A stretch of 40,284 bases of DNA, taken from positions 1-40,284 of the forward strand of contig JAPPIY010000122.1 of the NCBI GenBank assembly GCA_026914095.1, given 5' to 3'. The notes below the pieces were generated by a model that worked only from the letters and a program-made list of their open reading frames with translations, was not told where the DNA came from and ran no database searches. The DNA is from Oligoflexia bacterium. GTDB taxonomy: Bacteria > Bdellovibrionota > Bdellovibrionia > Bdellovibrionales > UBA1609. Shown one piece after another: positions 1-40,284 of the stretch; position 1 is the stretch's first letter, and each line of letters starts with the position of its first letter. The position numbers were made by a program, and so were the translations under genes.

Positions 1-253
1 TGAGAAGACTGGTAATAAGATACATATCTTTTTTTTACACTAAAAAGCCTGGTCTGACTATAATAAACTGAAAAAAAGGGATTATATATTTAGCGCCGCA
101 TACAATGAGTTTTAAAATACAGACAAGGCTTAAATTTATAGCATTTTTATAAAACTCACAGGGGCTTATTTTTTATGTCCTGTGGAAGTTGCCCAACTCC
201 TTGTGGTTTAAGGCTATTGTAACTTAATTTGCTGTGGTTTTAAGTGTAATTCT

Positions 254-285
254 AAAAAACAGAGAGCTGAAAAGCTCTCTGTTTT
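254..285 (-). terminator. Rho-independent (bidirectional-looking) terminator downstream of the 310..813 gene
   Basis: Perfect 8-bp stem CAGAGAGC/GCTCTCTG (260-267 / 274-281) with a 6-nt loop. It is flanked by an A-run (254-259) and a T-run (282-285), so the minus-strand transcript sees stem plus U-tract. Confidence 0.7.
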
Positions 286-309
286 AGACAAAAATAAGGA
301 GGGAGGGTT

Positions 310-813
310 TTACAAACGACAATTTTCTTTCACTTCTTCTAATTTTTTCTGATTCGCTACAGGGTCTAAAGCCAGAGCTTTAGCAAATTTTATAACATTG
401 GCCTGCGTTTCTGGCTCCCAGTTTTCTCTTACAGATTGAGTGATAGCGGCAGTAAGAGCGCTGTTAGCTGACTTAGCCTCTTTTACGCTTAAACCTTTGC
501 TTTGAAGGCCAGTACTTAAAGCGGGAACAAGCTTTAAAAAACTTTCTATCGTTTCGGCATCTTCTTTTGTTTGAATCGGCGCGCGATTCAAAGCTTGCAC
601 AGTGTTTCTGTCTAAATTTTTTTCAGCTGTTAACAGCAAGTCTGAATTGGAAGTTAATTTTATATCAAGTCCTAGTTGTTTAAAAGCAGGATCTGTAGGC
701 AGAGAATTAGGGATAATTAGCGGCTTTTCAATAGGCCTTGTTGGTGCCCTAAAAGCTGTAGAAACAAGAGGAATGCAGGATAGACTAATGAGTAAAGATA
801 GTATTGTTTTCAT
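310..813 (-). CDS. Secreted hypothetical protein (167 aa)
   Basis: ATG at 813 preceded by AGGAG with 7-nt spacing. N-terminal hydrophobic signal-like segment MKTILSLLISLSCIPLVSTA. No recognisable motif. Confidence 0.6.
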   Translation of the reverse strand: MKTILSLLISLSCIPLVSTAFRAPTRPIEKPLIIPNSLPTDPAFKQLGLDIKLTSNSDLLLTAEKNLDRNTVQALNRAPIQTKEDAETIESFLKLVPALSTGLQSKGLSVKEAKSANSALTAAITQSVRENWEPETQANVIKFAKALALDPVANQKKLEEVKENCRL

Positions 814-1366
814 GATTCAACTCCTTTTAATTAACTGCCTCTTTATTATATCTTAAAAATGGGAAAATCAAGAAAGAAATGTAATTTTGAAAAAAATTCA
901 CAAATTTTTAGATTTTTAAGTTTTTTTTTAGTGCCAGTGGCCGGCTTAATTGCGAAAAAAACCTTTAAAAACTCTCTAAAATCCATATAAATCAAGGCTT
1001 TCTTTTTAAAAAGCAGGGAAAAGGTGATTGGGTAGAACCTAAAAACAGCTTGAAAGCCTTGTAAATAAAGAGTTTTAATGGAAAATAAGCACAATTAAAT
1101 CGGCCACCACTTTCGCTTAATATTAGGTGGATTCACTCAAAAAAGGCTTTTATAGGCTCAAATCCGAGAAAAAACCAATACAATTCTGAGTGAAAAATCT
1201 TCACAAAAGCCGCGAAAACAGGAATTATGTATTTAGCCAGCCCATTAAAAGCCTATAGAATCAAGCCTTCCAAAGATTTTCAGCCTAAGACCACTTGTTT
1301 TTTTGTCTCATAATAAAGCTCCTGAAACCCTTATATTTAAAGACCTTGATGAAAATCTTTGATAGT

Positions 1367-1488
1367 TATGCCAATCTTGTTTAAATTTTAGGCTCCAACT
1401 AGACTCCCGTTCCCTGCCCCCGTTTCCACGAGGGCAAGCTTTGCGGGAGCGGCAAAAGGGAGGAAAACTCAAACAAGATTGTTAGTAA
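1367..1488. repeat. MITE-like element, full copy (type A)
   Basis: Left terminus TATGCCAATCTTGTTTAAATTTT and right terminus GGAAAACTCAAACAAGATTGTTAGTAA are inverted. The core is a GC-rich hairpin: GACTCCCG...CCCCGTTTCCACGAGGGCAAGCTTTGCGGGAG. Confidence 0.75.
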
Positions 1489-1605
1489 GTCTCTGTAAAA
1501 TAAGATTTTTTCTCGCCCGTTCTTTTTAATAAGTGACCAAACAGCTTGTCATTGAGATCTATAAGTATTTTTAATAAGGCTCTTTTAAAAAATTTATAGA
1601 TTTTT

Positions 1606-2808
1606 TTAAAGCTTTTTCCCTTGATCAAAAGCAATTTCCCTCACAGGGGTTTGTAAGTTATAAGAGTTGGCCATAACAAAGCCATAAGCTCCCGTATCCG
1701 CAAGGGCCACAGATTCGCCTTGTTTTAATTCTGGCAGAAAAATGTCTTTGGCAAAGCAGTCCCCTGTTTCACAAATGGGTCCGACCACATCATATTTTTG
1801 CAAGCTCTGAGTTTGTTTGAAGGCTAAAATTCTATGCGGATCGGAATAAAGAGCCGTTCTTAAAAAATGATTCATCCCGCTGTTTAAAATCACAAACTGC
1901 TTTTTAGGGCTTTTTTTTATATATTCCACTGTGGCGCATAAAATTCCAAAGCGAGCTGTCAAAAAGCGCCCCGGCTCTGTGATCACCTGCCCATCAAAGT
2001 TTTTGAAAAGACTTTTTAAAGTTTTTCCAAACTCTTTGAGCTTTGCCTTTTCCTCTTCTAAATCTCCCTGCTGATAATTGACACCCAGCCCGCCTCCGAT
2101 GTCCAAGACTTTTAAGGGAAAGCCTTCTCGCTTTAACTGCTCATAAAGAGATTTTAAGTAATGAATGGCTTGAAAAAGAGGATTCAAGTCAAAAATTTGA
2201 GAGCCAATATGCATGCTTAAGCCTTGTAAATAGAGAGCCTGATTTTTTTTTATAAATGTTAAAATTTCTTTTAACTCCGACTCTTCCAAACCAAATTTGT
2301 GACCGCTTAAGCCTGTTTTTATATAGGGGTGAGAGGAAAAATTGACATTGGGATTGATTCGCAAAGCAAGGGGGGCTGTTTGATTTTTTTCTGAACAAAT
2401 TTGAGCTAATCTCTTTAGCTCCTCAAAACTTTCTACATTGATTTGAAAAAACTTTTGCTCCACAGCCATTTTTAACTCTTCCGCTGTTTTTCCCACACCT
2501 GAAAAAACAATATCTTGAGGCTGAAAACCGCAGTCTTGAGCTAAACGAGCCTCCCCCCCTGAAACCACATCCACGCCAGCCCCCTCTTTTTGAAAAGCTC
2601 TTAAAACCTGTTCATTAAAGTTGGATTTCATAGCAAAAAAAACCTTAGCTTGATTTTGCGTAGCTGATAAAAAAAACCGATACCATTCTCTAAGGCCTTG
2701 AATGTCATAGAGATAAAAAGGTGTTTTTTCTTGTTGGACAATTTCTTTTAAGAGAAGGGCTTGAGAGCCTTGTTTTAAAGCCAATTGGCCATTTTGATAG
2801 AGGAACAT
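1606..2808 (-). CDS. lysA: Diaminopimelate decarboxylase
   Basis: Fold-III PLP decarboxylase features: TPFYLYD near the N-terminus, FAMKSN (PLP lysine region), DIGGGLGV, and CETGD near the C-terminus. Start moved to the ATG at 2808 (MFLYQNGQL...) because the upstream 16 codons of the ORF are translated MITE sequence. Confidence 0.9.
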   Translation of the reverse strand: MFLYQNGQLALKQGSQALLLKEIVQQEKTPFYLYDIQGLREWYRFFLSATQNQAKVFFAMKSNFNEQVLRAFQKEGAGVDVVSGGEARLAQDCGFQPQDIVFSGVGKTAEELKMAVEQKFFQINVESFEELKRLAQICSEKNQTAPLALRINPNVNFSSHPYIKTGLSGHKFGLEESELKEILTFIKKNQALYLQGLSMHIGSQIFDLNPLFQAIHYLKSLYEQLKREGFPLKVLDIGGGLGVNYQQGDLEEEKAKLKEFGKTLKSLFKNFDGQVITEPGRFLTARFGILCATVEYIKKSPKKQFVILNSGMNHFLRTALYSDPHRILAFKQTQSLQKYDVVGPICETGDCFAKDIFLPELKQGESVALADTGAYGFVMANSYNLQTPVREIAFDQGKKL

Positions 2809-3085
2809 GATAGAGACCTTGTTTGAGTTTTTATCCCAGCTGTCATTTCCGCGCAAGCGGGAATCTCCCCAAATCTGGTCTCCTGAGAGCCGCTTTCACT
2901 TGTCATTCCCGCGCAAGCGGGAATCTCCCTAAAAAATTGTTTTATTGTTTAAATGTGATTTTTGTTCAAAAGCTTGCCAATCCACTTGCAAAAAGTCTAT
3001 CTGAGCTTTTAAGCCTCTCATCTTAAAGTTTTTGAAAAATAGAAACTATTGGGGATAGACTCAAATTTCAAACCCGGTTAGTAAA
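2809..3085. repeat. Composite repeat filling the whole lysC-lysA spacer
   Basis: Left terminus GATAGAGACCTTGTTTGAGTTTT at 2809-2832. Two 27-nt hairpins GTCATT(T/C)CCGCGCAAGCGGGAATCTCC at 2842-2868 and 2902-2928. Module TTTATTGTTTAAATGTGATTTTTGTTCAAAAGCTTGCCAATCCACTTGCAAA at 2941-2993. Right terminus CAAATTTCAAACCCGGTTAGTAAAG at about 3060-3085. Confidence 0.7.
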
Positions 3086-4283
3086 GATTAAATTCTTTGT
3101 GTAAAGCTCTGGCGGTTTTCTTCAGGCTCTTTTCATCAATGACAGTGCTGATTTTTATTTCAGAAGTGGTTACTAAATACAAACGCGCTTTGGTTTTTTT
3201 AATGACAGAAAAAAACCGTCCCGCCACTCCAGAATGGGAAGCCATGCCAACGCCGATAACGGAAATTTTAGCGACTTTATTTATGACAGAGATATTTTTT
3301 TCAACTTTGAGTTTTTTTAAAACAGACAAGCTTTTTTTCAAATCCGTCTTGGGAATAGAAAAAGACAAGCGGGAGGGAGCGCCTATCGCGCTTTGAGAGA
3401 TAATATCCACAAAGACAGCCTCTTTCCCCAGCTCTGTGAAAAGATCAGATAAAAAATTCACTCCCGAAGGAGTTTTATTAAATTTTATAACTAAAGTGTT
3501 TAAATCATGAGCTATTGCTGAAACGACAGAACCTTCCATACCCCCCTCCTTTTTGTTTATAATCCATGTCCCCTCTTCTTTTTTAAAAGCATGACGGACA
3601 TGGAGTTTAACATCATACTTTAAAGCCATTTCCACGGAGCGAATCTGCAACACCTTAGATCCCAAATAGGACATCTCCATCATTTCAGAAAAACTTAAGG
3701 ATTTTTGTTTTTTCGCTTTAGGGACTAATCGTGGGTCGGCTGTAAAGACTCCGGGCACATCCGTATAAATCTCACAAGTTTTCACTTTTAAAGCCGAGCT
3801 TAAGGCCACAGCGGTTAAATCACTGCCCCCTCTTCCTAAAGTGGTGATCTCATTTTGTTTTGTGACTCCTTGAAAGCCGGCAATTAAAGGCATGACTTTT
3901 TTTTTAAGAAGGGCTTTTACTTTTTCTATTTGAATCGATTCAATATGAGCTTTAGAAAAAAGGGCTGAAGTTTGAATCCCAGCTTGATGGGCTAAAAGAG
4001 GCTTGTTTTTTAGGCCTCTTTTTTCTAATGCGAGACTTAAAAGAGAGATGCTTATCTGCTCTCCCGAAGAGACCAGCATGTCGTAAGCCTCTCCTTGAAA
4101 GTGAGGATGAACTTTATGGGCCATTTGAATTAAAGAATCGGTGTAGCCAGACATGGCGGAAAGGACGACAAGGGGCTGTTCTCCTCTTTTTCTGTCTTCT
4201 GACAAGCGTTGGGCGATGCTTTCTATTTTTCTTATAGAGCCAACCGAAGCGCCGCCAAATTTTTTAACAATGAGACTTTTCAT
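3078..4283 (-). CDS. lysC: Aspartate kinase
   Basis: N-terminal KKFGGASVG signature, LGRGGSDLTAVAL motif, and C-terminal ACT-like region. The start overlaps the E2 stop as ATGA. Confidence 0.92.
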   Translation of the reverse strand: MKSLIVKKFGGASVGSIRKIESIAQRLSEDRKRGEQPLVVLSAMSGYTDSLIQMAHKVHPHFQGEAYDMLVSSGEQISISLLSLALEKRGLKNKPLLAHQAGIQTSALFSKAHIESIQIEKVKALLKKKVMPLIAGFQGVTKQNEITTLGRGGSDLTAVALSSALKVKTCEIYTDVPGVFTADPRLVPKAKKQKSLSFSEMMEMSYLGSKVLQIRSVEMALKYDVKLHVRHAFKKEEGTWIINKKEGGMEGSVVSAIAHDLNTLVIKFNKTPSGVNFLSDLFTELGKEAVFVDIISQSAIGAPSRLSFSIPKTDLKKSLSVLKKLKVEKNISVINKVAKISVIGVGMASHSGVAGRFFSVIKKTKARLYLVTTSEIKISTVIDEKSLKKTARALHKEFNLY

Positions 4284-5530
4284 TCTTCTAAAAGCAAGAG
4301 GCTAGGCTCTTCAATTTTTTGGACAAAGCTTTTTAAAAATCGGACGGCTGTGGCGCCGTCTATAAAGCGATGATCACAAGTGATGGAAAAATTTATAAAG
4401 TCTGTTTCTTCAAATTCCCCTTTTTCATTTTTCACCGCCTGTTTAAAAATTTTATAAATTCCTAAAATAGCCATTTCAGGAGCTTGTATGATAGGGACGC
4501 CGTAAAGCCCTCCTAAACTTCCTAAGTTTGTGAGAGTGAGTCCCGCTCCTTTTAAATGCTCTCTTTCAATAGCTCCCGCTCTTGTTTTTTTAGAAAGCTC
4601 AAAAAGCTCTTTTACAATTTCTAAAAGGTTTTTGTTTTCCGCTTGCTTTAAGACAGGAACTAACAGACCGTTGGGGCTGTCCACAGCAAAACCAAAGTTT
4701 ATATGTTTTTTAAAAACAATTTCTTTTGTTTTTGTGTCATAGACTGAGTTAAAAATCGGAAACTGTTTGAGAACAGGAACCAAAGCTTTCATAAAAAAGG
4801 GCAGATAACCCATTTTCAGCCCTTGCTTTTCTAAACGGCTTTTCATTTCCGTCCTCAGTTTTACCAGATGCCCTGCTTGAGCCTGTTCAACAATAGTAAA
4901 AGGGGGAATCGTGGCTCGGGACAAGGTCATGCTTTCAAACATCAGCCTTTGAATGCCTTTTAAAGGGATTCTTTTTGATTCGGCAAAGTCAGAAAAGGAC
5001 GGGGTGGAATAAGAGGGAGCTTTCATTTTCTTTTTTATATAATTGAGAAGATCCTCTCTTTTAATTTCTCCTCTTTCTCCAGAGCCTTTCACTTCTGTTA
5101 AATCCAGTCCCAGCTCTTCAGCTAACTTTCTGCTGGAGGGGATGGCTAAAGGAAAAAATTTTTCTGGCGGGACATCAGCTTTTTCCGCTTTTCTTTTCTC
5201 GCTTTTTTCTTTAGGGGGAGGGCAGGAGCTGTCTGTTGATTCTTCAGCTTGTTTAGAGGAGAATTCTTTTTTATTTTCTATTGGACTCTCTTTTGTCTGA
5301 ACTGTAAAAAGCTCCGCGCCAACGGAAATAATGTCTCCCTCATTGACATTGACTTTTTCAATCACTCCTTCTATAAAGGAAGGCACCTCCATAGAGGCTT
5401 TGTCTGTCATCACCTCTAATAGAGCTTGATCCATAGCAATAGAATCCCCTTCTTTCACTTTGATTTTTAAAATTTCCCCTTCTGTAACTCCCTCTCCTAA
5501 ATCAGGAAGTGTGATTTTTTTAAGAGCCAT
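4280..5530 (-). CDS. Dihydrolipoamide acyltransferase (E2) of a 2-oxoacid dehydrogenase complex
   Basis: Lipoyl domain with MTDKASMEVPS. Peripheral subunit-binding segment SSRKLAEELGLDLTEVKGSGERGEI. Catalytic CDHRFIDGA. Substrate class (PDH or BCKDH-like) is not resolvable by eye. Confidence 0.88.
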   Translation of the reverse strand: MALKKITLPDLGEGVTEGEILKIKVKEGDSIAMDQALLEVMTDKASMEVPSFIEGVIEKVNVNEGDIISVGAELFTVQTKESPIENKKEFSSKQAEESTDSSCPPPKEKSEKRKAEKADVPPEKFFPLAIPSSRKLAEELGLDLTEVKGSGERGEIKREDLLNYIKKKMKAPSYSTPSFSDFAESKRIPLKGIQRLMFESMTLSRATIPPFTIVEQAQAGHLVKLRTEMKSRLEKQGLKMGYLPFFMKALVPVLKQFPIFNSVYDTKTKEIVFKKHINFGFAVDSPNGLLVPVLKQAENKNLLEIVKELFELSKKTRAGAIEREHLKGAGLTLTNLGSLGGLYGVPIIQAPEMAILGIYKIFKQAVKNEKGEFEETDFINFSITCDHRFIDGATAVRFLKSFVQKIEEPSLLLLEE

Positions 5531-6422
5531 TTTTCATCCTTTGTTTTTGAATGAGAGCTGACATAAAAAACTCTCCGGCCCGGTAAGAGCTTCTTACCAG
5601 AGGACCGGAAGCGCAATACACAAAACCCATATTCTCTGCGGTTTGTTTCCACTCTTTAAATTCTTCAGGAGGAATGAACCGCTGGACAGGGAGATGTCTT
5701 TTTTGAGGGCGCAGATACTGTCCAAAAGTAACCACATCACAGCCAACTGCTCTTAAGTCCTTTAAAGCGCTTAAAACTTCTGAATGGCTTTCCCCCAAAC
5801 CTAACATGAGAGAGGATTTTGTGTAAATAGAAGGCTCTTGATTTTTTACAAACTCTAAAACATTGAGAGACTGTTTGTAATTGGCTCTGGGGTCCCTCAC
5901 TTTGCGGCTCAAGCTTTCCACCGTTTCTATGTTGTGGGCGAACACCTCCGGCCGGGCCCAGATGATTTTTTGAAGGCAGTCTTTTTTTCCTTTAAAGTCA
6001 GGGGTTAAAACCTCTATTAAAAGATAGGGCTGTCTTTTTTTCACCAGCTGTATGGTTTTAGCAAAGTGTCCAGCGCCCTCATCTTCTAAATCGTCTCTAT
6101 TGACGCTGGTGAGAACCACATAGCTGAGATTGAGGCGGGATAAAGTGAAAGCGACTTTTTCCGGCTCTTTTTCGTCCAGCCAGCCTCTAGGGTTTCCTGT
6201 TTTGACATTGCAAAAGCGGCAGCCTCTTGTGCAAATGTCTCCCATGAGCATGAGGGTGGCTGTTCCGCCGCTCCAGCACTCTCCGATATTAGGGCAGTTC
6301 GCCGATTCACACACAGTGGACAGCTTTAAATTTGCAAGCAGGCCTTTTATCAAGTGGTAATTTTTTCCCGAAGGGATTTGACTTTTTATCCAAGAGGGCT
6401 TTCTCAACACAGTTTTGCTCAT
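5520..6422 (-). CDS. lipA: Lipoyl synthase
   Basis: Cysteine clusters CESANCPNIGECW and the radical-SAM motif CTRGCRFCNV. The 3' end overlaps the E2 start by 11 nt. Confidence 0.95.
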   Translation of the reverse strand: MSKTVLRKPSWIKSQIPSGKNYHLIKGLLANLKLSTVCESANCPNIGECWSGGTATLMLMGDICTRGCRFCNVKTGNPRGWLDEKEPEKVAFTLSRLNLSYVVLTSVNRDDLEDEGAGHFAKTIQLVKKRQPYLLIEVLTPDFKGKKDCLQKIIWARPEVFAHNIETVESLSRKVRDPRANYKQSLNVLEFVKNQEPSIYTKSSLMLGLGESHSEVLSALKDLRAVGCDVVTFGQYLRPQKRHLPVQRFIPPEEFKEWKQTAENMGFVYCASGPLVRSSYRAGEFFMSALIQKQRMKNGS

Positions 6423-6527
6423 ATAGCTTTATTTATAATAAGTTTCCTGTAAAAACAAAGAGAATTTTTTAGGCTTTGCGCTTGATTGCTTTTAGATTTT
6501 GAAACTATAACAAAATCCGTTTAAAAA

Positions 6528-6664
6528 GTAAAAATTTTCAATGGAAAGGCTTGAAATGAGTTCAGCCTCCGGTTGCGCGAGGACAGGCTTTGACCACAAA
6601 GCGACTTGCAGTCGCATTGTGGCAAAATAGAGGACTGAGAAAGCCTTTCCATTGAAAATTTTAC
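6528..6664. repeat. Long-hairpin element (type B)
   Basis: 22-bp perfect arms AAAATTTTCAATGGAAAGGCTT (6531-6552) and AAGCCTTTCCATTGAAAATTTT (6641-6662). Inner hairpin TTTGACCACAAAGCGACT-TGC-AGTCGCATTGTGGCAAAA. Confidence 0.8.
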
Positions 6665-6765
6665 TCATAAGCTTTTTATTGTTATCTCCAGAAGAAAGCT
6701 CAAAATTCAAAATAGAGAATCATAGTCTGCATGAATTTAAAAGCTGTAGGACCAGCCGAGCTGTT

Positions 6766-6881
6766 TATACATATCCTGTTTGAAAACTCGGGTTTCAGTT
6801 GGATTCCCGCCCCCGTGTTTCCACGAGGACAGGCTTTCGCGGGAATGACTGTGCGTTGAAATTCCAAACAGGATTCGTATA
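6766..6881. repeat. MITE-like element, full copy (type A) with TA flanks
   Basis: TA|TACATATCCTGTTTGAAAACTC ... GAAATTCCAAACAGGATTCGTA|TA. Core GGATTCCCGCCCCCGTGTTTCCACGAGGACAGGCTTTCGCGGGAATGAC. Confidence 0.85.
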
Positions 6882-6893
6882 AAAGCAGAAAAA

Positions 6894-8912
6894 TCAGTGG
6901 ATGAACTGTTTTTTACAAGCCTCTTCTTGATCCTCATTTTGATCTTTAAAATCTTCTAATCTAAGCTGTCCCTTTCGATATTTTTCCCACAGCTCTGGCC
7001 CTAAAGCTTGCTCTATTTGCTCTTCTTTTGACATTTTTAAAAAAACTTCCTGCGCTTTTTTTGAAGATTCTCTAAAAATTCTATCAACTGTACCTTCCAG
7101 GGATTCTTCTTGCGGCTCAGCTGATTGCTTTTGACTGGATAAGTAGCTGGCTAAGTGTTTAAAATTTTGTTCTGTTAAATAAGTTTCCCAGTCTAACAGC
7201 CATTTATGCCCATCAATTTCCAAAGTCAGGGTTGGCGGAAGGCCCATCTTCTTAGATTCATGCAAAAACCGGACTTCTTCTTTCAATCCAAAAAATAAGG
7301 CCCATTCTATAGGGGACAAACTTAAGGGAAAGTAGTAGCTTTCAAGCTTGGGCAGATTATCATAAATCAGTCTTAAGATTTTTTTAGCTGGCGGCTTGAA
7401 AGGATCTTCTAAATCCAAAGAGCCATAAGTGACAAAAGCTAAAGACAGAGGATCTAAACTATAGGATTGTATAATTTTGTTATGCTCTTGTATTTTTTGG
7501 GCTGTCTCGGACTGTCTTAGTTTTTTTAGGATGTATTCAACCGCTGGAGTAAAACTTTGCCTTATCGCTTCTAAAAGAGGATTGCTCAACAGATACACTT
7601 TGTCAAAATTGACATAAGTGAAATTAAGAAAAATCTCTTCTGTTTTTAAGCCTTCTTTAGAGTCTAAAGTTTTAAAAAAATTTTCATCTCTGTTAAAAAT
7701 AGCTTGTAAGATTAAACGGGTGTTTTTAGGAATTCCCCCCTCTTTAGAGCTAAACTCATGGAGCATTAAAAGCCTTGTTTTTTCAGCTTTCATTAAGTTT
7801 GCATGAAAATCATTAAAAAAACTCATTAAAACCGATCGAGACTCTTTTGTTTGATAGGGATCAAAAAAATTAAATAGGTTTTTTAAAAAAGCTTGAAAAT
7901 TAAGGTAAGTGATGACAGGGGAATGGGAGGCTTTTGGTTTTTCTTGAGCTATGTAATTCCATAAGTTACTGTAATCTTGAGCCATTACATGAGAGGGAAG
8001 CAAGCTGAGTTCGCGAAACTTTTTTATCAGAATTCGTCTAAGTTTTTTATCTGGCTGGGAAAAAGTAAAATGCAGGGGAGTTAAGCCTAAAGAGTTTTTA
8101 TCCTTTAAAAGACTTTTAGCCTGTGGGATCTGTAAAAAAGCTATAAGCCCTTTGGTGTGCCTCTTCCTCTCTTTTTTCTTTAAATTCTGGTTTAACAGAA
8201 TATAAGAGTATATAATATTATCCCCTGTAGCAAGCTTAAGTCCAAAGTCAATTTCTCTTTCCATCAGCCTTTCTATAATTTTGGGTTTTTTTGTAGCTAA
8301 CAGATGATGAGAGAGAACAACAACAGTTTCCTCCTTGTTTTTGAACTCCTCAGGAAGCATTGAGCTTTTTATCTCCTTAAAAGACAGGCTGTCATTGACA
8401 GAAAGAGAGAGGGCCTCCATTAATTCAAAAATTTTTTCATTGAGAGAGCCATAATAAATAAGATGCAAAACAGCTAGTATTTTATCGGCTTTTGTAAAAG
8501 AGTGCTCCTCCATAAATTTTTGAATCTCTTCGGGCTTGTCTTTTTTTAAGGCGGAAAATAACTCTTCAAGCTTTTGATTGGCTTTAAAATGTGTCTCTGG
8601 CTCAGTTGGAATGCCAGCCCCCTGTCTTTCTAAAAAAACATTGTAAAAATGATCTATGATAATCGTATGATCTTTTATGAGCTGATTTAAGAAGTCATAA
8701 AAGCTTTGATGTTTTAATTGAAGATTTTTCCATTCACTGATTTGGAAAAGAGGCGCGCTGTGTCTGGTTCTTTGCCAAAAAGCTTGGGAGAGGCTTTTTT
8801 GTAGGAGCCGTTCTTTGTTGGCTGGGTTGAAGTCAAACTCCCCAGCGGAGCTGTAACAGTGAAAAGCCAGCGCAAAAAGCGGTAAAACTATAAAAGACGA
8901 AAACTGAGGCAT
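6894..8912 (-). CDS. Large secreted protein of unknown function (672 aa), mostly helical, with one ankyrin-like GLTPLH motif
   Basis: Long uninterrupted ORF. Signal-like N-terminus MPQFSSFIVLPLFALAFHCYSSAG. Acidic, lysine-rich C-terminal tail. No catalytic motif recognised. Confidence 0.7.
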   Translation of the reverse strand: MPQFSSFIVLPLFALAFHCYSSAGEFDFNPANKERLLQKSLSQAFWQRTRHSAPLFQISEWKNLQLKHQSFYDFLNQLIKDHTIIIDHFYNVFLERQGAGIPTEPETHFKANQKLEELFSALKKDKPEEIQKFMEEHSFTKADKILAVLHLIYYGSLNEKIFELMEALSLSVNDSLSFKEIKSSMLPEEFKNKEETVVVLSHHLLATKKPKIIERLMEREIDFGLKLATGDNIIYSYILLNQNLKKKERKRHTKGLIAFLQIPQAKSLLKDKNSLGLTPLHFTFSQPDKKLRRILIKKFRELSLLPSHVMAQDYSNLWNYIAQEKPKASHSPVITYLNFQAFLKNLFNFFDPYQTKESRSVLMSFFNDFHANLMKAEKTRLLMLHEFSSKEGGIPKNTRLILQAIFNRDENFFKTLDSKEGLKTEEIFLNFTYVNFDKVYLLSNPLLEAIRQSFTPAVEYILKKLRQSETAQKIQEHNKIIQSYSLDPLSLAFVTYGSLDLEDPFKPPAKKILRLIYDNLPKLESYYFPLSLSPIEWALFFGLKEEVRFLHESKKMGLPPTLTLEIDGHKWLLDWETYLTEQNFKHLASYLSSQKQSAEPQEESLEGTVDRIFRESSKKAQEVFLKMSKEEQIEQALGPELWEKYRKGQLRLEDFKDQNEDQEEACKKQFIH

Positions 8913-9153
8913 GCCTGTTATTTAACGGAAAAAACCTTTTAATAAAAGATTATTTTTCAAAAGTGAAAATTTTAGATTTTTTATCGCTTTTGTTTGGAAT
9001 TGACAACTTTTTCTGTCTCGTTTTTAAGCGGGTTTTAATGGAAAAAACAGCATTTGCCTGTTTGATGATCCCATCCTTGCGTCTTTAATTGACAAAAGGC
9101 TCCTTTAACTTATTTTACAGATTAGATTTTTTTATAGGTAGAAAAAGATTTCT

Positions 9154-9600
9154 TTATCTTTTCAAGGCTCTTTCCATTTCTCTTTCTGCCTGCTTTTTTT
9201 TAAGACTCTGCCTTTTGTCATATCGGCTTTTGCCTAAAGCAAGGGCAATCTCCAGCTTGGCCCGGCTCTTTTGAAAGTAAATTTTAGTGGGGACACAGCT
9301 CATTTTTTTTTGCTCTATAAGCCCTCTTATTCTTTTAAGCTCCGCTTTATTTAAGAGCAGTTTTCTTTTTCTTTCCGGTTCATGCCCGCCCCCGCGAGCC
9401 TTTTTATAGGGGCTGATGTGGGCTTTTTGTAAAAAAGCCTCTTCTTTTATGAAGGAAATGTAAGAGTCTTTGAGCTGACAAGCTCCTTTTCTAAGAGATT
9501 TCACTTCACTTCCCAACAAGACCAGCCCTGCTTGAAATTTTTCTTTCAGCTCATATTGAAAAGAGGCTTTTTTATTTAAAGCAACCACTTGAATAGACAT
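9154..9600 (-). CDS. smpB: SsrA-binding protein
   Basis: NKKASFQYELKEKFQAGLVLLGSEVKSLR and a basic C-terminal tail typical of SmpB. Confidence 0.93.
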   Translation of the reverse strand: MSIQVVALNKKASFQYELKEKFQAGLVLLGSEVKSLRKGACQLKDSYISFIKEEAFLQKAHISPYKKARGGGHEPERKRKLLLNKAELKRIRGLIEQKKMSCVPTKIYFQKSRAKLEIALALGKSRYDKRQSLKKKQAEREMERALKR

Positions 9601-9718
9601 AAATCAACGGATCCCGTTATTTGTTTATTAACAGAATAAACATTTATCCCTTAAATCCGAAATCAAGTCAAAAAGAGTCAGCTTGAATCCCACAGCCGAA
9701 AAGCCGGTCCGATTTCTC

Positions 9719-9760
9719 AGGAATGACTGTCGTCCTGAAATTTCAAATCCGGTTCGTATA
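9719..9760. repeat. MITE right-end fragment
   Basis: AGGAATGACTGTCGTCCTGAAATTTCAAATCCGGTTCGTA|TA matches the core edge plus right terminus of the 6766-6881 copy. Confidence 0.65.
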
Positions 9761-9851
9761 ATTTTAATAGACGGGAGCTTTTTCAGCGCCGGCTAGGTTC
9801 AAGGTTTTGGGTTTAAGGGATTTCATTTCTCAACTAAAAAACACAAAAACC

Positions 9852-9876
9852 CTCAATTTTAAATAGGATCCGTATA
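9852..9876. repeat. MITE right-terminus fragment
   Basis: CTCAATTTTAAATAGGATCCGTA|TA resembles the right terminus only. Confidence 0.45.
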
Positions 9877-9969
9877 AAAAGCTTTGAGGAAAAAGGGCAG
9901 GATAGGAAAAATTTTAAGTTTTTGGCTTAAAAGCCGATAAGATTAACAACTTTAGAAAAAAACTAGGAG

Positions 9970-10602
9970 TTGAAATTGAGTTTAGTCCCTATTGTTATTG
10001 AGCAAACCCCTCGTGGAGAAAGAAGCTATGACATTTACTCCCGCCTTTTAAAAGACCGAATTGTTATGCTTGGCACTGCTGTTGATGACAATGTTGCCAA
10101 CAGTGTCATTGCTCAGATGTTTTTTTTGGAAATGCAGGATTCTTCTCAAGATATTCATCTTTATATTAACTCCCCAGGAGGCTCAGTGCATGCCGGCTTG
10201 GCGATTTATGACATTATACAATTTGTTCGGCCTGATGTGGCGACTTACTGCATTGGTTTGGCGGCCAGTATGGGCTCTCTGCTTTTAAGCGCGGGGGCTA
10301 AAAATAAACGCTATATACTGCCCAATGCGCGTGTGATGGTGCATCAGCCTTTGATTGCTGGCTCTGGAATTTCTGGACAGGTGAGTGATATTGAAATCCA
10401 AGCCAAAGAAATGTCTTATACAAAGAATCAGCTCACTCAAATTTACTCTAAACACACCGGCTTGGATAAAGAGGCTCTGACAAAAATGATGGATAGGGAT
10501 CGTTATATGGGCGCTAAAGAGGCGCGGGAATTTTCTTTAGTGGATCACATTGTGGAAAACAGAAAAAATAAAGCAAAGGGTCATCAAAAAAATAAAGTTT
10601 AA
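9970..10602 (+). CDS. clpP: ATP-dependent Clp protease proteolytic subunit
   Basis: VPIVIEQTPRGERSYDIYSRLL. Catalytic Ser in GLAASMGS, His in MVHQP, Asp in DRDRYM. The TTG at 9970 follows AGGAG directly, so the true start may be the TTG at 9976. Confidence 0.93.
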   Translation: MKLSLVPIVIEQTPRGERSYDIYSRLLKDRIVMLGTAVDDNVANSVIAQMFFLEMQDSSQDIHLYINSPGGSVHAGLAIYDIIQFVRPDVATYCIGLAASMGSLLLSAGAKNKRYILPNARVMVHQPLIAGSGISGQVSDIEIQAKEMSYTKNQLTQIYSKHTGLDKEALTKMMDRDRYMGAKEAREFSLVDHIVENRKNKAKGHQKNKV

Positions 10603-10671
10603 CTCAGTGGGATTGTTTTGATTTATAAGAAGAAGGAATGATAGTTTGACTAACACTTTAAGGAGATAGCT

Positions 10672-11928
10672 ATGGCAGTTAACAATTGCAGTTTTTGCGG
10701 CAAGAATCAAAAGGAAGTTTCTAAGCTGATTTCAGGCCCTCAGGTCTATATTTGCAACGAGTGCATTGATCTGTGTAATGAGATTTTAACGGAAGAAAAT
10801 AAAAAAGAGGCCTTCACAGACAGCAAGAAGCTTAAGGTATCAACCCCAGCGGAGATTAAAGCCAGTTTAGATGAATATATCATTGGTCAGGACAAGGCTA
10901 AAAAGTCAATGGCCGTGGCGGTTCATAACCATTACAAAAGGATCAATATGTCCTCTCAAATACAAAAGGATGGCGTGGAGCTGGCAAAAAGCAATCTTTT
11001 GCTTATTGGCCCGACAGGCTCAGGAAAAACTTTATTGGCTCAAACCATCGCCCGAATTTTAGATGTGCCTTTTTCGGTTGCCGACGCCACCACTTTAACA
11101 GAAGCGGGTTATGTGGGAGAAGATGTTGAGAATGTCGTTTTGGGTCTTCTTCAATCGGCGGATTACGATGTGAAAAAAGCGGAAAGAGGTGTTATTTATA
11201 TTGATGAGATTGATAAGATCACCCGCAAGGGAGAAAATGTCTCTATTACAAGAGATGTGAGTGGTGAGGGGGTTCAGCAGGCTCTCTTAAAAATTTTAGA
11301 AGGCTCTATTGCCAATGTTCCTCCTAAAGGAGGGCGAAAACACCCTCAACAAGAGTTTATTCCTGTTAATACTTCCAATATTTTGTTTATTGTGGGCGGC
11401 GCTTTTGTGGGCTTGGAGAAAATTGTTCAAAATCGCATTTCCAGCCGATCTCTTGGCTTTTCTGCTGAGGTGGAGACTCCGGAGGAAATGGATAGAATGG
11501 AAATTCTGTCTAAGTTAGAGCCGGCGGACTTAATACAATACGGCTTGATTCCAGAGTTTATCGGTCGTTTGCCGGGGGTTTCTATTTTAGATTCTTTGGA
11601 TAAACAAGCTCTCATTAAAATTTTAACAGAGCCTAAAAATGCTTTGATCAAACAGTATCAAAAGCTATTTGGCTATAATGGGGTTGAATTAGAGTTTGAA
11701 GATTTGGCTATTGAGCAAGTGGCTGAAATGGCTCTTTTAAATAAAACAGGCGCCAGAGGTTTGAGAAAAGTTTTAGAGGACAGTATGTTGGAAATCATGT
11801 ATGATGTTCCCTCTAAAGAGAATATAAAGACCTGTTTAATCACTAAAGAGGTGATTCAAAAAACAGGCCTGCCAAAATACAATTATAGAAATAAGAAAAA
11901 ATCTAAGACGCAAAAAGCCATTGCTTAA
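10672..11928 (+). CDS. clpX: ATP-dependent Clp protease ATP-binding subunit
   Basis: N-terminal zinc-binding CSFCGK...CNEC, Walker A GPTGSGKT, Walker B IYIDEIDK, and the IGF-type loop region. AGGAG lies upstream of the ATG. Confidence 0.96.
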
Positions 11929-12428
11929 AGCCGGCTTAAATTTTTTTGCCCCAATTGGATGAGGAGTCTTAGAGCCTCCTCCTCGCTTTGAATGTTTAAC
12001 TCTTTTTTTGCTCGCTCCAAGGCTTGCAGGCTTTTCTCATCTAAAACAAAAGTTTTTGTCTCTAAAAAAGGACGGGTGTTTTTTTGAATGGGAGCTGTAA
12101 CAGCTTTAGCGGAGGGCGATTTGTTGAAATCCGTTGAAACAGCTCCCGTGTCTTGGCTTAAAAATTCCTGCAATTCCTTTTGAAAAGAAGATTCTTCCTC
12201 TTCTTTTTTTTGAGATTTTAAATACATTTGGACGGCAATATTGCTGTCTTTGATATGTTGAGGCCAGTTGTGATCTTGTTTGTCCAGCCAATGAAGGGCT
12301 TTTTTAAGGGTATTTTCTGAATAGCTTTTATGGAAAGGCATAAAAAGCAATGTAAGGCTTTTGTAAAAATCATCAAAAGATTTTTTTAAAAAAAAGATTT
12401 GCACTTTTTTATCCACAAGCTTACTCAT
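11925..12428 (-). CDS. Hypothetical protein (about 167 aa)
   Basis: ORF convergent with clpX, overlapping its stop by 4 nt. The ATG at 12428 (MSKLVDKK) is preferred over the TTG at 12434. No motif recognised. Confidence 0.45.
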
Positions 12429-12463
12429 TGACAAGACAAGTTAAACTGTAAGAGAGTTGATTT

Positions 12464-12739
12464 ATGAACTGGAATGAGTTATCCGCCTTGAGAATTTCTG
12501 AGCTGGTTGTCCGACGGCTTTTGGAAGACTCTCGCATTCAGTTGAATGAGGAGGAGGAAGCCATCCGCAAAGAGGTTGAATCCGAGGTTCAAGAGAGCTT
12601 TAATCAAGAAAGACAGTTGATAGAAGAAGTCTATCAGATGATGGAAGATTTAGAAAAACAGGGGCAGAGCTTTGACCGTCAAAAAATCTTTCCCCTATTA
12701 AAAAGCCAACTGGCTAAAAAGAAAGGGATTGTGTTATAA
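12464..12739 (+). CDS. Small helical protein, DUF507-like, paralog of 12984..13271
   Basis: 91 aa. Aligns by eye with the downstream 95-aa ORF (N-terminal helix, acidic middle, basic C-terminus). The family call is from memory of DUF507-type sequences. Confidence 0.5.
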   Translation: MNWNELSALRISELVVRRLLEDSRIQLNEEEEAIRKEVESEVQESFNQERQLIEEVYQMMEDLEKQGQSFDRQKIFPLLKSQLAKKKGIVL

Positions 12740-12748
12740 ACACTGTGG

Positions 12749-12958
12749 AAACATTAAGTTTAAAAGTTAAAGAATTAAAGCTAAAAAACTCAGACATGCG
12801 TTTTGCCACAAAGCGTCTGTTCCTTACAAGTTTTATTCATAAGATGTTCCTTGAATTTTTCAAATCATATTTACACTTAAAGAACCTTGGCAGACGCATT
12901 GTGGTCAAATCCGAACTCGTTTTTAGCTTTAATTCTTTAACTTTTAAACTTAATGTTT
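12749..12958. repeat. Long-hairpin element with 39-bp perfect terminal inverted repeats (type B)
   Basis: AAACATTAAGTTTAAAAGTTAAAGAATTAAAGCTAAAAA (12749-12787) is the exact reverse complement of 12920-12958. Inner inverted pair GCGTTTTGCCACAAAGCGTCTG / CAGACGCATTGTGGTCAAA. Confidence 0.9.
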
Positions 12959-12983
12959 TTTTTGTATTTAAAGGAATGCAATT

Positions 12984-13271
12984 ATGAAACTTTCAGCGGA
13001 CAGACAAAGCTATCTCTCTCATAAGCTGGCCGATCGCCTATCGGAGAAAAACTTGGTTTCAGCTCCCTCTAAAGAGGTTTTATTTGAGCAGGTTAAATCC
13101 GCGGTCCATTTTTTTGTTCAAGAGTGGGAGGAAATGGAGCGGGAGGTTTTAAAAAAGATTGAATCCATTAAAAGAGGAATCCGCCCCGGCTCTTCCGAGT
13201 GGGATGTCTTATACAACCGTTTTTTAGAGGAAAGCTTTAGAAAAAAATCCCGTCTTTTTGTAAAAAAATAA
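12984..13271 (+). CDS. Small helical protein, DUF507-like
   Basis: 95 aa. The segment PGSSEWDVLYNRFLEESFRKK resembles the conserved C-terminal part of DUF507-family proteins as I recall them. Confidence 0.5.
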   Translation: MKLSADRQSYLSHKLADRLSEKNLVSAPSKEVLFEQVKSAVHFFVQEWEEMEREVLKKIESIKRGIRPGSSEWDVLYNRFLEESFRKKSRLFVKK

Positions 13272-13425
13272 AGTTTTGTCTCTTTGAAGTTTTTATGATC
13301 TATGAAATTTTTAAAAAATAATTTCAGATGCAAACTTGTTATAGAGTCGATCTTCAGTCATGCTAAGCTCCACTCGTATTGGTTTTAGGACTTTATACTT
13401 GCAGATTTTTATAACTTTATTGGGT

Positions 13426-13791
13426 TAAATACGCTCAAACTCTACAACAGTTCTGACTGTTGAACCGCAGATTTCATTATTATTTTTGGGATTCATGTAA
13501 AACAAAGCTTTATCACCCTGCGCTTTTTCCTACTGGCGAACTCAGGAAAAGACGGCTAATAAAGTTATTATTTTGGGAATTATATACATGACTCCTCAAA
13601 AAACTTTATTTTTAGCTTTAACTATTGAAAAACACTCTTTTTTTTCAAAGGAAACTTCAGATTTTCAAGTAAACTTCTGTCGGATAAAGGCAAGCTCTAA
13701 AGGCAGGATGCCCCTTTATTAAAAAGTGGAATCTTCCTTTGCAAAATCATAAGTTTTGACTCATTAGGTATATAATTCCCATTATTTTCAT
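13426..13791 (-). pseudogene. Decayed tandem paralog of the 13944..14477 gene
   Basis: The 3' remnant translates to ...AQGDKALFYMNPKNNNEICGSTVRTVVEFERI*, versus LLGDKLFFYSSSPDEGIYGFNCDSTARLIIEFDRI* in the live gene. The 5' remnant keeps AAGGAGA plus the ATG at 13791. The middle is lost and replaced by a TIR-bounded insert. An in-frame TAG lies upstream of the 3' remnant. Confidence 0.7.
13575..13780. repeat. About 206-bp insert with 13-bp perfect terminal inverted repeats (type C) inside the pseudogene
   Basis: GGGAATTATATAC at 13575-13587 and its exact complement GTATATAATTCCC at 13768-13780. Related GGRAWTATRTATTTA strings occur at 78-93, 1221-1236 and 33747-33764. Confidence 0.55.
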
Positions 13792-13943
13792 ACTATTCTC
13801 CTTTGTTGCTTGCTGTTATTTGTCAGCTGTTATTTGGAAAAAGTTTATATGAGATAAAAATAGCTGGATTCAAGTATGAATTTTAACGCAACACAATAGA
13901 GCGCAATCGACTCTGAAATTTTGTGGAGATTTATTGGAATTTG

Positions 13944-14477
13944 CTAAATACGGTCAAATTCTATAATAAGTCTTGCTGTTGAATCACAGTTGAAACCATA
14001 GATTCCCTCATCAGGAGACGATGAATAAAAGAAAAGCTTATCGCCAAGCAGTTTAAACTCTTGATCACGAAAAATCTTTACATTTTTTTTAAACCCGTCT
14101 TTTAAGGTGGATTCTATTTCTTGATTGTCTCCTTCGCAATCAGCCTCTACGATAGAGGTTTCTTTTAGCCGAGAGAGTATTTGATCTGATACAGTATAAG
14201 AAATCGTGTGTTTAAAAGAGCAAGTTATCACGCCTGTTTCTGTTGGAATTGGCAACAAGCTTAAAGAATCTATTAGAGTCCCATCGGTTTGGAAATGGCG
14301 ACTGGCCTCTATAGACACCGCGCGCTGAATTTTAGCCTTTTCCTCTTCAGACAGTGTTCTGTTATCTTCACATTTCGCGCCGACCATCTTCCATGTTCCG
14401 AAGATGCTGTCCTCTGAAGATACGGCTGAGTGTCCATAAAAAATAGACGCGCCCAGTAAAACTGTTATTGCTTTCAT
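13944..14477 (-). CDS. Secreted hypothetical protein (177 aa)
   Basis: AAGGAGA precedes the ATG at 14477. Signal-like MKAITVLLGASIFYGHSAVS. Four cysteines. No motif recognised. Confidence 0.65.
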   Translation of the reverse strand: MKAITVLLGASIFYGHSAVSSEDSIFGTWKMVGAKCEDNRTLSEEEKAKIQRAVSIEASRHFQTDGTLIDSLSLLPIPTETGVITCSFKHTISYTVSDQILSRLKETSIVEADCEGDNQEIESTLKDGFKKNVKIFRDQEFKLLGDKLFFYSSSPDEGIYGFNCDSTARLIIEFDRI

Positions 14478-14537
14478 GACATTCTCCTTTGTTTATTTAT
14501 CCTCTTTTTGCAATTTTTTTGCAACTTTTTTTTGAAT

Positions 14538-14554
14538 TGTGAAAATTTTTCACA
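14538..14554. promoter_or_regulatory. 17-bp perfect palindrome TGTGAAAATTTTTCACA, candidate operator
   Basis: 8-bp arms around a single centre base, about 60-75 bp upstream of the 13944..14477 start. TGTGA/TCACA arms are reminiscent of Crp/Fnr-family half-sites, but the spacing is N7. Confidence 0.3.
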
Positions 14555-14621
14555 GCAGTTAAGGTAAAAAGCAACTGGAAGTCTGCTTTTTGGAAAAAAT
14601 TTAGATTCAAAAACTTATGGA

Positions 14622-14776
14622 TAGACTGATCCTATTTGAAAGTTCAAGTTATAACTGGACTCCCGCGAAAGCGGGAGTGACAAGAAGCTTTGATGTTCAT
14701 ACAGGAAAGGAAACGCTGGACTCCCGCTTTCGCGGGAGTGACAGACAAGAGGAAAATTCAAACAAGCTTCAGTCTA
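14622..14776. repeat. MITE-like element, full copy with two hairpin cores
   Basis: TA|GACTGATCCTATTTGAAAGTTC ... GGAAAATTCAAACAAGCTTCAGTC|TA. Cores GGACTCCCGCGAAAGCGGGAGTGAC (14657) and GGACTCCCGCTTTCGCGGGAGTGAC (14718) lie 61 bp apart. Confidence 0.85.
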
Positions 14777-14869
14777 AAAGCTCCCGTTTGCGTGGAAAAA
14801 CTGCCATTGATATATGGCAACATAGCTCAGCTTGACAAAAAAAAATAAGTTTTGCTAAGCTTTAAAAAG

Positions 14870-16048
14870 ATGAAGCCCTTTAAGATTCTTTTTTATTATT
14901 TTCTGTTTCTCTCTTATTCCTCTTGGGCTGTCAGTTTTGACTGGTCTGGCTGGGCTAGGCTGGATTCTTACTATCAGCATGAGGGCAATTATTATGGAAG
15001 CTTCCACTCGGTTTTAAATTCGGATATTTTCATTACAGACAGTTTGAGCTTTAAATCCCGTATCGATCTTTTTCCTTTTTTAAAAGAGAAAAGTTTGGCT
15101 GAAAACTATCTTCTTTTTGAAACTGCTTACAGGCAAACGGGTTTTGTTTTCTTGTATAAAGAGGAGGGAAAAAAAGCGCGATCAGAGCTTCCCTTGGTTT
15201 TCTTTCTTCCCACTCAATTTTATGTGGATTATCAACAGGAGTTTTTTAAAGTTCGCTTAGGGCGCGCGCCCTATCATTTTGGTTTGGGGACCACTTACTC
15301 AGCCACAAACAATCCTTTTGAGCATTGGATGAGTCTTTACAATCAACTGTCTGTTCTTATGGAATACCAGTCTATTTATATACAACCCGCTTTGCTTCAT
15401 GGTGGAGAGCCCTCGGCGGATTTAAAGCTTTTAGAAGGGGAATTGTCAGCTCTTCTTCAAGCGGGGATTCAGCAGGAAAACTGGAAGCTCTCCGCTTTGT
15501 ATCGGCATGCTTTTGAAAGGGACTCTTTGATAGAGCTGTTTGGAGAGTATAAAAAATGGAATTGGGATATAAGAGCCAGCTCTTCTTATGTTTTTAAACC
15601 AGGAGTTCATTTTTCTTTAGCTTTAGAGGGCAAAATGAAATTGCCGTCTCAGATTCCCATTCAGCTGGAATTGAAGACGGGGGGAGTTAGCGGAGATCTG
15701 GCCTTTCACCCTAATTATGATATGGCTCTTTTGTTTTGGAACCGCTGGATGAGCGGTAAAGAGCTTTCTGCTGGAAACTATCCCTATCAAATTGCCAGTG
15801 GGCAAGTTCAAAAAGGAATTTATTTTTCTCCCAGAGCTGTTTTTTCTTTTTTAGACGAAACTTTGCGGATCCAGCCCCTGCTTCTACTAGCGGGAAGTTT
15901 GGAAGATAAAAAACTCAATTATGAAATGGATTTAAAAGCGGAGTATCAATTAGATGAAAATTTGTTTTTTTCTTTAACAGCCGGAGCTTTATACAGCTAT
16001 GAAAAACTTTATTTGTCTCTATTAGCGCAGACCGCCGCCAGCTTCTGA
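14870..16048 (+). CDS. Outer-membrane beta-barrel (porin-like) protein
   Basis: Signal-like MKPFKILFYYFLFLSYSSWA, alternating aromatic/hydrophilic pattern, and C-terminal ...AQTAASF with terminal Phe. Start taken at the ATG at 14870 rather than the TTG at 14852. Confidence 0.65.
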   Translation: MKPFKILFYYFLFLSYSSWAVSFDWSGWARLDSYYQHEGNYYGSFHSVLNSDIFITDSLSFKSRIDLFPFLKEKSLAENYLLFETAYRQTGFVFLYKEEGKKARSELPLVFFLPTQFYVDYQQEFFKVRLGRAPYHFGLGTTYSATNNPFEHWMSLYNQLSVLMEYQSIYIQPALLHGGEPSADLKLLEGELSALLQAGIQQENWKLSALYRHAFERDSLIELFGEYKKWNWDIRASSSYVFKPGVHFSLALEGKMKLPSQIPIQLELKTGGVSGDLAFHPNYDMALLFWNRWMSGKELSAGNYPYQIASGQVQKGIYFSPRAVFSFLDETLRIQPLLLLAGSLEDKKLNYEMDLKAEYQLDENLFFSLTAGALYSYEKLYLSLLAQTAASF

Positions 16049-16119
16049 ATTCTTAGGGCATCATCTCAGAGCTTGCAACATGTTTTACATCTTGGGGGCG
16101 GCGGTCGGCGCTAATAGAG
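16017..16119. repeat. 23-bp inverted repeat (one mismatch) spanning both stop codons of convergent genes
   Basis: CTCTATTAGCGCAGACCGCCGCC (16017-16039, in the porin CDS) versus GGCGGCGGTCGGCGCTAATAGAG (16097-16119, the 3' UTR and last codons of the minus-strand gene). Confidence 0.75.
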
Positions 16120-17205
16120 CTTATCCACCTCTTTACTTACAGCCTCATAGTTAATTGAAGGGGCTGGTGGAATTTGAGTTGGAGTTTGAGGGAGGTTAGT
16201 AGCTTGTTGGTTTAATTGGGCCGACAGACCGTCAAGGCCTTTGTTCAGATAATAGATGTCTTGCCTCGCTTGTTTTTCTGTCATAAAGCCTGTCATAGAA
16301 TTGACATCAGAGGAGATCGCTCTTAGAAAATTCTGTTTTTCCTCTAAAGATTCCAAAATGTCAAAATCTTCTTTCCAGCGGAGGTAGCTCTCCAGCAAGC
16401 CGGCTGAAGATCTGACAGATAAAGAGTTGCGGTAAGGGTCTTTAAACTGGTCTAACAGACCGTCTTCTAAAAGATATTTATCTTCAGAAAGCGCCAGATG
16501 CCAAAGCTCTTTTTTGAGTTTGCTGTGATAAAAACTCTCGGCTTCTAAAGGGCTGTTTAAATTGGAGATTTGATTGAGGCGGCATTTGAGCTTGTCTTCT
16601 GTTTCTGTAAATTCTTCAAAGCTTTCTGCCTCTTCATTCCAAGCCCCCTCGCAGTTTCTCTCTTTGATTTGAACCAATCTTTTTTCCTTGTCTTTCTGAT
16701 TGTATTCTTCATAAGCTTTTTCTACAGAATCTTGGGCTTGATCATAAATGTCTTCGGCAACTGTTAAAACTTCTTTCATCAGCTCCGTTATGTCTTGAGT
16801 GGCCGAATCCTCCAGCTCTTTATCCTCAGCGCAATCCCCACAAAACCGGGCTTCAGTGATATGTTGTTTTGTATCTCTTAATTTTCCAGAAATTTCCTTG
16901 ATCTTGATTTTATCTTCCTCTTTAGAGACTTTAAAACGTGTTTTCAGGCTGTAAGAGACTCCTTTATGTTTTTTCTGTAGACTCACTGAGCAGATAAAGC
17001 TGTTCCGCTCTCCGTTTAAAATGGCTTTTAATTCTTTTTCACATTCTCTTTGAATTTTTCCTTTTAGGTCTTCAAGGCTTTCTGATACGGAAAAGAGATG
17101 GATTTGCTCTTGGCTGGAAAAGTAGCTGTTAAAAACCAAGCCTAAAACAGCCAGATTAAAGAAACTCAAAATCGCAATAAAAATTTTCTTTTTTAGCTTT
17201 TTCAT
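16111..17205 (-). CDS. Membrane-anchored acidic coiled-coil protein (about 364 aa)
   Basis: Start moved to the ATG at 17205 (MKKLKKKIFIAILSFFNLAVLGLVF, a single TM or signal anchor). The rest is charged and helical. No motif recognised. Confidence 0.6.
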   Translation of the reverse strand: MKKLKKKIFIAILSFFNLAVLGLVFNSYFSSQEQIHLFSVSESLEDLKGKIQRECEKELKAILNGERNSFICSVSLQKKHKGVSYSLKTRFKVSKEEDKIKIKEISGKLRDTKQHITEARFCGDCAEDKELEDSATQDITELMKEVLTVAEDIYDQAQDSVEKAYEEYNQKDKEKRLVQIKERNCEGAWNEEAESFEEFTETEDKLKCRLNQISNLNSPLEAESFYHSKLKKELWHLALSEDKYLLEDGLLDQFKDPYRNSLSVRSSAGLLESYLRWKEDFDILESLEEKQNFLRAISSDVNSMTGFMTEKQARQDIYYLNKGLDGLSAQLNQQATNLPQTPTQIPPAPSINYEAVSKEVDKLY

Positions 17206-17405
17206 AATAAAAGTATCGGAAAATGATAAAAAAATATAAAATTTTTTTATTAAATAAAGGAATGCTATACAACATAACTTCTCAAAAAGTTTTATCTTTA
17301 GCTTTTTGAGCCAACTTTGGCGGGACAAGGGCTGATCTAAAGGCGGGGTTTTCCCACCAAAAGCTGGAATTTTTGGGCATTATAGACATGATTTTGCGTA
17401 AAAAA

Positions 17406-17598
17406 GTGATTTTTGTTCAAAAGCCGGCCAATAAACTTGAAAATTCAGTCCTATGCTTTGCCACAAAGCCTGCCCTCGTGCAAAGAGAGGGCCGAACTTG
17501 TTTTGAGAATTTATTTGCCTGAACCTTCTTTTAAGCTGTTTTTTTGCAAATATTATTCCATTAAAATCGTAAATTCACAAAACCTTTCAATAGTTTAG
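17406..17598. repeat. Repeat cassette X downstream of mreB, paralogous to 27878-28172
   Basis: Shares GTGATTTTTGTTCAAAAGC...CTTG(C)AAA, a TTTGCCACAAAGC hairpin half, TGCAAATATTATTCC, and the tail AAATTCACAAAACCTTTCAATAGTTTAG (17571-17598). Confidence 0.75.
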
Positions 17599-17615
17599 AG
17601 CTTTCTCGGCGCTGA

Positions 17616-18686
17616 CTATTTGATAGTGATTTGATTGAGCAGATCCAGATGATCCAGAGTTTTACCGGCTCCTAAAACCACGCAGAGCAAGGGTTTATCA
17701 GCAATAGAGACAGGAAGTCCTGTTTTTTCTTTTAAAAACAAGTCCATATTGTGAAGCAAAGCTCCTCCTCCTGTGAGAAAAATTCCATTATCTACAATAT
17801 CAGAAGCCAATTCCGGAGGGGTCTTTTCAAGAGCCAGACGAATGGTCCTGATAATTTCTTCCAAGGGGTCTGTTAAGGCCTTATTCACTTGAAAGCGGTT
17901 GAGGGTGATTGTTTTAGGAGTTCCTGTTACCAGATCCCTTCCTTTTACAGAGAGGTTTTTGTTGTCTTTTTCAATACAAAGGGCGGTGCCGAGGTTGGTT
18001 TTTATATTTTCAGCGGTTCGCTCTCCTATCAAGAGGTTAAAATTTCTGCGGATGTAATTGATAATGGATTCATCCAGCCTATCCCCCCCAACCTTAATGG
18101 ATTCACATATTACGATTCCTCCCAGGGAAATGATAGCCACTCCTGTTGTTCCTCCGCCAATATCCACCACTAAATTTCCTACAGGCTCTGTAATAGGCAG
18201 ATTGGCTCCTATAGCGGCGGCCAGAGGCTCTTCAATCAAATGAACGGAGCGGGCTCCGGCGGAAAGGGCTGATTCTTGAACCGCTCTTTTCTCAACCTGT
18301 GTGATCCCGTAAGGGACACAGATGACAATGCGGGGCCGAATGAAAGAGTTTTTTTGAGTGGCTTTAGAGATAAAATATTTCAACATTTGCTGAGTGATCT
18401 CAAAATCAGCAATCACTCCATCTTTTATGGGGCGAATGGCGACAATATTGCCGGGGGTTCGCCCTAGCATGTATTTAGCCTCTTTGCCAACGGCTAAAAC
18501 TCTTTTTTCATTTTGAAAGTCTTTTTGCATGGTGACCACAGAAGGCTCATTCAAGATGATTCCCTGTCCAGGAGAGAAAACCAAAGTGTTGGCGGTGCCA
18601 AGATCAATGGCAATGTCCTTATTGAAGTATTTTTTGATCTTAGAAAGCAAGTTTCTATTTTTTAACAGCACTCTAGTTAGAGTCAT
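17616..18686 (-). CDS. mreB: Rod-shape determining actin-like protein
   Basis: [27 protein letters not shown] and [11 protein letters not shown] phosphate/adenosine motifs. The ATG at 18686 is preferred over the TTG at 18710. Confidence 0.93.
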
Positions 18687-18997
18687 AAGCGATAGCGCCT
18701 CAAAAAACAAGCTTTTGGTTTTAAAATTTTATGGATTATGCGCTTTTAGAAGGAAAGCTTTTCTTGAAATGATCCTAGCCTAAAGTTTGCTTTCTCCAGC
18801 TTTTCTGTGTTTTTTCTGGAAACTTCTAATCTCAGGAGCTTGTGTTGTTGAGGGTTCAAGCGAAAAAGCCTAGAGAGTCAGGGGAGTCCGCGCCAGTGTT
18901 TCCGCTTTTATAAGTCTGGTTATAAAGAGATTTTAAAGAGTTTGAGCTAAACAATTGTGAAAATTTTATTTCTCAGTTTTTATCTTAAAGTTCTGTC

Positions 18998-19280
18998 TGG
19001 CGATTTTTGTTGTTTTAATTTTTTCAGATTTTGTTTGTTGTGATGATACCTGTCGCTGTGGTGACTTGTGATAAGATCAATTTACAAAGCTCTTTGGACT
19101 TACACCGATCCGGTTTGAATTTTTAGATCCCAACTAGACTCCCGCCCTCGCTTTCGCGAGGACAGGCTTTCGCGGGAGTGACAGAAATTAAAGCGGGAAA
19201 ACTCAAACAGGATCGGTATAAATTAAGCTTTATCAACAATTGGATGAGGGGAAATTGTCAGCTCTTGGCGATGAAGGGGC
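18998..19280 (+). pseudogene. Frameshifted 5' fragment of a paralog of the TadE/G-like gene, split by a MITE
   Basis: 18998-19102 aligns by eye with 19697-19809 of the live gene (for example VVTCDKINLQSSLDL versus MVTYDKINLQNSLDL), with a 1-nt insertion. Weaker similarity resumes at about 19228-19280 versus about 19862-19915. Confidence 0.65.
19101..19220. repeat. MITE-like element, full copy with TA flanks
   Basis: TA|CACCGATCCGGTTTGAATTTTT ... GGAAAACTCAAACAGGATCGGTA|TA. Core GACTCCCGCCCTCGCTTTCGCGAGGACAGGCTTTCGCGGGAGTGAC. Confidence 0.9.
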
Positions 19281-19325
19281 TTGTGTTTTTTTGAAGATGG
19301 GGAAAAAATTTAAGAGGAAATTTGT

Positions 19326-19505
19326 TAGACTGAATTCTGTTTGAAAATTCAGTCTAACAGTCCTTCCTGTAAGAGTTCAGTCATTCCCGTGAAAACGGGA
19401 ATCTCGGAAGGTTCAGAAACCGTCCTTCCCGCGAAAGTCTGCCCTCGCGAAAGCGGGGGTGGGAATCTCCAGAAAAAGCGGGAAAACTCAAACAGGATTA
19501 GTATA
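19326..19505. repeat. MITE-like element, long copy
   Basis: TA|GACTGAATTCTGTTTGAAAATTC ... GGAAAACTCAAACAGGATTAGTA|TA. Contains GTCATTCCCGTGAAAACGGGAATCTC and CCCGCGAAAGTCTGCCCTCGCGAAAGCGGGGGTGGGAATCTCC. Confidence 0.85.
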
Positions 19506-19643
19506 TAATACCAGAAAATTCAGTCGGTTTGTTTCCTTTTCTGTTGAAGGACAGAGCTTCCTCAAAAAGCCTGTCCTTATGAAAATAGGGGCGAAAGCGG
19601 GAATTTTTAGAAAAAACTTCAAAACTTAAACAGGATCGGTATA
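19506..19643. repeat. MITE-like element, left-degenerate copy abutting the TadE/G-like gene
   Basis: GAAAATTCAGTCGG... ends with AACTTCAAAACTTAAACAGGATCGGTA|TA. The right end lies 22 bp upstream of the TTG start at 19666. Confidence 0.7.
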
Positions 19644-19665
19644 ATTTTACAGAGAGGGACTGCCA

Positions 19666-22014
19666 TTGAAATTTTTGAAAAATGCGAGAGGTCAGGTGGC
19701 GATTTTTGTCGTCTTGATCTTTCAGGTTTTGTTTATTTTATTTGCCATGACGCTCAATATCGCTATGGTGACTTACGATAAGATCAACCTGCAAAACTCT
19801 TTGGACTTAGCCGTTTATTATGGAGCTAAAAAACAAGCCGAGGTTTTAAATGCCATGGCTCATATCAACTACCAGATGAGGCAGAACTGGAAGCTTTTAG
19901 CCTGGCGCTATCGCATTATGGGGACTCTCGTGCAATATGAGGGAGGAACTGAACCTAAATACTGGTGTCCGCAAAAATTCAATTCTATTAAGTCTTGTGA
20001 AAGTAGAAGCTCAAATTGCCAGAGCGCTCAAAGTATTTTGGATGATGTTTATGGCAATGACTACTGTGATTTTCGTTACTTTGTCTGTATTAGCCATGAT
20101 CTTTGGAAAAGAGGTATTCAGAAGAGCAAACAAAATTTATGTAATAAAGTGGGATTCAATATCCCCCCTGTTGTTGATTTGATTGTAGTAGCTCCATTTA
20201 TGGGAGAGGCCCTTTTAGCTTTTGGAGGGATAAACGATCTTCAAGATAATCTTGAAGAATCTTGCCCTGCGGAAGGAGCTGTAAACTGGCTGATGACTCA
20301 ATTTTTTATGACACATTTTCGTTTGGATCAACTAGATCGAAAGCTAATGATAGAGGAGATTTACAATCGCAGTTTAAAGGAAGGAAAAGATCTGGATGGC
20401 GCGGAGATTTTTGGAGGGGCAAAAAAGGTCTTTCGCGGCAATCTAACTAAGGCCAACCTAGAGAGTGTAAAAAGTTTAGCTGATTACGGCTTGCAGGATT
20501 TTAACTCTTTTAAGGACAAAGATTTTAAGGAGATTTTTAAAAAGTTAAATGTTTGGCCCGTTCTGCAATTTGCGCGCGTTGAGGTTATATCCTCAAATGG
20601 TAGCACGGATTGTAATGTACATATGGATCAACACTACAAATATGGAGACTTTAAATACAACGATGATGCCTTTGAAAAAGTTCAAAAAATATTAAGATTG
20701 GAAGTCCACCCTTTAGCTGGCGCTCTACGAGATGAAGTTAAACTCTTATTTAGGTTTAATGCTCTTAATTTTTTCCGCCAAGATGATCCGGACCCCATGA
20801 GGGAATTGACCCTCTCTTTTTTTAAAGATAAGGATCAGACTCTTTATTATGGCTTAAAGGCGGAGTTTGACTACCTCTCTCAAAATCAGATCTTTTCTTT
20901 GAGCTCTCCGGTTAAGTTTAAAGCCAGCGCCTTTGCCAAGGCCTTTGGCGGAAATTTTGGCCCTCAGCCGGAACAAAGCGATCCTCTCATTCCCGTTCAT
21001 TCTGTTTCGGGCTATCCGTCTCCCCCCAGCCTTATTCCCAACTCCAATCAGCTCAATGTGGCTCTGTTACAGCCCAATCACTCCCGCTTTCCGGGGGACA
21101 GATGGGGCCTGATTGATAAAAGGCTTCATGACAACCGTCACCCCTCCGAGATGAATTTTTTAAACAAACACGCCTACTATAACAAGATACAAAGAGTTTA
21201 TTCTATGGAGGATTACTTTCATTTGATTTGGGGGACTGGAAAACGGGATCCTCTGGTCCAGCGGCCTTCTTATAATCCCTACAATTTTACCAGAATGATG
21301 GAGCTAATGGCGGTCTATCCCGATCTCTATGATATTTCTTATTACTCTATTTTGGGCAACTATCATCAGACTTATTTTAAAAAAATCTGTAAGCTTTTAT
21401 TGGGTGGCTCCGACTGTGATCTTGGCGGGAGCAACAAATTTAACTCTCCGGCGGCCCTTGGCAGACCCGTGTATATCCGGGGGGATTTTGGCTGGAAGGA
21501 CAGCCAGGAGTACTTAGAAGAAAATTACAGAAAGAAGGTCATTGAGTTATCTATCGCCCCTTATTTTTTAAATCAAGACAACGGAAAGGTGGCTACCAAC
21601 ATAATAAAAGATCCCGGCTATGATAGTTCTGGCCATCCTCCTAGGCTTTGGGGGAAAATACAATATGAAAGCAACCGGCCCAAGCATTATCGTGATAATG
21701 GTTTCTATCCTCTCTCCCAAGGGAACTTGTTTTACCCCTGGCTGGCTCGCTCTGATCCTGATCTTGACAAAGCGAAACTTCCTGATGGGCTTTTAAGCTC
21801 TTGGACCAATCCTCATCCTTTGAACTATGAAAAGTATGAATTAGATGAGGATCGTTTTTTAAAATGTGAGAGTACGGCTTTAAAAACAATGCCGGTTCCC
21901 AGCGCCTGCGCCAGCGGAGGGCGGAGCGGCTACTCCGTTAAGTTGATTTCTTGTGAAACTGTGAGAGATTTTGACCTTCAACCCAGTAATATTGACGACT
22001 ACTGCCCCAATTGA
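19666..22014 (+). CDS. TadE/TadG-like (Flp-pilus pseudopilin-like N-terminus) large secreted protein, 782 aa
   Basis: N-terminus RGQVAIFVVLIFQVLFILFAMTLNIAMVTYDKINLQNSLDLAVYYGA matches the TadE/G-like N-terminal pattern. 14 cysteines. The rest is unassignable. TTG start with GAGAGGGA upstream. Confidence 0.7.
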   Translation: MKFLKNARGQVAIFVVLIFQVLFILFAMTLNIAMVTYDKINLQNSLDLAVYYGAKKQAEVLNAMAHINYQMRQNWKLLAWRYRIMGTLVQYEGGTEPKYWCPQKFNSIKSCESRSSNCQSAQSILDDVYGNDYCDFRYFVCISHDLWKRGIQKSKQNLCNKVGFNIPPVVDLIVVAPFMGEALLAFGGINDLQDNLEESCPAEGAVNWLMTQFFMTHFRLDQLDRKLMIEEIYNRSLKEGKDLDGAEIFGGAKKVFRGNLTKANLESVKSLADYGLQDFNSFKDKDFKEIFKKLNVWPVLQFARVEVISSNGSTDCNVHMDQHYKYGDFKYNDDAFEKVQKILRLEVHPLAGALRDEVKLLFRFNALNFFRQDDPDPMRELTLSFFKDKDQTLYYGLKAEFDYLSQNQIFSLSSPVKFKASAFAKAFGGNFGPQPEQSDPLIPVHSVSGYPSPPSLIPNSNQLNVALLQPNHSRFPGDRWGLIDKRLHDNRHPSEMNFLNKHAYYNKIQRVYSMEDYFHLIWGTGKRDPLVQRPSYNPYNFTRMMELMAVYPDLYDISYYSILGNYHQTYFKKICKLLLGGSDCDLGGSNKFNSPAALGRPVYIRGDFGWKDSQEYLEENYRKKVIELSIAPYFLNQDNGKVATNIIKDPGYDSSGHPPRLWGKIQYESNRPKHYRDNGFYPLSQGNLFYPWLARSDPDLDKAKLPDGLLSSWTNPHPLNYEKYELDEDRFLKCESTALKTMPVPSACASGGRSGYSVKLISCETVRDFDLQPSNIDDYCPN

Positions 22015-22137
22015 AAAAATCATTGACTAAAAACTGAGAGCTAAAGTCTATTCTCATAAATTTTTTTAGCCAGAATAAATAAGACCTCTTCTAAAAATAT
22101 CCTTGCAAATCTTCTAAAAGTTGGATAATTTACAAGG

Positions 22138-23313
22138 ATGATACCAAGAATCATAACGGATAAAGTCAAGCAGGCTTTAAAGTATCAATCAGCTGTCGCT
22201 TTGGTGGGTCCAAGACAAGTGGGAAAAACAACATTAGCTCATCAGATTGCTAAAGAATACAAAGCTCTTTATTTGGATCTGGAAGATCAAAATGATCGAA
22301 ATCGCTTGAGTGACCCCGTATTATTTTTTGAAAGCATGGAAGACCGTTTGGTGATTTTGGATGAAATCCATCGTGTTCCTGAATTATTTTCGACACTTCG
22401 TGGAGTTATTGATAAAGGCCGTAGGAAACAAAAAGGCCGGGGTAGATTTTTAATCCTTGGTTCTGCTGGAATTGATTTGCTTAAGCAGTCAGGAGAATCT
22501 TTGGCGGGGCGAATTGCTTATATAGATATGACTCCTTTTTCACCTTTGGAAATTGAAAGGAATCGAAAAGCTTGTGAGAAGCTATGGCTGAGGGGAGGGT
22601 TCCCTAACAGTTATTTGGCGGAAAATAATAGAGAAAGCATGATTTTGCGAAAAGATTTTATTCGCACTTATTTAGAGCGGGATGTGCCTTTATTTGGCTC
22701 TCGTGTTCCCTCAGCCAGCTTAGAACGGCTTTGGACTATGTTATCACACAATCAAGCTTGTTTGTTGAACGCTTCCAAGCTGGCTCAGGCTCTTGGAGTG
22801 AGCGCGCAGTCTGTCACTCGTTATATAGATTTACTGTCCGACTTGTTTCTGGTTCGCCGGCTCCCCCCCTACCATGCCAATATTGGGAAAAGACTTGTCA
22901 AGTCGTCTAAAGTTTATATACGGGACAGTGGTTTTGTTCATACTCTTCTGGGGCTTGAATCTTTGGAACAGCTTATGGGGCATCCTGTGGTTGGGAGAAG
23001 TTGGGAAGCCTTTGTTATAGAAAATTTGTTATCTATTCGGCCTTGGCGCTCTCCCGCTTTTTTTTATAAAAGCTCTGCTGGAGCTGAAATTGATTTATTG
23101 ATAGAGCATAAAGACCAAACTCTTTGGGCTATTGAGATCAAAAGGTCTTTATCCGCTAAAATTGAAAGAGGTTTTTATCAGGCTTGCGCCGATTTAAAAC
23201 CCATTCGCTCCTTTATAGTATATGCCGGAGAGGAGCGTTACCCTGTTTCTGATAAAGTAGAGGCTATTGGACTTTATGAAATGGCTCAGGAGCTGAGAAA
23301 TTTGGATTTCTGA
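22138..23313 (+). CDS. AAA+ ATPase with C-terminal DUF4143-like region
   Basis: Walker A GPRQVGKTT and Walker B LVILDEIH. The length and C-terminal pattern (...WAIEIKRS...) are typical of the widespread AAA/DUF4143 family. Confidence 0.8.
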   Translation: MIPRIITDKVKQALKYQSAVALVGPRQVGKTTLAHQIAKEYKALYLDLEDQNDRNRLSDPVLFFESMEDRLVILDEIHRVPELFSTLRGVIDKGRRKQKGRGRFLILGSAGIDLLKQSGESLAGRIAYIDMTPFSPLEIERNRKACEKLWLRGGFPNSYLAENNRESMILRKDFIRTYLERDVPLFGSRVPSASLERLWTMLSHNQACLLNASKLAQALGVSAQSVTRYIDLLSDLFLVRRLPPYHANIGKRLVKSSKVYIRDSGFVHTLLGLESLEQLMGHPVVGRSWEAFVIENLLSIRPWRSPAFFYKSSAGAEIDLLIEHKDQTLWAIEIKRSLSAKIERGFYQACADLKPIRSFIVYAGEERYPVSDKVEAIGLYEMAQELRNLDF

Positions 23314-23367
23314 CAGTGAATATATGGGTGTTTATCATAGTGGCTAAGTTAATTGCGCCTATAATTC

Positions 23368-23469
23368 CCGAAAATTCAGATTGTAACTAGACTCCTGCTC
23401 CTCGCTTTCGCGAGAATAGGCTTTCATGGGAGTGACAGAAGGGAGGAAAACTCAAACAGGCCTAGTATA
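23368..23469. repeat. MITE-like element, left-truncated
   Basis: GAAAATTCAGATTGTAACTAGACTCCTGCTCCTCGCTTTCGCGAGAATAGGCTTTCATGGGAGTGAC...GGAAAACTCAAACAGGCCTAGTA|TA. Confidence 0.75.
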
Positions 23470-23516
23470 AATTTTAAAAGGAACAACAAAAGAAACGGCA
23501 AAACTTAGAGAGCCAA

Positions 23517-24743
23517 TCATTTCTTTTTGATTTGGTATTCATAGACAGCCTTTTCATGCTCTTTATAAGTTTTTGAAAATTTGTGACTGCCGTCATTGCG
23601 GCTTACGAAATAAAAGTAATCTGACTTTTCTGGTTTAAAAACCGCTTGCAGGCTCTCTTTTCCGGGGTTGGCAATGGGATTGGGGGGCAGTCCCTTTACA
23701 ACATAAGTGTTATAGGGGGAATTAAATAAAATATCCGCTTTTCTAATGTTTTTTTCTATATCAAAGCCCCGAATGAGATAAAGAGAATATAAAATAGTGG
23801 GGTCGCTTTGCAGTTTCATCTTTTTTTTCAAGCGGTTGAAAAAAACACCGGCAATCAAAGGCCGCTCTTTGGCCTGCCCAGTTTCTTTCTCCACTAGACT
23901 GGCCAAAGTCACCACCTGATGACGGCTTAAATTCACTTCTAAAGGAGATTGAGAGATTTCTTGATAAATTTTTGCAAACTTTTGAGTCATGCTTGTAATC
24001 AAATCTTCCGCCGGCAGGTATTTTGTCAGCTGATAGGTGTCAGGGAAGAGATAGCCTTCTAAAGATTCCAAATCTTGCTTTATCAGCTTTTTTGTAAAGT
24101 TTTTATTCCAAACCAGATTTAAAAATTGCTCTGTCTCAGAGTAGTTGTGGTTTTTTAAAGTTTCCGCCATTTCATAATGGTTGAATCCTTCAGGAAAAGA
24201 GACTTTAAAGACACGGACTTTGCCTTCCTTAAAATGATTAAAAATTTCCCACACGCTCCTATCAGAAGATATTTCATACTCTCCCTGTCTGAGAGCGGGG
24301 CGGCCATAGAGCAAAATGAGAGCTTTAAAAAGTTTTTCAGAAGAGATGATTTGTTTTTCTTTCAGCTCTCCCGCCAACTGATAAAAGGTTTTGCCAGGGG
24401 GGACATCAATTGTATGGATCAGGTTTGAGTTTTTCATTTCATTGTTCTGTTTTTCTTCGGAAGACGGAGCTCTCGCGAAAGCTTGCCCTGGTGGAAACAC
24501 GGGGGCAAGCTTTCGCGGGAATGAAGAGAAATCGGGAGAACTCAAACAGGATGGGTATAGGCTGTTTAAGTTTTGAAGTTTTTTATGGAGATTCCCGCCC
24601 CCGTGTTTCCACCAGGGCAAGCTTTCGCGGGAAGGACTGTCATACTGAAACTTCAAGCCAGAGGAGTATAAAACAGTCTCTGTTTTAGAAAGGAGAGAGC
24701 CAAAACAAAAGCTTATCAAAAGAAAGAATCCAAAAATTTTCAC
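23517..24743 (-). CDS. mltG: Endolytic murein transglycosylase (YceG-like) carrying an in-frame repeat-derived insert
   Basis: YceG core: FPEGF, LASLVEKE, FFNRL, LQSDPT, YNTY, GLPP.PI.NPG. The GTG at 24743 is preceded by GGGAGA with 7-nt spacing and directly follows the astD stop. N-terminal TM MKIFGFFLLISFCFGSLL. Confidence 0.88.
   Translation of the reverse strand: MKIFGFFLLISFCFGSLLSKTETVLYSSGLKFQYDSPSRESLPWWKHGGGNLHKKLQNLNSLYPSCLSSPDFSSFPRKLAPVFPPGQAFARAPSSEEKQNNEMKNSNLIHTIDVPPGKTFYQLAGELKEKQIISSEKLFKALILLYGRPALRQGEYEISSDRSVWEIFNHFKEGKVRVFKVSFPEGFNHYEMAETLKNHNYSETEQFLNLVWNKNFTKKLIKQDLESLEGYLFPDTYQLTKYLPAEDLITSMTQKFAKIYQEISQSPLEVNLSRHQVVTLASLVEKETGQAKERPLIAGVFFNRLKKKMKLQSDPTILYSLYLIRGFDIEKNIRKADILFNSPYNTYVVKGLPPNPIANPGKESLQAVFKPEKSDYFYFVSRNDGSHKFSKTYKEHEKAVYEYQIKKK
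24462..24670. repeat. Two tandem partial MITE copies lying inside the mltG reading frame
   Basis: CGCGAAAGCTTGCCCTGGTGGAAACACGGGGGCAAGCTTTCGCGGGAATGA...GAGAACTCAAACAGGATGGGTA|TA, then GATTCCCGCCCCCGTGTTTCCACCAGGGCAAGCTTTCGCGGGAAGGACTG...CAAGCCAGAGGAGTA|TA. Confidence 0.85.
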
Positions 24744-26192
24744 TTAAAAATCTCCCTTGGTTTTTTCAGCTAAAGGCGTAACGCAAAAGTCAATGGCAAA
24801 AGCTCCAGCTGGCCGGTCATTCCCAGATTTTCCCAACCCTCCAAAGGGCAGATAACTGCTGGCCCCTGCCGTGGATAGATTGTGATTGATAAGACCTACT
24901 TTGGCGCGATGAAAAATCTCTTCTTGGATTTTTTTATTTTTTGAAAAAACAGAAAGACTCAAGCCATAGCCGGAATGGTTGATCATCTCTAGGGCCTGAT
25001 CCAAACTGTCAGTTTCATAAAAAATCACTTGAGGGGTGAAGCTTTCTTTCGTTCCAAAAGAGGAGTTTTTATCAAACTTCATTTTGTAAAGGCCGGGGCT
25101 GACATAATAGCCTTTTTCTTTTAAAATTTGTTTTCCCTCCAGCAGAGCTTTTCCGCCTCTGTCTTTGATTTCTTTTTGCAAGTCAAAAAATCTTTGGATG
25201 GATTTTGAGTCAATCAAGCTTCCCATAAGAGAGTTTTTGCTCCAATGATCCCCTTTGATCTCTTGAGCGGACTTTATAAATTTTTTTGTAAAGTCTTTAG
25301 CTATTTTTTTATGAAGAACAATTTGCGAAGTAGAAGAGCATCTTTGCCCCGAAGTCCAAAAACAGCCTTTTAAAGTTTCTTTAACCGCTAAATCCAGATC
25401 AGCGTCTTCCCAAATAAGAGCGCTGTTATAGCCCCCCATTTCCAAAACTAAAATTTTAGAAAAATCTTTCACAATAGATTCTTTGATCTTTTGGCCGACT
25501 TCAAAAGAGCCTGTGAAAAGAGCGCCGTCAATCTCCTTATGCTGACAGAGTTTTTTAGAAACTTCAGCTCCCCCTTGGATCATTTGAAAAACTCCCGAGC
25601 CTAGGTCTAAGCGGTCAAAGGCTTGAGTGAGTTTTTGGCCGCTGGCTGGAGTTTTTTCGGAAGGCTTGAATATCACTGTGTTTCCCACAGCCAGAGCAGG
25701 TAAAATTTGCCCTAAGGGCAACAGCATGGGAAAATTAAAAGGGCCTATCACTAAGAGCAAACCCCGGCTCTTAAAGCGGATTCTTCCCTTAGCTTGAGGA
25801 ACTGTTTGATCTTGAATCCGGGTTAAACCCTCCTTTAAAACAAAATCGGTTTTTGAAAGGAGAGCTTTCACCTCTCCCTGGCTTTCCCAAAGAGGCTTGC
25901 CTGTTTCTCTGGAGATCAGCTCCGCCCAAGGGTTAATATTTTGTTTGATAATTGTTTTTAAGGGACTCAGTCTTTTGACCCTCTCTTTTAAAGAGAGCCT
26001 CGCCCAATTTTTATGAGCGGTTTTTCCAGCTAGGATCGCGGAATCAATTTCCCCTGTATTTTTTTCAGGCCAAGTGAAGATCAAGTCTTTAAAATCCGCC
26101 GGACTGATATGTTTTTTGATAAAGTTTTTTTTAGAGGGGCTTTGAAACCGTCCTTTCACATAAGAGCCTAAAAAAGAGATTTTCTCCATCAT
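24744..26192 (-). CDS. astD: Succinylglutamate-semialdehyde dehydrogenase-like aldehyde dehydrogenase
   Basis: GPFNFP, FKPSE, LEMGG, catalytic GQRC, and the AstD-like C-terminal segment LSTAGASSYLPFGGLGKSGNDRP. Start set at the MM pair (26192/26189), which matches the AstD N-terminus. Confidence 0.85.
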   Translation of the reverse strand: MMEKISFLGSYVKGRFQSPSKKNFIKKHISPADFKDLIFTWPEKNTGEIDSAILAGKTAHKNWARLSLKERVKRLSPLKTIIKQNINPWAELISRETGKPLWESQGEVKALLSKTDFVLKEGLTRIQDQTVPQAKGRIRFKSRGLLLVIGPFNFPMLLPLGQILPALAVGNTVIFKPSEKTPASGQKLTQAFDRLDLGSGVFQMIQGGAEVSKKLCQHKEIDGALFTGSFEVGQKIKESIVKDFSKILVLEMGGYNSALIWEDADLDLAVKETLKGCFWTSGQRCSSTSQIVLHKKIAKDFTKKFIKSAQEIKGDHWSKNSLMGSLIDSKSIQRFFDLQKEIKDRGGKALLEGKQILKEKGYYVSPGLYKMKFDKNSSFGTKESFTPQVIFYETDSLDQALEMINHSGYGLSLSVFSKNKKIQEEIFHRAKVGLINHNLSTAGASSYLPFGGLGKSGNDRPAGAFAIDFCVTPLAEKTKGDF

Positions 26193-26395
26193 AGAAAGTT
26201 TAATACAGATTTTGTCTCCAACCAAATATTTTTTGAAAATCCAGTGTGAGAAGAAAAAGAGACGAAACTTCACTTCATGTAAAAAACCGGTAGCCATTTA
26301 ATATGACGATTCAGTGAAAAGCTATTTGTAAAGGCAAAGATTCTTGAAGAAGAAGCTTATTTCAAAAAGAAATTTTGATTTTTTTAGTATCTCAA

Positions 26396-27364
26396 TTAAA
26401 AGGGAAATTTTAAGGACAAGGCTTGTTTTCCCTCTTTTAATAGGCTGTTTTTTTTCAGGATTAAATTTCTTCCCTTTTTTTGAGCTTTCGCTTTGACGCA
26501 GATAAAGCCTTTTTTTGTCTGTTGAGCTATAAAATGATCTTCCTGATTTATAGAGTTTTGATATTGAATTTTTAAATTTTGAGCGGATTTTAAAAAAGGA
26601 AGTTTGCTCCAATCCGCTGTTAAATAAATGCCTCCATCCAGCAAGTGATAATATCGGCTCTTATGAAAGCCTCTTTTTAAAAGGCCTTTATAGGCAGGAA
26701 GAGTTTGAGAATGAACGGCGCTTAAGCAGAGTTGAGCTTGAGGGCTTAGCTTTTTTATTTCAATTTTTAAATTTTTTGGAAAAGCTCTTAAAAACTCCTT
26801 GCGGTTTTTTTGAAAGGCTTTAAGAGCGGATAAATAGCTTTTGTTGAGAAACTTGGCTCCTGTCTCCTGCCAAAAGGGGTTGTTTGTTTTTTGTATAGGA
26901 GCGGTTAAACTCACTTCAATTGTTTTTGAAAAATCTGTAGGAAAAGTTTTTATATATAAAAAGCGAGCCATTCCAATTTGAAGGCCTAAAACCTCTTTGG
27001 ATTTTCTGTATCGGGGATTTAAAATCAGCCCTCCGATTTGATGCCGCCCCTTTATGATTTGTTTTATTTTTAAATAGGAGCCAGCTCTCTTTTTTTCCAA
27101 AAAATAGCAGAGGGATCGGTTGGGGCCAAAGTAAGATAAAATTTGACTGGAGCCAATCACTTTCTTTTTTTTGCTGTCCTCTAAGACAAAAATGTAATTT
27201 CTGAGAAAAGGCTTTAAAGTTTTATTAAAAGATTCTTGGCTTGTCTGTATTTTTTCCTCTAATTTAGATTTGTTGGAAGGGAGACTGCAAAGAGGAAAAT
27301 ATTGAGTGAGGGCTAAAATCTCTGGAATGTCTTTAAATTCGGCGGATCGGATAAAGTATCTCAT
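26396..27364 (-). CDS. astA: Arginine N-succinyltransferase-like protein
   Basis: Collinear with E. coli AstA as I recall it: YIFVLEDSKKKKVIG (compare YVFVLEDSETGTV), FWQETGAKF (compare FWQSLGKRF), and VHSQTLPAYKGLLKRGFHKSRYYHLLDGG (compare [29 protein letters not shown]). Confidence 0.8.
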   Translation of the reverse strand: MRYFIRSAEFKDIPEILALTQYFPLCSLPSNKSKLEEKIQTSQESFNKTLKPFLRNYIFVLEDSKKKKVIGSSQILSYFGPNRSLCYFLEKKRAGSYLKIKQIIKGRHQIGGLILNPRYRKSKEVLGLQIGMARFLYIKTFPTDFSKTIEVSLTAPIQKTNNPFWQETGAKFLNKSYLSALKAFQKNRKEFLRAFPKNLKIEIKKLSPQAQLCLSAVHSQTLPAYKGLLKRGFHKSRYYHLLDGGIYLTADWSKLPFLKSAQNLKIQYQNSINQEDHFIAQQTKKGFICVKAKAQKKGRNLILKKNSLLKEGKQALSLKFPF

Positions 27365-27365
27365 C

Positions 27366-27779
27366 TTATCTTTTGTTGTCTAAAGCTTGATTGGCTAAGG
27401 CGTCGGCCCCTTTGTTTTGCTCTCTGGGAATATGTTGAAACTCCGCTTGAGGAATTTGTTTTAAAAAGCTTTGGCACTCCATGAAAAGAGTTTTTATGTT
27501 TTGGCTCTTCACTTTGTATTTTTTTTGCAGTTGGCGGATTAAAAGCTCGCTGTCTGAAAACAAAGTCAGCTCTTGAATTTTATTTTGAACCGCCAGCTCA
27601 AAAGCTCGGATAACCGCTTTGTATTCGGCAAAGTTGTTGGTGTTTTTGTCCTCTAAATAAGAGGATTCCTCATAAATCAAGTTTTTTTTGGAATCAAAAA
27701 CCTGTAGCCCTAAGGCGCAGGGGCCTGGGTTGCCTCGGCTGGCTCCGTCCGTATAAATAAAGACTCGTTTTGGCCACAT
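27366..27779 (-). CDS. rnhA: Ribonuclease HI
   Basis: IYTDGASRGNPG (Asp), NNFAEY (Glu), SDSELL (Asp), NKGADALAN (Asp). Its stop lies 1 nt from the astA start. Confidence 0.9.
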   Translation of the reverse strand: MWPKRVFIYTDGASRGNPGPCALGLQVFDSKKNLIYEESSYLEDKNTNNFAEYKAVIRAFELAVQNKIQELTLFSDSELLIRQLQKKYKVKSQNIKTLFMECQSFLKQIPQAEFQHIPREQNKGADALANQALDNKR

Positions 27780-27877
27780 AACAATAAAGCTAACAAAAGA
27801 ATTTTATTTAAACAATATCTCTATAAAAAAAACTTTATCTTTGAGGATTTTTACGAGTCGGCGATGAAAAAATTTGC

Positions 27878-28172
27878 TTTATTGTTTAAATGTGATTTTT
27901 GTTCAAAAGCTTGCAAATCAGCTTGCAAAGTGAGTTTGGTTTTTATCACAATATTGTAAATGTTCAGTCATTCCCGCGAAAGCGGGAATCTCCAGACAAA
28001 ACTTCAAAAGTTCAAACCCGATCCGCATCACTTGCTTTCTTGTAAATACTATCCTTTTATACTGATCGTATTTGAAAACTCAGCGCTACGCCTTCTTCAA
28101 AAACTTAAAACCGGAATTTTCAAACACGATCGGTATAAGATCATAAATTCACAAATCATTTCAATAGTTTAG
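27878..28172. repeat. Repeat cassette Y upstream of ileS, with a nested 76-bp mini-MITE at 28060-28135
   Basis: Module TTTATTGTTTAAATGTGATTTTTGTTCAAAAGCTTGCAAATCAGCTTGCAAA (27878-27929). Hairpin GTCATTCCCGCGAAAGCGGGAATCTCC (27967-27993). Mini-MITE TA|TACTGATCGTATTTGAAAACTC...TTTTCAAACACGATCGGTA|TA. Tail AAATTCACAAATCATTTCAATAGTTTAG (28145-28172). Confidence 0.8.
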
Positions 28173-28362
28173 GACTTCTTCAGAACCGACTGATTAGTTT
28201 TGTATTTATTACAAATCATTTGGACTGCGCTTCCTTAAATTTCAGTCCTAAAAGGCTTTCCTGACACTTCTGAGCTAAGGCTCTTAAAGCGCCAATGATC
28301 CTACCGCAAGACTTTTAAAAAAGGCGTTGTTCCTTTTTGTTTTTTCAGATATAAAAAGTCCT

Positions 28363-31104
28363 ATGAGCGCCGATTCCTTTCGCGACAGCCTTCTTCTCCC
28401 TAAGACAGATTTTCCTATGAAAGCTCAGCTTTCAAAAAAAGAGCCGGAAATTGTAAAGCAGTGGAGAGAAAAAAAGCTTTATGAAAAAATTTTAGAAAAA
28501 AGAAAATCCGCAGAGTTGTTTTTTATGCCGGATGGCCCTCCTTATGCCAATGGAGCGATTCATTTAGGCCATGTTTTAAATAAAATTTTGAAAGACATTG
28601 TCATTAAATATAAAAACTTAAGTGGAAAAAAAGCCCCTTTTATTCCTTCTTGGGACTGCCATGGTTTGCCGATAGAGTTAGAGGCTCTTAAAAAACAAGA
28701 TCAAACAGAAGAGCTTTCTCCTAAAAAATTAAGGGAAGAGTGCCGCAAAACGGCTCGTTTTTGGATAGAAAAACAAAAAGAAAGTTTTGAAAGGCTGGGA
28801 GTCTTGGCCGATTGGGGTCAGCCTCTTTTAACAATGAATCCTCATTATACAGCGGAAGAAGTGAGGGCTTTTGCCAAGCTTGTCCGAAAGGGCTTGATTT
28901 TTTCTGGAACAAAACCGGTCTTTTGGTGTTTTAAATTACAGACGGCTTTGGCTTTTTCAGAAGCGGAATACAGAGAGCATAAAAGCCCCTCTATTTATGT
29001 CAAATTTAATTTAACCTCTTCTTCTCTTAAAAAATTAAATTCTCCTCAGCCGGTTTCGGCGGTGATATGGACGACCACTCCCTGGACTTTGCCGGCGAAT
29101 ACAGCAATAGGACTTCATCCGGATTTAGACTACGGTTTGTTTGCTGGTGAGACGGAATCTTATTTGCTGGCAATGGCCTTGGCCGATTCTTTTTTTAAGG
29201 AGACAGATCAAACTCCTTTTAAACTGGAAAAAACTTTTAAAGGGAAAGACTTGGAATTTTTAACTTACTGTCATCCTTTTTTAAAGAGAGAAAGCCCCTT
29301 TGTTTTAGGGGATCATGTGAGTCAAGAGACCGGCACAGGCTTAGTGCATACCGCTCCTGGCCACGGGCTGGAGGATTATGCGGTGGGGCAAAAATACAAA
29401 CTCCCCAGCCCCTGTCCCGTGGATGAAAGAGGGCATTTCACGGATGAAGCTTCTAAAAATTTGCAAGGGCTTTTTATTTTTAAAGGCAATTCTGTGATAC
29501 TTGAGATGTTAAAAAAGACCGGACATTTGCTGGCTCATAAAACAATCACTCACAGCTATCCTTACAATCCCCGCTCGGATTCTCCTCTGATTTACCGTTT
29601 AACGGCTCAGTGGTTTTTATCTTTGGATAAAAAAGATAACGGAGTTCGGGACTTAGCTTTAAAAGCCTGCGATAAAGAGATTCACTTTGTCCCCTCTTGG
29701 GGAAAGGCTCGTTTGACGGCCATGATTCAAGCCAGCCCGGACTGGTGTTTGAGCCGGCAGAGGGTTTGGGGAGTTCCCTTAGTGGTTTTTTACTGCAAAA
29801 AATGCTCCACAGCCTTATTGGATCCCTCAGTGATAGAAGAAATAGCGGATGAAATGCAAAACACAGAAGAGGGGATAGAGTATTATTTTGAAAGAGAGGC
29901 CAAAGAGCTTTTGCCAGATCAAAGCCAATGTGAAAACTGCGGACACAGGGAATTTGAAAAGGGAGAGGATATTTTAGATGTGTGGTTTGACAGCGGAGTT
30001 CAGCATGAGGTTTTTTCACAGCAAAAAGAAATAAAGACGCCTATGGATCTTTTTTTAGAGGGAAGCGATCAGCACAGAGGCTGGTTTCAAACCAGTTTAT
30101 TGTCTTCTCTGGCTTTAAACTCTCAAACTCCCTTTAAGACTCTGCTCACTCATGGCTTTGTGAATGACAACAAAGGGTATAAAATGAGCAAAAGCAAAGG
30201 AAATGTTTTAAACCCCGCTCAGCTCATTGAAAAAAACGGAGCGGAAATTTTAAGAATTTGGACGGCCAGTGAAAATTTTGCTTTTGATGTGAAAGCGGGA
30301 GAAGAGAATTTTAAAAGAGTGGTTGAAAGCTACAGGCGGTTCCGAAACAGCTTTCGCTTTGTCTTGGGAAATTTAAATGATTTTCAAGCCAAAGAGTTAA
30401 TAGAGTTTAAACAATTAAGGGCTGTGGATCAATGGATGTTGGGACAGCTCAATGAGCTTATTGAAGAAAGCGCAAAGGCTTATGAAGAGTATGCCTTTTA
30501 TAAAGTCTATCAACAGCTCAATCATTTTTTCACAGTTCAAATGTCCGCCTTTTATTTAGACATTATAAAAGATCGTCTTTACACTTTTCCGCAAAAAAGC
30601 CTTGAGAGAAGACAAGCGCAAACCGTTCTCTATTATCTCATGGATCAGCTGTTGCCGCTTATGGCTCCTATCACCAGTTTTTTATCAGAAGAAGCCTACA
30701 CTTATTTTAATAGGGAAAAAAAAGACAGTGTTTTTTTAGAGGATTTTCCGAAAAAAAATCCAGAATGGGATCATCCCGAAGCGCGGGGGCTGTTCTCCAA
30801 GCTTTTTCCTTTAAGAGAGGAGTTAAACAAAAAATTGGAAGTTTTGAGGCAAAAAGGGAGCCTGGGATCCAACTTGCAGGCCTTCGCCAGCCTTGTGTTG
30901 AAAAAGGATTTTATCAGTCCGGTTTTAAGCCGCTCTGAGCAGTTGGAGTTTTTTTCTGTCTCACAGATAGAAATTCAAGAGGGAGAGGAAACTCTATTAA
31001 AGGCGGGCCTGGCGCAGGGAGAAAAATGCCAGCGCTGTTGGTTTATCAGCGAGCATTTGAATGAGCAGAGGATTTGCCCTAAATGTGTTAAAAACTTGTC
31101 TTAA
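28363..31104 (+). CDS. ileS: Isoleucine--tRNA ligase
   Basis: HIGH motif PYANGAIHLGH, KMSKS motif YKMSKSKGN, the CP1 editing region, and a C-terminal zinc knuckle CQRCW...CPKC. Start set at the ATG at 28363 (MSADSFRDSLLLPKTDFPM). Confidence 0.96.
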   Translation: MSADSFRDSLLLPKTDFPMKAQLSKKEPEIVKQWREKKLYEKILEKRKSAELFFMPDGPPYANGAIHLGHVLNKILKDIVIKYKNLSGKKAPFIPSWDCHGLPIELEALKKQDQTEELSPKKLREECRKTARFWIEKQKESFERLGVLADWGQPLLTMNPHYTAEEVRAFAKLVRKGLIFSGTKPVFWCFKLQTALAFSEAEYREHKSPSIYVKFNLTSSSLKKLNSPQPVSAVIWTTTPWTLPANTAIGLHPDLDYGLFAGETESYLLAMALADSFFKETDQTPFKLEKTFKGKDLEFLTYCHPFLKRESPFVLGDHVSQETGTGLVHTAPGHGLEDYAVGQKYKLPSPCPVDERGHFTDEASKNLQGLFIFKGNSVILEMLKKTGHLLAHKTITHSYPYNPRSDSPLIYRLTAQWFLSLDKKDNGVRDLALKACDKEIHFVPSWGKARLTAMIQASPDWCLSRQRVWGVPLVVFYCKKCSTALLDPSVIEEIADEMQNTEEGIEYYFEREAKELLPDQSQCENCGHREFEKGEDILDVWFDSGVQHEVFSQQKEIKTPMDLFLEGSDQHRGWFQTSLLSSLALNSQTPFKTLLTHGFVNDNKGYKMSKSKGNVLNPAQLIEKNGAEILRIWTASENFAFDVKAGEENFKRVVESYRRFRNSFRFVLGNLNDFQAKELIEFKQLRAVDQWMLGQLNELIEESAKAYEEYAFYKVYQQLNHFFTVQMSAFYLDIIKDRLYTFPQKSLERRQAQTVLYYLMDQLLPLMAPITSFLSEEAYTYFNREKKDSVFLEDFPKKNPEWDHPEARGLFSKLFPLREELNKKLEVLRQKGSLGSNLQAFASLVLKKDFISPVLSRSEQLEFFSVSQIEIQEGEETLLKAGLAQGEKCQRCWFISEHLNEQRICPKCVKNLS

Positions 31105-31107
31105 AAT

Positions 31108-31257
31108 TATATGGATCCTATTTGAAATTTCAACATGACTTGTCCCCAGAAGACGGAACTTCTGCAAAAGCTTGCTTTCATAGAAGCGGAGGCATAGTCA
31201 TTCTCGCAAAAGCGGGAAGCTCCAGAAAAGACTCAAAATTCAAACAAGGTTGGTATA
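31108..31257. repeat. MITE-like element, full copy
   Basis: TATATGGATCCTATTTGAAATTTC ... AAAATTCAAACAAGGTTGGTA|TA. Followed by the 2x10-bp direct repeat GCAACAGGGA (31261-31280). Confidence 0.8.
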
Positions 31258-31289
31258 AGAGCAACAGGGAGCAACAGGGAGCGGCAGTT

Positions 31290-32816
31290 ATGAATAAAAA
31301 AATCTTGAGCTTTTTAAAAAATCAAGGGGGGGGGTATTTTTACTCCTTACTCCTTATTGTTTTTGTTTTTCTAAAATGGAAGAGTTTGCATATTCTGCCT
31401 TGGTCTGATGAGAACTTCTATCCTTATATTACTGAAAAAGAGTGGGTTTTTTTTCTTCCCTGGAATTACCGTCCTGAGAATTTTCAAGGTCATCCGGCAG
31501 GACAGCCTTTTATTCTCTGGCTGGCTTTTAAACTGTTTGGATTAAAAGTCTTCACAGCCAGGATGACAGCTTTAAGTTGGTCTTTGCTGTGTTTGTTCAG
31601 CTTATATAAAATGACATCCGCGCTTTTTCAAGACAAGCAGACAGCTTTTCTCTCAATGGCTTTTGCTATAAGCCTCCCTTTGTTTTGGTTTCAATCCACT
31701 GTGTTATTAGCGCATATTCCCTTAATGGCCTGTGGTTTTGGAGCTGTTTATGCTTTTCTTTCTGGAAAATATAAATCCCTTCTTTTGTTTTCCCTCGGTT
31801 TGGCTGTTGTCAGAGAATCCGCTTTAGCCTTCTTCCTGCTGTTTATTTTCTATGGCCTTTTCAATCCCTCTTACCGAAAAGCTCTTTACTATATGATTCC
31901 CTCCCTTCTCTTGTTTCTTTCCCATTTTTTGGTTTCTTTTGTAAGAACCGGCCATTGGTCCACTCACCCTCATGCCCTAGGGACATTGCCTCATAATCCA
32001 AACCCGGAGTTCTTTAACTTTTCTCTTTTTTTTGAAAGATCCCATCACTTTTTCAAAGATTTTTTTTATCAGTTTCCTTATGTATTTTGGTGGCTCTTTC
32101 TATTCTCTCTTGGTTTTTTTATTTTTTCAAAATTAAGACAACGAGTTTTTATTTCAAGTTTAAAACAACTATTCAATTATAGGGAAAAAGTTTTTATTCC
32201 CTTAACTGTCAGCGCTTTATTTTTTTGCTTTTTTATCAGTTATCCTGAATATGAATTTAGAAACTTTTTTCCTATTCTTATTATTTTTATTCCTCTAAGC
32301 CTTCACTTTATGATAAAAACCCTCCCTTTGTTCAAAAAGGCCTTAATGTTTGTTTTCTGGCTCCTGCTTATTCAAAATGTATTTCCAAAAAGCAGTCCTT
32401 TTATTGTTAAGTTGGGAGCTGGCGTGAAATACAGCGGGTCTCAAAGGGAGGAGGAGGAAAGGCAGAGAGTCTTAAAGGCTCAAACCTTTGTGGTTTATTT
32501 AGAAGACAAATGGGGCAAACCAGTCAGAGAGTTAGAAAAATGGGTCTATATGCCTTATCCTTACGATCAAATTATGAGCGGCCATGAATATGGGTATGTA
32601 AAAAACTCTTACAGTGTGGATCATTGGCGTTTTCTGGAGGAGCCGGAAAGATACGGAATTGTTGCCATGGCTAAAAGAAAAATATCCCGTCTTCCCTATA
32701 ATGAGCTTGTTTATGAATATTTACAGGGGTCTAGTTCTTTTGTTGAACAGCCTCTCCCTCCTTCCCTGAATGATTTTGTTTTATTTCTTCATAAGGATGT
32801 GCTGGACTGGAAATAA
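31290..32816 (+). CDS. Polytopic membrane protein, GT-C fold (ArnT/PMT-like, family 39-type) glycosyltransferase candidate
   Basis: ATG at 31290 preceded by GGGAG with 8-nt spacing. About 10 or more hydrophobic segments. WSDENFYPY in the first loop resembles the GT-C acidic motif. C-terminal soluble domain. Confidence 0.55.
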   Translation: MNKKILSFLKNQGGGYFYSLLLIVFVFLKWKSLHILPWSDENFYPYITEKEWVFFLPWNYRPENFQGHPAGQPFILWLAFKLFGLKVFTARMTALSWSLLCLFSLYKMTSALFQDKQTAFLSMAFAISLPLFWFQSTVLLAHIPLMACGFGAVYAFLSGKYKSLLLFSLGLAVVRESALAFFLLFIFYGLFNPSYRKALYYMIPSLLLFLSHFLVSFVRTGHWSTHPHALGTLPHNPNPEFFNFSLFFERSHHFFKDFFYQFPYVFWWLFLFSLGFFIFSKLRQRVFISSLKQLFNYREKVFIPLTVSALFFCFFISYPEYEFRNFFPILIIFIPLSLHFMIKTLPLFKKALMFVFWLLLIQNVFPKSSPFIVKLGAGVKYSGSQREEEERQRVLKAQTFVVYLEDKWGKPVRELEKWVYMPYPYDQIMSGHEYGYVKNSYSVDHWRFLEEPERYGIVAMAKRKISRLPYNELVYEYLQGSSSFVEQPLPPSLNDFVLFLHKDVLDWK

Positions 32817-32820
32817 CAGC

Positions 32821-32920
32821 GGACAGATTCTTCCCTCCAAGCGCGGGAGGACGCAAAGGGAATTGTGAGAGAGATACTGTGGACAAATTCCTCCCTCCAA
32901 GCTTGAGAGGACAGCGAAGG
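32821..32920. repeat. Two direct repeats with an exact 60-bp period
   Basis: GGACAGATTCTTCCCTCCAAGCGCGGGAGGACGCAAAGGG (32821) versus GGACAAATTCCTCCCTCCAAGCTTGAGAGGACAGCGAAGG (32881). The second ends in the hairpin GGACAGC-GAAG-GCTGTCC. Confidence 0.7.
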
Positions 32921-32988
32921 CTGTCCCAAAAACTTAATTTTTCGTTACAAGTATAAAGGGGGACAGCTTTGTTTGCGGCAATATGAAA

Positions 32989-33132
32989 TAGACTGATCCT
33001 GTTTGAAAATTTTTGTTTGAATGAGATTCCTGTCCCTGTCCCCGTTTCCACGAGGACAGGCTTTTGCGGGAGTTCCGGCTGTTGGAATCAGCCTGAACAA
33101 AGAAGAGGGAAAATTCAAGCAGGATTGGTATA
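32989..33132. repeat. MITE-like element, full copy
   Basis: TA|GACTGATCCTGTTTGAAAATTTT ... GGAAAATTCAAGCAGGATTGGTA|TA. Core GATTCCTGTCCCTGTCCCCGTTTCCACGAGGACAGGCTTTTGCGGGAG. Confidence 0.85.
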
Positions 33133-33163
33133 AAAGCCTTGTTTTCAAATCTTGCTTGGTATA
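33133..33163. repeat. Extra right-terminus fragment directly upstream of lspA
   Basis: GTTTTCAAATCTTGCTTGGTA|TA ends 11 bp before the lspA ATG. Confidence 0.5.
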
Positions 33164-33173
33164 AATAAAAGTC

Positions 33174-33671
33174 ATGTCAAACTCTTTTATAAAATATTTA
33201 TCGGTTACTTTGATCACTGCTTGGATTTTGTGTTTAGACCAAGCAACTAAAATTTTTATTCACACTCAATTTCCAAGACAGACATCAAAAGCCATTATAG
33301 AAGGCTTTTTTAATATTTCTTATGTCACCAACTCTGGAGGGGCTTTTGGGCTTTTTAATGACAGCCCTGATTGGATTCGCTTTATCTTGTTTTTATTGTT
33401 TCCTTTAGTTTGCGTCTATTTTATTTTTAAGCTGTTACAGGAGACAAACAGCCGTTTTCAAATTTTAGCTTTGAGCTTTATTTTAGGGGGAGCTTTTGGG
33501 AATTATCTGGATAGGGTCAGGCTGGGTTATGTTGTGGATTTTATTGATTGGCATATCAAGGGCTGGCATTGGCCGACTTTCAATATAGCGGATTCCTTTA
33601 TTGTTATGGGTGTAGCCCTTCTCAGCGCTCTTTATTTTAAAGATTATCAAGAGTCTAAAAAATCGGCTTAA
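33174..33671 (+). CDS. lspA: Lipoprotein signal peptidase (signal peptidase II)
   Basis: DQATKIF, NSGGAFG, GNYLDR, FNIADS, and four TM segments. Confidence 0.93.
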   Translation: MSNSFIKYLSVTLITAWILCLDQATKIFIHTQFPRQTSKAIIEGFFNISYVTNSGGAFGLFNDSPDWIRFILFLLFPLVCVYFIFKLLQETNSRFQILALSFILGGAFGNYLDRVRLGYVVDFIDWHIKGWHWPTFNIADSFIVMGVALLSALYFKDYQESKKSA

Positions 33672-33723
33672 AAGAGCTTTAAGACAGTAGGCCAATTAAG
33701 GCTTTTTTCAAAAGCGAGAGCAG

Positions 33724-33897
33724 TATGCAATCCTGTTTGAAATTTCGGGAACTATATATTTAATACAGCATAAAATTCTTTGGGTTTTATTTTTATGTTT
33801 CATAAAAGCTTTGAAAACTCCTTATATCTAAAGGCTTCCATGACTTGTTTGCTGTTTTAAGTCTGTAATTCCAGAAATTCCAAACACGGCTAGTATA
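33724..33897. repeat. MITE-like element with the same termini but an AT-rich, different core
   Basis: TA|TGCAATCCTGTTTGAAATTTC ... GAAATTCCAAACACGGCTAGTA|TA. The core starts GGGAACTATATATTTAAT (type C-like string) and lacks the GC hairpin. Confidence 0.7.
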
Positions 33898-33949
33898 GGC
33901 TCAATGAAAGGACTTTCTTAATACTTAATAAATATGATAAAAGAGATGT

Positions 33950-34711
33950 GTGAGATTAAATAAGTTTTTAGCTCAATGGGCAGGGCTTTCCCGCCGGCAG
34001 GCCGATCATAAAATCAAACAGGGGCATGTTTTTGTAAATGATCAAAAAGTGTCTCAGCTGTCTGTCTTTGTTGATCCTGAAAAAGACCAGGTGCGAGTGC
34101 AAAAAAAACTAATTTCCACAAAATCACAGCCATTTCTTTATCTGATGTTTAACAAACCCACTCAGGTTTTAAGCGCAAGGAAAGATTCCAAAGGCAGGCC
34201 TGTTGTGATGGATTACATTCCTAAATATAAAGATCGGCTTTTTTTAGTGGGGCGATTGGATTGGGATTCCGAAGGCTTATTGCTTTTAACCAATAATGGC
34301 CAATTTTCTGAAAAGATTTTAAATCCTAAAAATAAAATTTCTAAAACTTATTTGGTGAAAGTGAGAGGCAGGCCTTCAGAGGCGCATTTAAAAAAGCTTT
34401 TGCGGGGAGTCAGCACTCCTGTTGGCAAAAGGAAAGCCTTATTTGTCCAAAAGTATCCCTCCCAAAAAGGAACAAAGACCGTTTGGATTAAAATTATTTT
34501 AAGTGAAGGGAAAAAAAGGCAGATTCGCTTGATGTTTGATAAATTGGGCTTTCCTGTTCAAAAACTAAGACGGACAGCGATCGGGCGATTGAAGATGAAT
34601 AAACTGGCTAAAGGGCATTTTATCTCTTTAAGAGAAAAAGATTTAGAAAAAGTTTTTTTGTGGCCAAAGGAGCTGAAGAGATTTTCTTTGCAGAGTAAGC
34701 AATCTGTTTAA
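33950..34711 (+). CDS. RsuA/RluB-family rRNA pseudouridine synthase
   Basis: N-terminal S4 domain (RLNKFLAQWAGLSRRQADHKIKQGHVFVND), catalytic GRLDWDSEGLLLLTNNG, and KTYLVKV. GTG start. Confidence 0.88.
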   Translation: MRLNKFLAQWAGLSRRQADHKIKQGHVFVNDQKVSQLSVFVDPEKDQVRVQKKLISTKSQPFLYLMFNKPTQVLSARKDSKGRPVVMDYIPKYKDRLFLVGRLDWDSEGLLLLTNNGQFSEKILNPKNKISKTYLVKVRGRPSEAHLKKLLRGVSTPVGKRKALFVQKYPSQKGTKTVWIKIILSEGKKRQIRLMFDKLGFPVQKLRRTAIGRLKMNKLAKGHFISLREKDLEKVFLWPKELKRFSLQSKQSV

Positions 34712-34803
34712 CTCAACTGATCTTGTTTGAATTTTCAGGTTAGGGCTAGACTTCTGCTTTTGCAGAAGTGACAAAAAGGAGGAAAACTCAAATCGATCAG
34801 ATA
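34709..34803. repeat. Short MITE-like element overlapping the pseudouridine synthase stop codon
   Basis: TAACTCAACTGATCTTGTTTGAATTTTC ... GGAAAACTCAAATCGATCAGA|TA. Core GACTTCTGCTTTTGCAGAAGTGAC. Confidence 0.75.
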
Positions 34804-34841
34804 TAATTCCCAAAGGAATAAACTTTCATTGTAAATAAAAA

Positions 34842-34868
34842 AGCCAGAGCTAAACTCTGGCTTTTTTT
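34842..34868. terminator. Bidirectional rho-independent terminator
   Basis: Stem AGCCAGAG/CTCTGGCT with loop CTAAA. An A-run lies upstream and TTTTTTT downstream. It sits between convergent genes. Confidence 0.75.
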
Positions 34869-34889
34869 GTAGGATAAGAAAAGCTAAAA

Positions 34890-35438
34890 TCAGTAAAAGT
34901 CAAAGTAATAGGCAAATCCCATGCGGGGCTCTACATGGTGGATCATACTTGTAAAGATCCCTGAAACAGGGGTATGAAGGCGGTAAGCTAAAGTCGTTAT
35001 AAAAGCTGTTCTTTTTGCGACAAAGCTTTTTAAAGAGACATGAGCTCCTAGAGCCAGTTCAGGGCCGACTCCTCCTTTGCTAGCTCCCACTGTTACACCT
35101 AGGGCAGGAATAAATTTTCTCTTCCCCCGGTTTTTAATAAAGTTATACTCCACCAGCAATCCCCCTGCCCAGCTGTTTAATTGAAAAGCGCCGGTAGACG
35201 TTCCAGCCGCTAAAGCAAAATAAGGGCCAACTTCTATCATGCCTTTCCAGTTGTAGGCATAGGCCCCAGCCAAATTGGCATTCCATGTAAATCCCTGGAA
35301 AGACATAGGAATATTCCCTTGAAAGCGGACTCCATGCTCCCTTTTAATATAACGGTATTTTTTGCTGGCAAAACTTTTCCCTGTTCCTGCTACAAACATC
35401 AGCAAAAATAAATTTAAAAATAAAAATAGTTTTTTCAT
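34890..35438 (-). CDS. Small outer-membrane beta-barrel protein (182 aa)
   Basis: GGGAGG precedes the ATG. Signal peptide MKKLFLFLNLFLLMFVAGTGKSFA. Glycine/aromatic-rich strands. C-terminal aromatic residues ...YYFDFY. Confidence 0.7.
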   Translation of the reverse strand: MKKLFLFLNLFLLMFVAGTGKSFASKKYRYIKREHGVRFQGNIPMSFQGFTWNANLAGAYAYNWKGMIEVGPYFALAAGTSTGAFQLNSWAGGLLVEYNFIKNRGKRKFIPALGVTVGASKGGVGPELALGAHVSLKSFVAKRTAFITTLAYRLHTPVSGIFTSMIHHVEPRMGFAYYFDFY

Positions 35439-35500
35439 AATAGACCTCCCTTTATGATTTATTTATAAACCCATCGGACTTTTTTGGCAAAGACTTTAAT

Positions 35501-36400
35501 TTAAAAATTGACGCCAAATAAAAGGCCGATATTTATTAAATCTCCATAAAAACGGTAGCCTTTAACCTCTGGGCGATTGGGAAACTGGAGCCTCTGCAAT
35601 AGAGTTTGATTGCTGTTGGGCGGGGGCACAGGAGGGAAATTAAGTTGTGAAAGGTCCTCATTTTCATGCTGTAGGACAGTGTAAAGATAGCTGAATTCAA
35701 AGCCTATAAAGCTTTGTTGGATGAGAGCCAGCTCAAAACCAAAGCCCAGTTTTACTCCTGCCGCATTGTAAGATTTAACGGCTTTCCTTTCAAGAGAAGA
35801 CGGCCTGTTGGAGTCATTGGCGGGCGGAACGGTCTGTTGAGGGGTTTGCGGATTTTGTTGAGCTATGGGGCTGGGCGGGGGTGGAAGAGCGGATTTAATA
35901 TTGAGCCAAAAAGGGCCAAAAATCACATAAGGGCTGAAAAAATCCTTATCTTTATTGAGATACTGCCTGTTCCAATAATATTTTAAGTCTAAGCCATAAT
36001 GCGAAAAAGGAAAAGCTGTGTTATAAAGGCTGTTGTAATGACCTGTGGGAAAAACCCCGCTCAATTGAATGGCAAAGCGAAGGTCTAGAAAAAAGGCGGC
36101 ATTTGCCCCTACAAAGGCAGCATCTCCATAAATTTGCCGGATGTTAAAGGTGATAGCCTCATAGCCTCCGGACAAAGCGACAGAAAGAGATCGTCCATAA
36201 TGAAAGAAATTGATGCTCTCCTCTTCTGTAACATCATCTTGAAACTCTCCATAATCAATAAAAGGATCAAAGGCGCTGGCGTTTTTAGCTAGTAAAAAGG
36301 GAGCGCTTTTAGAAGTTGAAAAAATTTGGTTTGTTTCGCTCCTTTCAGCCTGACTTTGCCCCATCCAGAAACAAATAAAAAAAGAAAGTAGAAATCTCAT
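35501..36400 (-). CDS. Outer-membrane beta-barrel protein with proline/glutamine-rich inserts (299 aa)
   Basis: Signal peptide MRFLLSFFICFWMGQSQA and C-terminal ...GLLFGVNF. Internal PPPPSPIAQQNPQTPQQTVPPAN and NFPPVPPPNSNQ stretches. Confidence 0.65.
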   Translation of the reverse strand: MRFLLSFFICFWMGQSQAERSETNQIFSTSKSAPFLLAKNASAFDPFIDYGEFQDDVTEEESINFFHYGRSLSVALSGGYEAITFNIRQIYGDAAFVGANAAFFLDLRFAIQLSGVFPTGHYNSLYNTAFPFSHYGLDLKYYWNRQYLNKDKDFFSPYVIFGPFWLNIKSALPPPPSPIAQQNPQTPQQTVPPANDSNRPSSLERKAVKSYNAAGVKLGFGFELALIQQSFIGFEFSYLYTVLQHENEDLSQLNFPPVPPPNSNQTLLQRLQFPNRPEVKGYRFYGDLINIGLLFGVNF

Positions 36401-36554
36401 TTGGTATATTTTATCAGATTTTTTGTAAATAAGCTGTATTTTTTGCTCTTTTCCTTTTTTAAAAATTCAAGATTAAAAAAACAAAACGAAAGTCCAGCTA
36501 GGCTTATTGAGTTTGTGAAAGGATACAAAAATTCTCAAAAAATTTAAGAAGGCT

Positions 36555-36763
36555 TATACTGATCTTGTTTAAGATTTGGAGGCTCTTTTGAAAGATGACA
36601 ACAAGAGATTTAAGAGTAAAAATTTTCAATTCCAAGACTTAAAATTCAGTCCTGCGTTTTGCCACAAAACGGTCTTTGGCCGCCTTGCGCTCAAAGCCTG
36701 CCCTCGCGAAAGCGGGGGCGGGAATCTAGTTAAAGCCAGAGAATTCACAAACAGTGGCCTATA
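36555..36763. repeat. Composite MITE-like element
   Basis: TA|TACTGATCTTGTTTAAGATTT ... AAAATTCAGTCCTGCGTTTTGCCACAAAACGG ... GCCTGCCCTCGCGAAAGCGGGGGCGGGAATC ... GAATTCACAAACAGTGGCCTA|TA. Confidence 0.7.
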
Positions 36764-36801
36764 ACTCTCAAGTTTTTTGAAAAGTTTTGTAAGAGTTTCT
36801 T

Positions 36802-37701
36802 TTACAAATTGTTTTGAAACTTTTCCAAGACCAAGCCATACCGGACACCCGTGGCTGAGACAATAAATTCCTTTTTTCCTGTTTGGTCTAAAATATTTTG
36901 TAAAAGGCTTAAGCCAGAGATAATGACATCGGCCCGATGTTCCGGCAAAAAAGGCACAGCTTTTCTTTCCTCTACTGTTAGCAGTGATAGCTTTTCCAGC
37001 CAAAAGCGCGCCCGCTCCCTTTGTAAAACTAAACCGTGAGCTTCATTCGTATCAGAAGTTTGTTTTTCCATAAAAGCTAAAGTGGTGGGTGTGCCGGCTG
37101 TAAAAATCAAATGATCATAATCCTTCCGCAAAAAATTTGCCATCGGCTTTATTTTTTCTTGAATGTGATGATTCAATAAAGTTTTCTCTCTGTCAGAAAG
37201 AGCTTTATGGCTTAAAAATCTCTCTGTGAGAGAGACGCTTCCTATATTGAGGCTGTAGCTTTTTCTAGAACTGACAAACTCTGTAGAGCCTCCTCCAATA
37301 TCAATGACCAAAGGATTTTCTGCAGAATGCCCCAAACCAAAAAGAGAGCCAATAAAAGTTAATTCAGCCTCTTTTTCCTCAGAGATAATTTTAACAGGAG
37401 ATAAGTTATACTTGGCTCCTAATTCAAAGATCTGGCTTTTATTGACGGCTTGGCGGGCTGAGCTGGTTGCTACAATAGAAAGTTCTCTAACCCTCCATTG
37501 ATCCAGGCTTTCTCTCATAGAGCGAAAGGCTTGGTCCAAGCGGCTTAAAGCGCTTTCACTGATTTGAGAGTTTTTCTGTATGTTTTCAGCCAGCCTTGTA
37601 AAATAGATTTTATCCGATAGAACTTCAAAGCCCTGTTCTGTCTTTTCCACAATTAACAGCAGGCTGGTGTTGGAGCCAATATCAATTCCCGCGACTCGCA
37701 T
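36802..37701 (-). CDS. Ppx/GppA-family phosphatase
   Basis: ASKHA-fold motifs GIDIGSNTSLLLI and VIDIGGGSTEF. The 299-aa length fits the short Ppx/GppA form. Confidence 0.85.
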   Translation of the reverse strand: MRVAGIDIGSNTSLLLIVEKTEQGFEVLSDKIYFTRLAENIQKNSQISESALSRLDQAFRSMRESLDQWRVRELSIVATSSARQAVNKSQIFELGAKYNLSPVKIISEEKEAELTFIGSLFGLGHSAENPLVIDIGGGSTEFVSSRKSYSLNIGSVSLTERFLSHKALSDREKTLLNHHIQEKIKPMANFLRKDYDHLIFTAGTPTTLAFMEKQTSDTNEAHGLVLQRERARFWLEKLSLLTVEERKAVPFLPEHRADVIISGLSLLQNILDQTGKKEFIVSATGVRYGLVLEKFQNNL

Positions 37702-37705
37702 AGTT

Positions 37706-39130
37706 TTAACCTTCTTCCAATTCCTTTTTTAAAAGCTGGGAAAGCTTTTGAGGGTTAGCCTGACCTCGGGTTTCTTTCATAATTTGACCGACAAAAAAAC
37801 CAAAGAGTTTTGTTTTTCCCGCTTTATAGGCTTTCACTTGGCCGGGGTGTTTTGTTAGAGTTTGAATGACTAAGCGTTTTAGCTCCTCCTCTCCAGAGAT
37901 CTGCTTGAGGTTTTTTTCTTGAATGATTTTCTCAGGGCTTAATCCCTTATCCCACATTTCATTAAAAATCTCTTTTGCCATTTTGTTTGAAATCACTCCT
38001 TCATCTATCAGCTTTAATAAGCGGGAAAAATCTTTAGCGGGAATGGGGCAGGCGCTCTGATTTCTCTCTTTGAGCTGGGCTTGCAACTCTCCACGAAACC
38101 AAAGACTCACCGTTTGAGGGCTTTTGCTTTCTAAAGCGATTTGCTCAAAATAATCCGCCGAATTTTTATCTTCAACTAAAGCTTGGGCTGTTTCTGCTTT
38201 TAAATGATAGTCTTGAATAAATCTTTGGCTTTTCTCAAAAGCCAGCTCAGGGAGTTTCAGCTGGTTTAAAAGCTTTTCTTCAAAATAAACTTGAGGCAGA
38301 TCAGGGTCAGGAAAATACCTGTAATCACTGGCAGATTCTTTGACCCGCATCAATCGGGTTTGATTTTTAGAAGGATCATAAAGTCGTGTTTCTTGAATAA
38401 TTTTTTCCCCTGACTTTAATCGCTCGGTCTGCCTGTCTATCTCATAAAATAAAGCTTTTTCAATGAAGCGAAAAGAGTTGATGTTTTTTAGCTCCACTTT
38501 TGTCCCCAATTCCGTTTGTTCTTTTGGCCGAATACTCACATTGCAGTCGCAACGCATAGAGCCTTCCTCTAAGTTTCCATCACAAACCTCTAAATATCTT
38601 AAAGTTCTGCGAATAGCTTTAGCGCACAAACTGGCTGTATGAGGATCGGTTATCTCTGGCTTTGTTACAATTTCTAAAAGCGGGATTCCCGCCCGGTTAA
38701 AATTTATCAAAGAGTGAGCGCCCTTATGGAGAGATCGTCCGGCGTCTTCCTCTAGGTGGATTCTTTCCAGAGAAATAGAAATTTCACGGTCTTTATTAAA
38801 AAAACAAACTTGCCCTCCTTCACAAAAAGGCTTGTCATATTGAGAGATTTGATAGCCTTTTGGAAGATCAGGGTAAAAGTAATTTTTTCTGGCAAAGACA
38901 CTGCCGTTTTTAATTTGCCCTTTAAATGCCAAGCCAGTTTTTAAAGCCATTTTTAAAGCCATTTCATTTAAAACAGGCAAAGAGCCGGGAAGAGCTAAGC
39001 TCACAGGATGAACTTCATCATTTTCTCCTTCTGTCCAGCCGGCTCTATCTGGAGAAAACAGCTTGGTTTGGCTTTTGAGCTGAGCGTGAATTTCCAAACC
39101 GATTGTAACTAAAAAGCTCTCATTAGCCAT
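37706..39130 (-). CDS. gatB: Asp/Glu-tRNA amidotransferase subunit B
   Basis: VTIGLEIHAQL, NRAGIPLLEIV, YFPDPDLP, and a C-terminal YqeY-like tail. The ATG at 39130 overlaps the gatA stop by 8 nt. Confidence 0.95.
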   Translation of the reverse strand: MANESFLVTIGLEIHAQLKSQTKLFSPDRAGWTEGENDEVHPVSLALPGSLPVLNEMALKMALKTGLAFKGQIKNGSVFARKNYFYPDLPKGYQISQYDKPFCEGGQVCFFNKDREISISLERIHLEEDAGRSLHKGAHSLINFNRAGIPLLEIVTKPEITDPHTASLCAKAIRRTLRYLEVCDGNLEEGSMRCDCNVSIRPKEQTELGTKVELKNINSFRFIEKALFYEIDRQTERLKSGEKIIQETRLYDPSKNQTRLMRVKESASDYRYFPDPDLPQVYFEEKLLNQLKLPELAFEKSQRFIQDYHLKAETAQALVEDKNSADYFEQIALESKSPQTVSLWFRGELQAQLKERNQSACPIPAKDFSRLLKLIDEGVISNKMAKEIFNEMWDKGLSPEKIIQEKNLKQISGEEELKRLVIQTLTKHPGQVKAYKAGKTKLFGFFVGQIMKETRGQANPQKLSQLLKKELEEG

Positions 39131-40284
39131 AGGGCCTCTTATTGTAAATTTGCAAATCTTTTTCCAAAGCAAGAGCTACATTTAAAATATTTTGCTCGCC
39201 AAAGGCAGGCCCCATTAATTGTATTCCGATGGGCAGATTGTCTTTTGAAAAAGTGAAGGGCAGGCTAAGGGCGGGAGAGCCAATCAGATTGGCAAAGACT
39301 GTAAATTTATCGTTGAGATAAGTTTGAAGAGGATCATTTTCTGAAGTTAAAAGCGGAGCTGTGGAGCTGGCTGTTGGGGAGACAATAACATCACAGGAAG
39401 AAAATAAGTCGTCAAAGGCTTGTTTGATGAGAGTCCTTACTTGACAGGCTTTATGAAAATAATCTTCATAATATCCCGCTGATAAACAAAAGGCTCCCAT
39501 AAGAATTCGCCGGCGGACTTCTTTTCCAAAAGCCTCTGTTCGGTTGAGAGCGTAAAAATCTTGAATATGTTTTGAGCTTTGACGGCTTTGGTGTCCATAC
39601 CGAATCCCATCGTAGCGGGACAAATTACTGCTGGCCTCAGAGGTTGAGATTAAATAATAAACAGAAAGGCCATAATCTAAAAAGGGCCATTTTTTTTCTA
39701 TCAGCTGACAGCCTCGCTCTTTCAAAAGCTTTAAACTGCTTTGAAAGGCCTGCCAAACTTCTGGCTGAATCTGATCTTTTAAATCCTCTAAATCAAAAAA
39801 AATGACTTTTTTATTTTTGATGTTTGAGCTTAAGTTTTTTTGAAAATGAGCGGGAGTTTTTTGCGCGCTTGTGGAATCCAAAGGATCAAAACCGCTTATA
39901 ATATCTAAAAGAAGAGCGGAATCCTCAACGGTGTGGGTGAAGACTCCCGCTTGATCTAAGCTAGAGGCATAGGCAATCATTCCATAGCGGCTGACTCGGC
40001 CATAAGTGGGTTTTAAACCCAATAGATGACAGTAGTGGGCGGGCAGGCGAATAGAGCCTCCGGTGTCTGTTCCCAGACTGGCGGGGCAGAGTCCTCCAGC
40101 CACCGCGCTGGCATTGCCACTACTGGAGCCTCCCGCGCAGTGTTTGAGACTCCAAGGGTTTTTAACATTTCCAAAATAAGAGTTTTTCCCTGTAGAGCCC
40201 ATAGCAAACTCGTCATTGTTGCATTTTCCAATGAGGACAGCTCCCTCCGCCTCTAGTTTTTTAACGGCTGTCGCTGTGTAAGGA
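39123..40284 (-). CDS. gatA: Asp/Glu-tRNA amidotransferase subunit A (5' end outside the window)
   Basis: Amidase signature GGSSSGNASAVA and GTDTGGSIRLPA. The frame stays open to the window edge (...AVLIGKCNNDEFAMGSTGKNSYFG), so the listed M at 40202 is internal. Confidence 0.95.
   Translation of the reverse strand, partial: PYTATAVKKLEAEGAVLIGKCNNDEFAMGSTGKNSYFGNVKNPWSLKHCAGGSSSGNASAVAGGLCPASLGTDTGGSIRLPAHYCHLLGLKPTYGRVSRYGMIAYASSLDQAGVFTHTVEDSALLLDIISGFDPLDSTSAQKTPAHFQKNLSSNIKNKKVIFFDLEDLKDQIQPEVWQAFQSSLKLLKERGCQLIEKKWPFLDYGLSVYYLISTSEASSNLSRYDGIRYGHQSRQSSKHIQDFYALNRTEAFGKEVRRRILMGAFCLSAGYYEDYFHKACQVRTLIKQAFDDLFSSCDVIVSPTASSTAPLLTSENDPLQTYLNDKFTVFANLIGSPALSLPFTFSKDNLPIGIQLMGPAFGEQNILNVALALEKDLQIYNKRPYG

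Follow-up and report, generated by a model that had tools for sequence, protein, structure and literature searches.

The window, by which we mean the whole analysed stretch of 40,284 nucleotides, belongs to an uncultivated Bdellovibrio-like bacterium. Scattered among its genes are about 17 decayed miniature transposons (MITEs) of 80–280 bp, together with end fragments (Table 1). The elements are short, non-coding and bounded by terminal inverted repeats (TIRs) of 23–28 nt; if copies from related genomes are included, their length ranges from 73 to 280 bp. The pieces total 2439 bp, i.e., approximately 6% of the window and roughly one third of its intergenic DNA. A preliminary description of this DNA stated that the family fills nearly every intergenic spacer. 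Many spacers are indeed filled, but the wording is somewhat overstated because elements are present in 13 of the 19 spacers that exceed about 90 bp. Every position given there holds what was described, and the repeat search returned the same families. Only three entries were corrected: a start was moved from 23368 to near 23360, the copy at 34709 was extended to 34805, and the entry at 24462 was split into two abutting copies.

Table 1. Copies and fragments of the repeat family in the window
Positions	Strand	Feature	Evidence
1367–1488		MITE copy, 122 bp, long GC hairpin core, degenerate right end	termini 1367 (+), 4 mismatches, and 1464–1486 (-), 5 mismatches; fold z -2.9
2809–3085		composite: degenerate terminus, two dRS3-like hairpins (2841–2873, 2901–2933), promoter-like D10 module (2931–2992), degenerate terminus	families D8, D10
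6766–6881		MITE copy, 116 bp, long GC hairpin core	termini, 4 and 3 mismatches; end-to-end fold, z -4.0
9719–9760		solo end fragment	terminus 9738–9760 (-), 6 mismatches; families D3/D6
9852–9876		solo end fragment	terminus 9854–9876 (-), 4 mismatches
14622–14776		MITE copy, 155 bp, two simple hairpins: 14659–14678 (GAAA loop), 14720–14739 (TTTC loop)	sequence, terminus scan, stem-loop search
19101–19220	-	MITE copy, 120 bp; right end = IRL of IS630-family IS at 25/26 nt	terminus, 0 mismatches; fold z -5.4
19326–19505	-	MITE copy, 180 bp, hairpin cores inverted relative to the 19101 copy	repeat family I1, terminus scan, dRS3 pattern search
19506–19643		MITE copy, truncated left end; right end forms TTCAAA-16-TATAAT	sequence, terminus scan, promoter search
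23360–23469	-	MITE copy, left terminus partly deleted	D4 copy 23357–23398; terminus 23447–23469 (-), 3 mismatches
24462–24670		two truncated copies abutting near 24560, within mltG/yceG ORF	DNA, translation, alignment with three relatives
27961–28030		dRS3-like hairpin and degenerate terminus	sequence, terminus scan, dRS3 pattern search
28058–28137		minimal MITE, 80 bp, no GC hairpin, equivalent to the 73-bp form of relatives	termini, 4 and 2 mismatches; fold z -5.8
31108–31257		MITE copy, 150 bp; outward TTGAAA-16-TATAAT at left end	sequence, terminus scan, promoter search
32989–33132	-	MITE copy, 144 bp	termini, 2 and 2 mismatches; fold z -5.7
33133–33163		solo end fragment adjoining copy 32989–33132	sequence
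33724–33897		MITE copy, 174 bp, unrelated AT-rich interior, no GC hairpin	termini, 6 and 5 mismatches
34709–34805	-	MITE copy, compensated hairpin variant GACTTCTGC-TTTT-GCAGAAGTGAC	fold z -3.7
36555–36763		MITE copy, 209 bp, family-B palindromic module (36634–36700) and GC hairpin	families D18, I3; terminus scan

Several copies touch coding sequence, as had been claimed. The stop codon of the aspartokinase gene (3078–3080) falls within the terminus 3063–3085 of the composite element, and the first TA of the copy at 34709 is part of the TAA stop of a pseudouridine synthase gene. The copy at 31108 starts 3 nt past the stop of a class I tRNA-synthetase gene (28327–31104) and lies upstream of a PMT_2 gene. 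The left end of the copy at 19101 adjoins a pseudo-duplicate of the tad 5' region; the junction reads GGACT, TA and then CACCGATCC, compared with GGACTTAGCC in the intact paralogue, so that the host TA is kept. The mltG/yceG ORF (23517–24743, minus strand) stays open in frame across both truncated copies. In the predicted product an insert of about 62–70 residues would thus separate the signal/anchor peptide from the catalytic domain; these residues are absent from the aligned proteins of three relatives.

Termini were located by an exhaustive Hamming scan of the window with the 23-nt consensus TATACYGATCCTGTTTGARWTTT. At up to three mismatches the scan returned 15 matches, compared with 0.00 expected from 100 dinucleotide shuffles; at up to six mismatches it returned 32, compared with 0–4 in 20 shuffles. 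Intact elements have the ends TATAC...GTATA, which bears out the inverted shared termini with TA flanks reported earlier. An unbiased repeat search recovered the right end in 10 copies (families D1/D3) and the left end in seven (D4/D7), and also returned the GC-rich cores as families D2, D5, D8 and D9. The elements fold as long hairpins (z-scores of about -3 to -9) and are found in both orientations, with variable modules and truncations. Their cores are 61–92% alike, and many termini are damaged.

Since the source is a metagenome scaffold, an assembly artefact or a purely local duplication had to be considered. Copies differ from each other by 8–40% and in module content, 2–3 further termini lie on the same scaffold within the 8.8 kb upstream of the window, and the family is present in independent assemblies, namely at least eight other MAGs and several metagenomes. 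We give this explanation practically no weight.

The distribution in relatives is uneven. Two genomes that share gene order with the window over about 28 kb (L082 and L083) and one with partial synteny (L002) have no copy outside coding sequence at up to six mismatches, so that presence/absence differences between related genomes are seen at the genus level. Another relative (L003) has one 92-bp copy and one solo end. At least eight other Bdellovibrionales MAGs carry minimal copies of 72–74 bp on many contigs. Four spacers (ppx-downstream, mreB-tad, RNase H-tRNA synthetase and smpB-clpP) were aligned with L002, L003, L082 and L083, but these genomes have diverged too far between their genes for junctions to be placed, and no base-precise empty site was found. 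All intact MITE and insertion sequence (IS) copies are flanked by TA...TA and have no longer flank in common; judged from the sequences, this is consistent with duplication of TA, with duplication of TATA, or with no duplication. A literature search on MITEs in Bdellovibrio returned nothing relevant.

Searches with Pfam, NCBIfam and tblastn (the last with the cognate transposase described below) found no transposase in the window, in agreement with the preliminary description, and neither the 49-kb scaffold nor about 300 kb of MITE-bearing loci of relatives yielded a transposase or a remnant of one. A scan of metagenomes, however, returned two 1118-bp ISs with window-type termini (L091 1986–3103 and L118 2409–3526). 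They are identical over their whole length, lie in differing contexts and are flanked by TA...TA; they are the best-matching ISs, and their metagenome contigs have no assigned taxonomy. Their product is a 341-aa IS630-family transposase with DDE_3 (E 2e-31), HTH_33 and HTH_23 domains. The IRL of these ISs, TATACCGATCCTGTTTGAGTTTTCC, matches window positions 19195–19220 (minus strand) at 25 of 26 nt. In Bdellovibrionota MAGs, homologous ISs (L177–L183) have the same termini, and homologues are annotated as IS630 family transposase in Pseudobacteriovorax and Oligoflexales MAGs. The same termini bound three identical IS copies in a 2.28-Mb relative (83% MreB identity) and, elsewhere, an IS found in 17 contigs; in both cases the flanks have nothing in common beyond TA. 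Altogether, three diverged IS lineages align with the MITE ends. In window copies, one end resembles the IRL (GAGTTTTCC) and the other the IRR (GAAAWTTCAGG), which fits internal-deletion derivatives of the IS. The complete ISs thus lend substance to the proposal that the copies are non-autonomous MITEs of the IS630/Tc1-mariner type.

Other candidates for an autonomous copy or a parent were rejected. L020 947–2584 holds only an IS1595-like N-terminal fragment and a Lys-rich ORF, L028 2412–5786 contains ABC-transporter genes, and the similarities L040/L075 and L066/L079 are in fact repetitive proteins and tandem repeats. The IS481-like transposase at L065 1838–2893 is not bounded by window-type termini. 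When the 73-bp consensus was compared with plasmids and phages by blastn, the matches did not exceed chance level.

It may be asked whether a transposase outside the IS630 family, e.g., one of the IS5 type such as that suggested for Correia elements, mobilised the copies, so that the resemblance to IS630 ends would be coincidental. The lack of a cognate transposase in the scaffold would allow this, and some IS5-subgroup elements also make 2–4-bp duplications. A coincidence has to account for both the 25/26 match and termini common to three IS lineages, and neither the IS481-like gene nor the IS1595-like fragments of relatives (L020, L023) are bounded by these termini. We find such an origin very hard to credit.

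Very probably, then, the elements are MITEs derived from an IS630-family IS of Bdellovibrionota and moved in trans by it. Since their ends match those of a complete IS of this family, they represent an ordinary kind of selfish DNA, though an unusually dense and mosaic one. The transposase would recognise the TIR, which is about 25 nt long (TA followed by TACYGATCCTGTTTGA), excise the element and paste it into a TA dinucleotide, which would then be duplicated on either side. Insertion into a duplicated TA is proposed as the reason for the TATAC...GTATA ends and for the location of copies in AT-rich spacers and on TAA stops. The minimal element would be a near-palindrome of 73–80 bp built of both IS ends; subfamilies with acquired GC-rich hairpin modules would have multiplied in the lineage of the organism, and their copies later decayed. 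We infer that a transposase of the L091 type moved the copies in the window, with TA as the target that becomes duplicated, and that the majority of the copies are neutral passengers. Current mobility is doubtful because the copies are old and damaged.

Effects of the copies on the host would be incidental: some copies would add hairpins to transcripts, some would have promoter-like ends that face outward or would donate a stop codon, and the in-frame insert in mltG would be a tolerated one. The same features could be read differently, with the elements being conserved functional structured RNAs or regulatory DNA sites (terminators, mRNA stabilisers, promoters) and not insertions. They have strong predicted hairpins whose stems vary in a compensatory manner. 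Among the best promoter-like matches in 18 kb, two are outward-facing element ends, one of which, in the copy at 19506, ends 21 nt upstream of the tad start codon. However, promoter-like sites (35 versus 31 expected) and terminator-like sites (30 versus 23) are not enriched overall, and no T-run follows the hairpins. Rfam gave no match in the window at gathering thresholds and nothing credible at E ≤ 1 in two sub-regions. Variable modules, truncations and the occurrence of both orientations also speak against a functional site, as do the absence of the elements from orthologous spacers of syntenic relatives, the insertion inside a coding region and the ends common to complete transposase-bearing ISs. 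We regard this reading as improbable.

The GC hairpin cores are a module separate from the termini. The hairpins were mapped by a stem-loop search, counts of the hexamers TCCCGC/GCGGGA being too unspecific. The module has the form GTCA-YTCCCGC-GAAA-GCGGGAR-TC, plus longer nested forms, with compensatory changes in five of eight stem pairs and invariant asymmetric flanks GTCA...TC. The dRS3 pattern ATTCCC(N8)GGGAAT is matched exactly by three hairpins and, with one mismatch, by a fourth, against 0.19 expected in the window. Other hairpins are compensated variants, e.g., ACTCCC...GGGAGT; the likeness to dRS3 noted earlier therefore holds literally for only some of the cores. Among relatives, 22 of 24 paired MITE copies have no hairpins, and hairpins occur without MITE termini at L063 4334, at L066 4430–4700, where they flank a family-B module, and in an array at L079 700–930. 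The "hybrid" architecture described before is thus better read as a mosaic of independent modules. Deletion within an IS is insufficient to account for the origin of the cores because they have no counterpart inside the IS.

These observations raise the possibility that the hairpins, as a REP-like or dRS3-like unit, are mobile or prone to recombination in their own right. They would then have invaded MITEs repeatedly, in place of a single capture followed by joint amplification, and would be served by a different enzyme, e.g., a RAYT-type Y1 transposase or a Piv/IS110-type recombinase. Their separate occurrence in relatives would fit, as would the opposite orientation of the hairpins relative to the termini in the copies at 19101 and 19326 (I1). 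Compensatory changes combined with invariant flanks are expected of a recognised hairpin, and the pattern equals that of dRS3 (PMC3898611). In the window, on the other hand, each hairpin lies inside or against a TIR-bounded element, and seven copies with a common subterminal-plus-core arrangement (D4, D6) fit amplification as a unit. No RAYT gene was found in the window, and no RAYT, IS110-type or other recombinase gene in any locus fetched. Moreover, an independent unit would account for the cores but not for the termini. We treat it as a tentative possibility that deserves serious attention.

The elements are of a previously known type: an IS630-derived MITE like RUP that would work like Correia elements. 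RUP, the repeat unit of pneumococcus, is short and non-coding, has the termini of an IS630-family IS and is scattered through intergenic DNA, where it inserts at TA; its mobilisation by IS630-Spn1 is the established precedent for trans-mobilisation (PMC2229807). The elements of the window likewise carry IS630-family ends in intergenic DNA, and the argument for their mobilisation has the same form, but sequence and host phylum are unrelated. Besides, RUP copies are uniformly 107 bp long and have stops in every frame, unlike the present family, which ranges from 73 to about 280 bp, has interchangeable passenger modules and includes one pair across which a reading frame stays open. Neisserial Correia elements (NEMIS/CREE) are 100–155 bp long, with inverted repeats of about 26 bp starting with TATA and a duplicated TA, and they encode no transposase; their share of the genome is about 2%, and their outward transcription signals and transcript hairpins are documented (PMC3898611, PMC2229807). 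The elements described here would work in the same way, at a load of about 6% of the window. The Correia repeat reads TATAGYGGATTAACAAAAA, and the window termini, TATACYGATCCTGTTTGA, share only the leading TATA with it. The transposase of Correia elements is still uncertain, in contrast to the matching IS630-family IS of the present family.

A parent transposase is rarely identified for bacterial MITEs; having a probable one makes this family experimentally tractable. A heavy MITE load is documented here for a Bdellovibrionales lineage that is uncultivated and has close relatives with genomes of about 1.9–2.3 Mb. Syntenic sister lineages free of the elements offer a natural comparison for bursts that reshape spacers, gene ends and a cell-wall enzyme.

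Two further systems resemble parts of the elements. dRS3 is a 20-bp unit that flanks RS units in neisserial intergenic mosaic elements (NIMEs) (PMC3898611). The window hairpins resemble it in pattern, and hairpins of relatives also flank other repeat modules in mosaic intergenic arrays. The differences are the phylum, the lack of any visible link to a filamentous-phage integrase, and the nesting of most window hairpins in a MITE. Rickettsia palindromic elements (RPE) are palindromic repeats of a small genome that are tolerated in frame in conserved protein genes (PMC2229807). The mltG/yceG insert is their counterpart in the window, as a single case in 40 kb; its sequence is unrelated, and RPE have no identified parent IS. 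One might speculate, although we think it unlikely, that a dRS3-like GC hairpin is independently mobile or recombinogenic and common to Neisseria and small-genome Bdellovibrionota, by descent or convergence, with the IS630-derived MITE as its landing pad or vehicle and the composites partly domesticated. If so, a reduced genome would obtain promoters, stop codons, in-frame peptide linkers and transcript hairpins from the composites, and this lineage would be a second, independent case of NIME/RPE-style genome tinkering.

Two minor observations concern gene annotation. Neither Pfam nor NCBIfam gave a match for a 672-aa orphan ORF beside a MITE (6894–8912), which was considered as a possible transposase but does not resemble one. 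The elements account for several spurious ORFs of the scaffold, and likewise for over-extended start codons.

The recurrent element in the window is real. An unbiased repeat search sorted its right end (10 copies), its left end (7 copies) and its GC-rich cores into separate families, and at every coordinate listed in the preliminary description the sequence was as described. Nearly all of the boundaries stood as well, except that the copy placed at 23368 starts near 23360, where its terminus is partly deleted, the copy at 34709 extends to 34805, and 24462-24670 holds two truncated copies. The consensus terminus TATACYGATCCTGTTTGARWTTT matched the window 15 times at up to 3 mismatches (0 in 100 dinucleotide shuffles) and 32 times at up to 6 mismatches (0-4 in shuffles). 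The approximately 17 elements and 3 end fragments amount to 2439 bp (about 6% of the window). They occur in 13 of the 19 spacers that exceed about 90 bp; two or three further termini lie in the 8.8 kb of scaffold upstream. The burst is old: copies diverge by 8-40%, and many of the termini have suffered damage. A GATC site lies in every terminal repeat of the window (TATACYGATCC; e.g., 19198-19220); should the host have Dam-type methylation, the MITE ends could be methylation-sensitive, like those of IS10 and IS50. Next to the flanking TA, T is preferred before (about 7/10) and A after (11/13), i.e., the target is TTAA-like. The 672-bp spacer 13272-13943 lacks gene calls and contains neither a MITE terminus nor an Rfam match at the gathering threshold.

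The preliminary reading of the copies as IS630/Tc1-mariner-type, TA-flanked, non-autonomous MITEs is borne out by complete IS630-family insertion sequences (ISs) with matching termini. A metagenome scan with the MITE terminus revealed the parent IS at two loci, L091 and L118 (see the table), as identical TA-flanked copies in different genomic contexts. The 341-aa product has DDE_3, HTH_33 and HTH_23 domains and carries the motif LPPYSPNLNPIERLW, typical of IS630 transposases. The left end of the IS, TATACCGATCCTGTTTGAGTTTTCC, matches 25 of the 26 nucleotides at the end of window copy 19101-19220. MAGs of Pseudobacteriovorax and Oligoflexales encode homologues annotated as "IS630 family transposase", and the ISs coding them have the same termini as the MITEs. 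One such IS (1117 bp) is found on 17 contigs; another is present in three identical copies in a 2.28-Mb relative, on the contig that encodes an MreB 83% identical to that of the window. In each case the flanks of the copies have nothing in common beyond TA. In the window MITEs, one end resembles the IRL (GAGTTTTCC) and the other the IRR (GAAAWTTCAGG), as would be expected for internal-deletion derivatives of the IS. RUP was linked to IS630-Spn1 by the same reasoning on matching ends (PMC2229807). Neither the scaffold nor about 300 kb of relatives' MITE-bearing loci contained a transposase remnant. IS481-like and IS1595-like sequences in genome OZ220490.1 show that the MITEs occur alongside other IS families.

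The window spans positions 8785-49068 of a metagenome scaffold of 49 kb in ENA (ROBB21-1_SAMN13943214 scaffold_1131) and has a G+C content of about 39%. Pfam and NCBIfam searches gave an ordinary chromosomal gene content (lysA, aspartokinase, lipA, smpB, clpP, clpX, mreB, a Tad-like protein, yceG/mltG, astA, a class I tRNA synthetase, lspA, ppx and gatB); no tRNA genes and no Rfam families were detected in the window. The closest named MreB relatives are from Bdellovibrionales, Oligoflexia and Pseudobdellovibrionaceae MAGs, and the nearest matches (83-94% identity) lie on contigs of 1.86-2.28 Mb. These relatives and contig sizes indicate that the host is an uncultivated, small-genome member of Bdellovibrionota.

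The copies are present in some relatives and missing from others, which speaks for insertions over elements with a conserved function. L082 and L083 (MreB 90% identical) are collinear with the window between aspartokinase and the tRNA synthetase yet have no MITE copies, nor does the partly syntenic L002 (94%); L003 (89%) has a single 92-bp copy plus a solo end. Window spacers are inflated: the mreB-tad spacer is 979 bp, compared with 134 bp in L082. The junctions are consistent with duplication of a TA target; spacers are too diverged from those of relatives for base-exact empty sites. At 18997-19102, a degraded second copy of the tad 5' coding region ends exactly at the left edge of the MITE at 19101, upstream of a three-MITE cluster. 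It is about 73-80% identical to the intact 19696-19809 and has an internal stop and a 9-nt deletion. Comparison of the junction, GGACT-TA-CACCGATCC, with GGACTTAGCC in the intact gene indicates that the host TA was retained. This arrangement suggests that the gene was disrupted and later restored by a duplication, or that the insertion hit a partial tandem copy. MITEs also sit at the edges of gene-content differences: three segments missing from L082 and L083 each have copies at their borders. The family shows the size, non-coding nature, IS-matching termini and presence/absence pattern of an IS630-derived MITE.

A terminus scan over one genome per species found at least 77 loci. Among the matches listed, at least eight Bdellovibrionales or Bdellovibrionia MAGs account for about 40 loci, the remainder being chance singletons in unrelated taxa. 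The commonest form in those MAGs is a 72-74-bp near-perfect palindrome (TATACTGATCCTGTTTGAAATTTCACGG, loop, CCTGAATTTTCAAACAGGATCAGTATA), with window copy 28058-28137 as its local counterpart. The plasmid and phage collections searched contained nothing similar, and a literature search found no account of MITEs in Bdellovibrio-like bacteria.

GC hairpins are present in 15 of 17 window copies, whereas among 24 paired copies from relatives only one or two have them. Simple units read GTCA-YTCCCGC-GAAA-GCGGGAR-TC; in the long form a second hairpin is nested in the loop (fully symmetric in 24471-24506/24597-24632). In 14 natural units, taken from the window and four relatives, pairing holds for 99% of stem cells; five of eight stem pairs show two-sided changes, and the GTCA and TC flanks are fixed. 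Three units match the Neisseria dRS3 pattern, ATTCCC(N8)GGGAAT (PMC3898611), exactly and one with a single mismatch, against 0.19 expected. All window hairpins lie within or against a TIR-bounded element. Both parts of the architecture previously described as hybrid are present, but it is better read as a mosaic of independent modules, because hairpins also occur without MITE termini in relatives and their orientation relative to the termini flips among window copies. This mosaic is reminiscent of neisserial intergenic mosaic elements (NIMEs). The hairpin may itself be mobile, or may have been captured once and then amplified with the MITE.

Whole elements fold as long hairpins (z-scores about -3 to -9), and several touch genes. 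The mltG/yceG ORF stays open in frame across the two truncated copies at 24462-24670, with 62-70 predicted extra residues between an N-terminal hydrophobic peptide and the conserved IDVPPGKTF domain that are missing in three relatives; RPE inserts of Rickettsia are an in-frame parallel (PMC2229807). The aspartokinase stop codon falls within terminus 3063-3085, the TA of copy 34709 is part of a pseudouridine-synthase TAA stop, and copy 31108 begins 3 nt past the tRNA-synthetase stop. Outward sigma-70-like ends include two of the best matches in 18 kb, TTGAAA-16-TATAAT (31133-31106) and TTCAAA-16-TATAAT (19618-19645); the second stops 21 nt short of the tad start codon. Overall, the elements are not enriched in promoter-like or terminator-like sites. 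By analogy with Correia elements, effects on neighbouring genes are plausible.

The family works like RUP and Correia elements; by sequence it does not belong to the Correia, RPE or any Rfam family. The kind is already known (IS630-derived MITEs such as RUP), and this family is a new member of it. It stands out in how dense it is, in having an identified parent IS, and in forming a mosaic with dRS3-like hairpins.

Coordinates of features in the window and in loci (L) of other genomes and metagenomes
Feature	Location	Positions	Remark
Parent IS	L091	1986-3103	1118 bp
Parent IS	L118	2409-3526	1118 bp
IS481-like (rve) transposase	L065	1838-2893	OZ220490.1
IS1595-like N-terminal fragments	L020; L023	1310-1531; 5033-5227	OZ220490.1
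672-aa secreted-looking orphan	window	6894-8912	no Pfam or NCBIfam match; missing from L082, L083
DUF4143/AAA_14 ATPase	window	22138-23313	missing from L082, L083
PMT_2 glycosyltransferase and lspA	window	~31290-33671	missing from L082, L083
Hairpins flanking another palindromic module	L066	4430-4700	without MITE termini
Hairpin beside tandem repeats	L063	4334	without MITE termini
Hairpin array	L079	700-930	without MITE termini
Family-B repeat	window	12749-12958	210 bp
Family-B core	window	12778-12814; 17433-17500; 36634-36700	
Family-B core	L023; L038; L066; L115	6684-6904; ~6480-6695; ~4540-4640; 1500-1815	
62-nt module	window	2931-2992; 17382-17443; 27868-27929	92% identity, first vs third copy
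Long tandem arrays	L083; L066; L079	~1800-2370; 4788-5126; 6249-6911	unrelated to MITE

A second repeat, family B, is unrelated to the MITE. Its perfect 39-bp inverted repeats (AAACATTAAGTTTAAAAGTTAAAGAATTAAAGCTAAAAA) suggest a recent insertion, between two DUF507 genes that overlap or abut in L003, L082 and L083; ORF 12745-12987 is probably spurious. The core, an imperfect palindrome (TTCAGaCatGCGTTTTGCCACAAAGC...GCTTTGTGnTCAAAGCCGAACT), occurs in several genomes as a solitary unit, inside TATAC-bounded MITEs or flanked by GC hairpins, and had no Rfam match at E <=1 (sub-region 17200-17650). The 62-nt module GTGATTTTTGTTCAAAAGCTTGCcAATCnaCTTGCAAA, which in each copy lies in a spacer and adjoins a MITE or hairpin module, may serve as a promoter or binding site. 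The tandem arrays in relatives consist of a unit of about 14 nt, GTTTTAGTTGTGAG, in a spacer, and of short nucleotide repeats giving NHQSPIT or QQSAISN peptide repeats in ORFs.

Follow-up and report, generated by a model that had tools for sequence, protein, structure and literature searches.

Two head-to-head MITE copies carried in frame within the mltG gene of an uncultured Oligoflexia bacterium

Introduction

Correia elements of Neisseria are about 100-155 bp long, have terminal repeats beginning with TATA, duplicate a TA target and reach a very high copy number. When co-transcribed, they yield hairpins that are RNase III substrates in Neisseria; they are mainly intergenic or gene-disrupting. 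In-frame MITE fusions are already documented for the RPEs of Rickettsia (PMC10969869) and for the QMITEs of Coxiella (PMC5896051). Nearly half of the RPEs are found inside ORFs, each encoding a conserved peptide (PMC10969869, summarising Ogata et al. 2000, 2002).

Here, we analyse the mltG gene in a 40,284-nucleotide stretch of DNA (hereafter, the window) from a metagenome-assembled genome of an Oligoflexia bacterium. A full-text literature search combining Oligoflexia with a MITE phrase returned no paper. The data make it probable that a double MITE insertion at a single TA of mltG is read through and forms a tolerated spacer, predicted to be disordered, within a 408-residue MltG.

An abundant MITE family with TA target sites

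Using nhmmer, about 18 copies of the family, of 80-200 nt each, are detected in the window, corresponding to approximately one copy per 2.3 kb. The profile comprises 126 positions and was built from eight seeds taken from the window, the two mltG copies being among them. Repeat families and copy alignments agree with the profile matches on the identity of the MITE. A typical element is about 110-150 nt long and has a palindromic, G+C-rich core, of which an 18-mer occurs seven times in the window for 0.02 occurrences expected. The consensus termini, (T/G/C)AC.GATCCTGTTTGA ... TCAAACAGGATC.GTA, are terminal inverted repeats, and TA is present on both flanks in 10 of 14 copies. Altogether, the family has the attributes of a MITE: its members are short, non-coding and multicopy, with terminal inverted repeats and a target-site duplication for which both filled and empty sites are found. 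Further copies are present in the related genomes L001, L002 and L006.

About 16 of the approximately 18 window copies are intergenic, and the same is true of all the copies found outside mltG at the corresponding loci of related genomes (L001-L008). Within the window and these loci, the mltG copies are the only ones located in bona fide coding sequence. One of the intergenic copies lies just 3' of the mltG stop codon (23354..23472, plus strand; nhmmer E 3e-28, profile positions 2-125). No empty site is recognisable for this copy, the intergenic DNA being too diverged.

No transposase gene was found within the window. Genes of the IS1595 and DDE_Tnp_1 types occur in L003 and L008, and the stretches examined there contain no termini matching those of the MITE. 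Neither scanning the window with Rfam nor searching plasmid DNA produced a match. In the JGI metagenomes, a 25-mer of the MITE core had 0 matches and the terminal-repeat pattern had 5, none of which nhmmer recognised as a full element; with these two exact patterns, the family is thus undetectable there. Scanning a genome collection with the 17-mer GRCARGCTTTCGCGGGA, a pattern that proved too unspecific, gave only unrelated G+C-rich genomes among the loci listed, none of them labelled Oligoflexia. Finally, the 86-residue peptide encoded by the mltG insert (see below) was compared with 5.8 billion proteins. No other carrier was returned, a weak negative since even the parent protein was not retrieved. 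As no other protein with the insert peptide was found, in-frame carriage of the MITE looks specific to the mltG locus rather than genome-wide.

The mltG gene: start region and catalytic body

The mltG ORF (23517..24743, minus strand), defined from the ORF listing and from domain matches, encodes 408 residues, including those contributed by the insert. As read in the initial annotation, its GTG start codon (24743-24741) directly adjoins the TAA stop codon of astD (24744-24746) and is preceded, with a spacer of 7 nt, by a Shine-Dalgarno-like GGGAGA motif (24751..24756, minus strand). The position of the start immediately after the astD stop is conserved across L001-L008, and the N-terminal peptide of mltG is kept in the relatives. 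Homology to insert-free orthologues identifies the first 25 codons (MKIFGFFLLISFCFGSLLSKTETVL; 24669..24743, minus strand) as native and as encoding a hydrophobic export or anchor segment. The hydrophobic segment MKIFGFFLLISFCFGSLL, previously taken for a transmembrane anchor, is indeed present and homologous to the N-termini of relatives; that of L003 reads MKLVELFLVANFCLAGFSAKKETVL↓IDVPPG (here and below, the arrow marks a junction). The hydrophobic stretch covers about 16 residues, AlphaFold places a helix at residues 2-15, and the segment is conserved. Because the stretch is short, the segment may be either a membrane anchor or a cleaved signal peptide.

The native YceG/MltG catalytic body corresponds to residues I112-K408 followed by the stop codon (23517..24410, minus strand), as defined by Pfam, TIGRFAM and a structure alignment. 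PF02618 (YceG) matches residues 112-400 (E 8e-85; 285 bits for a cut-off of 32.4), and TIGR00247 (MltG) aligns residues 103-403 with profile positions 33-340 (E 1.5e-76; 257.7 bits for a cut-off of 103.4). The structure of Listeria MltG (4iiw_A) could be aligned to residues 109-404, and an identical protein from an Oligoflexia MAG is annotated as MltG at NCBI. The VEKETG (E285-K286-E287) and QSDPT (Q312-D314-P315) motifs are invariant in 24 orthologues, the window protein included; the glutamate of the former is presumably the catalytic residue, as in E. coli MltG. In the AlphaFold model, pLDDT values exceed 90 from about residue 110, showing that the catalytic domain is well modelled, and fall to about 30 for residues 15-105, so that the insert is predicted to be disordered.

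Anatomy of the insert

The presence of MITE DNA in frame inside mltG, between the N-terminal segment and the YceG body, had been proposed in the initial annotation and is borne out by the profile matches of the two copies. Its extent and organisation had to be revised. The insert had been placed at 24462-24670, with about 70 codons in two tandem partial copies; it actually spans 24411-24668, that is 258 nt or 86 codons (Y26-T111), and consists of two complete copies in opposite orientations, head-to-head. Both are located at one TA (24669-24670), between codons L25 and I112 (TTA↓ATT), and the native MltG sequence resumes at I112 (IDVPPG). Copy boundaries were set according to the terminus consensus TA↓(T/G/C)AC.GATCC...GTA↓TA.

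Copy B (24558..24668, minus strand) is reversed with respect to the gene and has one shortened terminus; its 109 nt, together with the TA duplication, make 111 nt, or 37 codons (Y26-L62). It matches profile positions 9-124 of 126 (24559-24672, plus strand; E 2e-26), and its core is 92% identical to that of an intergenic copy at 6802-6852. Copy A (24411..24557, minus strand) has the orientation of the gene and an expanded variable region; its 145 nt, together with a mutated duplication (CA), make 147 nt, or 49 codons (Y63-T111). It matches profile positions 2-124 of 126 (24559-24409, minus strand; E 2e-24). The right terminal repeat of copy A, AAAAACTCAAACCTGATCCATA, encodes KNSNLIH. Consequently, the sequence SSEEKQNNEMKNSNLIHT, which had been regarded as native, is in fact encoded by the variable region and the right terminal repeat of this copy.

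The cores of the two copies form a long inverted repeat (24471..24632; repeat search), with arms of 36 nt at 24471-24506 and 24597-24632 that are 97% complementary and, in the mRNA, are predicted to pair into a stem of about 38 bp. The predicted folding energy of the minus-strand RNA over 24400-24680 is -104.3 kcal/mol, for -61.4 +/- 4.9 in shuffled sequences (z = -8.7). Such a stem could hinder translation or become a target of RNase III. The plus strand also contains a 92-aa ORF in the same region (24410-24688). It was rejected as a gene because it is open only through the head-to-head pair, which is nearly its own reverse complement.

An in-frame ATG (24435..24437, minus strand), corresponding to M103 within copy A, is an alternative start whose product would not contain the export segment. 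In agreement with the earlier reading, no GGAGG-like sequence is found 5' of this codon. Initiation at this position is unlikely, given that all the inserts conserve the frame (see below).

Empty sites, recurrence and remnants in related genomes

Empty sites are observed in L001 and L003, where GTTTTA↓ATTGATGT (GTTTTA↓ATTGAT) is found in place of the 258-nt insert. MltG has 322 residues in both genomes, exactly 408 minus 86. The clean indel relative to orthologues anticipated in the initial annotation is therefore present, with a size of 86 rather than 70 codons, and removal of the insert leaves 322 residues, the length of insert-free orthologues, instead of the estimated 340 or so. In L002, mltG carries two in-frame copies: one of 114 nt that splits the hydrophobic segment, and one of 102 nt at the same TA and in the same orientation as window copy A. 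A clean empty site for copy C of L002 (cTA↓agt) is seen in L008, whose own mltG has only a 33-nt (11-codon) remnant. Thus, the four intragenic copies and the remnant, distributed over three genomes, all preserve the frame and contain no stop codon, which argues for translation from the upstream GTG. By comparison, when 11 intergenic copies were virtually inserted in each of the two orientations, only one of 22 cases was both frame-preserving and stop-free.

These observations bear on the possibility that the insertions uncoupled or inactivated mltG. The catalytic part would then either not be made, the gene being a young pseudogene, or be made from the ATG at 24437 without the export segment, and the open frame would be a leftover of recent insertion. 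The copies do look young, as judged from the similarity of the copy B core to an intergenic copy and from the complementarity of the A and B cores, and the mRNA hairpin is very stable. Moreover, the right end of copy A contains a weak promoter-like site (24437-24409), and MltG, assumed in the initial annotation to be of an essential type, is dispensable in some bacteria. However, a leftover frame accounts poorly for two insertion steps that are both in frame and stop-free, given the outcome of the virtual insertions, and for the same property in the older insertions of L002 and L008 (two more copies and the remnant). In addition, both the first 25 codons and the catalytic motifs have stayed intact, the internal ATG has no Shine-Dalgarno-like motif, and a YceG domain lacking its export signal would remain in the cytoplasm, away from its substrate. 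Inactivation is thus unlikely.

The relationship between the copies at the shared TA is less straightforward. Window copy A and the L002 copy have in common a perfect 19-nt block that departs from the consensus, while 4-fold sites are just 57% identical. In a single-gene NJ tree, the empty-site genomes fall between the window and L002; the astD and mltG trees are discordant and poorly supported. The two copies may derive from one old insertion or from two independent ones, and recombination may have occurred where astD and mltG meet.

In several other relatives, the linker exceeds that of the 322-aa form by 22-32 residues. Searched alone with nhmmer, the longer linkers of L004-L007 displayed no MITE homology. 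These linkers had been considered as decayed MITE copies on the basis of a faint resemblance seen by eye (YAESS compared with RAPSSEE, and FLQxPS); as nhmmer returned nothing, this origin is treated as unproven.

One may also ask whether the MITE DNA was recruited as a longer tether, maintained by selection, that alters how far MltG reaches, its partners or its regulation. Insertions recur within one 26-codon segment in at least two genomes, with a trimmed remnant in a third; the longer linkers of other relatives and the 19-nt block, identical despite saturated synonymous sites, could be understood in the same manner. Nevertheless, the closest relatives (L001, L003 and P0004) do well insert-free, the inserts vary in both length and sequence and are undergoing deletion rather than being conserved, and disorder is predicted for the insert peptide. 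No MITE homology is detectable in the longer linkers of L004-L007, and a tolerant site combined with a very active element explains the recurrence equally well. Adaptive extension therefore appears quite improbable. Finally, the window is full of near-identical repeats and comes from a MAG, but a repeat-induced misjoin that placed MITE copies in mltG is extremely improbable, considering that five to six independent assemblies show the same astA-astD-mltG-AAA_14 order, that the insert lies exactly at a TA with normal element termini and a preserved frame, and that a copy occupies this site in L002, an independent assembly. On a smaller scale, the sequence being from a metagenome-assembled genome, a single-base error near the insert may be present.

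Proposed history of the insertion

We propose that the spacer arose as a tolerated passenger. A TA-targeting MITE family, very abundant in an AT-rich Oligoflexia genome, would have inserted twice at one TA of mltG, the second copy entering the TA duplication beside the first and thereby giving the head-to-head pair. Each step would have lengthened the gene by a multiple of three (147 and 111 nt with the duplication) and brought no stop into the mltG frame, so that mltG is still one ORF. Translation would most likely start at the GTG at 24743 and produce the 408-aa MltG, in which a Ser/Pro/Gly/Asn-rich, presumably unstructured spacer of 86 residues would separate the export or anchor helix from an intact YceG transglycosylase domain. 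Frame-breaking insertions would have been removed by selection on mltG. Extra length would do little harm at this position, a juxtamembrane tether, and the inserts would be trimmed over time by in-frame deletions, as suggested by the relatives. From these observations, we infer that translation yields an active full-length protein, that the copies were acquired in successive order as described, and that the insert is neutral.

A wider reading, which we put forward as a doubtful but conceivable extension, is that the MltG tether is a recurrent landing pad in this Oligoflexia clade, where MITE DNA is converted into protein and then whittled by in-frame deletions. Part of the linker diversity (322 to 408 aa) would then be MITE-born, possibly with selected effects on tether length or, through the mRNA hairpin of about 38 bp, on mltG expression.

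The mltG locus would represent a clean, datable case of selfish DNA turning into bacterial protein sequence, since a single locus shows, across related genomes, an empty site, a recent double insertion, a copy in decay and a remnant of 11 codons. It suggests that an extension of at least 86 residues is tolerated in the MltG tether, and it is indirect genetic evidence for a need to keep the N-terminal segment and the catalytic domain in one reading frame. It also puts on record a densely spaced MITE family from an uncultured lineage of Oligoflexia. As regards annotation, automatic calling of pseudogenes or of shortened starts should be avoided for MITE-bearing genes in such genomes.

Comparison with known systems

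E. coli MltG and Listeria Lmo1499 (4IIW) share the architecture of the window protein, in which the YceG domain comes after a hydrophobic N-terminal segment. Neither the solved MltG/YceG structures nor the nearest orthologues contain an equivalent of the 86-residue spacer. As for the element itself, Correia elements resemble the Oligoflexia MITE by description only, in size, TA duplication, terminal repeats beginning with TATA, copy number and hairpin folding.

The Rickettsia RPEs are closer in behaviour. Like the mltG MITE, they are palindromic mobile repeats of only about 100-150 bp, carried in frame in housekeeping genes of a small AT-rich genome, where they contribute a peptide segment without destruction of the host protein. 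Their sequences appear unrelated to that of the MITE, as far as the Rfam scan and the insert-peptide search go. The parallel with RPEs drawn in the initial annotation thus stands for in-frame carriage but does not extend to distribution: RPEs sit in many unrelated ORFs, whereas here only the N-terminal part of mltG is affected, most window copies being intergenic. Also unlike RPEs, two copies are present head-to-head at one TA. In Coxiella burnetii, copies of the MITE families QMITE1 and QMITE2 likewise extend into annotated genes, to which they contribute in-frame amino acids (PMC5896051). However, QMITEs in functional genes are found at 3' ends, where they mostly provide a new C-terminus and a stop codon (PMC5896051), whereas the mltG insert is internal, near the 5' end, and open throughout. 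In-frame MITE fusion having been known since the RPEs, the mltG case opens no new question; the double insertion clearly adds a further case to those described in Rickettsia and Coxiella.

The mltG gene and its insert

The mltG ORF (23517..24743, minus strand) encodes 408 aa from a GTG start that adjoins the TAA stop of the upstream aldehyde-dehydrogenase (astD-like) gene, with GGGAGA placed 5' of the GTG at a 7-nt spacing. An identical 408-aa protein is found in NCBI under the title 'MAG: endolytic transglycosylase MltG [Oligoflexia bacterium]'. The Pfam YceG domain matches residues 112-400 (E 8e-85), and the VEKETG and QSDPT motifs of MltG are invariant in a comparison of 24 orthologues. Residues 103-403 align to profile positions 33-340 of 347 of the MltG model TIGR00247, so that the N-terminus would, by this measure, be roughly 70 residues too long. 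The astD-like ORF itself (24744-26297) has 517 aa, versus 481-482 aa in most relatives; its extra 36 N-terminal residues look like an over-extension, the real start probably being MMEKISF or MEKISF.

A profile of 126 positions, built from eight copies of the MITE (small non-autonomous transposon) family of the window, matches mltG twice, at 24559-24672 on the plus strand (copy B; profile 9-124, E 2e-26) and at 24559-24409 on the minus strand (copy A; profile 2-124, E 2e-24). Both copies are essentially complete and abut head-to-head at their left ends; they are not the tandem partial copies described in the initial annotation. With copy limits set from the family termini, the gene reads, in its own direction, GTT T, TA, copy B (109 nt, reverse orientation), TA, copy A (145 nt, forward), CA and ATT GAT. 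Copy B with its TA (24558-24668, 111 nt) provides 37 codons (residues Y26-L62), and copy A with the mutated duplicate CA (24411-24557, 147 nt) provides 49 (Y63-T111). Native sequence restarts at I112 (IDVPPG); the stretch SSEEKQNNEMKNSNLIHT, previously read as native MltG, comes from copy A, whose expanded variable region and right terminal repeat encode it. M103, the internal ATG at 24437, also falls inside this copy. Such a double head-to-head insertion at one TA is notable.

In an AlphaFold2 model of MltG, computed with 24 orthologues, residues 2-15 form a predicted helix, residues 15-105 have a pLDDT of ~30 and a confident domain (pLDDT > 90) extends from about residue 110. In this model, the first beta-strand (IHTIDV, 109-114) would contain three MITE-encoded residues where the ancestral protein has TVL. 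The structure of Listeria MltG (4IIW) can be aligned from residue 109 on. Ser, Pro, Gly and Asn are abundant in the insert. The inverted arrangement makes the cores of the two copies complementary (36 nt, 97%); the insert segment of the mRNA has a predicted fold of -104 kcal/mol versus -61 +/- 5 for shuffles (z = -8.7), and it contains no terminator-like site. A 92-aa ORF on the opposite strand across the insert was rejected as a by-product of the head-to-head symmetry.

Empty and filled sites in related genomes

The DNA of the closest mltG orthologues was compared (loci L001-L008). In all these loci astD and mltG are adjacent and mltG starts at the astD stop; astA is near in most, and an AAA_14/DUF4143 gene lies downstream of mltG in L001 and L002. 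In L001 and L003 the TA site is empty, GTTTTA being directly followed by ATTGATGT. Their proteins, of the form MK..(25 aa)..VL/IDVPPG, have 322 aa, exactly 408 minus the 86 residues of the 258-nt insert, and the orthologue alignment proposed in the initial annotation thus gives a clean indel. In L001 (2920-3000), the gene caller cut the orthologue P0003 to 295 aa by missing a TTG start; this TTG, directly after the astD stop, is the real start and gives 322 aa with the conserved hydrophobic N-terminus.

L002 (394 aa) carries at the same TA a 102-nt copy, A', oriented as A, whose core is lost. A further copy, C (L002 3028-3141, 114 nt including TA), lies in frame inside the hydrophobic N-terminal segment, through which the helix is a native/MITE-encoded chimera (IFFKVFLFL/SILFEFSASFV). 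The lengths add up, 394 - 38 - 34 being 322. L008 (336 aa), whose catalytic part shares 89-92% identity with that of L002, still carries 33 nt from the right end of A' as a remnant (AELEDKIYI versus NELEKSNKISI), and its empty copy C site (cTA/agt) reveals a second clean TA duplication. In the longer linkers of L004-L007, the profile search detected no MITE homology. The in-frame MITE insertion in mltG is real and well supported; it is also notable that insertions recur in the same short mltG segment across related genomes and that a decay series is visible. In L006, the mltG orthologue (3001-4044) has a frameshifted C-terminus (..KVRLPLLCQ) and the adjacent Tad gene (4781-6938) is broken into small ORFs, the cause being either poor assembly or genome decay.

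Reading frame and translation start

All five mltG length changes (147, 111, 114, 102 and 33 nt) are stop-free multiples of three. When every delimited intergenic copy was inserted in silico at the mltG site (11 copies, both orientations), only 1/22 insertions was both frame-preserving and stop-free; per copy, about one in four single frames is free of stops. Together with the intergenic position of the other copies, this marks the intragenic ones as a subset that has passed a filter: an insertion in mltG is tolerated only if one reading frame still joins the N-terminal segment to the YceG domain. Such filtering is the best available argument for a start at 24743. Initiation at the ATG at 24437, the alternative weighed in the initial annotation, would yield a YceG domain without export signal; judged from the sequence, it appears disfavoured by the frame preservation of all inserts and by the lack of a Shine-Dalgarno-like motif upstream of this ATG.

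Insertion history

Copies A and A' occupy the same site in the same orientation and have in common a perfect 19-nt non-consensus block (CGAGAGCTCCGTCTTCCGA) that no other part of the window or the loci contains; they may represent one old insertion, lost later elsewhere. The window and L002 mltG are only 57% identical at 4-fold degenerate sites, and in a single-gene NJ tree the empty-site genomes are closer to each of the two than these are to each other; A and A' may also be two hits by one MITE subfamily on the same TA. Finally, they may have been shared via recombinational transfer of the mltG 5' end. The astD and mltG trees are discordant, with weak support. The astD and mltG-core trees differ on the nearest relative of the window, which hints at recombination at the astD-mltG junction.

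The MITE family and its surroundings

Repeats of one family crowd the window, as seen by repeat search: an 18-mer from the MITE core occurs 7 times versus 0.02 expected. The aligned copies give the consensus TA-(T/G/C)AC.GATCCTGTTTGAAATTTCAGG...GACTCCCGC..CCGTGTTTCCACGAGGACAGGCTTTCGCGGGAGTGACAG...GGAAAACTCAAACAGGATTGGTA-TA, an element of ~110-150 nt with terminal inverted repeats and a palindromic G+C-rich core, flanked by TA on both sides in 10 of 14 delimited copies. The profile search found ~18 copies or fragments in the 40-kb window, about one per 2.3 kb, and further copies in related genomes, where they occupy different positions. Outside mltG, every copy seen in the window and the loci is intergenic; two window ORFs overlap copies solely via implausible upstream TTG starts. 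The region is an ordinary housekeeping one (lysA-like, aspartokinase, E2, lipA, clpX, mreB, tad, astA/astD, ileS, lspA, ppx, gatA/B); within the window there is no transposase gene, no tRNA gene and no Rfam match. The family is dense and apparently undescribed; a full-text search of the literature library found no paper linking Oligoflexia with MITEs.

Four to five copies or fragments of mixed orientation are packed in the mreB-tad intergenic region (19101-19643), which suggests that, here as in mltG, the MITE often uses its own TA-rich ends, or DNA beside them, as insertion sites. This cluster is flanked by a 96-nt direct repeat (19007-19102 and 19714-19809, 73% identity), whose second copy lies inside the 5' end of a 782-aa Tad-like ORF; the repeat may have arisen when a MITE-associated rearrangement duplicated a gene start.

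Other repeats are present. Between two small ORFs there is an inverted repeat whose 39-nt arms (12749-12787 and 12920-12958), 132 nt apart, are perfectly complementary; a second family (..TCAG.C.TGCGTTTTGCCACAAAGC), also found at 17433-17469 and 36634-36670, accounts for part of it. Copies of a third family of 62 nt (GTGATTTTTGTTCAAAAGCTTGCCAATC..CTTGCAAA), at 2931-2992, 17382-17443 and 27868-27929 and up to 92% identical between two copies, are all intergenic and adjoin a MITE copy or fragment. G+C content in the window is 39%, and the contigs that hold the relatives L001, L003 and L004 measure 1.55-1.87 Mb. Possibly these Oligoflexia form a small-genome lineage, which would be consistent with a proliferation of selfish repeats.

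Comparison with known systems

The Correia elements of Neisseria combine TA duplication, TATA-like termini, dense copies and mRNA hairpins, and the MITE of the window appears similar in these four respects. In Coxiella, QMITEs give functional genes C-terminal residues (PMC5896051). According to a 2024 review, in-frame fusions by intragenic MITEs are 'not unusual', the Rickettsia palindromic elements (RPEs) being the extreme case (PMC10969869). By analogy, the mltG insertion would work like an RPE insertion, a parallel already drawn in the initial annotation. However, the present family is overwhelmingly intergenic, and partly for this reason the mltG MITE is not classified as an RPE, the likeness being one of behaviour. 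The mltG case is a new, well-resolved example of a known phenomenon.

Follow-up and report, generated by a model that had tools for sequence, protein, structure and literature searches.

A 76-bp MITE copy between duplicated TA dinucleotides in an uncultured Bdellovibrionales genome, and its probable IS630-family origin

ISY100, a member of the IS630 family of insertion sequences (IS), inserts almost exclusively at TA and duplicates this dinucleotide (PMC2170065). The precedent for a bacterial miniature element of such descent is RUP of S. pneumoniae together with IS630-Spn1 (PMC2229807; after Oggioni and Claverys 1999). RUP aside, no bacterial repeat element is listed with an IS of matching termini in PMC2229807. 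MITEs which derive from IS630 and duplicate TA are well known, and the case presented here is an ordinary one of the textbook type. A search of the literature returned no paper in which MITEs are linked with Bdellovibrionales.

The window is a stretch of 40,284 nucleotides, contig C73 of an Oligoflexia genome (G000; assembly of 2.01 Mb in 341 contigs, 87% complete). With a probability of about 0.88 the segment 28060-28135 of the window represents a single copy of a non-autonomous transposon (MITE) that is abundant and derives from an IS of the IS630 family. The copy interrupts a repeated cassette module, called Y, whose paralog X elsewhere in the window is uninterrupted. On re-reading, the coordinates and sequences which a preliminary description had given for the element, for the flanking TAs and for X were found to be accurate (Table 1).

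Table 1. Features of the filled site Y and of its empty paralog X in the window
Feature	Position	Strand	Basis or remark
76-bp hairpin-less MITE copy (insertion in Y)	28060..28135	.	termini with 0 mismatches to the pattern; fold with terminal stem
Left inverted terminus of the 76-bp copy	28060-28078		
Right inverted terminus of the 76-bp copy	28117-28135		
Duplicated TA target, left copy	28058..28059	.	single-gap optimum of 78 nt; one TA in empty paralogs
Duplicated TA target, right copy	28136..28137	.	single-gap alignment
Cassette right module, left of the insertion (TTCTTGTAAATACTATCCTTT)	28035..28057	+	ungapped with C48, C275 and C119 after removal of element and one TA
Cassette right module, right of the insertion (AGATCATAAATTCACAAATCATTTCAATAGTTTAGGACTTCTTCAGAACCGACT)	28138..28185	+	common to at least 15 copies up to ...CAGNGCCGACT
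Degenerate, hairpin-bearing partial MITE, right end TTCAAACCCGATCCGCA	27961..28030	+	directly upstream of the cassette module
Uninterrupted paralogous cassette module X	17536..17611	+	pairwise and single-gap alignments; unoccupied TA at 17562-17563

The repeat family and a related IS630 element

The 19-nt termini of the 76-bp element are TACTGATCGTATTTGAAAA on the left and, read as the reverse complement, TACCGATCGTGTTTGAAAA on the right; they are complementary in 17 of 19 positions. Folded as single-stranded DNA the element forms a terminal stem only (-13.5 kcal/mol, z = -4.85). No GC hairpin appears in this fold, in agreement with the preliminary description, and pairing runs through the termini alone. 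Its designation of the copy as 'TIR-only' is overstated, because a non-palindromic interior of 38 nt is present. The nearest full-length relative, a copy of 64 bp at C20:2384-2447, is 78% identical and has interior sequence in common with the window copy. The element is non-coding; the sole open reading frame which spans the element (27960-28172, 70 aa) is a product of the ORF listing alone.

The terminus pattern has 5 matches in the window, where 0.04 are expected; in the genome the 19-nt pattern has 169 at up to 2 mismatches, compared with 0 for the reversed pattern used as a control. Genome-wide, TA is located directly before 278 of 313 termini; with a looser 17-nt pattern the count is 507 of 627. 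For comparison, 7.1% of all dinucleotides are TA, and a TA stands before 11.3% of the TAC triplets. The genome-wide tabulation of flanks proposed at the outset therefore favors TA: it precedes 81-89% of 313-627 termini, as against 11% for any TAC. When 141 cleanly paired copies are examined, TA is present on both sides in 116, on one side in 23 and on neither side in 2; in the window it is found at about 16 of 20 credible ends. The initial assertion that all other copies are bracketed by TA is nearly correct, as it holds for these 116 pairs and for most window ends. At target positions -3 and -4, T is frequent and G and C are scarce, which points to a target that is AT-rich and roughly palindromic about the TA.

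Among 40 relatives, matches to the terminus pattern are numerous in just four genomes, all from this one genus, i.e., G000 (169), G002 (121), G001 (24) and G003 (24). The congener G001 (OZ241877.1, a Bdellovibrionales MAG) possesses eight identical elements of 1135 bp at different sites, each flanked by TA on both sides. The element has an open frame of 341 aa, 338 residues when counted from the first ATG. The encoded transposase carries the domains DDE_3 (98.6 bits), HTH_33, HTH_29 and HTH_23, and this DDE_3 plus HTH make-up assigns the element to the IS630 family. Its ends are near-identical to those of the MITE. The IS end adjoining the stop codon, TACTGGTCTTGTTTGAATTTTCAGG (the same end is also written TACTGGTCTTGTTTGAATTTTCAGGTTTCGAT), agrees in 23 of 25 bases with the MITE consensus TACTGATCCTGTTTGAATTTTCAGG, which was derived from 628 ends. 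The best single MITE copy agrees in 28 of 30 bases, and the match extends into the transposase gene, where it takes in the stop and the final codons. Exactly this is predicted if the MITE was derived from an IS by internal deletion. Position 6 of the terminus is A in 94% of MITE ends compared with G in the G001 IS. On account of this consistent difference the G001 element is a close relative of the MITE parent, not the parent itself.

An IS630 transposase with matching termini had been predicted from the window alone. The prediction came true in the congener and not in the present assembly, in which the DDE_3 HMM has 0 matches, tblastn with the G001 transposase reaches a best E-value of 0.24, and neither an IS630-family transposase nor a remnant was detected. 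In this fragmented assembly, with the given completeness and number of contigs, multi-copy insertion sequences may be unassembled. A search of public genome contigs for a closer autonomous partner returned only G001 itself, and the matches in metagenome contigs were at most 45% identical, none with matching termini. IS630-family elements of G009 and G017 were considered as partners and rejected: they are TA-flanked, but their termini are unrelated. Long terminus-to-terminus pairs in the present genome (0.8-2.2 kb) were discarded as well, being separate MITEs around ordinary genes; one such pair encloses the IS1595-family transposase gene described next.

Two side observations concern transposases. 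G017, which belongs to the same family but to a different genus, has an unusually heavy IS load with at least 72 DDE_3 matches in 3.1 Mb; the copies examined are TA-flanked and have termini TAGTGCTTCCG..., unrelated to the MITE. The only clear transposase seen in the present assembly is encoded by an IS1595-family gene (233 aa, DDE_Tnp_IS1595, 86 bits) at C13:4020-5108, between two separate MITE ends.

One may ask whether a transposase of a different family is responsible, either from an IS5 subgroup with short TA-containing duplications or, in a REP/BIME-type spread of hairpins, a RAYT. This would accommodate the missing IS630 transposase in this assembly, the REP-like GC hairpins in most copies, 22 of 69 hairpins being away from any terminus, and the IS1595-family transposase on C13. 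We consider it unlikely. The assembly has no Y1/RAYT match (Y1_Tnp), and there is one sub-threshold match to DDE_Tnp_1 only. A REP/BIME nature is at odds with the inverted termini and the TA duplication of the elements, and the 76-bp copy is devoid of any hairpin. The sole element found with matching termini belongs to the IS630 family, and the IS630-family elements of G009 and G017, their unrelated termini notwithstanding, are TA-flanked too. With respect to the gene on C13, IS1595 elements are known for longer duplications, and this family is not known for TA duplications. An IS630-type origin remains the preferred reading.

Filled and empty sites

X reads ...ATTATTCCAT-TA-AAATCGTAAATTCAC... 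with the junction TTCCAT-TA-AAATCG, i.e., it possesses one TA. The preliminary description had proposed that Y equals X plus the 76-bp element plus a duplicated TA, and that a gap located elsewhere in the alignment would speak against this. A pairwise MAFFT alignment of X and Y contains one gap of 78 columns at the predicted place. We then used a single-gap regime, in which gap opening is penalised enough to permit one insertion. The optimum for Y against X, C48 and C275 is 78 nt, i.e., 76 bp and one TA. Three placements of this gap are equivalent, 28058-28135, 28059-28136 and 28060-28137, and that is exactly what a TA duplication predicts. The modules of C119 and C129 are 1 and 3 nt shorter and the respective gaps increase to 79 and 81 nt.

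Two other alignments put the gap differently. A MAFFT run with seven sequences misplaced it because TTTTCAAACACGATCGGTATAA, the right end of the MITE, has a loose similarity to TTTGCAAATATTATTCCATTAA, the stretch of cassette immediately to the left of the target; this scoring artefact is remedied by the single-gap regime. When gaps were made cheap, a global alignment divided the insertion into two parts, as CTTAAAA was matched inside the element; the single-gap regime remedies this too. Both misplacements are artefacts. The 78-nt gap holds and the proposed composition of Y is correct; the boundaries of the insertion and the duplication of the TA are established.

None of the empty sites is an allele; all are paralogs, with identities of 75-93%. 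When the element and one TA are removed from Y, it aligns without gaps with C48 over 84 nt (84.5% identity) and with C275 over 28 nt (93% identity); C48 and C275 are better empty paralogs than X. One TA is present at the homologous point in the four closest empty copies, X, C48, C119 and C275. In none of the 14 other cassette copies is the element present at this point. An allelic empty site would read ...ATCCTTTTA joined straight to AGATCATAAAT..., with one TA; an exact search of metagenome contigs for this predicted allele gave no match.

We extended the search for empty sites to the whole genome. The flanks of every paired copy were joined by one TA and used as a query. This yielded nine filled loci with empty paralogs, and in seven of them (C10, C140, C341, C110, C272, C308 and the window copy) the alignments of the left and the right flank overlap by 2 bp. 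The locus C10:5914-6006 has 23 empty paralogs with a 2-bp overlap in all of them; the overlapped dinucleotide reads TA 11 times and TG 10 times. At C140 the overlapped dinucleotide is TA in 4 of 4 paralogs. C341 carries a MITE of 120 bp in another copy of the cassette, inserted at a different TA (CACAAA-TA-ATTTC). The C247 locus fits a 2-bp overlap after a neighbouring 1-nt indel is taken into account, and C104 is a true exception, without TA flanks and without a duplication. The early proposal of a TA target-site duplication of the IS630/Tc1-mariner type is thus sustained by the X/Y pair, by the closer copies C48, C275 and C119, and by the other filled and empty sets.

The search also touched on a second repeat family of at least 25 copies (GGGAATTATATAC...CATAAAGAGCCTTCAAACTAAGGAAATAAAAGAGTTTTGAGC...), comprising C10:5850-6070 of G000 and about 25 paralogs. 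It is related to the GGGAATTATATAC repeat at 13426-13791 of the window. One copy of this family contains a MITE of 92 bp at a TA.

Flank counts alone cannot tell a terminus from a duplicated target. The TA outside 81-89% of the termini would also be seen if it belonged to the element itself, which would then measure 80 bp, have the termini TATAC...GTATA and cause no target duplication. The comparison of filled and empty sites makes this very improbable. Upon removal of both TAs, Y falls short of X, C48 and C275 by 2 nt; the best single gap measures 78 nt and not 80; and the overlap in the seven filled and empty sets is 2 bp and not 0. In the case of ISY100 the flanking TAs were shown to be outside the excised element (PMC2170065). 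Finally, it is hardly credible that the ancestral cassette was filled and that X and the other copies lost the element precisely: one paralog pair gives no direction and recombination between the flanking TAs could in principle take the element out, but the element is missing here from all 14 other cassette copies, the cassette copy on C341 bears a different MITE at a different TA, and a single insertion in Y is by far more parsimonious than repeated precise loss via a 2-bp homology.

Size classes, hairpins and the host repeat

Hairpin-less forms of 64-76 bp flanked by TA are present at several loci in G000, G001, G002 and G003. Their lengths are 70 bp in G001, 69 bp in G002 and 72-73 bp in G003, and this is the form seen in the copies sampled from the three congeners. 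In total the MITEs fall into length groups of 36 bp, 64-76 bp, about 90 bp and 110-130 bp; GC hairpins are optional and come in one or two copies. Three TA-flanked copies of 36 bp consist of the two termini only (C84:3745-3780, C281:11514-11549 and C300:8698-8733). The copy on C84 is a perfect palindrome with private variants common to both arms, which suggests copying of one arm from the other.

The GC hairpin has the sequence ATTCCCGCGAAAGCGGGAAT and is located in the window, e.g., at 27970-27989, 2905-2924 and 14659-14678. G000, G001 and G004 possess this hairpin and G007 has a few copies of it; it is absent from G002 and G003, both of which have the termini. G004 has hairpins and almost no termini (2 pattern matches). 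In G000, 17 of 69 hairpins reside inside terminus pairs, 30 adjoin one terminus and 22 are set apart. This distribution of its own across the genus, together with the hairpin-less forms, identifies the GC hairpin as an accessory module. The earlier notion that the window copy has lost a hairpin 'core' was abandoned, since hairpin-less forms exist in congeners and the hairpin is distributed independently. The short hairpin-less form is the likelier candidate for the basic vehicle. That the termini are sufficient for movement can reasonably be inferred, and the hairpin-less copies at multiple loci strengthen this point. Because the distributions of hairpin and termini are decoupled, one can speculate that the genus-wide ancestral vehicle was an element of about 70 bp without a hairpin, which here repeatedly captured an independent REP-like hairpin; we regard this as a tentative possibility that falls short of even odds. 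If it were true, chimeric MITEs would be spreading a structured RNA/DNA module by IS630-type transposition.

Larger composites of about 202-219 bp, bounded by MITE termini, were noticed in G002 (L058, L059 and L063) and in G003 (L065). Each encloses a different long palindromic module (...TTTTGCCACAGAGCGACT...). The latter module is found alone in the window at about 17440-17470, 12778-12814 and 36634-36670.

The cassette is a repeat in its own right, with the consensus ...TTCTTGCAAATATTATCCCTTAAAATCATAAATTCACAAATAATTTCAATAGGTTAGGACTTTTTCAGCGCCGACT and at least 15 copies in the genome. For its right module the consensus is TTGCAAATATTATCCCTTAAAATCATAAATTCACAAATAATTTCAATAGGTTAGGACTTTTTCAGCGCCGACT; copies are located in the window at 28035-28185 and 17536-17611, and on the contigs C119, C28, C137, C84, C129, C48, C275, C267, C292, C288, C222 and C128. 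The arrangement in which a MITE end is followed by the module recurs in the empty paralog C48. As five of the at least 15 cassette copies are at contig ends, the right module is probably part of a longer repeat of high identity that breaks the assembly. Rfam and tRNA scans of the window gave no match; the cassette is not a known RNA. A scan of 27700-28400 for promoters and terminators returned no site.

The 76-bp copy resides in a divergent spacer, with an RNase H-like gene (minus strand, 27366-27779) on one side and ileS on the other. This spacer (27780-28363) is about 580 bp long compared with about 105 bp in the closest congener, G004. There the flanking genes are 73-77% identical and the repeat block, about 480 bp in all, is missing entirely, so that G004 cannot resolve the insertion junction and the block looks dispensable. 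With respect to ileS the comparison with G004 suggests that the ATG at 28363 is the start codon instead of the TTG at 28327 picked by the ORF tool.

Proposed mechanism and comparison with known systems

We infer that a transposase of the IS630 type moved the 76-bp copy. A DDE transposase of this type, supplied in trans, would recognise the inverted termini of roughly 19-25 bp (TACYGATCSTRTTTGAA...), excise the element and transfer its 3' ends to a TA, at positions staggered by 2 bp. The subsequent repair would then duplicate the TA. The target in the present case would have been the TA in ...CCTT-TA-AAATCA..., within the repeated spacer module upstream of ileS. Among full-length copies the median identity to the nearest neighbour is 82%, and the highest value is 95.7%. 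These identities and the failure to find a transposase suggest a family that has by now become largely fossil in the present genome, allowing for an IS which may have escaped assembly.

The transposition class is now fixed for a repeat family which fills the spacers of a small, uncultured genome of the Bdellovibrionales type. The boundaries of the elements can be set to the base, so that insertions and host sequence can be separated when genes, starts and stops are annotated. Further, with the intact 1135-bp IS630-family element of the congener a concrete candidate for the enzyme can be named.

The closest analogue of the present MITE is RUP, as summarised in PMC2229807. Both are non-coding, high-copy MITEs of about 100 bp, and their termini resemble those of an IS630-family element. 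Both insert at TA with duplication of the TA, often inside other repeats. They differ in sequence and host, which are unrelated, the present one being an uncultured Bdellovibrionales/Oligoflexia lineage. Unlike with RUP, the matching IS of the present MITE was found in a congener only, and the family is modular, with optional GC hairpins and several size classes.

The Correia/NEMIS elements of Neisseria are likewise TA-flanked and bounded by TIRs; they measure about 100-155 bp, occur in at least two size classes which differ by an internal block, and were also delimited through filled and empty sites (PMC2229807). In contrast to Correia/NEMIS, a candidate IS630 relative exists for the present MITE, and the termini of the two have no sequence similarity.

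The chemistry proposed here, i.e., a TA target, strand transfer at 2-bp staggered positions and duplication of the TA, is that of ISY100/IS630 (PMC2170065). The G001 element belongs to the same size class as ISY100 (1135 bp), and shares with it a single transposase of similar domain make-up. ISY100 is autonomous and was studied in vitro, whereas the present element is non-autonomous and its mobility is deduced from sequence only. The Rickettsia palindromic elements (RPE), finally, resemble the present MITE as small palindromic repeats which fill the spacers of a small genome; RPE are at times also located in frame inside genes. For RPE the target duplication is marked as unknown, the terminal TA is variable and no IS partner is reported (PMC2229807); for the present MITE, on the other hand, a TA duplication and an IS630 relative are both documented.
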